In this document: positions 1 to 64,000 of the stretch, in pieces | How positions within the stretch are numbered: position 1 is the first letter of the stretch | Layout of the letters: each line of letters starts with the position of its first letter | Source: Macrostomum lignano | Taxonomy: Eukaryota | Assembly: GCA_002269645.1 (NCBI GenBank) | Contig: NIVC01003589.1 | Coordinates: forward strand, 1-64,000 | Length of the DNA: 64,000 nucleotides | Reading direction: 5' to 3' | The notes under the pieces: generated by a model | What the model saw: the letters and a program-made list of their open reading frames with translations, nothing else | Database searches by the model: none | What the model was told of the DNA's origin: nothing | Position numbers and translations under genes: made by a program

Positions 1-273
1 TGTGTTAGTCATCGAGTGAAGTTTGCCTCTAAAAAAAGACTTGCTTTGCTATCTTGGTCGGACAATAGCCGACCATATTGTTGCGGTGCGAGCTTGCTTC
101 TGTGTGGCAAGAGTAAGATAAAAAATATACAACCCCGAATTCTTGCGTTAGTCATCGAGTGAAGTTTGCCTACTTGCCAGCTTGCTAAGATAGTAATTTT
201 TTGTTTATTGACCCGTTGGGAGTTTTTGTGCTTATGTTGTGTGTTTTGATGGTGACTATGGTGTTATGTCTAA

Positions 274-1653
274 TTATGTGACAATTATGCCTAAAATCGG
301 ATAAAGTTGAAAGCCTGAAACAATAAGAACAGTTGATCCTTCAGTGGCCGAATTAATATGCACTCTATAACCGGAGAATTTTTCGGTGGAAGCTACTTCA
401 AAATATTTCATCAATCCAGGAACTAAACCAGCATTTTCGGTAGAAAAAATATTCCTAAAGTCTCTCTTGTTATTGCTCCCTTTCAGAATAAAACTTTTTG
501 GTTGATTTTTTATAATTTCACTACCTACTGCTTTGGTTCCTTTCAATCCGAATTTCCAAATTTGAATAGACTCGGGAAGTTGTACTTTAATGTAAGAATT
601 GGATTCATTCCTCGATGCCCATTCTGAATTAGATACTATATAACCCCAATTATCTGACGTTTCAAATGCTCCTGATGACGCTACATTGAAACCCCTTTCT
701 CTATAGTTTTGACGTGTTGCTAGTGAGGGAATAAATCCTGTATAAGATTTGAAACCTAGTCCCCGCCTTAGTCGCAGCTCCACTGATTCAAGTGCATTGT
801 CTACGTATAGCTTTGGTACAGCTTGAAGTCTATCTATAGGCCACACTAAATCATTAACCACTATTTGTCTCTCAAGTAATTTAACTTTTGTAAGCTTTAC
901 GGAACCAGAAAAATTTAGAGAATAATGAAAATAATATGAGGGATTGGGTATTTGTTTCCTAAGATGTGCATTGCCCCTTCGTAGTTCAATGGGTGCACTT
1001 TGTTCAACAGGTGCCCAGTTTGTTCCATTTAGGCTCACAGTAACAGACCAACCAGGCCACACCTCTCCTTCCAACTTTATCTCTACAACTTTCCTAGCTC
1101 TTTTCAAAAATTGAAATCGTATCCACTTGTCTGAGTCATCTGCACTGCTCCATTCTGAAGCTGGGTTTGAATCTGCAACATGATATGCTGCTGAAGAGTT
1201 ATGAGAAGCGGTCACTTTCATGTCAGGATGGGAAGCGTTTGAAGTCAGAAATGAAAGAATATTGACTAATTTCGAACTCTCTGTACCTCCTGCAGTACCT
1301 TGCCTTTCTGCTAACAAAGTGTCAATCTCAGTTTTAGAATACATCTTAGTGTCAATTTCGGTTTTAGAATACATCTTAGTGTCAGTTTCGGTTTTTGTGT
1401 AGACATTGTTTACGCGCCCATGAGCATCGTCAATTAATTGTAGCATGGTGATATTCATTGCGTCACTATCTTCCTTTGAATAAGAGTCTGAAACATTTCT
1501 CTTTGCTAACAATAAATTATCTATTTCCTCTCTCTTATATCCTTCATTTTCATTGATGTAGCGATCATCAGCTAACGCTATTGTTATTCCAGGCGCTATA
1601 TCATTTGAATTTGACGAGTAACCAAATTGATTGGCAGTATTCTTGTATCTCAT
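274..1653 (-). CDS. Fiber/receptor-binding-like protein with YSKTEID repeats and two probable discoidin-like (F5/8C) domains
   Basis: 459-aa ORF; 30-bp tandem repeats (1321-1400) encoding TKMYSKTEID; W-S-S...W-I/L...motifs twice; N-terminal DDRYIN motif shared with family A fiber-like ORFs. Confidence 0.55.
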   Translation of the reverse strand: MRYKNTANQFGYSSNSNDIAPGITIALADDRYINENEGYKREEIDNLLLAKRNVSDSYSKEDSDAMNITMLQLIDDAHGRVNNVYTKTETDTKMYSKTEIDTKMYSKTEIDTLLAERQGTAGGTESSKLVNILSFLTSNASHPDMKVTASHNSSAAYHVADSNPASEWSSADDSDKWIRFQFLKRARKVVEIKLEGEVWPGWSVTVSLNGTNWAPVEQSAPIELRRGNAHLRKQIPNPSYYFHYSLNFSGSVKLTKVKLLERQIVVNDLVWPIDRLQAVPKLYVDNALESVELRLRRGLGFKSYTGFIPSLATRQNYRERGFNVASSGAFETSDNWGYIVSNSEWASRNESNSYIKVQLPESIQIWKFGLKGTKAVGSEIIKNQPKSFILKGSNNKRDFRNIFSTENAGLVPGLMKYFEVASTEKFSGYRVHINSATEGSTVLIVSGFQLYPILGIIVT

Positions 1654-2090
1654 TTTAATTGCTGCAAAATTTCATTATAGCTATCTCCTTTATCGATTCG
1701 GTGTAAAAAGTACAGCGACATTTGACCACAATATTTCTTATCAAAAGTTTGAATTTGTTCTTCCATGTCTCCACATATTCTATTCTTTGTGTGATTAAAC
1801 TTTTCCATAATTTCCAGTGTGGGCGGTAGTGCATAGGAATCAAAAAAATAAACCTTATCAGGAGCTGAAAATATAGCTGAATGATGTATACCCCGTTCTT
1901 TCGAAGTGTGAATATTTGTCATAAAGTAACCATACTGTGGTAAATCAACAATTTCATCTCTCATGGCATAATGAAATGGTTTTAACTTGAGATATTTTGC
2001 CCAATTTAACAGATCAATATTTGTCGTAGTGTCAGTCCCAAACTTTTGTTTAAATGCATTCCATGTCTCAGCTTCGCTCATTTTTAACAC
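1650..2090 (-). CDS. Adenain-like cysteine protease (Polinton PRO)
   Basis: H...YFFDSY...Q...YCG catalytic pattern (GIHHSAIF, FFDSYALPP, IQTFDKKYCG). Confidence 0.85.
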   Translation of the reverse strand: MLKMSEAETWNAFKQKFGTDTTTNIDLLNWAKYLKLKPFHYAMRDEIVDLPQYGYFMTNIHTSKERGIHHSAIFSAPDKVYFFDSYALPPTLEIMEKFNHTKNRICGDMEEQIQTFDKKYCGQMSLYFLHRIDKGDSYNEILQQLK

Positions 2091-2912
2091 TCATATTTGT
2101 CGTACGTGTAGATTTATAAATATTTCCTCGCCATCAAAGTCGTATAGAACACCAGACTCATCTTCGATGACAAAGTCGAATGTGCTCAACATGTTTGTAG
2201 TTAGTGGTAGGTACACAGGATTTGCAGGCTCTTGAATAATTTTACTTCCCATTGGGACAGAGAACGATGGAATTGAAAGAAGTATTTGCTTATCAATTAA
2301 ATGATTTCCATTAACTGGATCAGTGATAAACCCCCCTTTGATATTTAGACAACGAACCATGATCGCACTTCTAGCTCCGTCTATCCGAGCTGGATCTGGA
2401 GCTCTCTCAAATGGTTTCAAATACACTTCCGAATTGAATCCCAACAGTCTTCTAAAGTTATTGGAATGTGCATCCCTGAAATCAACTTCCTGAAGCCTGA
2501 ACTGAAGCCTTTCTGAACTGAAATCTGTGGCTAACCGTAACTCAACTCTACGCGTGTCTAGGCTTGCACTGAAAACAATAGCTCCCTCTTTCCAATCATT
2601 TGCAGCTGTTAGCAATCTTTGAATCTCGCTGGACAGACTTTTAACTTCCCAAGATCCCGCTTGAATCTTTATTTTTTTCCATGTTCTACCACTATCCCTC
2701 GAGTATCGCAACTCATTATTGCCTCCTTCAATATTGTTAATAGCATCAAAGACTGCAAACTTTTTTATACCAGCTTCATATTCTCGATCTTCATACAAAT
2801 TTATAGGAGTGCCTAGAGTTTGTCGAAATGGGTCTTTAATTGAAAAGAAGTCAAATGCGCGTTGAAACTTTTTACTCAAGAGGATGTTGACTTTTTCTAT
2901 TTATTTTTCCAT
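2091..2912 (-). pseudogene. Minor capsid (penton) protein, TAA at codon 4
   Basis: C-terminal IEDESGVLYDFDGEEIFINLHVR matches the penton-type ending also seen at 14267 and 60417; reading frame ATG GAA AAA TAA ATA from 2912. Confidence 0.7.
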
Positions 2913-2931
2913 TTTTAAGCAAGTAATTCTG

Positions 2932-3644
2932 CTAGCTCTTTATCAACATTGTTATGTCCCTCTGCTTTGCGGCTAGTAATGTCAACACTCTTTCACTGAG
3001 TCCAGATCCCGGTTTTACTCGATATCCTGGTGGATTATCTTTCAATATCCTTACTGCTTGCTTATAATTCCCACTTGATTTGGCCGCTGGGTTTTTACAA
3101 TGTTCAATAAGGTTTACATAATCCTGCAATGTTTGCATCTTGAATTGCTTCAGCTCTTCATCATTTTCAGTTACTTTAGGCATTTTAAACAACTCTTCAA
3201 GATCTTCAGAAAATGGCATTCGGAATTCGTTGACAATGATGTCCCGACCTTGTTCATGGAATTCAACATCTATTACAGATGATCCAAATATATATCCAGC
3301 ATCAGTTTTTTGAATCCGTATACTAGGCGCTGGTTTTTGAGTTATTGGAATCTTTCCAATTTCTTCAATTTTTTGTCAAATACTTCCAGAGGTTCAAATC
3401 GTCCTTTTGGCGTACTTGATTGCGGAACTGGAATTTTTTGATTCTGAAGTTTATCAACAAGGTTGGCATTGACATCAATAAATTCATCAAGCTTTTCTGT
3501 GACAGGTTTTTGAGCTAATGGAGCCACTCTTGCATATAAACTCTCTTCTCCAATTTTCAAATAGCGTTGAGCATCATTTCTGGATTTGTACATTTCTCGC
3601 TGCTTTGCTAAATTAATGAGTTCTCTTATATATTCATTAGTCAT
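2932..3644 (-). pseudogene. Conserved Polinton hypothetical protein, frameshifted (ORFs 3342-3644 and 2932-3219)
   Basis: Two co-oriented ORF pieces joined by an open intervening frame (GYIFGSSVIDVEF...MPFSEDLEELF). Confidence 0.45.
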
Positions 3645-4402
3645 TTTTACAATGGGATTTTAGTTAGAACATCCTTATACAAATCTTGCTCATCCTCATC
3701 AGCTCTTGTATTTATATAGATATAGCCATACTTCTTTTTCCAAGCCTCTCTACATTTAGCCTTGAATATAGCGGGTTCATAATTCGTTTCAATATTTCTA
3801 GCAATGTGATTCAAGTTTGTATCTTTTTGTTTAAATATTATGTAACATGTCGTATTGGGGGGCAAACGGCAACCTAAACCGAGGGACTCTGTGACATCTG
3901 CCAGCTTTTCGTCTTTCGAGGAGGCTTTTCCCCCACCTTTTTCGCTCTGGCCTGGCGTGGAAGCGGCTAGTTTCCTCGTTTTGGTCTGCTGGTGGAGGAC
4001 GGATCCCCCTGCTGCTTTTCTGCAGGGCAGGTGGCTGCTAAGTAGTTGGCCGCTGGCTAAGCGCCAACTACCCATCGACAGCCCATGGTTGCAACTGGTA
4101 CCACACGGGTTCTCGAGGGCCGCTCCTGTGGGGGAGGGCTCGGGCGTCGGCTGTCAACCCAACCTGGCGCCTGTGTCCCAAGCCCGCAGCCGGCCTCCCG
4201 CCCCCTGATCTTGCAGAGTGTGGACCGGGGGCCTGCCGGAGCCTCGCCTGGGAGCAATCCTGGGTAAAGATGGCAACCCAAAGCCTTCCTGCTGTTCGCC
4301 GTGGCAGGGGGTAGCTCCTCGGAGCTGGCTGGGGGTATACCCAGTCCCCGAGCGGTCGGTCTGCCTTTTTCTAATTTGTGTTTCTTCTCCGTTTCAGCTT
4401 CT

Positions 4403-5320
4403 ATGGATTCTGAACAAAAATCTCTTCCGGCTCGGGAGCCGGCAACTCCCGCGGCTGGGGGTCCGAAAATCCCCCAACCTTCCAGCTCGGAGGTATCTCT
4501 CTCCGCGAACCCCGCGGTTACTACCCTAAGTGGGGCTAGTTCGACTCCCACTGGTGAAGATTCTGGTGGTGATACAACCACGTACCGCGACAGCGAGGCT
4601 AACGCGGCTCCCAGCACTGTCCGCAAGAGGCAGCAGCCTGAGGACCGCACGCTTACCCCCAAGGACCCGAAGCGCTCTAAGGGCAGGGGGACAGCCGGCT
4701 TCTATGCCAAGGTGGCTGCTGAGCCCCTCCATAAAATCTGCGTCCGTGCGGCCAGCGGGACGCTGAGTGACGCCCAGATGGAAGGTGCTGTAGCCCTCGT
4801 TGACGACTTCCTCTGGGATAACGACCATCTCGGTGTTGAGGTCGAGTCAGTCAGATTCGCCAACGGCAATCTCATCCTCGCTTTCAAAAGTGAGGTCCAT
4901 CTGAGCACTGCCTTAGCCAACCTGCCCAGCATCGACTGGAGTACCTCCACGGCACAGGTCCCGGAGCTGGCCGTTGAGAAGGCCCGTCCTCCGCCTCCAT
5001 GTAAGAGGTATAGGGCTTTCTATTCCGGGCACAGGACGATCGAGGAGATCCGTGGTCGTCTTGTCGCCAAGCACCCCGAGTTGCCTGCGGACGGCCTCCG
5101 GGCCTACAAGGAGGTGCCGGTCAAGGACGGCAACGGGAAGACCCTCTACATGGGCCTCTCCGCTGATTGGGAGCGCCACATGCAAGGCAAAGACCACGCC
5201 GCCTACGTTGGGGCATGGAAGTTAGTCTTCCACCTCATCCCGAGGAAGAAGCGCAACGCCGGCGGTGAGCAGCGCCGAGACGATCCCGAGAGCCCGGATA
5301 GCTCTGAGGGCGAGACTTAA
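4403..5320 (+). CDS. LINE ORF1 (gag-like)
   Basis: Long ORF upstream of the APE ORF; FYAKVAAEP segment resembles SYASKVKQP in ORF1 at 41989. Confidence 0.75.
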
Positions 5321-5337
5321 GCTGTTCTCGACCCGCC

Positions 5338-7887
5338 ATGCTCAGATCTTCAATGACGAGGCGTGACCGTCTGAGGAACAACCCGGCGGGTGGGTCCAAT
5401 GATGATTTCACCACACTCACGCAAAACAGTGATCCTAACCTGCATATCGCGCAGATTAATCTGCACCACGCGGTCGCAGCCTCCAGCAGCCTCACCGACA
5501 CCCTCGATGGCACCGGTGTTGACATCTACCTCATTCAGGAGCCTTACACCGTGAGAGGTAAGCCCACCCTGCTGCCGAAAGGCTACCAGATCCTCTTCCT
5601 CTCTGGAGGGGAAACCCCTAGGGCCTTTGCTCTGGTCAAGTGCGAGCTCTCAGCCATGCTCATGCCGATGTTTTGCAATAAAGACATCTGTACCTTCACC
5701 GTGAACGGAATGATTTTCTCATCCGTGTACATGGACATTCAGGATGAAATTCCGTCACCCCTCCTGCAGGATCTCGCAAACTTTTGTACCACTGAGAACC
5801 GGAACCTCATTATTGGTTGCGACGCCAATGCTCACAAAACTGCGTGGGCTAGCAGTAACACTAACCTCAGAGGTAGTATGCTTATTGATTTCATTAACAC
5901 CTCGAATTTGCATATTTGCAACTTGGGGCGTAAACCCACCTTTGCGAATGCTAGCAGGAAAGAGGTCATTGATCTCACCCTTGCGTCCAGTTGCATCCTT
6001 AATCGGATTCAAAATTTGAGGGTCAGAGACGACATCCCCTCGCTCTCGGACCATTTCTACATCCATTTCAGCGTCACAGCTGGCGGCGCTCGCGTCACCA
6101 AGGCGAACCGTCCCAATTTAAAAAGGGCGGACTGGACTGGCTTCAGAAGGGACCTTGAGTCTCTGATCAGCAGCGAACCGGCCGATGACCTGGAAGGCTG
6201 CGATGATATTCCGAGCATTGAAGCACGCTGCAACAAACTTGTCGAGCTGCTTAATGCGGCCACGATCAAGAACGCTCCTCCGATTGTCAGTAGAAAGAAG
6301 TACTCACCTTGGTGGAACAAGGAGCTCACCCGCTTAAAAAAGGCCTCCCGTCGGCTTCATCGGATTGCCAACCAATGAAGCCGTTGTCGGCTTCATTGGT
6401 GTGACGCTCACCCACGATCTGCGTTGGGCCAAGCACGCTGACAATGTCATCGGGCGCGCCAGGCGCTGCTTTGCGCAGGTGAGGAGAGCCATCGGGCCTA
6501 CTTGGGTCTTTCTCCCAAGACGGTCAGATGGATTTACACCGGCATCGTTCGGCCCAGTATCACCTACGCGTGTGTTATCTGGTCCAGTGCGTTGGAGTTG
6601 AAGACTGTACGGGACCGGTTGTACCAGCTGCAGGGTAACATCTGCCGAGCTATCACCGGTGCGTATCCATCCACCCCTTACGAGGGGCTCAACACCATCC
6701 TCAGCATGCCTCCGCTGCATTTGTTCATTAGAGCTGAGGCGATGAAGGGCGCCACGCGTCTCATCTGTGATAAATTTATTGCTAACACGCCCTCGGGCTT
6801 CATGCCCGAGAAGACTCTTTTCCCACATCTGGACTATATCCGTCGCGATCTTCAACGCATCCACCTCAATTTAGACGAGGTGGACTGCCAATCCCCCACT
6901 ATCATCCTCAGGAGGGGCTTCAAGTGTACTCTTCCACCGAGAGGGAGTCACCCGCTGGACGTGGGCATCAACCGGAGAAGTCAGGGTATTCACTGCTTCA
7001 CTGACGGATCCCTGTGTGACGGTCTCGCTGGTGCGGGCATTGCCATTTTCCACAAGGGTGAAGCGATCTTACAAGAGAGTCTTCATGTTGGTGAGAATGT
7101 CTCGGTTTTTCAATCCGAAGTTGTAGCTATCAACCAGTGCGCTGAGCATTTGCACAAAGCTGGCATCAGCAGCTTTGACATTTATTTTTACTCTCACAGC
7201 CAGGCCGCTATTAAGGCCTTGTCTTCTATCAAGCTCTCAACCAAGTCAGTCTCAGACTGCCTCAAAAGCTTGCAGACCCTAGCGATTCTCAACAGGATCA
7301 ATGTTATCTGGACATCAGGCCATAGCAAAATCCTCGGCAACGAGCTTGTGGATCAGCTTGCCAAGCGGGGTTGCACCCCTGATGGAGCGCAACGCTCAGT
7401 CAAGTTACCTTCTCCGAAGTCATCAATCAACCGCGCCATTCAAGATTGGCTGAACCGCCAGCATCAGACTCACTGGGACAGCTGCTCCGAATACCGGCAA
7501 GCACGAAAGGCTATGCCTGCCATTAACCGGAAAGTATCCGAATATCTAATCTCCTTAAGTAAAACTGACCTGAGGGAGATGTGCATGGTCATTACTGGCC
7601 ATGGTTTCTTCCAGAGACATATTTCACTGCAAAGTGGCTGCTCCCCTATCTGCCCATTCTGCGATTTAGAGGAGGAAACCTCGACGCACCACGTCACTTT
7701 CTGCCCGCACTTCAACGAGGCGCGGAGGCGTCGCCTCGGTCACCCGCTAAGGCTTGACGAGCTCACCAATCCGGACCGGATCCGTGATCTACGTGCATTC
7801 GTTCGGGATTCTGGGCGGATGAAGATCGCAGACGCCACTCTCGCGAGCTCTTCTGCTCGCGAGGGGTGGGCGCAGCCCCAAGGCTAA
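5338..7887 (+). pseudogene. LINE ORF2 remnant: AP endonuclease, RT core missing, RT thumb, RNase H and C-terminal CCHC
   Basis: QINLHH, IQEPY, GCDANAH and SDH (APE); jumps at ~6375 to [10 protein letters not shown]; FTDGS, FQSEV, SHSQAA (D->H), GNELVD (RNase H); CPFC...H...C. Confidence 0.9.
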
Positions 7888-8609
7888 CGCCTTTCTGTTT
7901 CTGTTTAGCTTGAGGTTGCGATAGGGGCCTCGCGGCCTATTCGCGGCGCTCTGCCCCCCGTCGGTAGTAAGTAAGTAGGTAAGTAACATGTATTCTCCCT
8001 GACAGTATTGCGATCTAGTTTGGTAAAATTTTGAGCTAAATAAAAGCCACAACAGTTTCCATGCCTCCCTCTCTGAAATAGACTTTCCTGGAATTTTTGA
8101 TTAGCCTCTCCCAAAACATCGTCCAATACCACGCATGTCTTTAGTCCATTATGAAAAATTTCTTCATTTGGAGTATGAGAAAGAGTGACAGGAATTTTCT
8201 CTAGTACTTCTGAATTTTCTGACGAGCTTTGCACTCCACCAAGGTCGGCTGCCTCGTTACAAATATGCCTAATATCTTCAGGAGATGCATCCTCACTCAC
8301 CTGGAGTGAGGATATGATAGTGAGAATTATATCACTCTCATGATAGAGTGAGTTGATAAGAGAAGGTGGGAGACCATTTTCAAAGCCATATTTTAGAAAC
8401 TGATACTCTGGATCCATTTGAGATGCTCTGGGAACATAGAGAACTAACTCATTAAAGTCAACTAGTTTTTCAGGACTTGTAAGAATATGAAATAGTAAAT
8501 ATGTTTTACCCGTATTTTTAGCGCCGATAATACAACATAAAAGAGGATTAGGGAAAATAGGATCATGCTGAAATTTTACTTTGGGCATTTAAAAAAAGAA
8601 AAAATGACC

Positions 8610-9935
8610 TTATTCGACGCGGGTCATTTGATACTCACTGGTAGCTTTATTTAAATTCTTTGTTTGTTCAAGAATTAGTGCAAAAGCTTTCAGCTCAACA
8701 TTTGTTGACTTCTTGATAAATAATTGAATATTAACTCCACTCTTGACAAGAAACTCATCCTGAGCTGTTAGATCAAAGCAGAATATTGGATAGATGGTTA
8801 GAAAGTCTTGTTTATTGAATGGAGGAGTTACACCGAAACGGCTGCAGATGTTTTTGTACATTTCATACGCTCTATGAATGTCTTGAGCTACTGGATCAAT
8901 TTCAACATAATCATTTGGATACATCACCTGATTTAATCTGACTTGAAGCTGGGTTATTTTTACTGCATTTGCTCCAGTCTTGTAAGACACATACTTGTGA
9001 TCATTAACTATATATGATGGGTTGTTTACGTCATATTTGAAGGCTACAAAGATTGCAAGTGGCATATTAGAGATGTTGACTATGTTCCATGTATATGGAC
9101 TTCCTTGAATGAGTTGTGGCGGAACCGTTACCCTCTCTGGAAATGATACTGTAATGTCCTTGTTGAGTGATTTTAGAAAAGCTGTTTCAGCACTGGGTGA
9201 CAAAGTAATAGCAGGGATCCAAATCTCAAAAGTAATTAATACTTAACTTAGCTTCCGTCCCGGCAGCTCCAAAGAAAATTTCAGCATCGTTAGTCTTTCT
9301 TGTTCATATAAATTTGTATTTAATCCCTTTGCTAATCTTCTGCCAATCAAGGATCCCAATGAGAGGTGTTAATGATAGTTTGATTGTTCCACCTCTGTTT
9401 GGAGCATTAGTGACATTATTGTAATTTTCAAGCCTCCTAATGTATCCAGTATTCGAATCCTTCTTATTGAGTCTATTTTTCATAGCGATTGCTGCAGTTC
9501 TCACAGCTTCAGCATCTGCACTGTTTGCTAGAGGTATATCAGAAACAGTCCCAGCATCTCCTGTGTCTGGAATCCATCCGTATGCTTCTCCAACTTCATT
9601 CATCAATTTTGAGTACATTACGGACTTTAAGATTGTGTCATATTCTCCAGAATCATTATAGACTTTCTTTGTTCCTCCAATGTCAACTATGAGTTGAGAG
9701 AACAGTCTCATAGGCCAATTATGTTCTAGAGTAATGTTCGTATTCAAGTCGGTGTTATCTCGTTGTGTTATTGAGTATTTTATACAACCGAATGAATGTA
9801 TGACTCTGTTGAATTGACTTCATGAACTATTTGACCTCCTGCAACATTGAGATTATTAGTGCTACCTGGTGTTGGAGAAATCTTAATATAGTCTTCTTTC
9901 TTTTTGAAAAAACTAAAAGTTTTGTCCTCATATAG
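8610..9935 (-). pseudogene. Major capsid protein (double jelly-roll type) of family C, with stop and frameshifts
   Basis: N-terminal ISPTPGSTNNLNVAGGQI, LEHNWPMRLFSQ, IWIPAITLSP, QLQVRLNQVMYP and YPIFCFDLTAQ; in-frame TGA at 9304 and a frameshift near 9240. Confidence 0.8.
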
Positions 9936-9982
9936 GTTCAGTATATCCTTTTTGTTCTCCTTTTTTATACGAGAAATTTCAA

Positions 9983-10383
9983 CTAAGCTTCGTGAGGTCT
10001 AAGAATTATCCCATTACCCTGTTTCTCCTTTTCAACTTTAAAAGTCTTTAGCAGCCATTTGACTGCTTCGCTGGGTACTTGTTCGACTCTTTTAGCCGCA
10101 TCAACTAACACTCCACTCCCTTGAGCCTTTTTCAACTCTTCTAGTTTTTGTCATGATAATAAGCAGTCCAATCAATTGGATTAATTGGTAGACTATCATA
10201 CCGAGGCCAGTCTGTAATTGGATTGAGTCTTTTGTCTAAATTTGTACCTGGGCCAGTAAAAGAATACCCTGGAATATGAAATTCGCCAGGATATTTTCCA
10301 GTGGCGAAGATGGGTGGTAGTTTTGTTGTAGCTGACTGAATATCTAAAGCATTTCCTAGAAATAATGGTTTACTGAAGGCCAT
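9983..10383 (-). pseudogene. Parvovirus-type phospholipase A2 domain protein (PLA2X-like), frameshifted after HDKN
   Basis: PGYSFTGPGT calcium loop and AYYHD catalytic motif. Confidence 0.75.
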
Positions 10384-10807
10384 TTTATATATATAAAATT
10401 TACTATCGTTGAATTGGATGACACTTTCATTTTGTATATACCTGAAATTGCATTAAATTGACCCGTAAATCCAACTTTTCTCATGGTTTCAGAGCTGGAA
10501 CCGTGAAAATTGCACTTTTTCAAAATATTTGAAAATCACAAAAAATCGCTGTTTTCAGACCATTTTCACCTGTTTTTAGTCATTTTTCAGTTATTTTTAG
10601 TGATTTTCAAAATGAGTGAGGGCATGAGGGCGAGGGCACCCCCCATTTTTAAAACTATAAAAATTCCGGAAATTCTGTGTTCTGTGAAATATTCCACATG
10701 CCAATGCCCCCACATGCCCTCACCCTCAACACCCTCACTCACAGATATATGTATATTTATACATATATTTTATTTATCACACCCCACTTGAATCAATGAC
10801 CCCCTGG

Positions 10808-10909
10808 TAGTAGTAGTATGTTGTAAGGGGCTGAGTCATCCAGCGAGCTGGCGCGCAATGCGCCCGAGCAATCAAGTGTGGCGCAGCCCCTTACAACACA
10901 CTACTACTA
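10808..10909. repeat. 102-bp hairpin: 26-bp inverted arms (1 mismatch) beginning (T)AGTAGTAGT
   Basis: tagtagtagtatgttgtaaggggctg (10808-10833) versus cagccccttacaacacactactacta (10884-10909); inner ggcgc/gcgcc stem. Confidence 0.9.
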
Positions 10910-11082
10910 AGGTGGACAACTTTACAGCTTGTGGATCGAATTGGCAATTTGATGGAATTGAACAACTCGACTTGATGCTGTGTATCTACCGAAAAAGCAC
11001 AATTCGTGGAGCAGCAGCAGCCCACGAAACCCGCGACCAGACGGCAGAGCCGTCTGGTCACAGGCGTCGCACCCCCACCCCC

Positions 11083-11119
<37 letters not shown>

Positions 11120-13615
11120 GCGTGCGTTCAAAGTGCCAATATCGCTCAGACTGAAACGAAATGCTGTCATCTATTTGAAACCACACAACTCCACTCAAAC
11201 CAACTGTTTTCGGTATGCTGTACTGGCAAGCCTTTTCCACGAAAAGGTTACTGCGAAGCCGACCAGCAAGAAAAGCTACGCTCCATGGTTGAAGACGATT
11301 CGTTTCGGCGGCGGCGGCGGCGGCCCAGCGCGTCATGCAACTCCCTCATACAGGAAATTCTGTCGTCGAAATCCGAATATTGGTCTACGAGTATTTGTCT
11401 GGGATCACGAGAGCAAGACTGCTGTTCAATATTTTTCGTTGCGTGCCACGGATTAAAAGTATTTGGCTAATTGCTTGTTCATTCCTCCGTATGTTGAGTT
11501 CAAGTCGGGACATTATATGCCAATAAAAAATCTCAAGTCGTTGTTGAGCAGCAACAATAAGCGCCGAAGATACAGCCCCGAATGTTTGGTTGGGTTCAGC
11601 CACACACTCTCTTGGAATTTTATTTTGAACCAGCACAACTACGGAGGAGGAACCTTGGACAAACCGACCACGCAATGGGCAAGTTCAGCGAGTTGTTGTC
11701 CTCGTCGTCATCCTGAAATTCGTGTGGCTCGATCTGCGTCAACAGAGCTGCTACCAAAACCTTCGGAAGCTATTCTTGAGTTCACTGCACATGAAGCTCG
11801 ACTGCCTCCGTTATACGTGGTCCATGCCGACATTGAGAGCATTCTTGCTCCACCTGAAACTCTACAGTTGGGACCGCCGCGAATAGGCGCCAGTTCAAAT
11901 ATGCGCATTCTAGACATTCATGTGCCTGTGTGCGTTGCCTACAGACTTGTGGTGTGTCCGGAGCTAAACAAATTGTCGGCCGCGCGTTTGCAGGCCAAAG
12001 TTGGCCAACAGCCATGCAAAGTCATCTACAATATGCCAGACGGGGGTCCGAATTGCATTCGCCAGTTTTTGCAAGCTCTTCGTCAACTTGCCTTTGAAAT
12101 TTGGAGTGACACTACAAATTCTGCGACGTTTACTCCTCTGCTGTGCAAGTATGCCTGCAGTAGGCAGCAGCAGCAGTCGGCGGAGCATTGTCAGCTTTGT
12201 GGTCGAGCGTTTGGAGAAGACGACCGCCAGGTTTTGGATCATTGTCATTTGACTGGTATGCCTCGAGGAATCGTTTGTGTCTCCTGCAATCGGAAACTGT
12301 CTCTCAAACGTTATCGTCTACTTGTCTACACTCACTGTCTGAGCAACTATGATGGCAAATTCTTTGTGAGAGAATTGTACGAGACATTTTCTGGAAATGA
12401 TGTGCAGCTACACGTGCTTCCAGAGACAAAAGAAAAATTCAAGACATTTTCGGTAAAGTTTAAGATACCCCTTGGTGCGGGTGCGTCTCGCCAGCAGACG
12501 CGACGCGACTTTGTATGGTTCGAGGTGTGTTTTAAAGACACTTTTGCCTATCTGTCCACCAGTCTGGCTTCGCTAGCTCAATGTCTGTCGCCCGATCAGT
12601 TGGTTCACACTCGCGAGTTACTCAAATTATATCCTCGCCTGCAGCCTGCTAAACTTCAACAGAAGGGAGTTTTTCCTTACAACTTTTTGTCTAGCGAGGA
12701 GAAACTTGATTCCGTCAGGCAACTGCCGCCAAAAGAGGCTTTTTTCGATCGGTTGAGTATGCAACACTGCTCTGATCAAGACTATGCACGAGCGCAACAG
12801 AGTTGGCTAGAATTTGAATGTACCAATCTACGCCAATACACCACGGCATACCTGCAGTTGGATGTGCTGCTTTTGTGTGACGTGTTTGAGAACTTTCGAA
12901 AGACTGCAATGCAAGAGTATGGACTCGATCCGGCCAATTTTTTAGGCTTGCCCATGTTTAGCATGGCTGCGTGCTTGCTGGGTATGGAAATGCCGATTCA
13001 TTTGTTCACGGACCCTAAAATGTATTCGGAAGTAGAAACCTCGATTCGCGGAGGATTCAGTTTTGGAACCCGACACATTACGACCGCAAACAATCGACTT
13101 GTGCAAGATCAGCGTCGCCGACTGGATCAGGAGGAGCCGCTGCTTTCGACGTTGCGTGATAATGCACCCGATGGTACCTATTTGGTTTACTTGGATGCCA
13201 ATTCGTTGTATGCTTCTTGCATGACCGAACCTATGCCGTGTAAAGATTTTCGCTGGTCGACTCGTCAAGAGATTGCTAGTATACCTTGTGACGAAACTGA
13301 TCGACTTGAGACCCTGCATGTTAAAAGTCGAATGTTGGATTGGTTGGTCGGTTTTTGCAACGATGGGCGTGGAGCCGTTTTCAATGTCGACTTTTATTAT
13401 CCTCGATTTTTGCACGACTCTACCGCTGATCTTCCACTCGCGATTGGTCATGAGATTCTGACGGAGAATCGGCTTACGCAGCAAATGAAGAACGACTGGG
13501 TTTGCTTGCAACGTCAACTAAATCCAGAGCGATATGCCAATGCTGCCTGCTACGAGGACGTGAAACCGTTCAAGAGCCCAACAAAAAAGCTTGTCGGTTC
13601 GGTGGATCACAAGCT
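10909..13615 (+). pseudogene. polB: Protein-primed family B DNA polymerase, family B element, N-terminal part
   Basis: GSNW; HADIES (ExoI); CQLC...DHCHLTG...CN insert; NYDG (ExoII); KGVFPY; DVLLLCDVFENFR; IRGG; YLDANSLYASCM. Frameshift in the (GGC)n region and TAA at 11454. Confidence 0.92.
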
Positions 13616-14428
13616 AGTAGAATGCATGAGGGGGCTTCTGCGACAAAATTTTTCACGTCCTTCATAATCCTTTTAAATCCATCCATATTATCCCCAACAG
13701 AATCAGAAAAAAGCGGGGTCGCACTTGCTCCGAAAACTTCGAACATAATCCCATTAAATCCATCCATATTATCCCCTGACAGAATCAGAGCAGGTGTCCA
13801 CTGATACCTGTTATGCTCACTGTGGACACTTGTTATGCTCACTGACACTGACATAATCCACTGACATCCACCCATAGCATCTTCGAAACAATCAGAAAAT
13901 AATCTGCATTCTTCTCCCCACATTCAATTCGCAATGCGAAGCGGCGAAACCAGATCCCTAAGACTTAAAATCCCCAAATCTAGGGTCCTTACCCTTTGAA
14001 AAAAAATAAATTTTCTCTAAAAATGTTTCCAGTTGTCTCTCCAAGTTCTTATTACAAAGCGCACGAGCCTAATTACAAGAGTAAGTACCAGTGCAAGAAG
14101 GAATGCAGTGAGTACATGAGAAAATATTGGCTCGGCGTTGATATCAATGTCCCTAATATTAATCTAGCTCTCCAAAGACACTGGTTTCTTAAATACGGAG
14201 TAACATACGTAAAAGATTACGACAGCTACTATAACTTTGCAGAAATCATTAGGCAATTGTGATTTCTTACATTCTCTCAATGATCAACGTCAATACAAAC
14301 TCTTCACCGTTGAAATCAACACCCACCCCATCTTCAGTCTCAAATTGTATCACAATCTCGTGAATCTCCTTATTACTCAATACAACTCTTTTCACCGGAT
14401 TTGGTTTCTCTACCAGCATCTGTCCTCC
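13616..14428 (+). repeat. Left TIR of the outer family A copy (2 units of a ~82-bp VNTR, small ORF, penton 3' end)
   Basis: Reverse complement of 56067-56794 apart from one VNTR unit. Confidence 0.92.
14023..14262 (+). CDS. 79-aa TIR-encoded protein, unknown function
   Basis: Intact ORF in all four complete TIR copies (14023, 22877, 38121, 56472). Confidence 0.65.
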   Translation: MFPVVSPSSYYKAHEPNYKSKYQCKKECSEYMRKYWLGVDINVPNINLALQRHWFLKYGVTYVKDYDSYYNFAEIIRQL

Positions 14429-15130
14429 AGCAACAAAGTTGGAGATGTTGTACAAAATATTAGTTCGCTTTCCCTTAAATACCCAATCAAGACTGAGATT
14501 GCTTCTGATTAGAATATTCAAACCCTTTACAATGTCTGCAATATTGGGTGCTAAGAACAAACCGCGTACACTTTCCCGGGCCATGCTAACGGCCCCCGAC
14601 GCTTGAGTGGCGGTCCGCGCCGCGGATTCTGCCTTATAAACTTTCTTCTCGAATCCTAATTCCCTATACCAAGTGTTATCTTTAAACTCAACCTCCACAT
14701 CTTTGTGAACTTGCATGACCACTCTCATTACAGTGAGATCATAGGCTAGTTTGACAGGGAACAGTTTTTTATCTGGCTTACTCGCATCAGGTGTCTCGAA
14801 ATGGCCTCTTTTAGTAAAGACGTTTTCTAGAAAGTTATTGTAGGTATCCACACTTTGCGTGCTCACATGGAATACCACAGGTTCTGCTGCTGCACCTTTC
14901 CATTTGTAATAAAACTTATTATTTGCTGCCGTCACATTGGGAACGTTTGACCAACCAGTGAAGTCGTTAAGATAGACATGGTAATTAGCACCTAGATCCA
15001 GGCGAATCGCCTGCTCTAATTTTTGAATAAATATCCCGTTTGAGTCATTAATTCGCCCGGTTATTGTAATAGGAACGCTCTCCTTGGAGTAAGAAACAAT
15101 ATTATTTAGTCTTTCAGCAATCGCTTCCAT
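14267..15130 (-). CDS. Minor capsid (penton) protein, family A
   Basis: Intact 287-aa ORF; IQFETEDGVGVDFNGEEFVLTLII ending; near-identical to 37011-37874. Confidence 0.8.
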   Translation of the reverse strand: MEAIAERLNNIVSYSKESVPITITGRINDSNGIFIQKLEQAIRLDLGANYHVYLNDFTGWSNVPNVTAANNKFYYKWKGAAAEPVVFHVSTQSVDTYNNFLENVFTKRGHFETPDASKPDKKLFPVKLAYDLTVMRVVMQVHKDVEVEFKDNTWYRELGFEKKVYKAESAARTATQASGAVSMARESVRGLFLAPNIADIVKGLNILIRSNLSLDWVFKGKRTNILYNISNFVAGGQMLVEKPNPVKRVVLSNKEIHEIVIQFETEDGVGVDFNGEEFVLTLIIERM

Positions 15131-15150
15131 TTTTCATCCACAAAAAATAT

Positions 15151-16404
15151 TTAAACTTTACTGGATGAATTGTTGATCATGTTAAGCTTCACCTTCCTCT
15201 CAAATGCATAGATAATGTAAAGGTCCACGGGTGTTGCGACAGTCCTCTCAATATTAGTCACGATATTCACAGGGCTGTTATCAGTAGGCATTTGTCTGGC
15301 AGACACATCAGCGCCAAACATCGGATATAGAGTTCCATATTGAAGAGCAGTGATAGCAATTCCATTGTTCTCTTTCACAGCCAAGTCGACCAACTCGCTG
15401 TAAAATTTGCTAATCTTGTTCTGACTGAAATCTCCATTTTGTGGCAGTGCAGGGTAAAGATTATCACTGATTTCATGCTGAATGGACCGCACGTCTCCAT
15501 GCATGTAGCGTATAATGCTATTTGGGTTTCTCATGTTAATATTAATATACCTTGGATTGCTGCATGATCCCTCTTTAATGCAGATGTTTGTTCTAGTTTC
15601 GTTTCGTTCATCTCGACACATGTAGGCCGTGTATGCAACATCAATGTCCTTCTCTATTGCCTTGAGATAATCCGCTTTTAGTGCAGTCTTTGGCTCAATG
15701 ACTTCCAAATACAGCTCGATTCCGGTTAGCTTCACCTCCATCCTTGTGTGGTCCGCCCCAGTCCACAACACTCTACTGCGATCATCTCTAGTCATCCTAA
15801 AGGTGTAGCTAAAGTTACTAGTCAGTCGATTAAATGTATTACAGAATCCACTCATGAATCTCAGTGGTACAAATACATCAACAGACCGATACAGCGGGTT
15901 CTTAGCAGCATCATCTGCACATTGCAATGCATAGTTGTATCTCTTCTTCCTATTTTTATAGCCACTGTCATTGATATCTCCTTCTTTTTCGTCTGCAATA
16001 AAACCCGCACCACTTCCCAACTGAATAAAATCAGGATTCTCGATCAAACAATGAGCGTCATAGACAATTCCAAAGTTGGCGATTCGCTCCAACTCAGTGC
16101 TCCCATTCGATACACTAAACTCCTTGAACATGTACGCCCAAAAGTTACTGATCAGAGCCACATCCGCATCATGCTTGTCAACGTTAGCACGAGCCGCATC
16201 CGCACCACCCTTTGTCTTGAATTGAAATGTCATATGGAAGCCGCTCTTAAGACTGTGGACACTAACCAAAGACGAACATCCATTGTATGTAAATGTCAGT
16301 GTTTGACCAAGACCAAGATTAGTTTCATTCTGATTTTCCTGACTGGGAACTCTTACCTGAGTCGCTTTGATTGTGCTATCATCACTCAAAATAGGTTTGT
16401 TCAT
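15151..16404 (-). CDS. Major capsid protein, family A
   Basis: Intact ~417-aa ORF; FWAYMF, VFVPL, IELYLEVIEP and LYPMFGADVS are homologous to the family C capsid; adjacent to penton. Confidence 0.8.
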   Translation of the reverse strand: MNKPILSDDSTIKATQVRVPSQENQNETNLGLGQTLTFTYNGCSSLVSVHSLKSGFHMTFQFKTKGGADAARANVDKHDADVALISNFWAYMFKEFSVSNGSTELERIANFGIVYDAHCLIENPDFIQLGSGAGFIADEKEGDINDSGYKNRKKRYNYALQCADDAAKNPLYRSVDVFVPLRFMSGFCNTFNRLTSNFSYTFRMTRDDRSRVLWTGADHTRMEVKLTGIELYLEVIEPKTALKADYLKAIEKDIDVAYTAYMCRDERNETRTNICIKEGSCSNPRYININMRNPNSIIRYMHGDVRSIQHEISDNLYPALPQNGDFSQNKISKFYSELVDLAVKENNGIAITALQYGTLYPMFGADVSARQMPTDNSPVNIVTNIERTVATPVDLYIIYAFERKVKLNMINNSSSKV

Positions 16405-16467
16405 TTTGTAGAAAACTGGTGCCAATGGGTTGTTACTTTTTTAACTAAAAATAAAATAAAATAAGAA

Positions 16468-17592
16468 ATGAAGCGGAAAAGTTCATATCATATCTCTGAA
16501 CTAGAAAAGCTGGCGCAGGCAGAGAAGCGAGTTACCGGACTAATCAACAAAGAACAACAATCTTACAATGAATTCGTCTGAGCAGCCACCAATTTCATAA
16601 AGCCGGATACACAGAAGCGAAGAAAAACATCGACACTGTGAAGGAAGCAATTGATGATATTCAAGAGAGCCACTTGCAAAACACATTGGGTAAAATCCCA
16701 TCTTCATTGGACCAACCACAGGCTTAGGAACCAGGACAACCAGAAGCACAACCGGTGCAGATGAAAGTGACGGATAAATTTTTGGCCCCGTAGTGGATGA
16801 TGGAAAATATATTTTTGGAATTAGCGCCTGGCGAAAATATATTACAGGGAACCGGCGGATTACAACATTGAAGGGACAAAAGAAAATATTTCAATCAATA
16901 AAGGCGCAAAAACTAAAAGAATCCAGTTCACTAAAACTTTACTTGATTACATGACTAAAAATCTAGAGAAAACGTCTGAAAAGCAGCTCGAAAATTACAA
17001 AGATCTTGTTACCTTTGCTCTCGATAGGGACATAGATATGCTCAAGAACAACGGTGTTTTGAAAATTTTACATGAAAACGGGATTGTCTTGAACAGGTTT
17101 AGTAAATACAAATACTTTAAACAATGTTTTGGTTTGCCGGATCAAGAAGAGGTCATGAGACAACAACCACAACCACAGCCACAACAAAAACAACCACAAC
17201 CACAGCAGCAACCACAACAACCACAGCAGCAACCACAACAACCACAGCAACAACCACAACAACCTCCGCCTCCACAGCAACAAAATACCCAGGTTGAACA
17301 AGTACTTGATCAACTTGACACTATAGACCCGATTCTTGTTTCGCAGTACAAAGATACAAATCCTGATACTTGGCGACAATTAGAGCAGCTCTCCCCAGAA
17401 CGAATGAAACGAATCAATGACAGAGTATTCACACCTAGGCTACAGCAACCCTCACCAGGAACATCCTCCTCTGACCAATCATTCGAATCACCGCCAAGCT
17501 CTTCCGAAAAAGGCATTCCTGAAGTCTACAAGCGGCTAGATGTTCTCCTAGGTGCAGCAAAGACCGGAATGAAAGATGAGAATAGAAAATAA
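16468..17592 (+). pseudogene. Conserved Polinton hypothetical protein with a Q/P-rich tract, broken by stops
   Basis: ORF 16951-17592 with (CAA/CAG/CCA)n tract at 17161-17283; C-terminal RLDVLLGAAKTG motif; upstream ATG at 16468 with stops. Confidence 0.5.
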
Positions 17593-17696
17593 TTTGTCAA
17601 CATCCTCAATAAAATGCTTGAGATAAAATATAACGATAAGAGGGCGAGAGCTTCTGCTTTCGCGGTTCAACAAAAAATAATTTATTTCAAGTAAAA

Positions 17697-18099
17697 ATGC
17701 CACCTATTTTCGAGAAAGACATTGACAAATACTATGACAAAGAGGAGCTTAATCTCATTAAACGCGGATCTGGACTTTTCCCTGCAGGCCACTATCCAAG
17801 AAAAGAACGCTCTGGCCTCTGGGAATGGCCTTGCCGATTTGATCGCTCAGGAGGCCAAGATTTTTAAGGTCATTGGAGAGAACAAAGAGAACATCAAGAA
17901 CGTTGCCGAAGCGGCAGGCAGTGTAGTCACAGGAGCCAAAAAGATAAAGGATTCTGTAACACCTAAACAAGAGATTCAGCCGCTGGCCCCGCCGGCCCCG
18001 CTGGCCCCGCTGTCCCCAAATCCAGACAGTGTGGACCCTGCAGTCTATGAGAAGATGAGAGCTAGCATTAAAAAAGGAAGTGGTTTCAAATTTGACTAA
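17697..18099 (+). pseudogene. Small virion-protein candidate with GxG motifs, frameshifted by a 7-bp duplication
   Basis: Homologous to intact 36040-36420; ctctggc duplicated near 17810. Confidence 0.65.
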
Positions 18100-18226
18100 A
18101 GGGTACTTTCCGAGGGTACAAGACATGTAAGAGTATAGGACTAGTCCCAAAATGACACATCTAAGTCCCAAAATGACACATCTTCTAAATTATTTATTAT
18201 TTAAAAAAAATTCATCATAGAAAAAA

Positions 18227-19025
18227 ATGGACTTTTCAAACGACTTCAATCCTCACTGGACGCGTAATCAGATTAAGTTTTCTCATCACAAGTCAATCCC
18301 GAGTCACTGCAGATGCATTGTCGTTGGTTCATCAGGTTCAGGTAAAACATTCAGAGTCTTTAACATGCTTCTTAGACCTGGCTTTATCGACCATGACACT
18401 CTGCACATCTACTCTCCAACACTGTATCAAGATGAGTATAAAATGCTGATTGCAGGGCTTCAAAACAAACTGAACAAAGAGGACAATATTCAATGTTTTA
18501 ATTACCAACAAAACCTTCCAAGTAACCCAGAAATTGTAGCTGCCGAATATGCAAAGCACCTCAAAGACAATGAAAAATGGCAGAACATTAAAGTCTTCAC
18601 CTATGGAGATCCACAGGCTGATCCAAAGACCAAACTTCTACCCCATCCAGATGAGCTAGAAAAGGGGAGAAAGCATTTGATCGTCTTTGATGATTGTATG
18701 ACAGGCCCACAGAAGCAGATAGAAAACTATTTTACAAGAGGACGACATAACAATTGTAATGTAATTTACATTGCACAGAATTAGTTCGAGCTCCCGAACA
18801 AAACAATTCGCAGGAACTGCAATCTGATTCTCCTGTTTCCAACCATTCCACAGGACAGGCTAAAAAGATTTTACAATAAGGTCATTGCGCCTGCCTATTT
18901 CATAAATCCAACAAAAAACTCAAGCAGAAAGATTTCACAAGAGGAATTCGTTAACCTCTGCTACGAAAAGTGGAACCAGCCTTACCAGTTTGTGATTATC
19001 AGCAAGGAAAAAAGAACTGTAATTT
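18227..19025 (+). pseudogene. Packaging ATPase, family A outer copy (TAG at 18782)
   Basis: VVGSSGSGKT, LIVFDD, FTRGRHNN; frame continues FELPNKTIRRNCN after the stop. Confidence 0.9.
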
Positions 19026-19043
19026 AAAATTTGCTATTAAACG

Positions 19044-20080
19044 ATGTCTATTAATTTTGCAGGTGAATCCATTTCTGGCAACAGCGCTCTTACATCAGCT
19101 CAAATATTCTCAGCGGAACGGCCGGAGGGAGAGAGCAAAGGCAAGGATTGGAGAGAACGAGCAAAAAATCCTACCGCCCTGTATGGGCAACTTACGAGAC
19201 ACGAGTATATTTGGAAAGCATTCGAAAAACTATTTGGAAGAGTAAAAGGTAAACGAAGCGAAAGGAAAAAAAGAAGTTGCAGGAATTGCGAGAAAGAGGG
19301 CTAAAAGCAGAAAAAAACGCATGCAAGCTGGCGAGGAGAGATAGGCTGATGCGGGCACAACGCACGGGGCTAAAAAGGCCCCACAGACACCCAGCCCCGC
19401 CCCGGGGGCAGCGCACCCACCCCCATACCAAGCACCCCCAAACACGGGCGGCGACAAGCCCCTTGGCCCCGCTAACAGCGATTGGCCAGCCAATCTACGC
19501 ATCCTTGACAGGCGATATATCAATAGCGACGAAGAGATCCCAGAGATGAAACTGAATAAAAACAGACTGAAACAATTAGAGCGCTCCATGCACCAGCTAC
19601 AGATAAACATAAAAGATCTCAGGCTTAAAGTAGCTAGCCAGAAGTTTGAAAGTGATAAGCTTTATGCGCAGTTTGCACACGCAGCTAATGAACTAAGGTC
19701 AGAAATAACTTTGGCAGTCTCGCAAATCACAAATTTAACATCGACAGTTAATATTCTGAGAAATTCTACTTCTACTGAAGAAGGAGTTTTCACAAACACA
19801 GTTAAAGTGAGGAATTTAGAAGAGTTCATGACTCAGTAAACAGCGTTGCATGACAGAATAAAAGAAAAACTTGAAGCATTAAAGAGAAACGATGTATCAC
19901 ACAGTAGCTATCTTAACGGAATTTATAGCGCTTAGGGTAAAATGCTAAAGAGGATTAATCGTCTGGAGAGAACACTCAATCTTCGTGACATTGCTATTGA
20001 TGAAGCAGAATCTACTGCTCGTCCGGTCATTTCTGCAGATATAATTATCAAAAAGAAAACAGATCTTTCAACCGGGTAGT
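19044..20080 (+). pseudogene. Fiber-like/coiled-coil protein, disrupted
   Basis: MSINFAGES start, LDRRYIN motif and coiled-coil LKQLERSMHQL; homologous to 33600-35027. Confidence 0.55.
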
Positions 20081-20112
20081 TTAGTAATTTGTAATTTTTT
20101 TCTAGGGAAAAA

Positions 20113-20838
20113 ATGGCCCAACAAAATTCTCTATACGATCAGTCTCAATACGCTGAACCTAAAATACCGACAGCACCAAATCCGCCAGCACCGAATTCGA
20201 ACACGCAAAACCTGGCACCGAATCTGAATGCACCTCAATATGAGCAACAAAAACTCTACCCCGTCATTACTTGTAACTCTCAGCAGTTTCGACTGGTGGA
20301 GATTCAAAAAATGCGTGATGATCTTGAAAAAAATATTTTCCACAACACAAAGAAAATTAAGCGCTATGACAGCCACTGTAATTTTTTCGACTACAGCAAT
20401 ATGATTCTAGGATCTGTGTCTGTTCTAACTGGGTCTGCTGCAGCTGTCTCAGTGTTGCCAGCCATCACAGTCCCAATCGCAATTCCACTTGGTTCAGTAG
20501 GTGCTGCATGTGGACTTATTTTAACAATTACTGGAGCATTAGCGCGAAACAGGCGAAAAAAACTAAAGCAGCTACAGGAGAAGCAAGTAAAAGAGAAAGG
20601 GGTGCACACTTCAATCATAGGGTACATTTCAAGGGCAATCGAGGATAAGTTCATTTCAGAGGATGAGTTCAAAACCATTCAGGATCTTTATGAACAATCA
20701 ATTCGAATGAACTTGAACATGGTCGGTACTGATGACATGAGTCAGCTGAAAAATGAACTCGAGAAAGTTTTTCAACATTATACGGAAAGAAATTCGGCAA
20801 GAAATTCGGCAAGAAGGACGGCGAGAAATGCACAATGA
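20113..20838 (+). CDS. Conserved Polinton protein with central hydrophobic segments (membrane-active candidate)
   Basis: Intact 241 aa; FRLVEIQ...hydrophobic SVLTGSAAAV..GLIL...ISEDEF; near-identical to 32917-33585. Confidence 0.65.
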   Translation: MAQQNSLYDQSQYAEPKIPTAPNPPAPNSNTQNLAPNLNAPQYEQQKLYPVITCNSQQFRLVEIQKMRDDLEKNIFHNTKKIKRYDSHCNFFDYSNMILGSVSVLTGSAAAVSVLPAITVPIAIPLGSVGAACGLILTITGALARNRRKKLKQLQEKQVKEKGVHTSIIGYISRAIEDKFISEDEFKTIQDLYEQSIRMNLNMVGTDDMSQLKNELEKVFQHYTERNSARNSARRTARNAQ

Positions 20839-20881
20839 ACCCCTATGAAACACAGCCAAGAATAATTTCCTTGTAGGTCTT

Positions 20882-21247
20882 TCATGTTTTGGTCATTGCA
20901 TACAAAACAGTCATGCACAGCTCACCGCAAATATCACTGCTAAGACCTTGGAGAATAAAGTCTGAGCGATAGATATTTTTATTCTTTATTCCCTTCATAA
21001 AACTTCTTAGCTCTTCTGGTAATGCCGTCCCATAGCTATCGAAGTATTGATAATAACACTTGTGCTTGCGATCGCGATCAATCACCCAGCAAACCCAATG
21101 AGATCCTGGCTTATCGGTGTTAAAGTCCATGATGCCGCATTCCTTTCTTTGAGGAAAATCAAGCAGAGTGTCCCTCATAAATATTCCTCTAAAGTTTGGG
21201 ATTTCCAGTTCGTTAGCCAAATCTTCAAGAAAGTTATTTGTCGTCAT
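20882..21247 (-). CDS. Adenain-like cysteine protease, family A
   Basis: GSHWVCW, YFDSYG, LQG...ICGELC. Confidence 0.88.
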   Translation of the reverse strand: MTTNNFLEDLANELEIPNFRGIFMRDTLLDFPQRKECGIMDFNTDKPGSHWVCWVIDRDRKHKCYYQYFDSYGTALPEELRSFMKGIKNKNIYRSDFILQGLSSDICGELCMTVLYAMTKT

Positions 21248-21299
21248 TTTTATGAGGTTTATTAAACTTTCTCTTAAACCTAAACCCAACCTCCACCTC

Positions 21300-22393
21300 C
21301 TAAACCCAACCTCCTAAACCTAACCTCCAATGCCCGAACGGTAGACTGTTGATATTGTCATCAAAAATGAATCTCTTGTTATCTGCACCTGACAGTCCAA
21401 TCTTCTTTTTCTGAATTGTGTAAATATTATGGTTTTTAGATTGTAGCTTTGAGAACTCATGAGATGTCTTTTTGTTGCAATTCAAGGCGTCTCTGTATTC
21501 AGCTTCATTAATTTCCTTCCTAACCACGCGTTTCGGAATTCCCTTTGATTTTTTAATTGGGTCTGACGACTCACATTTTACAAAATAGGACTTTGCTCTC
21601 AACCCAATGAATTCAGTGATTATGTCACCAGCAATCTCGTCCTTCATTTTCCCAATCACTTTCTTGTTAGTGGCGTCAAACACTTGATCGCCATTCTGTG
21701 TCCTGCAAGATTCATCATACTTAGACAAGTCAAACAACTCTTTTTGCTGCAGCATGTCCTGATAAATGTCTTCTGTTTGAATGTCCATAATAAAACTGTC
21801 TGTGTCAGTGTACAAGAGTTTCATTTTATCCTTGTACTGCTGCTTCATGCCATAGAAGAACTGGTACATCAGGCGTTTTGATTCGTCGAGAACAGTGACA
21901 CCTGTATAGATCGGCTTGCGCAGCGTCACCTTGGTTTTGTAAAATATGATCACACCTAGGTAGCTATTAAAGATGTGGAGTTCTTTGAATGTCGGCTTTG
22001 ACATATTTGCCTGAATAACAGCAGGCTCTGATGAGGTAACAAGTTTCAGGTTTGTTCTTTTCCGCTCATTCTCAAGAGTCTTGCCATAGACAGAGTTGTT
22101 GGCCAACTTAAAGAGGTTCTTGTCAAAGTCGTTGGTTGCTTTGGTCCTAAACTGGGTGTTCTTATCAATGTAGGGTTTCATCCACGCTTCCTCTGTAAAT
22201 GTGAACTTTGCCCTGTGAACTTTGGTGACCCTGCAACCAAGTGAGATAAAATACTGAAGCAGTTTGTAATGGATTTTGTAACGTGTCTTGTTGTTTAGAT
22301 TCTGTGTTAGTTTCTCTGTATGTTATTTTTCTGTTCCTGACAGGTGCCAAGTTCCATTGGGAGTTTCGATTATTTTCGGGCACTTGATGTTTT
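21300..22393 (-). pseudogene. polB: pPolB of the outer family A copy, C-terminal part
   Basis: FKLANNSVYGKT, LYTDTDS, FIGLRAKSY; sequence resumes at 38820. Confidence 0.92.
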
Positions 22394-22396
22394 GAT

Positions 22397-23115
22397 GACA
22401 AAATTTTTCACGTCCTCCATAATCCCATTAAATCCATCCATATTATCCCTGACAGAATCAGAAAAAAAGGGGGGTCGCACTCGCTCACAAAACGTCCTCC
22501 ATAATCCACCTAAATCCATCCATATTATCCCTGACAGAATCAGAAAAAAAGGGGGTCGCACTCGCTCACAAAACATCCTCCATAATCCACCTAAATCCAT
22601 CCATATTATCCCTGACAGAATCAGAAATAAAGGGGGGTCGCACTTGCTCCGAAAACTTCGAACATAATCCTATTAAATCCATCCATTATTATCCCTGACA
22701 GAATCAGAGCATAACAGGTGTTCACTGACATCCACCCATAGCATCTTCGAAACAATCAGAAAATAATCTGCATTCTTCTCCCCACATTCAATTCGCAACG
22801 CGAAATCAGATCCCTAAGACTTAAAATTATTAGCGCATGGTCCTTACCCTTTGAAAAAATTAAATTCTCAATAAAAATGTTTCCAGTTGTCTCTCCAGGT
22901 TCTTATTACAAAGCGCACGAGCCTAATTACAAGAGTAAGTACCGATGCAAACTAGAATGTAGCGAGTACATGAGAAAATATTGGCCCGGCATTGATATCA
23001 ATGTCCCTAATATTAATCTAGCTCTCCAAAGACACTGGTTTCATAAGTATGGAGTAACCTACGTAAAAGATTACGACAGCTACTATAACTTTGCAGAAAT
23101 CATTAAGCAATTGTA
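22397..23115 (+). repeat. Left TIR of the inner copy (terminal ~26 bp missing; 4 VNTR units)
   Basis: Matches the 13616 TIR from gacaaaattttt onward. Confidence 0.9.
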
Positions 23116-23116
23116 G
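22877..23116 (+). CDS. 79-aa TIR-encoded protein
   Basis: Copy of 14023-14262. Confidence 0.65.
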   Translation: MFPVVSPGSYYKAHEPNYKSKYRCKLECSEYMRKYWPGIDINVPNINLALQRHWFHKYGVTYVKDYDSYYNFAEIIKQL

Positions 23117-23468
23117 AATGTCGTTACAATACGCTTTAAGACTTTAAGACTGCATTAATAGATATTTTTACGCATGGTATTTTGCTGTGTGGCGGGTGGG
23201 TGATAGCGGAATGGGTATGGCAGCTGTTTCTTGTCATAGCGCGAGCGGTGTGTGCAGCATAGAGAAAAAAGCTTTTGCCCAGCTCAACCCTAACTAGCTC
23301 AGAAGATCCCTTGCCTAGCTTCAGAAACGCCCATTTAGTTCCTTGTTTAAACCCCCAGCCTTTTTAACCCCCAGCTCTTTCAGCAGTCTTCCTAGATCTT
23401 TCCCAGGCAACCCCAATCAACCATTAATAGAAAATACTGGCTATAAGTAGAAAATCTGCGGGTTTCCC

Positions 23469-23548
23469 TTCTAGAATTCGAATTCTAGAAAATTCTAGAA
23501 CAAAAAGAGAATCCGTGGATTCCCGAGCCCACACCAATGGTATATATA
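23469..23548 (+). promoter_or_regulatory. Putative Pol II promoter: heat-shock element, CCAAT and TATA upstream of ORF 23666
   Basis: TTCtaGAAaaTTCtaGAA (23483-23500) plus TTCtaGAA (23469-23476); ccaat at 23534; tatatata at 23541. Confidence 0.6.
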
Positions 23549-23665
23549 CAGCCGATTCACACCGCCCCTCGCTTCACCCTGCCTGCTCCGCCTCGCCTCG
23601 CCCCGCCTCAACTCGCTGAGCCAGCAACTTCTTATTTTTGACTTGCTTAATCTCTGGATCTTGCC

Positions 23666-24289
23666 ATGGATGAAGAAATGCAAGCAGGCAACAACGTTTA
23701 CAACCAAAATCTGGAGAACTTCATAAAGGCTGTATTTTTTAGTAAAGATCTCGACAGCTGGAATGTTTGGGCCGATAAATACAATGCAATTGCTCGGTCA
23801 CCAATCGTGAAGCCAACTATCAATGGACGGCTAGCGAAAACTACCGACAAGCAATTACAAATCGGCAAGGCTCTGGACGAGTTGCGCACGGCCTACAAAA
23901 CCAACAGTGAGCCTGTGCCAGTGCATTCTCTAGAAGAATTTATGCAGGGAACATTTACGATCGACGCAGTGCTTGTACAGATTGCCAACCTTCATAAGCT
24001 AGTTGAACGGCATGGTAAGCATGGCTTTGCAAACGGTCTACAGCTCGGCAGGATCTTTCTGAGAATGGAGCGGGTTCTCAGTAAGGAACAGTTCAACGAG
24101 CTGAAAAGACGTGCACCGTTCACCAGCCAGTGGACCAACTTTCTGATGAAATTGGCTGACCAAGCTGAGAAATATCCGGTGCTACAAAGATCTGCAATGT
24201 CCCTGCACAAGCTGAAGTCGATGATTGCATACTTGCCAGAGGCCCTTGCGATGCTGCAACAGGAAGTGGACGAAGGCTTGTTGTTTTGA
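23666..24289 (+). CDS. 207-aa helical protein, putative DNA-binding (DUF3102-like pattern)
   Basis: Intact ORF; LQLGRIFL...F..L...F....NFLMK aligns with the ORF at 54912. Confidence 0.6.
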   Translation: MDEEMQAGNNVYNQNLENFIKAVFFSKDLDSWNVWADKYNAIARSPIVKPTINGRLAKTTDKQLQIGKALDELRTAYKTNSEPVPVHSLEEFMQGTFTIDAVLVQIANLHKLVERHGKHGFANGLQLGRIFLRMERVLSKEQFNELKRRAPFTSQWTNFLMKLADQAEKYPVLQRSAMSLHKLKSMIAYLPEALAMLQQEVDEGLLF

Positions 24290-24377
24290 CTTTTAAATTA
24301 GCAATGTATTGTTTATTTAGCAACTCATGAAGCTATAATAATAGCAAGTTATCCTTGGATAGTTACTAATGTTGACA

Positions 24378-25710
24378 CCAACCTCAAATTTTAAACCAAT
24401 GGTTTCATTTTCTGGGGTGGTTGTTTAACAAGTATGCCATTTTGATTGCCCACCTCAAATTTTGAAACCACTGGTTTCATTTTCTGAGGTGGGTGTTTGA
24501 TTAAAATAGCAAATTTGCTTGAGACAGTGTAGACAAATGTTTCTGCTGGAAGCAGTGCAGAACTCAGACCACCCACCTCAAAATTTGAAACCAACGGTTT
24601 CATTTTCTGAGGTGGTTGTTTGACTAGGAGAGCGTAGAAGAAAACGGAGGGATCACCCAGAAGGTTGTACTTTGTAGAGTGTAGACGTAAGTTTTAAAAA
24701 TCAAACCCTTGGGAGAGCGTAGAAGAGATCACCCACCTCAAAATTTGAAACCAGTGGTTTCATTTTCTGAGGTGGCTGTTTGACTAAGCTCGGGAGAGCG
24801 TAGAAGAAAACGGAGCGGCTAGTTGTGGAGGCTAGAAAAAGAAAGACCCCTCCCGCCCGGCTCAACCCTCAACCCTCTGCAATTCTCTTTTTTGGCTTTG
24901 GCGCTGCACTGCACAGAAGTGAATTGCAGAGGGAGGGTGGGTGGAGAGAGAAGGGGGGACTTGTGGTGGAATGCGCGGACTGCATGCAGTGAGTGGCAGG
25001 GCGGGTGAGAACTGGATAGCGCAGCAGTGTAGACCCACCTCAAAATTTGAAACCAGCGGTTTCATTTTCTGAGGTGGCTGTTTGACTAAGGTCGGGAGAG
25101 CGTAGAGCTAGTTGCGGAGGCTAGAGAAGCAGTGCAGAACTCAGATCACCCACCTCAAAATTTGAAACCAGCGGTTTCATTTTCTGAGGTGGCGTGGCGC
25201 CCCTGTGCAAAGAGAGCCCAGTGCTCTGGCCCGGACTGTTGGGGAAGGGAAAGGGAGAGGAGCTCAAGGGGAAGGAGATTTCAGTACAACGGGAGACTCA
25301 AATTTCCCAGGCGCCTCTCTACCCCCAGCGCGAGATCGCTAGTGTTATGTTTGACTAAAAATAGAATGAGCTCGGGAGAGCGTAGAGCTAGTTGCGGAGG
25401 CTAGAGAAGCAGTGCAGAACTCAGATCACCCACCTCAAAATTTGAAACCAGCGGTTTCATTTTCAGAGGTGGCTGTTTGACTAGGAGAGCTTAGAGAGAG
25501 CTAGTTGCGAAGAGAGGCACCCAGAGGACAGGCTTGGAATGAGAGGCGGTGGGGCAAGACGGGTGAGAGAAGGGCTGGCCTGAGAGTTGGTCTACCCAGA
25601 CCCCCCGGCCCTCTCTGGGGGTTGGGAGGCTAGAAAAAGAAAGACACAAGCGTCTTTAGGGGATCACCCACCTCAAAATTTGAAACCAGCGGTTTCATTT
25701 TCTGAGGTGG
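24378..25710. repeat. Array of eight 43-bp imperfect palindromes with variable spacers
   Basis: Consensus ccacctcaaaatttgaaaccagcggtttcattttctgaggtgg at ~24378, 24450, 24574, 24734, 25035, 25150, 25430 and 25668. Confidence 0.92.
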
Positions 25711-25852
25711 CTGTTTGACTAGTTGTGGAGGCTAGAAAAAAAGATACATGCAGAACTGGGCGGGGTGTTCAGTGTGGTGGGACTGGGGAGAAAAAGCAGG
25801 CGCTCACCCAGAAACCTTTTATATTGTTGCAAAGTTTAGACCCTGCACATAC

Positions 25853-26158
25853 GGGGTTGTAGCCTAGTGGTTAGGGCGTCGGACTCACGACTTGAATGAA
25901 GGTTGGGGGTTCGATTCCCGATCCCCCTGCAACAATGTGTCTTTGAGCAAGGCACTTTACTCCGCATTGCTTCAGTTCACCCAGCTGTAAAATGGGTACC
26001 AGCATTAGCTGGAGTAATTGAGGGTGTGTGTGGCGACCCCCAGTCCTTGGACTGAACAGCCGCACGCAGCCTTCAGATGCGCCGCGCAATAGCTGCGGCT
26101 GAGCTGTCGGTTGCACATCTGCCCATTGGGCAGGTGTAATCAATTATTATTATTATTT
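25853..26158 (+). mobile_element. tRNA-derived SINE with a CORE-like central domain
   Basis: A box tagcctagtgg (25860), B box ggttcgattcc (25908), tgtgtctttgagcaaggcacttt...ctgtaaaatggg resembling the CORE domain, (ATT)n tail; no clear TSD. Confidence 0.8.
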
Positions 26159-26483
26159 ACCTAAGATAGGTATTCTGTCTTCTGCTGCATGCTCTGTTGT
26201 TGCCACGTTGCTTACCACATGAAAAACTATAATAAACTAATAAACTATATAGCGACTATAATCTGTCGCTTCAGTCCTTCAGTTGTTTATCAATGTAAAC
26301 TGTTCAGCAGTCTTTCTAATTCGTTATTTGGCTGCGCAATACAAAGGAAAGAAAGGAAAGGAAAGGAAAGCACGCGTGGAACTTGTACATTCGAAAAAGC
26401 TGCGCTCCCTCAGCAAATAGCAGTTACCCCACCCCTTTTCAAAATGCAGCTGTTGCGCTTGGCTGCGAATAATCTTTCCCGAC

Positions 26484-26975
26484 TCAAGCGCCTCTCTCAA
26501 CCCCCAGCTCTTTCAACAGTCTTCCCAATTCATTGTTTGGAGCACACAAAATAAACCCTGCTCCCGTGCGTCCGCCCGTGCACCAGCCCTCTCTCATCGT
26601 ACACCCGGCTTCAGCGTCAATTCCTAATCCCAACTTTGTCTTACTAAAAATAACAGCTTTAACTAGCTTCCGAGCGATCGACTCACGAAATCCGCTTGAA
26701 GCCCCTATATTGTCTAGTCTCTTAAGCATTTCTTTGTCCCACCGATTCTTCTCCTCAGGAAAATCTCTATACTTGATGTCATGCCACATGCAGACAGAGT
26801 CTAGCTCGTTCACAGGCTCATGCCCAGGATTTGGATTATTGTTTCCATCCAGCTGTATTTCAAGTGGATTCAAAGGCCCGCAATATTTATAGCCGGGAAT
26901 TGTCCAGCCTTTGTTTGGATGAGGAAGCTTTTCTATCAGTCCATGTAAATCTAACTTACCACCAGAGTGTTGCAT
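26484..26975 (-). CDS. PLA2-domain protein, family A
   Basis: IPGYKYCGPLN loop; ELDSVCMWHD. Confidence 0.78.
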   Translation of the reverse strand: MQHSGGKLDLHGLIEKLPHPNKGWTIPGYKYCGPLNPLEIQLDGNNNPNPGHEPVNELDSVCMWHDIKYRDFPEEKNRWDKEMLKRLDNIGASSGFRESIARKLVKAVIFSKTKLGLGIDAEAGCTMREGWCTGGRTGAGFILCAPNNELGRLLKELGVERGA

Positions 26976-27005
26976 TATTTTATTTTAAATTTTATTTTAA
27001 AAAAA

Positions 27006-28045
27006 ATGACAGATCAGAAACTTAAAAAACTCTACTACAGCGACAAAGGATTCTTTGTAGGAAAAAATGCAGTCACCAAACTCGCAGAACCAAGCAAGGA
27101 ACCAAAAGCTAGAGTAGAAAAGTGGCTCTCTAAGCAGGCTGTCTTTCAAGTCTATTTCCGACCAGTAAAATTTACAAGACCTCACTTTAGCATCTATAAT
27201 TCTAATGAAGCGCACCAAGCAGATCTTTTGTTTCTCCCCAATGACTCGGGCTACAAGTATGCTCTCACAATTACAGACATTGCTTCCAGATATAAGGAAG
27301 CTCGCCCACTCAAGACGAAGAAGTCAGAGGTTGTTCCCAGCGCACTGCAAGATATTTATAAAAACTCACCCATTAGTTACCCTGAAATTTTTATGACCGA
27401 CCCGGGTAAGGAATTCATGGGTGCAGTGAAATCCCTTATGGAAAAGCACAATACAGAGATTCGCTATGGCAGAACAAACTTGCACAGAGACCAAGCGTAC
27501 GTTGAGAGATTCAATCTAACTCTAGCCAAGAGGCTATTCACTAAGCAGACAGCTAAAGAGCTGAAACTAAAAAAAGTGGTCAGTACTATTCAAAATGGAC
27601 AGACCGGCTCCCCACTGTTATAGAGCAACTGAACAATGAAGTCACACGCATGACTGGATTGAAACCATCCCATGCAATTAAACAAGACACTGTCGAACTT
27701 AAGGCATCTCATAGAACAGACAACAACACGACAACCCCACACAACACACACAACACAAAACACACCTCGAACTACCCTAAGCTTCCAGGAGTTGAATCAC
27801 CATACATACTGACAAACTCTGAGTTTCTACGCTTTTTATATCTACCTGGAGAGCTAGAGAAGGACACCAAAAGAAGAGCTACAGATCCATACTTCAGCCT
27901 TGATGTGCATAAAATAGACAGACATTTTACCTCCGACTCCGGTGACTATTACTTTTTATCTCAGGCCTTTAACCCTAAATCCCCCACACGGTCATTCACT
28001 AGAGCTGAACTCCTAGTGATACCAGCTGACACGAAAATTAATTAA
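27006..28045 (+). pseudogene. Retroviral-type DDE integrase (Polinton INT), one frameshift near 27590
   Basis: HQADL, ITDIASRY, TDPGKEF, VERFNLTL; downstream frame WTDRLPTVIEQLNNEVTRMTGLKP. Confidence 0.92.
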
Positions 28046-28061
28046 AATATTAAAATAAAAA

Positions 28062-28517
28062 ATGACAAAGATTGAAACCAGAACCATTCATAAACTCAAT
28101 AAAATCATTGAATCAAAGAAACCAGGTCTTATATCAATTAAAGGTATCAAAGTAAAAATCGATCCCGTGCAGCAAATAGTTCAATGTAATGAGCAAAGAC
28201 ACAGCATCACAGATGAAAAGTCAGGAGGAATCCTACCATTAGCAGCTCTTATTCCGATCATTGCAGGCGCTGTAAGTGCCGCAGGTGGTGTAGCTGGAGG
28301 TGTAGCAACTGCTGTTAAAGCTGGGAATGATAGAGCCCACCAGCTAGAATTGCAAAAGATTGCAAGAGATAAAGGTATAACAATTAAGGCAAGAGATGGT
28401 TGCCCGGATTTTGATGATTGTGATGATTGTGAGCATGAAAATTCTGTAAGCAAATCTGACATTGTCAAAGCCATCATGACACTGCACAATGCTGGGTTTA
28501 CAATAATGCGGATGTGA
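28062..28517 (+). CDS. Adenovirus pX/Mu-precursor-like core protein
   Basis: SGGILPLAALIPIIAGAV resembles the adenoviral pX segment RGGILPLLIPLIAAAIGA. Confidence 0.55.
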   Translation: MTKIETRTIHKLNKIIESKKPGLISIKGIKVKIDPVQQIVQCNEQRHSITDEKSGGILPLAALIPIIAGAVSAAGGVAGGVATAVKAGNDRAHQLELQKIARDKGITIKARDGCPDFDDCDDCEHENSVSKSDIVKAIMTLHNAGFTIMRM

Positions 28518-28658
28518 ATGTGAATGCGGACATGATGAGGTTTAAAACCCCACTTTATCCAGCTTCATAAACCTAGCGCTACTTATAGGATGTAGAAACA
28601 GTTCAACTTTTCTATCAGGGTGGTCACCCTCAAAATTTTTTTATATTTTAGAGAAAAA

Positions 28659-31600
28659 ATGCCAAAAGCCAATCCAGCAAAAGATTTAGTCAACAATTAT
28701 TTTTCAAAAGGCGTCTCATTTCAAGACAAAAGTAATTTACTAAGAGAAGCATGTAAACAAACGTTTAACACCGACCCTGGTCACCTGGGAAGCTATGAAA
28801 AACAGTTGGAAATCATCAATCAATTAGAATTCAACCAGTATGCGCCTATAAAAAGTCCTGCAAAGGAACACCAAGAAAGGAGTCGCAACTTAGTTAACAA
28901 ATACGAAACTCTCACTGGTGAAAAAGCAAAGTACCCACAAAGTAAGCAGGAACAAGAGAAATTAGAGCAATTAATCCATTTAAAAGAGTCGGAGCTTGCC
29001 ATTGAAGAGATTAATTTTGCACAGAGGAAGTTTACAGAACATTACATAGAGTACACAATCCCAATTAAGGATACCACCGCAAAAATCTACGACTATGAAG
29101 ACAGCATCCAATCAGTTGTTGATCACACACTCAAAACACGCAAGACCTTTAAACTACAGATATCATTCAAGATTGCGTTTTATATGCCTGCAAAACCCAC
29201 TGAGCATCTCGAGTATTACATGACAACAAAGGCAAAGCCATTCACCCCTACAGACACACTGGATCCTTTCCTTCAAGATGTCAATAAGAAAATTGAAGCG
29301 TTTACATCCAGAGGTTCCGGATGGGTCGTAGGAGGGATTCAAAGAGCGACTGTCATGGTCATGAAATATGACCCACTTAAAGCCTCCTCTTATATAGAGC
29401 TCCCGCATAAGCTAGCCGGCAAAAAAGCTTGCATAAATGTTAAAAATAAAGACAATTGCTGTGCTCTATGGGCAGTTCTTTCTGCACTTCTTCATGATAG
29501 TGTCCTTCACCACCCCGAAAGAACCTCAAATTATCAAAATTATTTCAACCACTATCTCATCGAATGCGAAAAGAAGGGAATCAGGTTTGACAAAGGAGGC
29601 TTGGCGATTTCTCAGATCCCTAAGCTAGAAGAAGTGTTTAATAACAAAATTAGAATCACAGTCTTTGAGTGGAGTGAAAAAACTGAGAAAGTTCAACCGG
29701 TCAGATGTAGCAAAGACATTTTAGATCCTGAGGGGAAAAGGCAGACTGAATTGGATCTTCTAGTGATTGGTAATTTACTAGAGAAGGCTCACTATGTTTG
29801 GATTAAAGATCTTTCAAGACTCATACACAAGCAGTTAAATAATCATCACGAGGCTGTTGCCATCTGCCGCTTGTGCCTTAAGCATTACAGTGGACCTGAA
29901 CGCTTTGAAAAACTAGCAGAGCATGAATTATCATGAGAGGATCACCCGACAAACTGCTCTCTTCCTTCAGCTGAAGAGAAATATCTCCGGTTTAAGAACT
30001 ATCACAAGATGGAAAAGCTCCCATTTGTTTTATATGCTGATTTCGAATGCTCAATCGTGCCGGAAACACAAAAACAAACTCAAACATGTCCCCAATTCAG
30101 TAGCATATGCCTTTATTAATACAAAAGGACTTGTTGAGTATAATTATTTCTTTGGAGAGCAGTGTGTGGAGCAGTTTATGTCCAGAATGTTAGAGTTGCA
30201 AAAAGTGATTAGCACCCTTCAACCTGTTCCAATAATGATGACTGAGGAGGATGAAAGCAATTTCCCATCACCAACTCATTGCCACATCTGCAGGAAACAG
30301 TTAACTTGCACTAATATTAAAAACCCCACCGTTAGGGACCACTGCCACTTTACTGGGAAATTTAGAGGTGCAGCGCATAACACCTGTAATCTAAAGCTAA
30401 AATCGAACATTCATGATCTAACGATATTTTGTCACAACGCAAAGAACTATGACATGCATTTAATAGTTGAAAAAATCGGCATGATTCCAGACATACACCT
30501 TGATTGCATCGCAGAGAACAAGGAGAAGTTTAAGTGTGTTGATATTTAACAGGATAATTTAGGTAAAGGTAAAATAAGACTGAAGGATTCATATCAATTT
30601 CTAGCTGCCAGTCTAGACGAACTAAGCAAGAATCTAAAAGATGAACAATGCAAGTAAAATTAACAACACTGATGAATCATTTAAACTTTTAAGAAAGAAA
30701 GGCTTCTACCCCTATGAGAATATTACTGGGTATCACGTATTTGAAGAAGGTTTACCACCACAGGAGAAGTTCTTTTCAAAGCTAACAGACTCTGGAATCT
30801 TTGACAAAGACTATGAGCACGCGAAGCATGTCTATAATTACTTTAATTGTCAAAACTTCTTCCAGTATCACCTGTTTCTACTGGCTGATGTGTTTGAAAC
30901 CTTCAGATACACCTGGTACACAGCATATGGCCTCGATCCAGCACATTATATGTCTCTGCCTGCCACTAGCTGGGAATCTTTGCTTAAAATGAAATGGGAT
31001 CAAGATCCAGATTGTTACATTGAACTTCTTACAGACATTGACATGTACAATTTTGTCGAATCGTCAAAGCGAGGGGGGATCTCAATTTGCACCCATGGAT
31101 ATGCAAAAGCAAACAATCCCTACATTGAATCTTACAATAAGGAGCAGCCCTCAAACTACATTACTTATTTGGACGCTAATAATCTCTACGGGTGGGCGAT
31201 GAGTCAAGATCTTCCAGTTAGAGATTTTCGATGGCTACCCTCATCAGAATTCAAATGGGACTTTTCATTGGCTGCCATTTATGAAGTTGATGTTTACATT
31301 CCACCAGAGCTTCACGACTATTTCTCTGACTTTCCACCCTTCCCAGAGAACATCAAGTGCCCGAAAATAATCGAAACTCCCAATGGAACTTGGCACCTGT
31401 CAGGAACAGAAAAAGAACATACAGAGAAACTAACACAGAATCTAAACAACAAGACACGTTACAAAATCCATTACAAACTGCTTCAGTATTTTATCTCACT
31501 TGGTTGCAGGGTCACCAAAGTTCACCGGGCTCTTACATTTACAGAGGAAGCGTGGATGAAACCCTACATTGATAAGAACACCCAGTTTAGGACCAAAGCA

Positions 31601-32441
31601 ACCAACGACTTTGACAAGAACCTCTTTAAGTTGGCCAACAACTCTGTCTATGGCAAGACTCTTGAGAATGAGCGGAAAAGAACAAACCTGAAACTTGTTA
31701 CCTCATCAGAGCCTGATGTTATTCAGGCAAATATGTCAAAGCCAACATTCAAAGAACTCCATATCTTTAATAGCTACTTAGGTGTGATCATATTTTACAA
31801 AACCAAGGTGACGCTGCGCAAGCCGATCTATACAGGTGTCACTGTTCTCGACGAATCAAAACGTCTGATGTACCAGTTCTTCTATGGCATGAAGCAGCAG
31901 TACAAGGATAAAATGAAACTCTTGTACACCGACACAGACAGTTTTATTATGGACATTCAAACAGAAGACATTTATCAGGACATGCTGCAGCAAAAAGAGT
32001 TGTTTGACTTGTCTGAGTATGATGAATATTGCAGGACACAGAATGGCGATCAAGTGTTTGACGCCACTAACAAGAAAGTGATTGGGAAAATGAAGGACGA
32101 GATTGCTGGTGACAGTCACTGAATTCATTGGGTTGAGAGCAAAGTCCTATTTTGTAAAATGTGAGTCGTCAGACCCAATTAAAAAATCAAAGGGAATTCC
32201 GAAACGTGTGGTTAGGAAGGAAATTAATGAAGCTGAATACAGAGACGCCTTGAATTGCAACAAAAAGACATCACATGAGTTCTCAAAGCTACAATCTAAA
32301 AACCATATTATTCACACAATTCAGCAAAAGAAGATTGGGCTATCAGGTGCAGATAACAAGAGATTCATTTTTGATGAAAACATTAACAGTCTACCGTTCG
32401 GGCACTGGAGATTAGGTTTAGGAGGTGGAGATTGGGTTTAG
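28659..32441 (+). pseudogene. polB: Full-length pPolB of the inner copy with several stops and frameshifts
   Basis: GSGW, YADFEC, DHCHFTG, HNAKNYD, KGFYPYE, YLDANNLYG, NNSVYGK, YTDTDS. Confidence 0.95.
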
Positions 32442-32504
32442 GAAATGGATATTGGGTTTAGGTTTAAGAGAAAGTTTAATAAACCTCATAAAAATGACAT
32501 AAAA

Positions 32505-32873
32505 ATGACGACAAACAACTTTCTTGAAGATTTGGCTAACGAACTGGAAATCCCAAACTTTAGAGGAATATTTATGAGGGACACTCTGCCTGATTTTCCT
32601 CTAAGAAAATAATGCGGCATCATGAACTTTGACACCACCGATAAGCCAGGATCTCATTGGGTTTGCTGGGTGATTGATCGCGATCGCAAGCACAAGTGTT
32701 ATTATCAATACTTCGATAGCTATGGGACGGCATTACCAGAAGAGCTAAGAAGTTTTATGAAGGGAATAAAGAATAAAAATATCTATCGCTCAGACTTTAT
32801 TCTCCAAGGTCTTAGCAGTGATATTTGCGGTGAGCTGTGCATGACTGTTTTGTATGCAATGACCAAAACATGA
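32505..32873 (+). pseudogene. Adenain-like protease with a premature TAA
   Basis: Copy of 20882-21247; GAA->TAA near 32609. Confidence 0.88.
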
Positions 32874-32916
32874 AAGACCTACAAGGAAATTATTCTTGGC
32901 TGTGTTTCATAGGGGT

Positions 32917-33585
32917 TCATTGTGCATTTCTCGCCGTCCTTCTTGCCGAATTTCTTGCCGAATTTCTTTCCGTATAATGTTGAAAAACTTTCTCGAGTTC
33001 ATTTTTCAGCTGACTCATGTCATCAGTACCGACCATGTTCAAGTTCATTCGAATTGATTGTTCATAAAGATCCTGAATGGTTTTGAACTCATCCTCTGAA
33101 ATGAACTTATCCTCGATTGCCCTTGAAATGTACCCTATGATTGAAGTGTGCACCCCTTTCTCTTTTACTTGCTTCTCCTGTAGCTGCTTTAGTTTTTTTC
33201 GCCTGTTTCGCGCTAATGCTCCAGTAATTGTTAAAATAAGTCCACATGCAGCACCTACTGAACCAAGTGGAATTGCGATTGGGACTGTGATGGCTGGCAA
33301 CACTGAGACAGCTGCAGCAGACCCAGTTAGAACAGACACAGATCCTAGAATCATATTGCTGTAGTCGAAAAATTTACAGTGGTTGTCATAGCGCTTAATT
33401 TTCTTTGTGTTGTGGAAAATATTTTTTTCAAGATCATCACGCATTTTTTGAATCTCCACCAGTCGAAACTGCTGAGAGTTACAAGTAATGACGGGGTAGA
33501 GTTTTTGTTGCTCATATTGGGGTGCACTAGGTGCACTAGGTGTTGTGGGAGCGTTCGGATCATAAAGAGAATTTTGAGCATCCAT
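32917..33585 (-). CDS. Conserved hydrophobic Polinton protein (copy of 20113-20838)
   Basis: Near-identical to the 241-aa ORF except at the N-terminus. Confidence 0.65.
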   Translation of the reverse strand: MDAQNSLYDPNAPTTPSAPSAPQYEQQKLYPVITCNSQQFRLVEIQKMRDDLEKNIFHNTKKIKRYDNHCKFFDYSNMILGSVSVLTGSAAAVSVLPAITVPIAIPLGSVGAACGLILTITGALARNRRKKLKQLQEKQVKEKGVHTSIIGYISRAIEDKFISEDEFKTIQDLYEQSIRMNLNMVGTDDMSQLKNELEKVFQHYTERNSARNSARRTARNAQ

Positions 33586-33599
33586 TTTTTTAAAGGAAA

Positions 33600-35027
<1,428 letters not shown>

Positions 35028-35040
35028 TTTTAAATAAACA

Positions 35041-35841
35041 TTAAAGTAAAATTCTTTTCTCCTTATTAATCATAACAAACTGATAGGGTTGGTTCCACTT
35101 TTCATAGCATATGTTAACAAATTCCTCCTGTGATATTGTTCTGTTAGAGTTCTTAGCTGGATATGTAATGTGAGCTGGGGCAATGACCTCATTATAAAAT
35201 CGTTTCAGTCGATCCTGTGGTATGGTTGGGAAAAGGAGAATCAAATTACAGTTACCTCTAATTGTTTTATTTGGCAGTTCAAACCAGTTTTGGGCAATCT
35301 AAATAACATTGCAGTTATTGTGTCTACCCCGGGTGAAATAATTTTCTATCTGTTTCTGGGGACCGGTCATGCAGTCATCAAAGACAATCAGGTGCTTTCT
35401 CCCCTTTTCTAGTTCATCAGGTTGAGGTAAGAGTTTAGTTTTAGGATCTATCTGTGGATCTCCATAAGTGAAAACTTTAATGTTTTGCCATTTTTCATTG
35501 TCTGGGATGTGCTTTGCGTATTCAGTAGCTAAAAATTCCGGGTTGCTGTTGAGGTCTTTTTGATGTCTAAAACATTGAATAATATCTTCCTTGTTGAGTT
35601 TGTTCTGTAGGCCCGCTACTAGCATTTTATACTCATCTTGATACAGAGTGGGTGAATAGATATGTAGTGTGTCATAATCGAGGAATCCAGGTCTGAGGAG
35701 CATGTTAAAAACTCTGAAGGTTTTCCCTGACCCAGATGAGCCAACAACAATGCATCGGATGTGCCCTGGAATTATCTCGTTGTGAGCAAATTTTATCTGA
35801 TTGCGTGTCCAGTGGGGATGAAAGTCGTTTGCGAAGTCCAT
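35041..35841 (-). pseudogene. Packaging ATPase, inner copy (TAG near 35299)
   Basis: GSSGSGKT, LIVFDD, RGRHNN. Confidence 0.9.
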
Positions 35842-36039
35842 TTTTTATGTAAAAAAAAACTTTTTCTTTTTAAACTTGTGTATTTAAGACGCGTGTGTCT
35901 TTTTTCGGGATGTGTATGTGTGTGTCTCTTTGTGGGATGTGTGTGTCTTTTTTCGGGTTGTGTGTGTCTTTTTTCTACTAGTCCTACATCCGACTAGTCC
36001 TGCACCCTCACACCTCTTTTACCGTCAGGGTGCACCAAA

Positions 36040-36420
36040 TTAGTCAAATTTAAAACCGCCTCCTTTCTTATATTCAGCTCTCATCTTTGCGTAGATGGCT
36101 GGATCGACACTATCTGCACTCGGTGCAAGGGGTTGAATATCTGGTATTGATTTCCGGGTTTCATTAACCGTATCTTTAGTCTTCTTGGCTGCTGTGGCTA
36201 CACTGCCAGCCGCTTCGGCAACGTTCTTGATGTTCTCTTTGTTCTCTCCAATGACCTTAAAAATCTTGGCCCCCTGAGCGATCAAATCGGCAAGGCCATT
36301 CCCAGAGCGTTCTTTTCTTGGATAGTGGCCTGCAGGGAAAAGTCCAGATCCGCGTTTAATGAGATTAAGTTCCTCTTTGTCATAGTATTTGTCAATGTCT
36401 TTTTCGAAAATAATTGGCAT
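36040..36420 (-). CDS. 126-aa virion-protein candidate with RGSG/SGNG/KGGG motifs
   Basis: Intact ORF from MPIIFEKD; amphipathic segment GLADLIAQGAKIFK. Confidence 0.6.
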   Translation of the reverse strand: MPIIFEKDIDKYYDKEELNLIKRGSGLFPAGHYPRKERSGNGLADLIAQGAKIFKVIGENKENIKNVAEAAGSVATAAKKTKDTVNETRKSIPDIQPLAPSADSVDPAIYAKMRAEYKKGGGFKFD

Positions 36421-36490
36421 CTTTTTAAATAGAAATTTATTTTTTGTTGAACCGCGAAAGCAGAAGCTCTCTCGCCCTCTTATCGATAAG

Positions 36491-36991
36491 AAGGACATTG
36501 ATGTTGCATACACAGCCTACATGTGTCGAGATGAGCGAAACGAAACTAGAACAAACATCTGCATTAAAGAGGGATCATGCAGCAATCCAAGGTATATTAT
36601 CATTAACATGAGAAACCCAAATAGAATTATACGCTACATGCATGGAGACGTGCGGTCCATTCAGCATGAAATCAGTGATAATCTTTACCCTGCACTGCCA
36701 CAAAATGGAGATTTCAGTCAGAACAAGATTAGCAAATTTTACAGCGAGTTGGTCGACTTGGCTGTGAAAGAGAACAATGGAATTGCTATCACTGCTCTTC
36801 AATATGGAACTCTATATCCGATGTTTGGCGCTGATGTGTCTGCCAGACAAATGCCTACTGATAACAGCCCTGTGAATATCGTGACTAACATTGAAAGGAC
36901 TGCCGCAACACCCGTGGACCTGTACATTGTCTATGCATTTGAGAGGAAGGTGAAGCTTAACATGATCAACAATTCATCCAGTAAAGTTTAA
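36491..36991 (+). pseudogene. Major capsid protein, C-terminal third only
   Basis: Near-identical to 15151-15650; fused back-to-back to the upstream region of the 36420 ORF by a ~2-kb deletion. Confidence 0.88.
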
Positions 36992-37010
36992 ATATTTTTT
37001 AGGACAAAAA

Positions 37011-37874
37011 ATGGAAGCTATAGCCGAAAGACTAAACAACATTGTTTCACACTCTAAGGAGAGCATTCCTATTACAATAACCGGGCGAATTAATGACTCA
37101 AACGGGATGTTTGTTGAAAAATTAGAGCAGGCGATTCGCCTGGATCCAGGTGCTAATTACCATGTCTATCTTAACGACTTCACTGGTTGGTCAAACGTTC
37201 CCAATGTGACGGCAGCAAATAATAAGTTTTATTACAAATGGAAAGGTGCAGCAGCAGACCCTGTGGTATTCCATGTGAGCACGCAGAGTGTTGATACCTA
37301 CAATTACTTTCTAGAAAATGTCTTTACTAAAAGAGGCCATTTTGAGACACCTGATGCGAGTAAGCCAGAGAAGAAACTGTTCCCTGTCAAACTAACCTAT
37401 GATCTCACTGTAATGAGAGTGGTCATGCAAGTTCACAAAGATGCGGAGGTTGAGTTTAAAGATGACACTTGGTATAGGGAATTACGATTCGAGAAGAAAG
37501 TTTATAAGGCAGAATCCGCGGCGCGGATCGCCACTCAAGCATCAGGGACCGTTAAAATGGTCCGGGAAAGTGTAAGCGGTTTGTTCTTAGCACCCAATAT
37601 TGAAGACATTGTAAAGGGTTTGAATATTCTAATCAGAAGCAATCTCAGTCTTGATTGGGTATTTAAGGGAAAGCGAACGAATATTTTGTACAACATCTCC
37701 AACTCTGTTGCTGGAGGACAGATTGTGGTAGAGAAACCAAATCCGGTGAAAAGAGTTGTATTGAGTAATAAGGAGATTCACGAGATTGTGCTACAGTTTG
37801 AGACTGAAGATGGGGTAGGTGTTGATTTCAACGGTGAAGATTTTGTATTGACGTTAATCATTGAGAGAATGTGA
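37011..37874 (+). CDS. Minor capsid (penton) protein, inner copy
   Basis: Intact 287 aa, homologous to 14267-15130. Confidence 0.8.
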   Translation: MEAIAERLNNIVSHSKESIPITITGRINDSNGMFVEKLEQAIRLDPGANYHVYLNDFTGWSNVPNVTAANNKFYYKWKGAAADPVVFHVSTQSVDTYNYFLENVFTKRGHFETPDASKPEKKLFPVKLTYDLTVMRVVMQVHKDAEVEFKDDTWYRELRFEKKVYKAESAARIATQASGTVKMVRESVSGLFLAPNIEDIVKGLNILIRSNLSLDWVFKGKRTNILYNISNSVAGGQIVVEKPNPVKRVVLSNKEIHEIVLQFETEDGVGVDFNGEDFVLTLIIERM

Positions 37875-37877
37875 GAA

Positions 37878-38819
37878 ATCACAATTGCTTAATGATTTCT
37901 TCAAAGTTATAGTAGCTGTCGTAATCGTTAATGACTACGGCAAGGCCATACTTATGAAACCAGTGTCTTTGGAGAGCTAGATTAATATTAGGGACATTGA
38001 TATCAACGCCGGGCCAATATTTTCTCATGTATTCACTGCATTCCTTCTTGAATTGGTACTTACTCTTGTAATTAGGCTCGTGCGCTTTGTAATAAGAACC
38101 TGGGGAGACAACTGGAAACATTTTTAGAGAAAAATTAGATTTTTTTCAATGGGTAAGGACCCTGCGCTAATAATTTTAAGTCTTAGGGATCTGATTTCGC
38201 ATTGCGAATTGAATGCGGGGAGAAGAATGCAGATTATTTTCTGATTGTTTCGAAGATGCTATGGGTGGATGTCGGTGTCAATGAGCATAACAGGTGTTAG
38301 TGGACATCTGTTATGCTCTGATTCTGTCAGGGATAATAATGGATGGATTTAATAGGATTATGTTCGAAGTTTTCGGAGCAAGTGCGACCCCCCTTTATTT
38401 CTGATTCTGTCAGGGATAATATGGATGGATTTAGGTGGATTATGGAGGATGTTTTGTGAGCGAGTGCGACCCCCCTTTTTTCTGATTCTGTCAGGGATAA
38501 TATGGATGGATTTAGGTGGATTATGGAGGACGTTTTGTGAGCGAGTGCGACCCCCTTTTTTCTGATTCTGTCAGGGATAATATGGATGGATTTAGGTGGA
38601 TTATGGAGGACGTTTTGTGAGCGAGTGCGACCCCCCTTTTTTTCTGATTCTGTCAGGGATAATATGGATGGATTTAATGGGATTATGGAGGACGTTTTGT
38701 GAGCGAGTGCGACCCCCCCCCTTTTTTTCTGATTCTGTCAGGGATAATATGGATGGATTTAATGGGATTATGGAGGACGTGAAACATTTTGTCCCAGAAG
38801 CCCCCTCATGCCTTCGACT
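37878..38819 (-). repeat. Right TIR of the inner copy (6 VNTR units; terminus catgccttcgact versus consensus catgcattctact)
   Basis: Reverse complement of the TIR consensus. Confidence 0.9.
37879..38121 (-). CDS. 80-aa TIR-encoded protein
   Basis: Variant copy of 14023-14262. Confidence 0.65.
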   Translation of the reverse strand: MFPVVSPGSYYKAHEPNYKSKYQFKKECSEYMRKYWPGVDINVPNINLALQRHWFHKYGLAVVINDYDSYYNFEEIIKQL

Positions 38820-40294
38820 GGCACTTGATGTTTTCCGGGAACGGTGGAAAGTCAGAGAAATAGTCGTAAAGCACTGGTGGAATGTAAACATCAACCTCAT
38901 AAATGGCAGCCAATGAAAAGTCCCGTTTGAATTCTGATAGCCATCGAAAATCTCTAACTGGAAGATCTTGACTCATCGCCCACCCGTAGAGATTATTAGC
39001 GTCCAAGTAAGTAATTTAGTTTGAGGGCTGCTCCTTATTGTAAGATTCAATGTAGGGATTGTTTGCTTTTGCATACCTGTTAACACAAATTAAGATCCCC
39101 CCTCGCTTTGACGATTCGACAAAATTGTACATGTCAATGTCTGTAAGAAGTTCAATGTAACAATCTGGATCTTGATCCCATTTCATTTTAAGCAAAGATT
39201 CCCAGCTAGTGGCAGGCAGAGACACATAATGTGCTGGATCGAGGCCATATGCTGTGTACCAGGTGTATCTGAAGGTTTCAAACACATCGGCCAGCAGAAA
39301 CACATCTGTGAAGAGGTAAAGCAGGTGATACTGGAAGAATTTTTGACAATTAAAGTAATTATAGACATACTTCGCGTGCTCATAGTCTTTGTCAGAGATT
39401 CCAGAGTTTGTTAGCTTTGAAAAGAACTTCTCCTGTGGTGGTAAACCTTCTTCAAATACGTGATACCCAGTAATATTTTCATAGGGGTAGAAGCCTTTCT
39501 TTCTTAAAAGTTTAAATGATTCATCAGTGTTGTTAATTTTACTTGCAAACATCTTTGTATATGTACATTGTTCATCTTTTAGATTCTTGCTTAGTTCGTC
39601 TAGACTGGCAGCTAGAAATTGATATGAATCCTTCAGTCTTATTTTACCTTTACCTAAATTATCCTGTTAAATATCAACACACTTAAACTTCTCCTTGTTC
39701 TCTGCGATGCAATCAAGGTGTATGTCTGGAATCATGCCGATTTTTTCAACTATTAAATGCATGTCATAGTTCTTTGCGTTGTGACAAAATATCGATAGAT
39801 CATGAATGTTCGATTTTAGCTTTAGATTACAGGTGTTATGCGCTGCACCTCTAAATTTCCCAGTATAGTGGCAGTGGTCCCTAACGGAGGGGTTTTTAAT
39901 ATCAGTGCAAGTTAACTGTTTCCTGCAGATGTGGCAATGAGTTGGTGATGGGAAATTGCTTTCATCCTCCTCAGTCATCATTATTGGAACAGGTTGAAGG
40001 GTGCTAATCACTCTTTGCAACTCTAACATTCTGGCAATAAACTGCTCCACACACTGCTCTCCAAAGAAATAATTATACTCAACAAGTCCTTTTGTAACGG
40101 TAATAAAAGCATATGCTACTGAATTAGGGACATGTTTTTGAGTTTCTTGCATGATTGAGCATTCGAAATCAGCATATACAACAAATTGGAGCTTCTCCAT
40201 CTTGTGATAGTTCTTAAACCGGAGATACTTTTCTTCAGCTGAAGGAAGAGAGCAGTTGGTTGGGTGATCTTCACAGGATAATTCATGCTCTGCT
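38820..40294 (-). pseudogene. polB: pPolB of the outer family A copy, middle part
   Basis: YADFEC, DHCHYTG, KGFYPYE, DANNLYG; contiguous with 22393 after removing the inner element. Confidence 0.92.
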
Positions 40295-41988
40295 TTGACT
40301 TACTTGACTTAGCTGCAGGGCTGTCCCGGGGGGACACAGCGGGAAGGCGCAAACGCCCATTCCGCTAATCCCTGAACGGCCGACGCGTCGCTATGGACGA
40401 AGGGTTGGCGCCGCCCAGGTAGTTCCCCCAGTTACGCCAGCAGCTATGGTGCTCTCTGGAAAGGAGAGTTCAGCCCTGCGGTTGGCCCGGAGGTAGCGCA
40501 TGAGCTGATTAAAGTTGTCGGGTTTGCACGCTTCAGTAATAGATGTGTGTGGCCCGAGGTAAGTGAGTCTGGCTCGCGTGAAGGCGGGACAGATGCTGAC
40601 GAAATGCTCAGCGGTTTCGTCACCTGAGTTACAGAAACTGCAGATGGCGTTGGTGGCGTTGCCCTGCAGGTACTGGTGCCTAGAGAAGCAGCCGTGACAT
40701 GAGAGGGTCATGATGGCAGCCCGGATGTCGCTGCGCGAGAGGCGCAAGAGGAGCTTCCGGAGCTGGTGAGAGGGCTGAGGGACAGCGCCTCTGGATTGCC
40801 TGCAGGTGGTGCAGTTCGCCCAAGTTGAGCGGTGCTGGGTCCTGATCCACGCTTTGATGCGCGAGTCGATGACACAGCCAGGAATCGGGACAAGGGGATC
40901 AGGACCGAGAGAGGAGCCGGAGGCACCAACTTTCGCAAGGGCGTCAGCCAACTCATTTCCTCGGATCCCCACATGCCCCGGAACCCACTTGAGGGTGATT
41001 TTGTTGGTGGAGCCCAACATGTTGAGGAGTTTGATACAGTCGAGGACTGTAGCAGAATTGGTGCTGCAGCCACTGATGGCGTGCAAGGCAGCTTGGCTGT
41101 CCGAATGGAAAATGATGTTCTTACCGGTAACGCCAGTGGCGAGGAGCTCTGCGGTGCAGGAGCTGATGGCAAGAACTTCATTTTGGAAGACACTAGAGTT
41201 GACCCCAGTGTACTGAGCGTGGGTTGCGATAACCCTTCCGTTCAGAAAGATTCCAACGCCAAAACCGGGGTTGGCTGACTGCTTAGAACAATCGGTGTAG
41301 CAGTGGAGCTCACCAGGGTTCTAGTGGTCATTGATGGTATCGCGCGAGTCGATAGCTACGGAGTGGCGCTGTCTCAGGTTGAGCGTTGAGGCAATGCCAT
41401 CAGTGAAGACCCGATTGGCATGACACTCGTTGAGAATGTTGAGGCACAGGTCGCTATGCGGGACGAGGTTCCGCTTAGCAGGTGCCCTCATGTAAAGGAA
41501 TTTGACACCGGCATCAAGTAAACCCCGGGTCGTTCTAGCCGCCTCACGCCTGACGAAGAGGTCGAGAGGCGGTAGATTAAGGAAGGCCCCCATGCCAGCA
41601 AAGGGCGTGGACCTGGTCTGCACCCTCTATTTGCCTCTGGCAGCCGCAGACTCCCCCACGCTGTCTCGCAAGTCGACCCAGGGTACTCGTCCCCGCGTGT
41701 GTTCAAGGCAGACCCTAGGGCTGCTGGACAGACTGGGCTCCGGCGCTGGCGACCCTATCCAGTGGCTTCGGCCGAATTTGGGTATGCGGGTCTGGCTCAC
41801 CAGCCTGCAGGCCGTGGTACTGCTTAACGTACCCTCTAATGCCTAAGGTGTTTGACCGTGCCGATGGGCTGGAAGGCCGGGGAGTAGTCCGGTCGCTAGC
41901 GGTCCTTTTTTCAAACCGGCTGGCTTGAGGTGTCGGCCAGTCGGGTACTCAACTCGCATAACGAGTAGCCCTCCCCCGCTTTTCAGCT

Positions 41989-43518
41989 ATGGGCACTAAC
42001 GCCACCATCTCTAAAGAAACTGACCCGGTCGCCTCTGGCTCACCGGGATCAGCCGCTCCGGTAGCTACCACTGGTAGCACCAACGCCCAACCTGGTCCAA
42101 CCGGGCCAGCTGACGCTGCCGCCGATCACCCTGGCCGCCAGTCTAGCCGACCGCGCACGGCCGAGTCTCGACGACAGCGGAACATCCGCCGCAACCGTAA
42201 GCGGCAGGAGAAGCGGGCTGCTGCTGCGTCTGAGGAGGGCGGGCAAGCCGCGGTGAGGCCTTCGGGAGCCACCGCAGCGGGGAGGCCCTCTGGGGAGTCC
42301 GGTGGCGCGGCTGGGCCGTCAGGAACCGCCGTGTCCTCGGGCTCTCAGGGGGGCAACCCTGCCGGCCTACCGCCTTCCAAAGACAAAGCGGCCCCGCTCA
42401 AGACCTCCGAGTCCTACGCGTCCAAGGTCAAGCAGCCGCTGCAACCCGCCGTGATGATCCTCGGCGGGGATTTCGACCTGACGCCCGAGCAGCTCGACGT
42501 CGCGTGGCGTACCATCGACGAGGGCTTGCTCAATCTAACCCTGGAGGGCGTCTTCGTGGACATCGTCAAGTCCACCAAGGCGAACGGGTGCATCCTACTG
42601 TGGTGCAAATCCGAGGAGAGCACCCAGCTCCTGCGGGATCAGCTGCCCAAGTTCGACTGGCACAGCGAACTGGGCCAGCTGACCTTCGCCTTGGAGAGCG
42701 AGCGGCCGAAGACCATCCGCCATCGGATTTGGGTCCCGGCCGACAGTGCAATCAAGTCCGGGGAGCAGCTGCGGCAGCTCCTGCTCAAGCGGCACCCGGA
42801 TCTCGACGCCAGTGGTCTTGTGTACCACAGCACGAACCGCAAGGGCACGACCGGGGCCACAGTCATCCTCGGCCTGACGGAGGGATGGGCCAAGCGGCTA
42901 CCGCACGGCACAAACCTCCACCTTGGTCTCCATCAACTGACCATCCTCCGCTGTGAGGAGGGCAAGGTGGAGACCAAGAAAGACGGGAAGCGCGCCGCTC
43001 CCGGAGCTGGGGCTCATGCCCCGCCGGCCAAGCGGCAGCAGCAACCCGATCCCGAGCCTAACAAGGCTATTCGCGCTGCTGAGTCCGCCTCGCGCGGACG
43101 TAGACCCGCCCGCAGTAGCCGGCGGTCCGGTCTAATCCAGCGCGCACTTGACGAAGCTCAGTCTCTGAGACTTCACCTCGAGCAGACTCGTGCCGCTCGC
43201 AAAAACACTGAAAGCCAGCCGAGGGAACTGGACGACGGCACGGCTCAGCCTTCCAACTGGTGGGATTACCACCAGGAGGACGCTGCCGGCCGAGCTCAGA
43301 CTCCCGACGGCGGGGCGCAAGGCGAAGGCAGCAGCCGTACCCCAATCGCTGGGGAGGAGGGCGGTGTAGCGCGGCTAGGTGACTCACCTGCCGTGGGCGC
43401 CGTGTCCGCCTCCGCGGCGGCTGGGGAGGCGGCTGAGCCTGAGCCAATGGAAATTGGCGACTCAACTCTCACCGATGAGGCTGAGAATGAGTTGCTTTTC
43501 TCCTCCCCTGGACAGTAG
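41989..43518 (+). CDS. LINE ORF1
   Basis: 509-aa ORF immediately 5' of ORF2. Confidence 0.85.
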   Translation: MGTNATISKETDPVASGSPGSAAPVATTGSTNAQPGPTGPADAAADHPGRQSSRPRTAESRRQRNIRRNRKRQEKRAAAASEEGGQAAVRPSGATAAGRPSGESGGAAGPSGTAVSSGSQGGNPAGLPPSKDKAAPLKTSESYASKVKQPLQPAVMILGGDFDLTPEQLDVAWRTIDEGLLNLTLEGVFVDIVKSTKANGCILLWCKSEESTQLLRDQLPKFDWHSELGQLTFALESERPKTIRHRIWVPADSAIKSGEQLRQLLLKRHPDLDASGLVYHSTNRKGTTGATVILGLTEGWAKRLPHGTNLHLGLHQLTILRCEEGKVETKKDGKRAAPGAGAHAPPAKRQQQPDPEPNKAIRAAESASRGRRPARSSRRSGLIQRALDEAQSLRLHLEQTRAARKNTESQPRELDDGTAQPSNWWDYHQEDAAGRAQTPDGGAQGEGSSRTPIAGEEGGVARLGDSPAVGAVSASAAAGEAAEPEPMEIGDSTLTDEAENELLFSSPGQ

Positions 43519-43520
43519 AC

Positions 43521-46500
43521 ATGACTGTCTCCCAGGGCATCCACTGCTTGCAGGTCAACCTGCAGCACAGCATTGCTGCTTTAGTCAACCTCTTGAAGCA
43601 CACTGACCAATACGTGCCAGGGATTATCCTTATCCAGGAACCTTGGACGCTTAGGGGCAGCCCCCAACATGTCCCCACCGGCTACCAGTGTTTAACCGCT
43701 GGTACCCGGAAGGGAAACCTGGCACCAAGATCCTGCATCATGGTGTCCAGTTCTATTAACGCATGGCTCAGATCAGACCTGTCCACCAGGGACATCTGTG
43801 TCATCCAGTCTGAAGACATACTCCCTGGGAGGACTACCCTCATCGCCTCGGTTTACCTACCGGGCGACGGCGAGATGATCCCAGTAGAGCTTGTCACACT
43901 GGTCGAGCTCTGCTCCACCAGAAACTATGAGCTGCTCGTGGCAGGTGACATCAATGCCCACCACACCCACTGGGGCAGTTCTGATATAAACCAGAGAGGT
44001 GAAGACTTCCTGGCTTATATTGCTACTACAACCCTTGAGTTCTGTAACTCGGGTAGTACCCCTACCTTCAATAACGGACGCCGATCGGAGGTGCTGGATG
44101 CCACCCTCGCCACGCCCAGGCTCTTCCGGAGCACTAGGGAGTGGCGGGTGCTTCCTGAGGCGTCCCTCTCCGATCACAAGTTCATCTCTTTCACGCTGGC
44201 CAGCGCCCGTAACGCAGGCCAGCTTTACTGGAAACGGAATGCTAGGAATACCGACTGGACCGCCTTCAGGCTTGCCCTGGAGGAGACCTATCGTTGCACT
44301 AGCACTCCAGTCTCCATCAACACCTGCGAAGAAGCAGATGAATTTGCGGCCGCACTTACGGACTCGCTCACTGCTGCCTTCGAAGCCTCATGCCCACTAA
44401 AGGCATATAAAGGCAAACAGTCGGCCCCATGGTGGAACCCGCAGCTTGGCGACCTCCGTCGCAGAGCCAAAAGGCTTCACCGCAGGGCCCAAAAAACTAA
44501 AAACCCGGCCGATCAAACCGCCTACCTGAACTCTATCCACGAGTTCAAGAGGCAGGTTAGGAACGCCAAAACCAACAAGTGGCGCGAATACTGTGAGGAA
44601 CTTGAGGGCTCCCGCCCCACCTCCAGAATCGTTAAAGCCCTCACCCTGGACAAAATGTCCAAACTCTCCTCAGTCAAGAGAGCCGACGGCTCGCTCACTG
44701 AGAACCCAGGAGAAACACTGGAAGCGATGCTAACAGCGTTTTTCCCGAACGAGCCAGCCAGGCCCGACCCCCCTGACCACTCAGTGGGCGGACACGTACT
44801 GGCTGACTCAATCATCACGGAGGACCGCGTTACTAAAGCTGTCTCCTCCTTCAAACCCTTCAAATCCCCAGGACCGGACGGCGTTGTGCCAGCCTTCCTG
44901 CGGGAGGCGGTGAAATGCACCGGTTTCCTGCGGAACTTTGTCGGCTTCTGAAAGCTTGCATTGTGCTCGGCTTTGTTCCGAAATCCTGGACCGAGGCCAA
45001 GGTGGTCTTTATCCCCAAGCCTGGCCGACCGGACTACCGGTCCATTAAATCCTTCAGACCAATTAGCCTCACCTCCACATTTGTGAAGCTGTTAGAGAGA
45101 CTGGTGCTCTGGCGCCTCCTCTCTGTGGAACTGAAGAACAAGCCGCTCAGTGAGAACCAGCATGCCTTTCAGGCAGGCAGGTCCACGGAGAGCGCGCTTC
45201 ACGTTCTGGTTGACATGCTGGAGAAAGCCGTTCTTGGTAATGGCTACGCTCTCGCTGTCTTCCTCGACATTGTTGGAGCCTTTGATAGTGTCCTCTTTGA
45301 GGCTTTTGACAGAGCTCTACGTGCTAGAGGAACCCACTCGCACCTCACCCGGTGGATCATGTATATGATCAGCCACCGTACTGCCACCGCACACCTGTTG
45401 GGCCACCAACGGACGGTAACCGTCTGCAAAGGCAGCTCCCAGGGCGGTGTCCTCTCTCCAGTTCTCTGGAACATGGTCATCGATGAGCTCCTCCAGGACA
45501 GCCATCTTGACCCCATCCTCAAGGTCGGTTACGCCGATGATGTCACTGCCGTGGCATCCGGACCGTCACCTGAAACCCTTAGAGATCTTTTGCAAAACTT
45601 CATTCGCTCTGCTGAACGTTGGGCGGACAGGTGCGGCCTCAGGCTCTCCGAGACCAAAACTGTCGCGATCATGTTCACCAGCAGGGTAAACTGGCGTATT
45701 CGCCCACTAAAGCTTTACGGGGTGGAAATTCCATCCTGCAAGCAAACCAAGTGTCTCGGCGTTACGCTGGACCACCGGCTGAGCTGGTCCACCCACGTCC
45801 AGGCCAAAACCAAAAAAGCCCTCGCGATTCTTGCGCAGCTGCGCAGAGCCGTCGGCACCACCTGGGGCCTCACCCCAAAGCGTCTCTGGTGGATCTATAC
45901 CACAATGGTCCGACCGGCCGTTACTTACGCCGGCCTGGTCTGGACCAGCGCCTTGCAGATTAAAACCTGCCACGAAGCCCTCAAAAAGGTGCAGGGACGT
46001 GCGTGCCGCATGATCCTGAATGCCCCGCTCTCTGCTCCCTTTGACGGCCTCAACGCCTTTCTCTGCCTCCCGCCTCTGGACATCTTTGTCCGTCGCGAGG
46101 CTGCTAAAACCACCCGCCGGCTCATCGAGGCTGGTGTTAGCTTCAAGCCACAAAGAGCGATGGCGAAGCGCAAGCTCCTGCCGCACTCTGACCTGTGCCT
46201 TAAAGTTCTGGAGGAGAGTGGGAGTGCGGCTGTCCTTTCGGACGCTGAACCGCGCTCCCTCAATCTCTACCAACGCTTCAAGGTCACGATCCCCTCCAGG
46301 GAGAACGCCAACGACAGCTGGGCCCCTCAGGAGGTTCACTGCTTCACTGACGGATCCTCCAAAGACGGTTTATCCGGCTTTGGAGTCTGTATCCTTATCA
46401 ACGGCCGCGTGATTGCTACTCACGCCCAACACACTGGCAGACTCTCCAGCGTCTTCCAGAATGAAGTCCTTGCCATCAGCTCCTGTGCAGCTGAGCTCCA

Positions 46501-47224
46501 CTGCAAGGACTTCAAGGACAGTAGAATCTTCTTCCACTCTGACAGCCAGGCCGCTTTACAGGCCCTGTGTCACACCACTACGAACTCCCGAACAGCCCGC
46601 GACTGTATCGGGCAGCTCAACAAGCTGGCTCGGAGGAACACCGTCCGGCTCACGTGGATCCCAGGACACGCCGGCTTCAAAGGTAACGAGCTCGCCGACT
46701 CCCTCGCTAAGGCGGGCTGTTCCGGCTCGCCCCTTGGCCCCGTGCCCCTGGCCCCCATCCCCGCCACAGTCATTAATCGTCAGATTAACGACTGGGCGGA
46801 CATCCTGCACTTGCGCAGATGGGATGGTATCTCCAACTGCCGCCAATCTCGTGCGGCAGTGCCCAATCCGTCCCTCAAGCTGCGGAGAATCCTTTTGAAC
46901 CAAAATCGAAAAGATATCCGCGCTCTCACTATGACCTTCACAGGTCACGGTTGCTTTGCCAGGCACTGCTTCCTCCGATGTGTTTGCCGGAGTGAACTCT
47001 GCCCCTTCTGCAGCCTCGAGAATGAAGATGCCAAGCACTTCGTCTGCTACTGCCCGGCCTTCAACCGAGACCGGCTCAACCACCTCGGGCCCAACCCGTC
47101 CCTGGACGACGTTTGCCGGCCCGAGAACATCCCACGGCTCATCCGGTTCCTCCGGGCCACCAAGCGAGCCTCCGTCTTCCCCACCGAAGACAACGCTGCA
47201 GACAGGACCGGCAGACCTCCCTGA
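43521..47224 (+). CDS. LINE ORF2: APE-RT-RNase H-CCHC, single frameshift near 44925
   Basis: QVNLQH, GDINAHH, SDH; RPISLTS, FLDIVGAFD, QGGVLSP, GYADD; FTDGS, QNEV, SDSQAAL, GNELAD. Confidence 0.92.
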
Positions 47225-49884
47225 CCGGCCCCGCGCCCTAGCCTATGCGGGTCTTTCAGGGATTAGCGGAATGGGCGACGCTCGCCTCCCCGCTGCGTCT
47301 TCGGACCGCCCTGCAGCTAAGTCAAGTAAGTAAGTCAAGGACCTGGTGGCGTTGCAGATGAGCCTACACGCTCTGCCTTGGATCGTGTTGAGCAGGTCTG
47401 CATGGCTTTTGACCTGGGTAGCGCTAACCCAGACAACAGAGGCGTACGTAATGGCAGGTCTAACTACGGAAGTATAGATCCACCAAAGCCGCTTTGGGGA
47501 TAGACCCCAAGAAGTGCCAAGTGCTCGTCGGAGCTGGGCCAGGATGGCTGAGGCACGCTTGGCTTTTGCTTTCACGTGGAAGGACCAGTTGAGCCGGTGG
47601 TCAAGTATGACCCCGAGACATCTGGTCTGATGCGCGAAGGCAATATCTCTCCCGTAAAGCTGCAGATGTCACATGTTCCAGCGGATTCTGCTCGTGAACA
47701 TAATGGCAACAGATTTGGGCTCGGAGAGTTCCAGACCGTTGTCATTGGCCCAGGATTCTGCTTTGCGGATAAAGCTCTGCATCAGATCCCTGAGCGTGCT
47801 GGGGGACGGCCCAGCCACAATGGCAGTGACGTCGTCAGCATACCCGACTTTGAAGACGGGATCAGGTCGGGAGTCACCCAGAAGAGCGTCCATGACCAGG
47901 TTCCAGAGCGTCGGGGTGAGGACTCCGCCTTGGGGTCCACCCTTACAGACTCTGGCGGAGGCAGTTTGCCCAAGAAGTTAGGCAGTGACTGTACGGTTGG
48001 AGATCATGTACAAGATCCACCGTATGAGGTTAGCGTGAGCTTTGCGATTTTGCAGGGCCCTCTGAAACGCTTAAAAGATAACGTTGTCGAAGGCGACAAC
48101 AATGTCGAGAAAAAGAGCCAGGGCGTAACCGTCACCCAGTACCGCCCGTTCAATCTTCTCGATTATCACATGCAGGACGCTGTCAGTCGACCTCCCGGTA
48201 CGGAAGGCGTGCTGATTATTGCTGAGAGGCATTGCTGTCAGCTCGCATGAAATCAGCCGCCAGAGAATAAGCCTCTCAGTGAGATTAAGCATGGCTGACG
48301 TTAAGCTAATTGGCCTAAAGGCCTTGATGCTCTGGTAGTCACCCTTCCCAGGTTTGGGAATGAAGACTACCCGAGCTTCGGTCCAGCACTTGGGAACGTA
48401 TCCCAGCTGGATAGAAGGCCGCATGAGATTGCGGGTAAGTCTAAGGAACGAGGGTATCTTGGCTGCTTCACGAAGGAGAACAGGGTAGATACCATCAGGT
48501 CCAGGGATTTGAAGGGCTTGAAGGTTCTGACCGCACGAGCGATTAAGTCTTCAGTGATTATGCCCGCCGCTATGGTGGCTCCATCCATTGAGTGGTTGGG
48601 TTCCGATCTAGCGGTGGGTACCCTCGGGAAGAATGTGCTGAGCATATGCTGAAGCACTTCTTCAGGGTCTTTAGTAAGAGAGCCATCATCTTTTTTGATC
48701 ATGGCTAATTTGGACATTTTGTCCATTGTAAGGGCCTTGACAAGCCTAGAAGTAGGTCTATCTTGATCCAATTCATTGCAGAATTGGCGCCATTTACATT
48801 CCTTGGCCTTGCGCACTTCAGATTTGAAGTTGCGGTAGGCTTGTCGGAAATTCTCCATGTCCTCCGGGTTTCCAGTCTTCATGGCACGGCGGTGAAGGCT
48901 TTTGGCCTTCCGACTGAGTTTCCCCAGCTCCAGGTTCCACCACGGCGCCGAGGTCTTGCCTTTGTAGGCGCGAGCAGGACAAGCCGCTTCGTGGGCTGCA
49001 ATAATGCAACCTGTCAGCGTCTCAGCCGCTTGGTCCACATCCTTGCAGGTCTCAATCGGACGTAAGTCCGTAAGTTCCTGCAGGTGCAGATCAAGGGTAG
49101 CCTTATAGGCCGCTCAATCAGTGTTGCGGATGTTACGTCTCCAAGTAATCGAGGACTGGGGTTTAGTTTCCGCGATGTTAAAGGCGATAAAGCAGTGGTT
49201 AGACAGGCACGGCTCCACAGACCAGACTCTCCGCTCCTCAACTCTGTCAAAGAGTCTTGGGGTAACGAGTGTGGCGTCAAGGACCTCAGTCCATCTGCCA
49301 TTGTTAAAGGTAGGAGTGCTACCGCGGTTGCAGAGCATGAGGTTTGTGTTAGAGATAAGGGCCAGAAGCTCCTCCCCTCTAGTATTGGTGTCTTTGCTGC
49401 CCCAGTGCTTGTGGTGCGCGTTGAGGTCGCCCCCCAAGCACAGCTCAGCGTTCTGGGACTCGCAGTACTGCGCAAGGCGTAGTAGACTCTCGGGAGCAGG
49501 GTCTCTGTCGCCAGGGATGTAAATCGAGGCAACAAGACACGTACGCGGAGAGAGATGATTAGATTGGATGACACAGAGGTCTCCATCAGAGATATCAGTC
49601 CTCAGCAAAGCCTGGAGATGGCTAGCAGCGAGGATAGCCGCTCTAGGGCGGCTGTTCCCCGGGCCACACACATAAAAGTCAGAGTAGCCAGAGGGAATGT
49701 TGAGCAACTTACCGTTGCGCATCCAATGTTCCTGGATCAGGATGAGGCCTGGCCTGTACAGCTCAGCAATCTTCATCAGATTTACTGACACAGATACGCA
49801 ATGCTGTAGATTTATTTGAGGACAGAATGTCGCTCCTTTGGCAGCGTGGAGCTTAGTCATACTGTATTAAATGCAATTGTCTGG

Positions 49885-51461
49885 CTAGAGGCCCGGGCCA
49901 TCAAGGAGACTTGGACAGCAAATCGTCCTCGTCCCAGGCCGTTGGGGCTTGACTGGGAGATGGGAGTTGGTCGACGTCCATTGCCTCCTCACCCCCACCA
50001 GCCCCCCCCCCTCAGCAGAGTCCTCAGGCTCCGATTGACAGGATGGAGGAAGCTTCCTCATCTGCATCTTTGCCTTCAGACCCCACCAGGGTGGCCGAGG
50101 AGAGCTCGGATTCCGAAGACCCGGCCTCGTCCTCAACTCCTTCTCCGGCTGGCAGGTTCGGTTCTCGGGGCTTGGCCGGAGCCGTTACCGCGGTGGCCGA
50201 ACTGCTGCTAGCAGAGGGGCGAGATGCAGCTTTGGCTTTGGGATCGGCTTGCGCCTTTCCTTGGGCCTTAGACTGCGCCCGCTCTTGCCGGAGATGCCGG
50301 GGTTGGCAGAAGCCCTCCCTTTGGCAGACTTTCCTCGGCGCATCTTGAGCTTGAGGGCACCCAGCTTGAAAGAGGATCCATCAGGGTACCGACTCGCCCA
50401 AGCGTTGGAAAGGCCGAGGACAATTGAGTTGCCCGTCTCCCCCCTGCGGACTTTGCGGTGATACACCAGTCCACTAGCAGGGAGGTCGGGTTCAGACGCA
50501 GTAGGACCCGGCGGATAACGTCAGGTCCAGCTGCGGCGCTTTTAGCAGGGACAAACACCACATAGGGTATTGTCTTTGGACGCTGGCCTTCGCGAAGAAA
50601 AAGAGCTCCGCCAAGGTCAGCATCCAAGGAGACCGTCAGAAGCCGCTGGAGCAGCTGCTGAGCATCCTCCTCACTGCTGGGAGCAATAAAAACGAATGTG
50701 CTTCGCAGCACCATCCGCTCGATGCCGATGGAGATTCCCTCCTCGACAGTCAGCTCAATCAGATAGGAGTCAACAGCACTCCACACTTTTTGAAGCTGAC
50801 TAGTGGTCCAGTCCTGGTCGCGACCTTGAATGATCACTCCCGGGATTTTGGCCTTGGCCTTCGCCGCAAAGGTAGCTCCTTGTTGGCAAGGAACCTGGTT
50901 GTTGCTGCTGGTTGTTGGTTGTTGGTTGTTGCCAAGAAACCTCCTTGTTGGCAGTGGCCATTTGTTGCGCCGTGGTTTTGGCCTCAGCAGCCGCAGCAGC
51001 ATCTCCAGGGAGCGCCGCCGCTGAACTACTGGAGCTTCCACCGGCCGGCCCGTCTGGTTGCTTTGGGACGCCAGTCGCTTCAGTATTCATGCTGGACGCC
51101 GCCGCTTTGGCCCCTGCAGCTCCCTTCTTGGCCTGCCTTTTGGCGCGTTGCTTAGCGCGTTTGCGCTCAAGCCGAGCCCGCTGAGCTTCGTCGGATCTGC
51201 CAGATTTGGCCGGTCCTTTAGGCTCAGAGCTCGCGGTTCCCTTAGATCCACCAGCAGAGCTGGCAGGTCTTTGGGTACTTTGAGTTTGGTAGCTCTGGTC
51301 GGATCTGCCAGCAGAGCCAGCCGGTCCTTCCTTTGCCACAGATGAATCAGTCGGTTGGGATCTGCCAGCATGGCCGGCCGGTCCTTCGGACTGAGGTTGG
51401 GGTTTAGAAGGGTCCCCGTCCCTAGAAATAGGGTTTTATCCATAGTCGGCTCGAAGGCCAT
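49885..51461 (-). pseudogene. ORF1 of LINE B-1, frameshifted
   Basis: ORF pieces 51087-51461, 50800-51339, 50268-51041 and 49885-50136; distant similarity to the 41989 ORF1. Confidence 0.75.
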
Positions 51462-51982
51462 GATAAAGGTTGGTGGGCTACCCTCGAAGGGGCGCGGTAC
51501 CCACCCGGCCGCTCCACCTGACCGGGCAGTAGGCCAAAAAAACCCTCAAGGCTGGCCCGACACCAGGAGGGGGACCGCTTGCGACCGGACTACTCCCCAG
51601 CCTTCCAACCCATCGGTACGGTCGAAAACCTTAGGCATTAGATTTACCCCGTTGAGCAGTACCACAGCCTGCGGATTGGCGAGCCAGACCCGCATACCCA
51701 AGTTCGGCAAAAGCCACTGGATGGGTCACCAGCGCCGGTGCCCAGTCTGTCCAGCAGCCCTAGGGTCTGCCTTGAACACACGCGGGTACGAGTACCCTAG
51801 GTCGACTTGCGAGACAGCGTGGGGGGGGTCTGCGGCTGCCAGAGGCAAATAGAGGGTGCAGACGTCCCACCAGCCTTGACCTGCTGAAAATAGGGGCAGG
51901 CGTGAAGCATCGCAGACCTTAGCGCATGGGCCTAGTCAGTCTCATACTTCAGTGGCATGCTGAATACGCCTTCGCGCGCCTC

Positions 51983-53406
51983 GTTTTTGAGTTTGAGTTT
52001 CTGGCATGATTGAGCATTCGAAATCAGCATATACAACAAATGGGAGCTTCTCTATTTTGTGATATTTCTTAAACCGGAGATACTTCTCTTCAGCTGAAGG
52101 AAGAGAGCAGTTGGTTGGGTGATCTTCACAGGATAATTCATGCTCTGCTAGTTTTTCAAAGCGCTCAGGTCCACTGTAATGTTTAGGGCACAAGCGGCAG
52201 ATGGCAACAGCCTCGTGATGATTATTCAACTGCTTGTGAATGAGTCTTGAAAGATCTTTAATCCAAACATAGTGAGCCTCCTCTAGTAAATTACCAATCA
52301 CTAGAAGATCCACTTCAGTCCGCCTTTTCCCCTCGGGATCTAAAACGTCTTTGCTACATCTGACCGGTTGAACTATCTTAGTTTTTTTCACTCCACTCAA
52401 AGACTGTGATTCTAATTTTGTTATTAAACACTTCTTCTAGCTTTGGGATCTGAGAGATCGCCAAGCCTCCTTTGTCAAACCTGATTCTCTTCTTTTCGCA
52501 TTTATTGAGATGGCAGTGTTGAAATAATTTTGATAAATTGTAGTTCTTTTGGGGTGTGTGAAGGACACTATCATGAAGAAGTGCAGAAAGAACTGCCCAT
52601 AGAGCACAGCAATTGTCTTTATTTTTAACATTTATGCAAGCTTTTTTACCGGCTAGCTTATGCGGGAGCTCTATATAAGAGGAGGCTTTAAGTGGGTCAT
52701 ATTTCATGACCATGACAGTCGCTCTTTGAATCCCTCCTACGACCCATCCGGAACCTCTGGATGTAAACGCTTCAATTTTCTTATTGACATCTTGAAGGAA
52801 AGGATCCAGTGTGTCTGTAGGGGTGAATGGCTTTGCCTTTGTTGTCATGTAATACTCGAGATGCTCAGTGGGTTTTGCAGGCATATAAAACGCAATCTTG
52901 AATGATATCTGTAGTTTAAAAGTCTTGCGTGTTTTGAGTGTGTGATCAACAACTGATTGGATGCTGTCTTTATAGTTGTAGATTTTTGCGGTGGTATCCT
53001 TAATTGGGATTGTGTACTCTATGTAATGTTCTGTAAACTTCCTCTGTGCAAAATTGATCTCTTCAGTGGCAATCTCCGACTCTTTTAATTGGATTAATTG
53101 CTCTAATTTCTCTTGTTCCTGCTTATTTTGTGGGTACTTTGCTTTTTCACCAGTGAGAGTTTCGTATTTGTTAACTAAGTTGCGACTCCTCTCTTTGTGT
53201 TTCTTTTGCAGGACTTTTTATAGGCGCATACTGGTTGAATTCTAATTGATTGATGATTTCCAACTGTTTTTCATAGCTTCCCAGGTGACCAGGGTCGGTG
53301 TTAAACTTTATTACATACTTCTCTCAGTAAATTACTTTTTTTGAAATGAGACGCCTTTTGAAAAATAATTGTTGACTAAATCTTTTGCTGGATTGGCTTT
53401 TGGCAT
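51983..53406 (-). pseudogene. polB: pPolB of the outer family A copy, N-terminal part
   Basis: Near-identical to 28659-30070; ATG at 53406. Confidence 0.92.
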
Positions 53407-53547
53407 TTTTTCTCTAAAATATAAAAAAATTTTGAGGGTGACCACCCTGATAGAAAAGTTGAACTGTTTCTACATTCTATAAGTAGTATTAGGTTTATGA
53501 AGCTGGATATAGTGGGGTTTTAAAGCTCATCACATTCACATTCACAT

Positions 53548-53960
53548 TCACATCCGCATTATTGTAAACCCAGCATTGTGCAGTGTCATAATGGATTTGA
53601 CAATGTCAGATTTGCTTACAGAATTTTCATGCTCACAATCATCACGATCATCACGATCATCAAAATCAGGGCACCCATCTCTTGCCTGAATTGTTATACG
53701 TTTGTCTCTTGCAATCTTTTGCAATTCAAGCTGGTGGGCCCTATCATTACCAGCTTTAACAGCAGTTGCTACACCTCCAGCTACACCACCTGCGGCACTT
53801 ACAGCGCCTGCAATGATTGGGATAAGAGCTGCTAATGGTAGGATTCCTCCTGACTCATCTATAGCATCACATCTGTGATGCTGTGTCTTTGCTCATTACA
53901 CTGAACTATTTGCTGCACGGGATCGATTTTTACTTTGGCACCTTTAATTGATAAAAGACC
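53548..53960 (-). pseudogene. pX-like core protein, N-terminus removed by the deletion that also removed the integrase
   Basis: Homologous to ~28123-28517; joined directly to the AT-rich PLA2 upstream region. Confidence 0.75.
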
Positions 53961-53986
53961 TTTAATATTTTATTTTAAATAAAATA

Positions 53987-54480
53987 ATGCAGCGCTCTGG
54001 TGGTAACTTAGACTCACATGGACTGATAGAAAAGCTTCCTCATCCAAACAAAGGCTGGACAATTCCCGGCTACAAATATTGCGGGCCTTTGAATCCACTT
54101 GAAATACAGTTAGATAAAAACAATAATCCAAATCCTGGGCATGAGCCTGTGAACGAGCTAGACTCTGTCTGCATGTGGCACGACGTTAAGTATAGGGATA
54201 TTTCAGAGGAGAAGAATCGCTGGGACAAAGAAATGCTTAGGAGATGATACAATATGGGAACTTCAAGCGGGTGGAGGGAATCGATCGCTCGGAAGCTAGT
54301 TAAAGCTGTTATTTTTGGTAAGATAAAGTTGGGGTTGGGGATTTGCGCCGAGGGCGGGTGAACGGGGAGAGAGGGCGGGTGCAAGGGGAGAGAGGGCGGA
54401 GGCTCGGGAGCAGGGTTTATTTTGTGCGCTTCTAACAAGGAACTGCGAAGACTTTTGAAAGATGTGGGGGTAGAGAGAGG
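53987..54480 (+). pseudogene. PLA2-domain protein, premature stop at 54245
   Basis: Copy of 26484-26975. Confidence 0.78.
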
Positions 54481-54911
54481 CGCTTGAGACGGGAAGGGTT
54501 TAACTATTATTCTCAGCCTTTGCCAAACGCGACAGCTGCATTTAAAAAGTTTAGAAGCAGATGGAGGTATGTGGTTGATCGACTGCTATTTGCTGAGGGA
54601 ACGTAGCCCTCTAGTGGATTTCGCTTTGCTATGAATTTTTTCAACACAATCTTAGGAATGGAAAAAGTGGGGTTGGGAGTCTTTGCTCGTTTTGCTGGTG
54701 TTAGGTGCTTGCAGAGAGAGGGTGGGGGGTGGCTTGATCGATCGATTGCAACAGCTAGCAACAGAAAGTTCGCGTACATGTAGATATGTACATTTGAAAA
54801 CGTTTTTAGCTCTATATCTTCACTCGCATTATGCACTGAGAAACAGAAGCAACGGATTATAGTTTTTTATGTGTAACTACTTTACGCTTCTGCTGCTCTA
54901 CCGAAACCGAA

Positions 54912-55508
54912 ATGGCTTCTAGTTCGCCTATGGATGTCGATTGGCGTATAAAGCTGTCTGGCGAAACAGCGAAACGGAGACTATGCGAGGTCTTATCTGA
55001 GACTTTAGCAGAAATCAAGGATCCAGTTAGAGCTGCGGAGAAAAGACAAAAGATCGCAGAATTTTTCGGGCTTAACGAAGAGTCGCTGCAAATGGAAGTC
55101 CTCACTCTAACGCGGCGGCAGATGAAGGAGGCGAGCGATCGCAAGGCGGCGCTTGATGCAAAGCGGCGAGATAAGCGCAAAGAAGACTTCAAACAGAAGC
55201 TCATCGCCTCACGAATTCCCCAAGCGGATGTTGGGAACCCTGCCGGTGATGAAGGCGGTGATGTGGTAGAGCGTCTGCAGTGCGCTCTGCTTCGTCTGAA
55301 AAGGTCGCAGAAGAGTGGTCTGCATCATGCGCTCCAATGTGGAAAAATCTTGTTGAAATTTAAAGCCAGTAACAAAAAATACGCTAGAAAGGCACGAAAA
55401 CAGCATTATGACTATCTTCTTGCTCGAGTTAGCCTCAAGGTTTCATCAGCAAATCTTTATATGAAGTTTTTTAAGCTGAAAAGTGGAACGCTAATATGTC
55501 AATATTAG
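54912..55508 (+). CDS. 198-aa helical protein, distant homolog of ORF 23666 (possibly C-terminally frameshifted)
   Basis: ALQCGKILL...Y..L...L....NLYMK aligns with LQLGRIFL...NFLMK. Confidence 0.6.
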   Translation: MASSSPMDVDWRIKLSGETAKRRLCEVLSETLAEIKDPVRAAEKRQKIAEFFGLNEESLQMEVLTLTRRQMKEASDRKAALDAKRRDKRKEDFKQKLIASRIPQADVGNPAGDEGGDVVERLQCALLRLKRSQKSGLHHALQCGKILLKFKASNKKYARKARKQHYDYLLARVSLKVSSANLYMKFFKLKSGTLICQY

Positions 55509-55562
55509 TTGAAATCCTTGAGGATGATCAGTCATGGAAGCAACTTGTTTGAAAAATAGACA

Positions 55563-55840
55563 CTCTAGCCTGCTTCGGATTGGTCAGAAAAAGCCAACGC
55601 GTTGGCTTTTTTTCCTTTTGCAAGAGCAAACGAAAGATTTTTTATAGAAAGCGCTAGCCTGCTTCGGTTTGGTCAGAAAAAGCCAACGCGTTGGCATTTT
55701 TCCTATTGCAGAACACAAGAGAGAAATAGTTGTAAATGGTATAGTAATAATTTTTTTGTAAAATAATTTTGTAGTATACGGACGCTCTAGCTTGTTTTCG
55801 ATTAGCCAGAAAAGGCTAACGCGTTAACATTTTTCCTATT
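55563..55840. repeat. Three ~55-bp repeats containing the 24-bp palindrome aaaaagccaacgcgttggcttttt
   Basis: Copies at ~55563 (perfect palindrome 55588-55611), ~55654 and ~55785 (degenerate). Confidence 0.88.
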
Positions 55841-56066
55841 GTGGCACCAGCTGTTTGTGACATGTTATTTCGGATATGCTATTTACTCAATTTCCTAAAT
55901 AAAATGTAACGGACGCAATCTTACAATCAGCTTTGCTGATATTTATTCAAACGAGTTTGTCCATGTGTTGATTTATTCTTGAAATGGTAATTAGCACCTG
56001 GATCCAGGCGAATCGCCTGATCTAATTTTTGAATAAGCCAAAAGACTTTATTCCGCATTATCCAAA

Positions 56067-56794
56067 GGAGGACAGATGTTGGTAGAGAAACCAAATCCGG
56101 TGAAAAGAGTTGTATTGAGTAATAAGGAGATTCACGAGATTGTGATACAATTTGAGACTGAAGATGGGGTGGGTGTTGATTTCAACGGTGAAGAGTTTGT
56201 ATTGACGTTGATCATTGAGAGAATGTAAGAAATCACAATTGCCTAATGATTTCTGCAAAGTTATAGTAGCTGTCGTAATCTTTTACGTATGTTACTCCGT
56301 ATTTAAGAAACCAGTGTCTTTGGAGAGCTAGATTAATATTAGGGACATTGATATCAACGCCGGGCCAATATTTTCTCATGTACTCACTGCATTCCTTCTT
56401 GCACTGGTACTTACTCTTGTAATTAGGCTCGTGCGCTTTGTAATAAGAACCTGGAGAGACAACTGGAAACATTTTTAGAGAAAATTTATTTTTTTCAAAG
56501 GGTAAGGACCCTAGGTTTGGGGATTTTAAGTTTTAGGGATCTGGTTTCGCCGCTTCGCATTGCGAATTGAATGTGGGGAGAAGAATGCAGATTATTTTCT
56601 GATTGTTTCGAAGATGCTATGGGTGGATGTCAGTGGATTATGTCAGTGTCAGTGAGCATAACAAGTGTCCACAGTGAGCATAACAGGTATCAGTGGACAC
56701 CTGCTCTGATTCTGTCAGGGATAATATGGATGGATTTAAAAGGATTATAGAGGACGTGAAAAACTGTCCCAGAAGCTCCCTCATGCATTCTACT
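56067..56794 (-). repeat. Right TIR of the outer copy (1 VNTR unit)
   Basis: Ends catgcattctact followed by TSD caagct. Confidence 0.92.
56233..56472 (-). CDS. 79-aa TIR-encoded protein
   Basis: Copy of 14023-14262. Confidence 0.65.
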   Translation of the reverse strand: MFPVVSPGSYYKAHEPNYKSKYQCKKECSEYMRKYWPGVDINVPNINLALQRHWFLKYGVTYVKDYDSYYNFAEIIRQL

Positions 56795-57845
56795 CAAGCT
56801 CGGCTATGTGCTTCATCATCGAGCTTTGCGCCTCTACTTGGAGTTGGGTTTGCGAGTCACGCGAGTTCGTCGGGCCATTGGATTCACAGAGAAGCCTATT
56901 CTACGCAAGTATATTAATCATAATATTGCTCGTCGTGTGGCAGCTAAAACCGAGTTCGAGAAGGACTTTTTCAAGCTGCTAAACAATGCCCTGTTTGGAA
57001 AATTCCTTCAGCGCTTTCGAGATCGCTTGACTTATTGAATGTGCTCTTCGCCAGAAAAATTGGAGACCTATATTTCGCGAGAGGAATTCTTGGATGTGAA
57101 AATTTACACTGAATTTTTGGCCAGTGTCAGTTTGTCTCCTCGGCGTGGTGCTCAACAAACCGATAATCATTGGTGCATCAATTCTGGATATTGCCAAAAC
57201 GATTGTATACAGTTTTTATTACAATCATGTACAGGTGAGCAGTAGGGGAATTTTTTGGATTTTGGGTTTGCTCTATTCTACTGCTGCTGCTGCTTTGATT
57301 TTAGGTGCACCGGTCACTTGCTTGTGCTCGCGTACTTGGCGGTGATACAGACAGTCTGATGATGGCTCTTATAATGCGGAATCCTGCTTAGACGCCTTAC
57401 GAGACACTGTTCAAAGATTTGGCTGCACAATGCCTATTGGACACTAGTAACTACCCTCCAACACACAGTCTGTACTCGCTTGCACACAAAAGGAAAATTG
57501 CTCGCATGGAAAGACGAGTTTTGCGGACGTCTTCCGTTGGAGTTGGCTTTTCTTCGGCCCAAGAACTACTCTTTTCTGCATTGCACTGCTGAGGGGACAG
57601 TTGGTCAAGTGTCTCGGTCCAAGGGAGTATGCAAGGCTGTTGCTCGGACTCTGAAGCATACTGCTTACTTGCAAGTAATAGCCGATCGACGTTTGCACTA
57701 TGTTACATTGCAAACAATTACGTCGCGCAAGCAGCTCGTGTTCTCGCTGAGTCAGCGCAAGCAAGCGTTGGGTTACTTTGACACTAAACGTGCCTGGACC
57801 AGCGATCTGGCGTCTCTACCGTTTGGTCACTGGCGACTTGACTGA
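56795..57845 (+). pseudogene. polB: pPolB of the family B element, C-terminal part
   Basis: YVLHHRAL, FKLLNNALFGK, NKPIIIGASILD, GGDTDS, KDEFCG, LRPKNYS, DTKR, LPFGHW. Confidence 0.92.
57235..57304 (+). other. Putative 70-nt spliceosomal intron in pPolB
   Basis: CAG|GTGAG ... ttttag|G; removal joins YNHVQ to VHRSLACARVLGGDTDSL in frame. Confidence 0.7.
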
Positions 57846-58196
57846 TGTTTGGTTTTATTAATTATTTACTGACTAGTGTGGACTTTGTTTTTTGAACAAT
57901 AGATGTGATGTTTAGTTGTTAATAACAGAAGTAATCTTGTTGTAAATTTCGCTATTTTAAAAAATAAGAATCTTATATAGGGTGTAATAAGCAAACTAAA
58001 ACTAAGAGGATTAGAGCCATAGTTAGTTAGCTACGAGCGTGGAGAAATGAAGAAGCCCTACAAGTTAAAGCCGTTAGTTTTTGTAGAGATAGAAGAAGAC
58101 GAGGGTTATATGCCACCCCCACAGACACCCCAGCCAACAAGTAGAAAATTGATTTTTCCTCATTCTTCGCAACTTTAAGCCACCACAGCAACTACA

Positions 58197-58469
58197 ATGG
58201 AATCAACGCAACAGAGAGCTGCTGGTCAGACAACTAATAATGCCAAACAATCGACCTCGCCGAAACGTCTGCCTGCGCTATTGCAAGTGAAGCGGTTGCG
58301 GGAGTGTGCCGTACTTCCTCTGCGCCAGACCAGAGGTTCGGTAGGCTATGATTTGTCTGCTATCGAGAGCAGACTTCTTCCTGCTCACGACCGAGTAGTG
58401 CTACCGCTCGGGATCACTATCCGGGTTCCGGAGGGCCCCTACGGGCGCATTGCTCTTGACAACTCTTGA
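58197..58469 (+). pseudogene. dut: dUTPase, truncated after motif 2
   Basis: LQVKRL...P...GSVGYDLSA...LGITIRVPEGPYGRIA, then (ctcttgacaa)x3 and a stop. Confidence 0.85.
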
Positions 58470-58576
58470 CAAATCTTGACAACTCTTGACAACAAGAACA
58501 AGAAGAATAGGAAACAAAATCGGCTTCCAGTCAAACTGCTTCCAAAAACCGTTGCCGCCGCCGTCGCAGCCCACCC

Positions 58577-58924
58577 GTGCAGTCTGTTGGAAAGCAACTA
58601 GGATTTGGAATAGTAAACTGGTTAATCAACCATTTGCCTGTTGAGGTCCACGTACTCGGCTACCGTTTCTGTGGTCCCGGAACCCGCCTACGCCAGCGTT
58701 CATCGGAGGGACAGCGCGGGGTTAATCGCCTTGATGATCTGTGTCTCATCCACGACTTGGCCTATTCGAAGCACAAGGGGGTGAAGGAACGCTTGGAGGC
58801 AGACCGGGTTCTAGAAACCGGTGCCCGTGAAATTGCACAAGATCCAAACACCCCTTTCGGTGAAAAGGTTACTGCCAAGATGGTATCGAAAATTATGTCC
58901 TTGAAACAGAAACTGAGTGCCTAA
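58577..58924 (+). CDS. PLA2-domain protein, family B
   Basis: GYRFCGPGT; VNRLDDLCLIHDLAYS. Confidence 0.8.
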   Translation: MQSVGKQLGFGIVNWLINHLPVEVHVLGYRFCGPGTRLRQRSSEGQRGVNRLDDLCLIHDLAYSKHKGVKERLEADRVLETGAREIAQDPNTPFGEKVTAKMVSKIMSLKQKLSA

Positions 58925-59394
58925 TATGACTGCTGCAACGCCGGAGACATTCAACTTGCAATTGACAGACGATTCCTTGTGTGACGAGTTTATTTAGTTC
59001 GAGAACATGGGACTAATGCGCGTGCACGTGCTGAGTCTTAGTGCTAATCTTTTCATAGGCCAATATACGTATTATTAATTTAACCGCTCAATTGCTAGTC
59101 TGAATAATGGCGGATAGGTCAGAACAGTATGGCAATGCCAACTATTTACCAAAGGGTAATCTGAGACGTCAAAATAATGCTAATGCCACTAAGCCTACGG
59201 GAGCTAAGACCACACACAGCGCGCGCGCACCCACACCAAAACTTTCAAGAATCAAAATTTGAATAACCGCACTAATTGAAAATTAGATAAACAAAATTAA
59301 ACTAAATGGGAAAGTAACTTAAAATAGTTATAGAAATTAGACCAAAATAAATATAGTTTTAAATATTAATTGCAAACAAACCTTAAATACGAAA

Positions 59395-60099
59395 TTGAGC
59401 ATTTTCAATACAGAAGCGACGACGTTACACTTGTTCATTATTGCTGGCGCAGCGATGTCTGGCAAAACCGAGTGGACCTTGCGAGTCTTGAAGGAACGCC
59501 AGGCGATGTTTGACAAGGCTCCAAAACGTCTAGTTTGGTGTCATGGGACCGATTTGTCAGCGATGGAGCAGCAACGTATTCGAACGTTTTGGCTAGACGG
59601 AGGCAACAGTCCAATTCACTTTGTTAGAGGATTTCCAGACACGCTGGTTAGCCAACTTCAGGAGCACGATTTCGTGGTAGTGGACGATTTACAAAGCGAA
59701 GTTGCTAAATCTACAGCCTTGACTGGCATGTTCCCAAAATATGCACATCGTATACCCTTAACGTATGTGTACCTTTGCCAAAATCTATTTAATCGGTCGG
59801 ATCCAGAGGCGCGAACTCAGAGTCTATCAGCTAGTTATATTTGTCTCATGAGGAGTGTGCGAGACCGATCTGCCGTTTAACATTTGAGTCAGCAAATGCT
59901 CAGTCGGGGCAGTAAATTCTTGGTTCGTACCTACGAGGACGCCACTGATAACAAACCGCATAGCTATCTGTTCATTGATTTGCGACAGAAAACACCCGAC
60001 TTTTTGCATTTTCGAACTGGAATTTTTCCGGGCGACAAGCACATTGTTTACAACAGGGCTTCGGAAATGGGTGATGCTTTTTTACCTCTTATAAGCTAA
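59395..60099 (+). pseudogene. Packaging ATPase, family B (TAA at 59878)
   Basis: AGAAMSGKT, VVVDDL, YLCQNLF, HSYLFIDL, RTGIF. Confidence 0.88.
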
Positions 60100-60144
60100 G
60101 GAGTTAACAAGAACCGTGCTCGGATTCGGATTCGGATTTAGAGA

Positions 60145-61136
60145 ATGAGTTTTTACGTCTTTTTGTCCTCAAACGACAAATATTACTCGGACAATAGTCC
60201 GAACGATTTAATGGTACGACTTAAAGAACCTCTCCACTTGGCTCCAAATGGTATCGGATCGTACGAGGTAGCTCTGGTTGAATTGCTTTGCCAAGGTGCG
60301 GTTGTAGCAACGAGCGGTAATCGAGCTCGGCGATTTGAAGTGCCCTACTTTGCAGATATTTTTCAAATTCTTAAAAGCACCTCAAACTACTCTGACGCGT
60401 TTGGGAGGACGTTGATTTGGAAGCTTATGTTTCGTGGAAACCAAATGACGAAAAAAGTAAGATGGTGTGGGTTCTACACAATGCTGGAAAGAAGACTTTG
60501 TCGGTAGAACTTCCCAAGCATTTCATGCTGATGAACTATTTTGCAAAGTGGAAAAAGATTGCGAGAACGAGTGAGCCGGAGAGCACCGACCTGGAATCTC
60601 CCGATGGTGACTACAAAGATTTTATCGAGAGCATGGGTGAGGTTACTGAGCTCTTCCCGGAAGAGTGGTTGAGCTTTGAGTGCGTTCTTGATCCTGGGGA
60701 GAGCTTGCATCTGGTCAGTGATAAGAGCCTCTACACCGAGCGCAGTTCTTCTACTACATGGAACAGTGTGTATTCATACTGGAAAAAGAATAAGACGTGG
60801 CGTTTTCATAAGACCTACTTAGATACAAGTGGCACCAGCGCATCAATCAGTACTAAGACCGTTTACATGTACTGCTACACTGACATAGTCGAGTACCAAG
60901 CTGTGGGGAGTACTTCTGTTCCCTTGCTACGCGTTGTTGAACTTCAGCAGAGGAAAGATGGTGAGCTCGTGCGTGATAGTAGTGCTCTTCAGACACCACA
61001 CTACTTGAAAACTAGTCGTCTACTTGTTTCGGAGATTAGCATCCGGCTTTGTGATCAGCGGGGGCAAGCGTTGAATTTTTGCCCTGGAGCTCATGTAGTT
61101 ACTGTGTTGCATTTTCGACGGCGCTCGGATTTATAA
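60145..61136 (+). pseudogene. Minor capsid (penton) protein, family B, frameshifted near 60420
   Basis: MSFYVFLSSN...YEVALVEL; YCYTDIVEYQAVG..VPLLRVV; ISIRLCDQRG..LNF..VTVLHFR. Confidence 0.85.
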
Positions 61137-61225
61137 GCAAACGTTGACTTCTTTTTTATTCTAACAATGTTCCGACTTGGACAACTGCGGCTGCGACTCT
61201 GTGTGTGTTGAGGCCCTATCCAGAG

Positions 61226-61600
61226 AATCTCGGAAAAAGCTAAGCGAAGTGCCACTTCTCTATCCCGCTGTGCGAATATTTTAAAGATTGTTACGCGGCT
61301 TGGTAATCAGATTCAGCGAAAAAAGTTTCTACAAACGCTCACGTCGCCCGAAGTGAGGTGTTTGGTTGAATTGCTGCTAAATATTGTCAATCGCCGTGTA
61401 CCGATCTCTCCATGCGACAAAAAGCGGCTTAAGAAACACGCCGAGTATATACGCCAACTGGTGGATCGAAAAAAGCTTTAAGTAAAAAGAAGAAAATTAT
61501 TGTCCAGCACGGGGGATTTCTTCCTTTCCTGGCCCCAATTATGGCCACGCTACCAACTATAGCGACTGCATTGGGAATTACATCTGGTGGCGCAGGAACC
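61226..61600 (+). pseudogene. Basic core-protein-like Polinton gene, degenerate
   Basis: RKKFLQ...LVELLLNIV.RRVPIS..DKKRLKKH..YIRQL..K..KRRKLL; contains a stop. Confidence 0.55.
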
Positions 61601-61651
61601 GCCGCTGGTACAGCAAATTTAATTCGAGCAATTCAAACAAAATAGTGCCTG

Positions 61652-62870
61652 ATGGACAGGCGGGGTGACCTACGACGAATGGTTCTCTTGCCTGAAAGTG
61701 TCTACCATGTTTTATCCCAGCAGCAGCAGCAACAGCAGGAAGCGCCGCTTCTGCTGGATACCGGCGCACTGCGGCCTTTCCGGCAATGAGGCGGCAGACA
61801 GGGCGGCGGCCAGGGCGGCGGACCTCGACCAGCGACAAGTCCCGCTCCCGCTCAGTGCCGCCAGGACGGCGACACGCCACTCCAGACGCGCTCTTGATGA
61901 TCTGGCGGTCCCGACCCACTGGAAGCCACCGAGCCACCTCCCACGCCGCCTACAAGTTATTGTCAACCAGCTTAGAGCCGGCGCCAGCACCATCAACCGC
62001 AGCACTAGGTTCAGACTCGACATCGACACCTCGCCCGACTGCCTCGACTGCGGTGCGCTGGACACGGTTCAGCACGTCCTATTCGAGTGCCCCAGAGGCG
62101 ACCGCTTACGGGCAGCTCAAGGGCTCGCACCCGAGGACCTGATGGGGTTCCCAGATGCCATTATCGGGCTCATTCGCAGCATGGGGCGTCTGCCCCCCTC
62201 CAGATCGGCCGGTCCGCACACGGAGGCGCCTTGAAAAAGAAAGAAAGAAAGAAAAGGAAGCGCCGCCGCCACCGAGAAGGACCGAGCCACTAGACACCTC
62301 AAACGTTGCTCTGCAAAAGGATATCGTGTCTACGCAGCTAGAAATGGTGGCGAGATGGCGAAAAATCCGGTTTCGTTTCCGAAAGCTCAAATGAAACGCT
62401 CTGATTTGGAAAGCAAGTTGCTAAATTCTCGGCGAATACTGCAAAATGGGTCAAGTAGCGGTCCTGTTCGAGAGGTTGGTATTGAAGAAGCACCGAAATT
62501 TGTAATTCGGCTTCCGAAGGCATTCAAAAGGAGATACGATGCTCTTGTAAAAACTCTTTTCGAAGAAGAGGGTAGTTTTGCGGAGGCTCTTCCATCGTCT
62601 TTATCGGTGGAGAAAGTGAAAAAGTTGCTGGAGTATGTTGTCCGAGACAGACCGCTAAAAAGACATGGTAGTTCTCCCCCCTGTTGGCTTTAAATCTTTT
62701 TTGGATTTTTTGCGTAGACGTAACGTGCCTAATCGTCTTGTTGGTCAGCATGTGCGAGGACTCCTGCAGTCGTTTTTAAAGGGAATGACGACGACGAGGA
62801 GGAGGGTGTGAGCAACGTTGCTGCGTCGGACGATCTGAATGGTCTGGAACAATACGAGACCCTTGATTAG
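61652..62870 (+). pseudogene. Conserved Polinton hypothetical gene interrupted by a LINE fragment
   Basis: MDRRGDLRRMVLLPE...QQQE joins APPPPRRTEP across the TSD; downstream frameshifts. Confidence 0.5.
61749..62254 (+). mobile_element. 5'-truncated LINE (family C): RNase H C-terminus plus CCHC, (GAAA)n tail
   Basis: TSD aggaagcgccgc (61737-61748 / 62255-62266); WIPAHCGLSGNEAAD; CLDC..DTVQHVLFEC. Confidence 0.92.
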
Positions 62871-63113
62871 TATAAGCTTGTCAGGATTCGTTGATTTGAA
62901 AAGTATACGTGAGCCGATAAAAAATGTCGTCTGACGTTAGGCGTGGAATTTGTCTTTGCGTTTGTCGTTTTTTTGCTCGTCAACGCCTATGTTGCGCTCG
63001 ATTGGTGACTAGTTGCATTAAAAAGGAGGACGATCTTGCAGATCACACTGTGAACGTTCAAGCGAGTTTTAACTGCTGCAACACACAGGGCGGAGCTGTT
63101 TCGACCGATATTC

Positions 63114-63582
63114 ATGGAGGGGCGCGAGAATACCAACCACCAGATTCATAGTGCTGTACACGAGTTTCTTAATCGCCAGTTTTTTTACTTGGAGAATCCG
63201 TCTTCTTATTCTGGAAATAAAACGAGCTTGCTTCGGGCGGTGCGCAAGATATTCCCTCAGATTCGGCTAGGGGTTGCGCGAGACATTGTGTTCGATTGGA
63301 TAAGGTCAACTCAGAAGCACCATCTGTTTCAAAAGGCTCGACGGAATTTCCCTACACCAAAATTAGTGTCCCGCCTGTTGCTCGGTTTCAGTTTCAGATC
63401 GACTTGGCAGATATGCAGCAGTATCAGGCTGAGAATCGGAGTTATCGTTTCATCATGGTTTTAATTGACTGCTTCACTAGAGTTGTTCGTCTACGCGCAC
63501 TTCGCACCAAAAAACCTACGGAAGTGAGTCGAGTTTTACGCGATATTTTCAAGAGTGGTTTCAAGCCGCTGTATTTGCAGGG
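63114..63582 (+). pseudogene. Integrase of the family B element, frameshifted and interrupted by a family A TIR
   Basis: YLENPSSYSG, QFQIDLADM, VLIDCFTR, KPLYLQG then the TIR. Confidence 0.88.
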
Positions 63583-64000
63583 AGTAGAATGCATGAGGGA
63601 GCTTCTGGGACAAAATTTTTCACATCCTCCATAATCCCAATTAATCCATCCATATTATCCCTGACAGAATCAGAAGAAAGGGGGGTCGCACTCGCTCACA
63701 AAACGTCCTCCATAATCCCATTAAATCCATCCATATTATCCCTGACAGAATCAGAGCATAACAGGTGTCCTAGTTGCTCCGAAAACTTCGAACATAATCC
63801 TCTTAAATCCATCCATATTATCCCTGAATCAGAGGGTCCTACTCGCTCACAAAACGTCATCCATAATCCCCCTAACCTATCCTCCTTCCTCCACGACAGA
63901 ATCAGAGCATAACAGGTGTCCTACATAATCCACTGACATCCACCCATAGCATATTCGAAACAATCAGAAAATAATCTGCATTCTTCTCCCCACATTTAAT
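63583..64000 (+). mobile_element. Left TIR of a third family A Polinton copy (continues beyond the window)
   Basis: Starts agtagaatgcatgagggagcttctgggac; ~4 VNTR units. Confidence 0.92.

Follow-up and report, generated by a model that had tools for sequence, protein, structure and literature searches.

On the F plasmid, sopC is located downstream of its gene. The SopB/sopC system is described as comprising 12 × 43-bp repeats that contain a 16-bp inverted repeat and are bound by a helix-turn-helix (HTH) protein (PMC3597684). The Borrelia proteins ParZ and BpaB/PFam49 are described as small, possibly phage-derived, and binding the DNA of their own replicon (PMC9712426; PMC2938228); three alleles of the plasmid partition protein BpaB all bound the same DNA, so divergence between alleles need not mean a new specificity (PMC2938228). 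Among double-stranded DNA viruses, the hrs of baculoviruses are described as enhancers made of arrays of ~30-bp imperfect palindromes, variable in copy number and present at many loci (PMC4758234). In Mavericks, the interval between the left terminal inverted repeat (TIR) and the integrase is described as a poorly conserved cargo region of 2–5 kb that is exchanged among elements and carries intron-containing proteases and kinases on high-GC DNA (10.1101/2022.07.12.499685; PMC8097293).

The window studied here (the whole stretch of Macrostomum lignano DNA that was analysed, 64,000 nucleotides) contains two nested, decayed Polinton/Maverick copies of one family (family A), which differ between the PLA2 gene and the terminal repeat (Table 1). 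The copies are 93–98% identical in 7 of the 10 homologous segments compared, the more divergent segments being PLA2 (88%), its flank (85%), and the ATPase (79%). The outer copy has the structural hallmarks of Polinton/Mavericks, with AGTAG...CTACT ends flanked by an identical 6-bp target duplication and a TIR pair (13745–14428/56067–56748) of 98.7% identity. In the inner copy the TIRs are 91% identical (22410–23114 versus 37881–38613), the left end is eroded, and the duplication is atypical in being longer. The characteristic integrase, ATPase, protease, and capsid genes are present as judged by Pfam, with matches to DJR capsid, A32 ATPase, and C48-like protease in the outer copy and to rve, PLA2, and Adeno_PX in the inner copy (rve 1e-7, Pox_A32 3e-4, DJR 8e-4, and C48 0.03, the last three all below the gathering score). 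Two pieces of the family-A gene that we take to be pPolB, from recognised polymerase motifs, gave no match when scanned with Pfam; a family-B polymerase gene matches PF03175 at 3e-14. About 170 bp from the end of the minor-capsid gene now form part of the outer TIR, and the TIR/slot junctions of the two copies are therefore not equivalent.

Table 1. Features of the two family-A copies and of their variable slots (slot 1, inner copy; slot 2, outer copy)
Feature	Position	Strand	Remarks
Outer family-A Polinton/Maverick	13616..56794	−	Decayed; split by the inner copy and non-LTR retroelements; lacks the integrase region
Inner family-A Polinton/Maverick	22397..38819 (approximate)	+	Lies within the outer copy's pPolB gene
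Inner left TIR	22397..23114		Contains 82-bp tandem units
Copy of PLA2 gene 3′ end	23358..23401	+	44-bp direct copy of 26490–26534; TIR side of slot 1
ORF1	23666..24289	+	207 aa; all-helical; C-terminal domain ~99–202, a long helix followed by an HTH-like pair
Array 1	24378..25710		Eight 43-bp imperfect palindromes; spacing irregular, 72–302 bp
SINE-like insertion	25853..26160	+	tRNA-headed, ATT-tailed; within slot 1, outside the module; right end approximate
Inner PLA2 gene (26484–26975) and 3′ flank common with the outer copy	26399..26975	−	PF08398, E 7.7e-14; inner boundary of slot 1
Outer PLA2 gene and shared 3′ flank	53987..54607	+	Internal stop in gene; inner boundary of slot 2
ORF2	54912..55508	+	198 aa; basic, 43 K+R; coiled N-terminus unrelated to ORF1; C-terminal part ~117–187
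Array 2	55565..55834		Three 48-bp units, each holding a spacerless 24-bp palindrome
Outer right TIR	56067..56794		Carries a second copy of the minor-capsid gene 3′ end (56067–~56234)

In position and in its low conservation, the slot is the cargo (accessory) region already known to vary among Mavericks. A first-pass annotation of this DNA had described it as completely different between the copies, which is true beyond 26399 and 54607 but not before those points, where homology continues through the PLA2 3′ flank. Unlike the cargo described for Mavericks (10.1101/2022.07.12.499685; PMC8097293), with its high-GC, intron-containing, host-type genes, these slots have a GC content of 0.36–0.50 and hold a short uninterrupted helical ORF and a palindrome array. 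In the literature searched, no such slot was found to pair a helical gene with a palindrome array of its own; the ORF1 family could be among the ‘Adintoc’ conserved unknown proteins (PMC8502044). The 44-bp PLA2-end copy in slot 1 (local alignment score 55 versus a maximum of 41 among 200 shuffles) is a possible recombination scar. The tRNA-like head of the insertion in slot 1 was the only match in an Rfam scan (30.8 bits at 25853–25926); the SINE label is our inference.

As first annotated, each slot has one long ATG ORF, of a length reached in 6 of 2000 (slot 1) and 4 of 2000 (slot 2) Markov simulations, and the cassettes are oppositely oriented in the element with respect to their genes, ORF1 being directed away from its TIR and ORF2 towards its TIR. 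The AlphaFold2 model of ORF1 (pLDDT 76.5, with blocks of 78–93 across residues 101–207) predicts a helix-helix-turn-helix arrangement with high local confidence, and ORF1 is a probable DNA-binding protein; for an ORF1 homodimer, the predictor returned no answer (score 0.02). The single-sequence model of ORF2 has a pLDDT of <50 over residues 110–165 and is unreliable in that part. ORF2 stops soon after the putative recognition helix and may therefore be truncated.

The two proteins had been proposed to be distant homologs. This now holds as probable for the C-terminal helical domain, and there by family profiles only. BLASTP between ORF1 and ORF2 is not significant (E 4.6), and Smith-Waterman shuffling is marginal (p 0.012–0.10 across four scoring settings). 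The two peptide blocks originally quoted are both present, but with identities of only 9/34 and 5/21. hhalign of the ORF1 family with ORF2 gives a probability of 8–11%, with a thin margin in E value over an unrelated retroelement ORF (0.0026 versus 0.0079). Together with the unrelated N-terminal halves, the seven-residue gap required for alignment, and searches that yielded no ORF2 homologue, these weak scores speak for the ORFs being non-homologous, or ORF2 a decayed remnant, with the parallel between the slots a coincidence in a fast-turning accessory region. We consider this improbable, as it is contradicted by profile ranking and shuffle tests: an ORF1-family HMM places ORF2 at the top of all non-self segments among 1850 in the window (E 0.021), an HMM made from four outside homologues only, without ORF1, again places it first among the 1850 (E 0.024), and with either HMM no shuffle reached the score of ORF2 (0/5000 global, 0/5000 local). 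The C-terminal part of ORF2 is thus probably homologous to the ORF1 domain.

Relatives of these proteins are few. ORF1 gave five matches among 1.84 billion representatives, four of them usable as homologues; the fifth, P0005, a 2890-aa repetitive protein matching residues 68–122 only, was left out of the family. Single-sequence searches yielded no homologue among 218 (ORF1) and 158 (ORF2) candidates, a search with the family profile A1 recovered nothing beyond three of its own members, and a GTDB scan with the same profile gave 16 stretches, none of which was confirmed. No match was found by tblastn of ORF2 and of homologue P0006 against phages or by sequence searches of the PDB, and no Pfam, PHROG, or PDB family could be assigned by sequence. 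With the ORF1 model, Foldseek found no match in the PDB or BFVD at E 0.001, VIA-align gave a best Z of 6.5, which is the background level for helical bundles (Raf1 rows, spanning ORF1 residues 87–206, had Z 5.2–5.4), and none of these searches gave a row above background for a solved structure matching the HTH fold; a fold search with the ORF2 single-sequence model gave no match.

The proteins had also been likened to DUF3102 (PF11300), a family of phage and plasmid proteins whose function is uncharacterised in the papers retrieved on it. The likeness may extend to the predicted fold, which is DUF3102-like in both homologues tested, but no sequence test supports membership. In the ESM Atlas, DUF3102-bearing clusters account for 5 of the 8 matches listed for homologue P0006 (TM 0.60–0.64), and the best match of homologue P0007 is a 95% DUF3102 cluster (TM 0.59 over 110 residues), values that compare predicted with predicted structures over a short helical domain and apply to these two homologues rather than to ORF1 or ORF2. 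Basic residues outnumber acidic ones in the matched segments (13 K+R versus 7 D+E, and 19 K+R versus 3 D+E). At the Pfam gathering threshold, PF11300 matches an E. coli control protein but neither ORF1, ORF2, nor any of the four homologues; every ORF1-family member scores <4 bits with our own 92-sequence DUF3102 HMM, and profile alignment gives one plausible register of 63–64 columns that is not significant. Downstream arrays are rare at the bacterial DUF3102 loci examined, with at least three palindrome copies at 1 of 77, by a metric insensitive enough to credit array 2 with only two copies.

Comparison with partition systems is similarly partial. The slots share with SopB/sopC and ParB/parS (PMC3597684) an HTH-like protein and a cluster of palindromic sites near its gene, but they differ in their irregular site spacing and eukaryotic host. 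No sequence test places the family in ParB: Pfam detects no ParB N-terminal (CTP-binding) domain. The ORF1 model is all-helical, and there is no ParA partner; a scan of 22 proteins found only one kind of ATPase in family A, the A32 type. Among 109 window segments, ORF2 comes top with a seven-sequence PFam49 profile, at a non-significant E of 0.055–0.062 (ORF1 family, E 0.22), and none of the six supplementary files of PMC9712426 holds a DUF3102- or ParZ-like entry. The slot-specific arrays are unlike the single site shared by the BpaB alleles as described in PMC2938228.

As the first reading had it, each gene precedes its own array, the first site lying 88 bp (ORF1) and 79 bp (ORF2) past the stop codon. 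The array-1 units (starting at 24378, 24450, 24573, 24733, 25035, 25150, 25430, and 25668) have 20-bp arms and a 3-bp centre, with 17/20 arm pairs complementary in a typical copy and variation mostly at the palindrome centre. The array-2 palindromes (55588, 55677, and 55810) differ from the first at 0, 1, and 5 positions. Within the window, the 43-bp palindrome does not occur outside slot 1 at ≤14 mismatches, and the 24-bp palindrome has a single 7-mismatch site outside slot 2 (at 6337) at ≤7 mismatches. No array-1 half-site was found outside the array at two mismatches, and the array-2 core recurs only as two 3-mismatch sites in a retroelement. There is thus no operator upstream of the genes, which makes simple autorepression at a promoter less likely. 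Aligned as wholes, arrays 1 and 2 show no significant similarity in either orientation. Post hoc, both repeat units were seen to have a common flanking skeleton when read towards the TIR, so that the arrays may hold their orientation while the gene changes side; the earlier view of a whole flipped cassette stands for the genes but is complicated by this skeleton.

We tentatively favour, at a little under even confidence, an explanation in which each protein binds its own array to form a variant-specific cis-acting hub. Each slot would carry a small helical protein from a single divergent family and an array of that protein's own candidate sites, the HTH-like C-terminal domain binding two-fold symmetric sites on double-stranded DNA. 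Several protein copies would load close to the element's left end and assemble, on the genome in its excised or replicating form, into a nucleoprotein hub specific to the variant. Acting as parS/sopC clusters and baculovirus hrs do, this hub would favour the cognate genome over co-resident relatives in maintenance, replication, or expression. The protein would diverge jointly with its site, and recombination in the TIR and in the conserved flank of PLA2 would pass the block from one subfamily to another. This reading is supported by the near-equal stop-to-array spacing, the confinement of the arrays to their slots, the gene-then-array layout of F plasmid SopB/sopC (PMC3597684), and the form of the palindromes: array 1 varies mostly at its centre, and array 2 is spacerless and folds as RNA no better than shuffles (z −1.06, +0.81, and −0.97), behaving like a double-stranded dyad site and not an RNA hairpin. 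A bolder version, which we regard as distinctly unlikely, is that the Polintons of animals have acquired from phages an allele-specific module of the ‘centromere plus binder’ type. The protein of each variant would recognise no array but its own and would use it for tethering, replication, or packaging of its genome, or for defence against co-resident relatives; a eukaryotic integrating virus would thus have a plasmid-style incompatibility or identity system, diversified by cassette exchange.

Two copies offer a single contrast, and linkage alone would account for the co-occurrence of gene and array, whatever their function. The arrays might then be hr-like enhancers or origins that host factors, or other factors of viral origin, recognise, with the ORF having another target and the block being swapped whole. 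This alternative, which we hold to be somewhat unlikely, is consistent with the exchange of poorly conserved cargo described among Mavericks (10.1101/2022.07.12.499685; PMC8097293), with mosaicism elsewhere in the copies (as in the ATPase), with a repeat skeleton oriented with the element and not with the gene, and with the variable palindrome arrays of baculovirus hrs. The hrs occupy many loci (PMC4758234, as described), whereas here there is one gene-tied locus per element, differing in sequence between near-identical elements. Against the alternative, two unrelated accessory blocks would not be expected to hold probable homologues on opposite strands at near-equal distances from their arrays.

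That the palindromes act at the RNA level, as 3′ UTR hairpins of the ORF mRNA serving autoregulation, stability, or as a small-RNA source, we think improbable. The first AATAAA lies past the array in both slots (26231 after ORF1, with an ATTAAA at 24500; 55898 after ORF2, just past array 2), array-1 copies fold well against shuffles (z −4.31 and −4.39; first copy −1.60), and an Atlas feature search returned the phage translational repressor PF01818 (0.91–0.92, with low shared-feature counts). Against this, the array-1 centre is just 3 nt, structure-based Atlas matches indicate DUF3102 and not PF01818, and array 2 folds no better than shuffles. Least probable is that the arrays remain from some other small mobile element, or are recombination-site repeats that delivered the cassette: Helitron 3′ ends have a hairpin followed by CTAG, and CTAG/CTAA lies 8 nt from the palindrome in 5/8 array-1 units and ~19–20 nt in 3/3 array-2 units (CTAG density 8.7–8.8 per kb versus 2.6 in the core), but no copies occur elsewhere in the 64 kb and neither ORF matches a transposase or recombinase family.

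The known genes of Polintons serve to replicate, to integrate, and to build the capsid; small proteins of one family, accompanied by palindrome arrays particular to each slot, bear on how Polintons control, maintain, and distinguish their own genomes. Should cognate specificity fail, the slots would still define a new family of accessory proteins and could serve to mark cargo exchange. If it holds, they would provide a first sequence-specific regulator/site pair for Polintons and a likely case of prokaryote-to-eukaryote transfer of a partition-like module.

In the window, decayed Polinton/Maverick elements are nested in one another together with non-LTR retroelements, the non-LTR pieces being identified by endonuclease, RT and RNase H in translations. 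The host is most likely an animal, judging by the gene set and by the one homologue that carries a species name, a Macrostomum lignano protein. Family A has Pfam matches to an rve integrase, A32 ATPase, DJR capsid, C48-like protease, parvovirus-type PLA2 and adenovirus pX-like gene; the last two are separate genes on either side of the integrase, in contrast to adintovirus PLA2X, which is described as fused. Seven of the ten homologous segments compared between the inner and outer family-A copies are 93-98% identical, and identity falls to 88% in PLA2, 85% in the flank of that gene and 79% in the ATPase; the copies are therefore mosaics, and the ATPase region reads as a second exchanged module. 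Family-A copies lie within other Polintons three times, in a family-B pPolB gene, a family-A pPolB gene and an apparent family-B integrase gene (11517-13610, 13616, 22397, 56800, 63583), and it is possible that Polintons are targeted by Polintons.

Features of the window and their positions
Feature	Position	Remarks
Outer family-A copy	13616-56794	AGTAG/CTACT ends, 6-bp target duplication; inserted in family-B pPolB gene
Inner family-A copy	~22397-38819	inserted in outer copy's pPolB gene; no left terminal motif, flanking duplication at least 13 bp instead of 6 bp (22380-22410, 38810-38835)
Third family-A end	starts 63583	
ORF1 (slot 1, inner copy)	23666-24289	207 aa
ORF2 (slot 2, outer copy)	54912-55508	198 aa
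Array 1	from 24378	eight 43-bp palindromes
Array 2	55588, 55677, 55810	three 24-bp palindromes
Perfect 22-bp palindrome	23469-23490	no relation to array 1; ORF1 begins ~175 bp downstream
SINE-like insertion	25853-26160	tRNA-headed; slot 1
PLA2 gene	26484-26975	
pX-like domain	28062-28517	
ATPase region	35036-35846, 18222-19032	
TIR 82-bp tandem units	22410-22708, 38317-38780, 63625-63827	3.6, 5.7 and 2.5 copies; hold the 8-mer also flanking both arrays' palindrome cores
Family-B start	10808-10909	element apparently opens with a palindrome of ~100 bp, AGTAGTAG/CTACTACT at its limits; possibly two collapsed ends or a hairpin terminus
459-aa ORF	274-1653	discoidin (F5/8 type C) domains; belongs to another Polinton-like gene set, in the left part; candidate fibre/receptor-binding protein
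Non-LTR pieces inside Polintons	4301-7887, 34002-34514, 40298-51985, 61665-62234	

The region between PLA2 and the TIR (slot 1, 23117-26398; slot 2, 54608-56066) is without alignable DNA except short matches. The first-pass annotation had described it as completely different between copies, which holds beyond 26399/54607, although the PLA2 3' flank up to that point is still homologous. As it had also proposed, each slot carries one long ORF (ORFs of such length arose by chance in only 6/2000 and 4/2000 simulations), with ORF1 pointing away from the TIR and ORF2 towards it, and palindromes lie 3' of each gene, beginning 88 and 79 bp past the stop. At 23358, slot 1 carries 44 bp that duplicate the 3' end of PLA2. 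The outer TIR is enlarged and takes in the minor-capsid gene end (56067-56234 versus 14260-14428, 98.7% identical); the presence of this 3' end at the other terminus suggests that the copying of ends in replication can give the slot a new boundary. This anatomy of slots, ORFs and arrays is real; that each ORF and its array form a cognate pair is plausible but unproven.

The cores of array 2 have no spacer, and their RNA folding was no better than that of shuffles in 3/3; array 1 folds well as RNA in two of three copies tested and varies chiefly at the palindrome centre. Both arrays fit two-fold symmetric dsDNA sites, and array 1 fits hairpins as well. No operator copy was found upstream of ORF1 or ORF2. 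Read post hoc towards the TIR, units of both arrays present CTAG, 13-15 nt, the same 8-mer and, immediately, a 7-bp core arm. Runs of eight anchored at the centre turned up in 60 and 65 of 10,000 nulls; among 804 other palindromes, 3 and 7 had one. We treat this shared skeleton as a lead, because whole-array alignment of array 1 with array 2 was not significant. If real, it would imply common ancestry of the arrays, the core having diverged and orientation in the element having been kept while the gene switched side.

An hr-like element linked to an unrelated accessory gene is somewhat unlikely. For the putative co-variation of gene and array, which is decisive for the pairing, the two copies amount to a single contrast. 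Among 77 bacterial DUF3102 loci for which 800 bp or more of downstream sequence was available, one showed palindromes in at least three copies, by a metric that registers just two in array 2. An RNA-level module, with which the folding of array 1 and the position of the first AATAAA after the array, downstream of each ORF, would agree but the folding of array 2 would not, is very unlikely.

Homology of the two ORFs, asserted by eye in the first-pass annotation, was negative by BLASTP (E 4.6, not significant) and marginal at best in a pairwise shuffle test (p 0.012-0.10). A search of ORF1 against 1.84 billion proteins gave five matches, four usable, the homologues including a Macrostomum lignano protein. 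With the ORF1-family profile, ORF2 was the top non-self segment among 1850 six-frame window segments (E 0.021), and it again came first with a profile from the four outside homologues without ORF1 (E 0.024), so the by-eye selection is no longer a factor. ORF2 scored 11.5-11.7 bits against about -1 for its reversed sequence, and no shuffled ORF2 reached the real score with either profile (0/5000 global, 0/5000 local; ~5-10% of shuffles went unreported). Comparison by hhalign recovered the same register weakly, at 8-11% probability, with ORF2 the first non-self of 109 segments and an unrelated ORF a close second. On these profile comparisons the C-terminal domains are quite probably homologous, whereas no relation exists between the N-terminal halves; ORF2 stops about ten residues past the last matched helix while ORF1 and the four homologues run on for ~40. 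Non-homologous ORFs, or decay, as the pairwise scores might indicate, are correspondingly improbable. Remains of another mobile element are extremely improbable. The 43-bp and 24-bp palindromes are restricted to their own slots. Codon use of both ORFs is near that of the element's genes, unlike the retroelement.

The AlphaFold2 model of ORF1 (five sequences) is all-helical (mean pLDDT 76.5), with confident helices at 99-137, 140-149 and 154-169, and had no significant match among solved or viral structures. Two ORF1 homologues, standing in for ORF1 and ORF2, were queried against the ESM Atlas: DUF3102-bearing clusters made up five of the eight matches listed for the first (TM 0.60-0.64) and the top one for the second (TM 0.59). 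Against 92 DUF3102 domains, ORF1-family members scored below 4 bits with HMMER and E 0.016-0.064 with hhalign, neither significant, and ORF1 and ORF2 ranked 32 and 40 of 109 segments; seven Borrelia PFam49 proteins likewise gave no significant score. The proposed resemblance to DUF3102 may hold in predicted structure but is not seen in sequence; the ORF1 family may be built like DUF3102, but no sequence score makes it a member. The helices may represent a helix-turn-helix DNA-binding unit, by analogy with ParB-type domains.

The slot itself is already known as a variable region. In the accessible parts of the sources, nematode Mavericks have a variable 2-5 kb cargo region from left TIR to integrase (10.1101/2022.07.12.499685), and accessory regions are described for vertebrate Mavericks (PMC8097293). 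Protist virophages and PLVs are reported to have palindromes at their termini (10.64898/2026.07.28.741278), and for mosaic polisuviruses a figure legend marks palindromes as well as small arrays of repeats (10.64898/2026.10.13.758929). Unnamed conserved 'Adintoc' proteins are described among adintovirus accessory genes (PMC8502044), and antirepressor-like genes in coral polintoviruses (10.1101/2023.10.06.561300). The corresponding parts of PMC11071308 and PMC10748475 contain no such gene/palindrome-array pair, and PMC9927464 served solely to locate a DUF3102 gene. Within the accessible literature covered, no Polinton gene is reported to have a palindrome array of its own downstream as a partner, and the putative pairing of a helical ORF with such an array would be new in that scope.

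Cited analogues are F plasmid SopB/sopC (PMC3597684), baculovirus hrs (PMC4758234), and Borrelia ParZ (PMC9712426) and BpaB (PMC2938228). The reading we tentatively prefer, at a little less than even confidence, combines cognate binding, a variant-specific hub and block exchange; allele-specific self-recognition by the protein/array pair is unlikely. Each ORF protein would bind its own array, cassette blocks would be swapped through recombination at PLA2 and the TIR, and the bound arrays, close to the genome's left end, would form a hub specific to each variant that may serve maintenance, replication or expression.

Follow-up and report, generated by a model that had tools for sequence, protein, structure and literature searches.

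The window, by which we mean the whole 64-kb stretch of DNA analysed here, is a cluster of decayed Polintons. On the forward strand it carries a family-B protein-primed DNA polymerase (pPolB) gene in two halves, both of which score above the cut-off for PF03175. The 5′ part is an open frame at 11457..13615 with matches to PF03175 and PF02945, and pPolB homology extends upstream of it, beyond a stop codon at 11454-11456. The other half comprises coding sequence at 56796..57234 (PF03175, E 3.8e-07) and at 57305..57845, on the same strand, with the DTDS motif 13 codons into the latter. The first of these segments is interrupted by a stop codon (57036-57038) and, near 57144-57148, by a frameshift; the second has its stop codon at 57389-57391 and its frameshift near 57485-57500. 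Between the two halves lies a nested insertion of 43 kb (13616..56794) with inverted ends AGTAG..CTACT, made of family-A Polinton pieces and retrotransposons and flanked by a perfect 6-bp target-site duplication (13610..13615 and 56795..56800, forward strand). Because the gene is split by this second Polinton and bears stops and frameshifts besides, the window copy is dead, and no polymerase is made from it whether the intron described below is spliced or not.

Several rearranged family-A copies, 78-98% alike, make up the 13616-56794 insertion together with non-LTR retrotransposons. The family-A terminal repeats at 13650-13930, 22400-22800, 38300-38820 and 63580-64000 contain tandem units of ~81-83 bp in varying number, and short direct and inverted repeats of 45-105 bp are clustered at 24370-25750. 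Parvovirus-type phospholipase A2-like genes are found in both Polinton families, at 58511-58924, 26484-26984 and 54000-54360, the PF08398 profile having been applied among them to 58511-58921 alone; a truncated dUTPase at 58197 lies beside one such gene. Candidate integrase and packaging-ATPase frames at 63221 and 59341 look plausible by eye and have no Pfam match at E 0.01. In the 5′ region of the family-B polymerase gene, a MITE-like element of 102 bp (10808-10909) has inverted arms of 31 bp that are 90% complementary.

The two coding segments of the 3′ half of the polymerase gene are separated by 70 nt at 57235..57304 (forward strand), in phase 0. An earlier, sequence-only reading of this DNA had described a T-rich GT-AG segment of that length and phase with consensus donor and acceptor, and the description holds, with 57235-57304 as the exact span. 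From the letters, the 5′ splice site reads CAG/GTGAGC (57232..57240) and the 3′ splice site TTTTAG/G; the latter ends a pyrimidine-rich stretch that includes a short CTG repeat (57283..57305), the length of which varies between haplotypes. T accounts for 0.44 of the intron and pyrimidines for a modest 0.70 of the last 20 nt 5′ of the acceptor, while the only candidate branch point is a loose and unconvincing match 10 nt from the intron end. The direct repeat AGGTG reported for both ends is present on the forward strand at 57233..57237 and 57303..57307. An inverted repeat of 8 bp (57238..57285, with arms at 57238-57245 and 57278-57285) is internal and non-terminal, its arms lying 3 and 19 nt inside the intron ends. 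The length is of the form 3n+1 and retention shifts the frame, as had been stated; a stop is then reached upstream of the DTDS motif.

A cut of 70 nt can slide to six positions here, and only one of the six has GT..AG ends. Between the flanking motifs there are 11 GT..AG pairs, five of which restore the frame, and the 57235-57304 pair alone has a consensus donor. When a strict donor/acceptor rule is applied to both strands of the 64 kb, this pair is the sole one found, against a chance expectation of 0.40 pairs, or 0.02 if the 5-bp repeat is also required; the rule was chosen with the site already known, so that these figures overstate the significance. Other origins for the segment were considered. 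Group I and group II self-splicing introns are longer than 70 nt can accommodate, and no Rfam match was obtained at E up to 1 within 57100-57500. The same Rfam result, together with a non-significant fold (z -1.76, with 8 of 200 shuffles equally good), led us to reject a structured RNA or mirtron. Tandem exon duplication as the source of the intron was likewise set aside, with a local score of 17 against a shuffle mean of 15.8 and 143 of 500 shuffles scoring as well.

Comparison with homologous proteins shows that the polymerase becomes colinear with them once the segment is removed. The exon parts then contribute 17 + 13 = 30 residues from the LDxxK motif to DTDS, and the same 30 residues separate the two motifs in all nine near homologs that span the site, which represent four independent groups. 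Twelve near proteins were compared; the others comprise P0005, which ends upstream of the site, P0126, which leaves the frame after it, and P0001, whose match starts at it. Among named proteins, gene models of Macrostomum lignano come nearest (P0001 at 79%, P0005 at 76%, P0006 and P0002 at 57-58%). These models (BOX15_Mlig017056g1, Mlig002880g1, Mlig019950g3 and Mlig012932g3), 57-79% identical to the window polymerase, belong to other subfamilies or loci and are known as proteins, in which exon structure is not visible. The protein search returned nothing more than 79% identical to either polymerase half, and a search of 50% representatives no relative nearer than the three Macrostomum models. 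Two loose-end strings from the sequencing runs described below can be read by eye as P0006 residues, and the host is probably a Macrostomum flatworm. Among 129 proteins, 93 have DTDS, and its spacing from the aromatic triplet is 16 in 76 of these, 17 in 12 and unplaced in five. The spacing of 17 versus 15 given in the sequence-only reading is thus numerically right; its comparator was a distant paralog, and distant pPolBs mostly have 16 whereas near relatives have 17. None of 157 candidate proteins scored, in what was a weak search, reads into a retained intron. In P0001 (Mlig002880g1), the N-terminal pPolB region is joined directly to the acceptor position of this intron, with most of the enzyme skipped; the join could reflect either alternative splicing over a long distance or a deletion in the genome.

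The check for spliced transcripts that the sequence-only reading had proposed was made on contigs, not reads, from four of the 24 sequencing runs listed, all from one organism: X1, X5 and X7, which are DNA-like, and X11, which is RNA-like. The RNA label of X11 is a guess of the tool, no listed run being recorded as RNA, and contigs show neither strand nor level. In contig 9 of X11 (1,747 nt, depth 8.9) precisely 57235-57304 is missing; the skipped segment has GT..AG ends, and 255 letters or more flank the joint on either side. The joined form is present in none of the three DNA-like runs. It was thus seen in the one RNA-like run among the four, on a single contig of that run. Five letters fit both sides of the joint, so that spliced RNA and an empty DNA site would look identical. 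The contig is ~97% identical to the window, and the differences in its flanks are found again, with roughly half the depth, in X5 and X7; we therefore assign it to a sister haplotype.

Several observations bear on whether X11 is RNA. Its contigs total 105 million letters, compared with 233-450 million in the DNA-like runs, and they include neither the window haplotype nor a ~79% identical paralog. The depth at the dUTPase motif is ~15x the local level in X11 and 2-2.5 in the DNA-like runs, contig depth being a poor measure. The smaller total, the missing haplotype and paralog and the uneven depth point weakly to RNA. For X11-X14 the word share is 0.25-0.26, close to the 0.31 ± 0.03 that the sister haplotype by itself would give. 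Pointing the other way, contig 9 continues for ~470 nt beyond the polymerase stop and enters the following gene, and the start of a second X11 contig seems to lie no more than 2 letters from that of the corresponding DNA contig, as could be the case for DNA. At 57499-57577, the DNA-like runs contain at least two further diverged family-B-like polymerase paralogs, one of which is also found in X11. Its contig there terminates close to the stop codon of the polymerase, while the X1 contig continues for 1.6 kb.

A second variant of the intron, 3 nt longer, is present in X1, X5 and X7. Its share, estimated from depth bins, is 0.46 in X7 (sister haplotype 0.45-0.53), 0.37 in X5 (0.47-0.62) and 0.34 in X1, and its link to the sister haplotype is one of depth arithmetic, which X5 and X1 fit less well than X7, with 46 variant rows falling outside those listed. 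In X1, the longer intron and six substitutions just 3′ of it lie on one contig; these fit, without proving, the six of the 33 3′-side differences of X11 that fall outside those listed. The depths in the DNA-like runs suggest that both ~97% haplotypes retain the intron in DNA. A separate feature of the sister haplotype comes from X7, where a contig common to both haplotypes (record 24) has its end precisely at 56795, where the target duplication starts, which suggests that the sister lacks the family-A insertion. Taken together, 57235-57304 is likely to be a real intron that is probably spliced in the sister haplotype.

Other copies of the gene indicate when the intron may have arisen. In X1 and X5, the ~79% paralog aligns at 57155-57234 and then again from 57390; in X1 the aligned parts are 85 letters apart, compared with 155 in the window, a difference of exactly 70 if two table rows are taken as one record. 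This paralog appears to lack the intron in DNA. Among distant loci from viral and metagenome contigs, 83 of 84 are contiguous at the site; the 84 comprise all four viral matches and the best 80 of 519 metagenome matches, all of them distant and biased towards intact frames. The contigs of the nearest JGI proteins were not returned by the locus scans. In a quick tree of 16 rows built on the unbroken 5′ frame, the window groups with P0005 (support 100), P0006 and P0002/P0127 stand beside them with unresolved branching, and two JGI proteins, each a single called frame, fall outside. The apparently intron-free P0006-type and JGI proteins are both off the window's branch. Since the ~79% paralog and 83 of the 84 distant loci appear to be without the intron, a single gain on the window's branch, in one subfamily, is the simplest history. 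The comparison with other copies thus yielded one close paralog that appears intron-free, and the intron itself in the two ~97% haplotypes alone. Of the possible recent gain suggested earlier, the gain is probable and the recency was not borne out: the event is older than the ~3% split of the two haplotypes, and the nearest bound on its other side is the ~79% paralog.

In the view that we favor and consider likely, the segment is a spliceosomal intron of the U2 type, short and otherwise ordinary, gained once in one pPolB subfamily of a Macrostomum-like flatworm. This view has to be weighed against an insertion of 70 nt with a 5-bp duplication that is never spliced, X11 then being, or containing, DNA of a strain with an empty site or with a precise microhomology deletion. 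Such an insertion would leave the same joined form, the RNA label is guessed, the X11 contig crosses an intergenic stretch and the window copy bears other lesions. Against it, X7 seems to contain the segment in each of the ~97% haplotypes, so that the sister allele could be empty only through a precise loss; consensus sites at both ends would be rare in a random insertion; and the size of X11, its missing haplotype and paralog and its dUTPase depth hint, weakly, at RNA. On balance we regard an unspliced insertion as unlikely.

Two further alternatives accept the intron and differ as to its source. It might be an introner, a small mobile element that duplicates its target on insertion and carries splice sites with it or generates them, as the 5-bp repeat at both ends and the inverted repeat of 8 bp inside could indicate, and introners are documented in dinoflagellate polinton-like elements in the accessible text of PMC11957031. 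The inverted repeat is, however, non-terminal and the fold weak, the window contains one copy at up to 3 mismatches, and the three DNA-like runs have no excess depth at the intron. We regard an introner as very unlikely. An old intron of the polymerase clade, lost in the other subfamilies, would be compatible with a tree in which three Macrostomum-type subfamilies branch without resolution and the intron state is visible in few. The seemingly intron-free paralog, the single called frames of the two JGI outgroup proteins, the other residues that homologs have at the join and the contiguity of 83 of 84 distant loci count against such an origin, which we hold to be highly improbable.

For the preferred spliceosomal intron, the following course of events can be proposed. 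The skipping contig would be mRNA of the sister haplotype, whose DNA would keep the intron. The integrated element would be transcribed in the nucleus by host RNA polymerase II, and the host spliceosome would remove the intron, translation otherwise stopping before the catalytic DTDS. More tentatively, the intron may have arisen as a short filler insertion at a Gln-Val (AG/GT) junction, most likely when a staggered break was repaired with duplication of 5 bp, which would have supplied the two splice sites in one step, and it may have been tolerated because it splices. Valine after the join, which supplies the GT, is found in the window and P0001 alone, with other residues in the five other homologs compared, and this fits an insertion at AG/GT with a 5-bp duplication. 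An origin at a duplicated proto-splice site, as the sequence-only reading had it, is nevertheless poorly backed by the repeat itself: four of the five bases of AGGTG are ordinary splice-site consensus, so that the repeat is weak evidence for duplication. The three DNA-like runs contain no intron-free copy with the same junction and one repeat, and the paralog type differs at the join residue.

The gain may have followed integration, in a resident copy, with the window copy subsequently split by the second Polinton and then decaying. A single locus could account for the two ~97% haplotypes, as alleles or homeologs, and for this reason it is equally plausible that the intron was gained after integration and that it belongs to a mobile family that carries it. 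Dependence of the element on the nuclear spliceosome, which had been deduced from the sequence, does not follow here: the copy at hand is a split pseudogene rather than a working element, and the two haplotypes in which the intron is seen may be one locus. A bolder reading, in which all copies of a transposing Macrostomum Polinton lineage carry the intron, the polymerase is made through host splicing only and the choice made at this acceptor (normal splicing, retention, or a long in-frame skip that begins in the N-terminal region, as in P0001) controls where and when replication takes place, seems to us quite unlikely.

Comparison with known elements places the intron as follows. The genes of intact vertebrate Mavericks are intronless according to the available portion of PMC8097293, and in a nematode Maverick the core genes are intronless and introns occur in cargo genes, as far as the accessible text of 10.1101/2022.07.12.499685 goes. 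Our elements resemble these Polintons/Mavericks in having a protein-primed PolB (PF03175) and, for the family-A insert, inverted ends with a 6-bp duplication, but differ in that the intron lies in a core polymerase. The dinoflagellate maverick-polinton-like elements carry multi-copy introners, mostly gained after integration in the account available from PMC11957031. They share with our case intron-like insertions within integrated polinton-like elements; there the insertions are multi-copy, whereas the data examined here contain no second copy and the host is probably an animal. Giant endogenous viral elements have, in the part of PMC12455990 that is accessible, host-type introns gained after integration, some of them spliced, and are thus alike in bearing such introns in viral genes, but they derive from algal or protist giant viruses and not from Polintons. 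In Daphnia pulex, 33 newly gained introns share a repeat of 4-12 bp with the next exon, judging from the available text of PMC4202315. The two cases have in common a new intron of small size bounded by a short direct repeat (5 bp here), and the difference is that an empty allele was observed in populations there, while no intron-free DNA copy with the same junction was seen here. PMC12220804, PMC8502044, 10.1101/2023.08.22.554363, PMC11296320 and PMC11161782 describe, in their accessible portions, self-splicing introns or none. The one paper to name both Macrostomum and Polinton is, by its listing, about Tc1/mariner. In the literature covered, which mostly excludes subscription papers, no animal Polinton polymerase is reported to contain a spliced intron, although supplements or repeat-library entries may record Polinton introns.

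The case is one of a bracketed intron gain with a terminal repeat, and its significance would be smaller if the intron were confined to a single decaying locus. Bellas et al. (PMC10120064), in the text available, assumed endogenous viruses to be intron-free and used prokaryote-style gene predictors; because the predictors of such surveys assume no introns, a Polinton copy that bears one can be wrongly filed as a frameshifted fossil. If the polymerase gene of an animal Polinton contains a spliced intron, as is likely here, this would indicate that the element is transcribed in the nucleus and its transcripts processed by the host.
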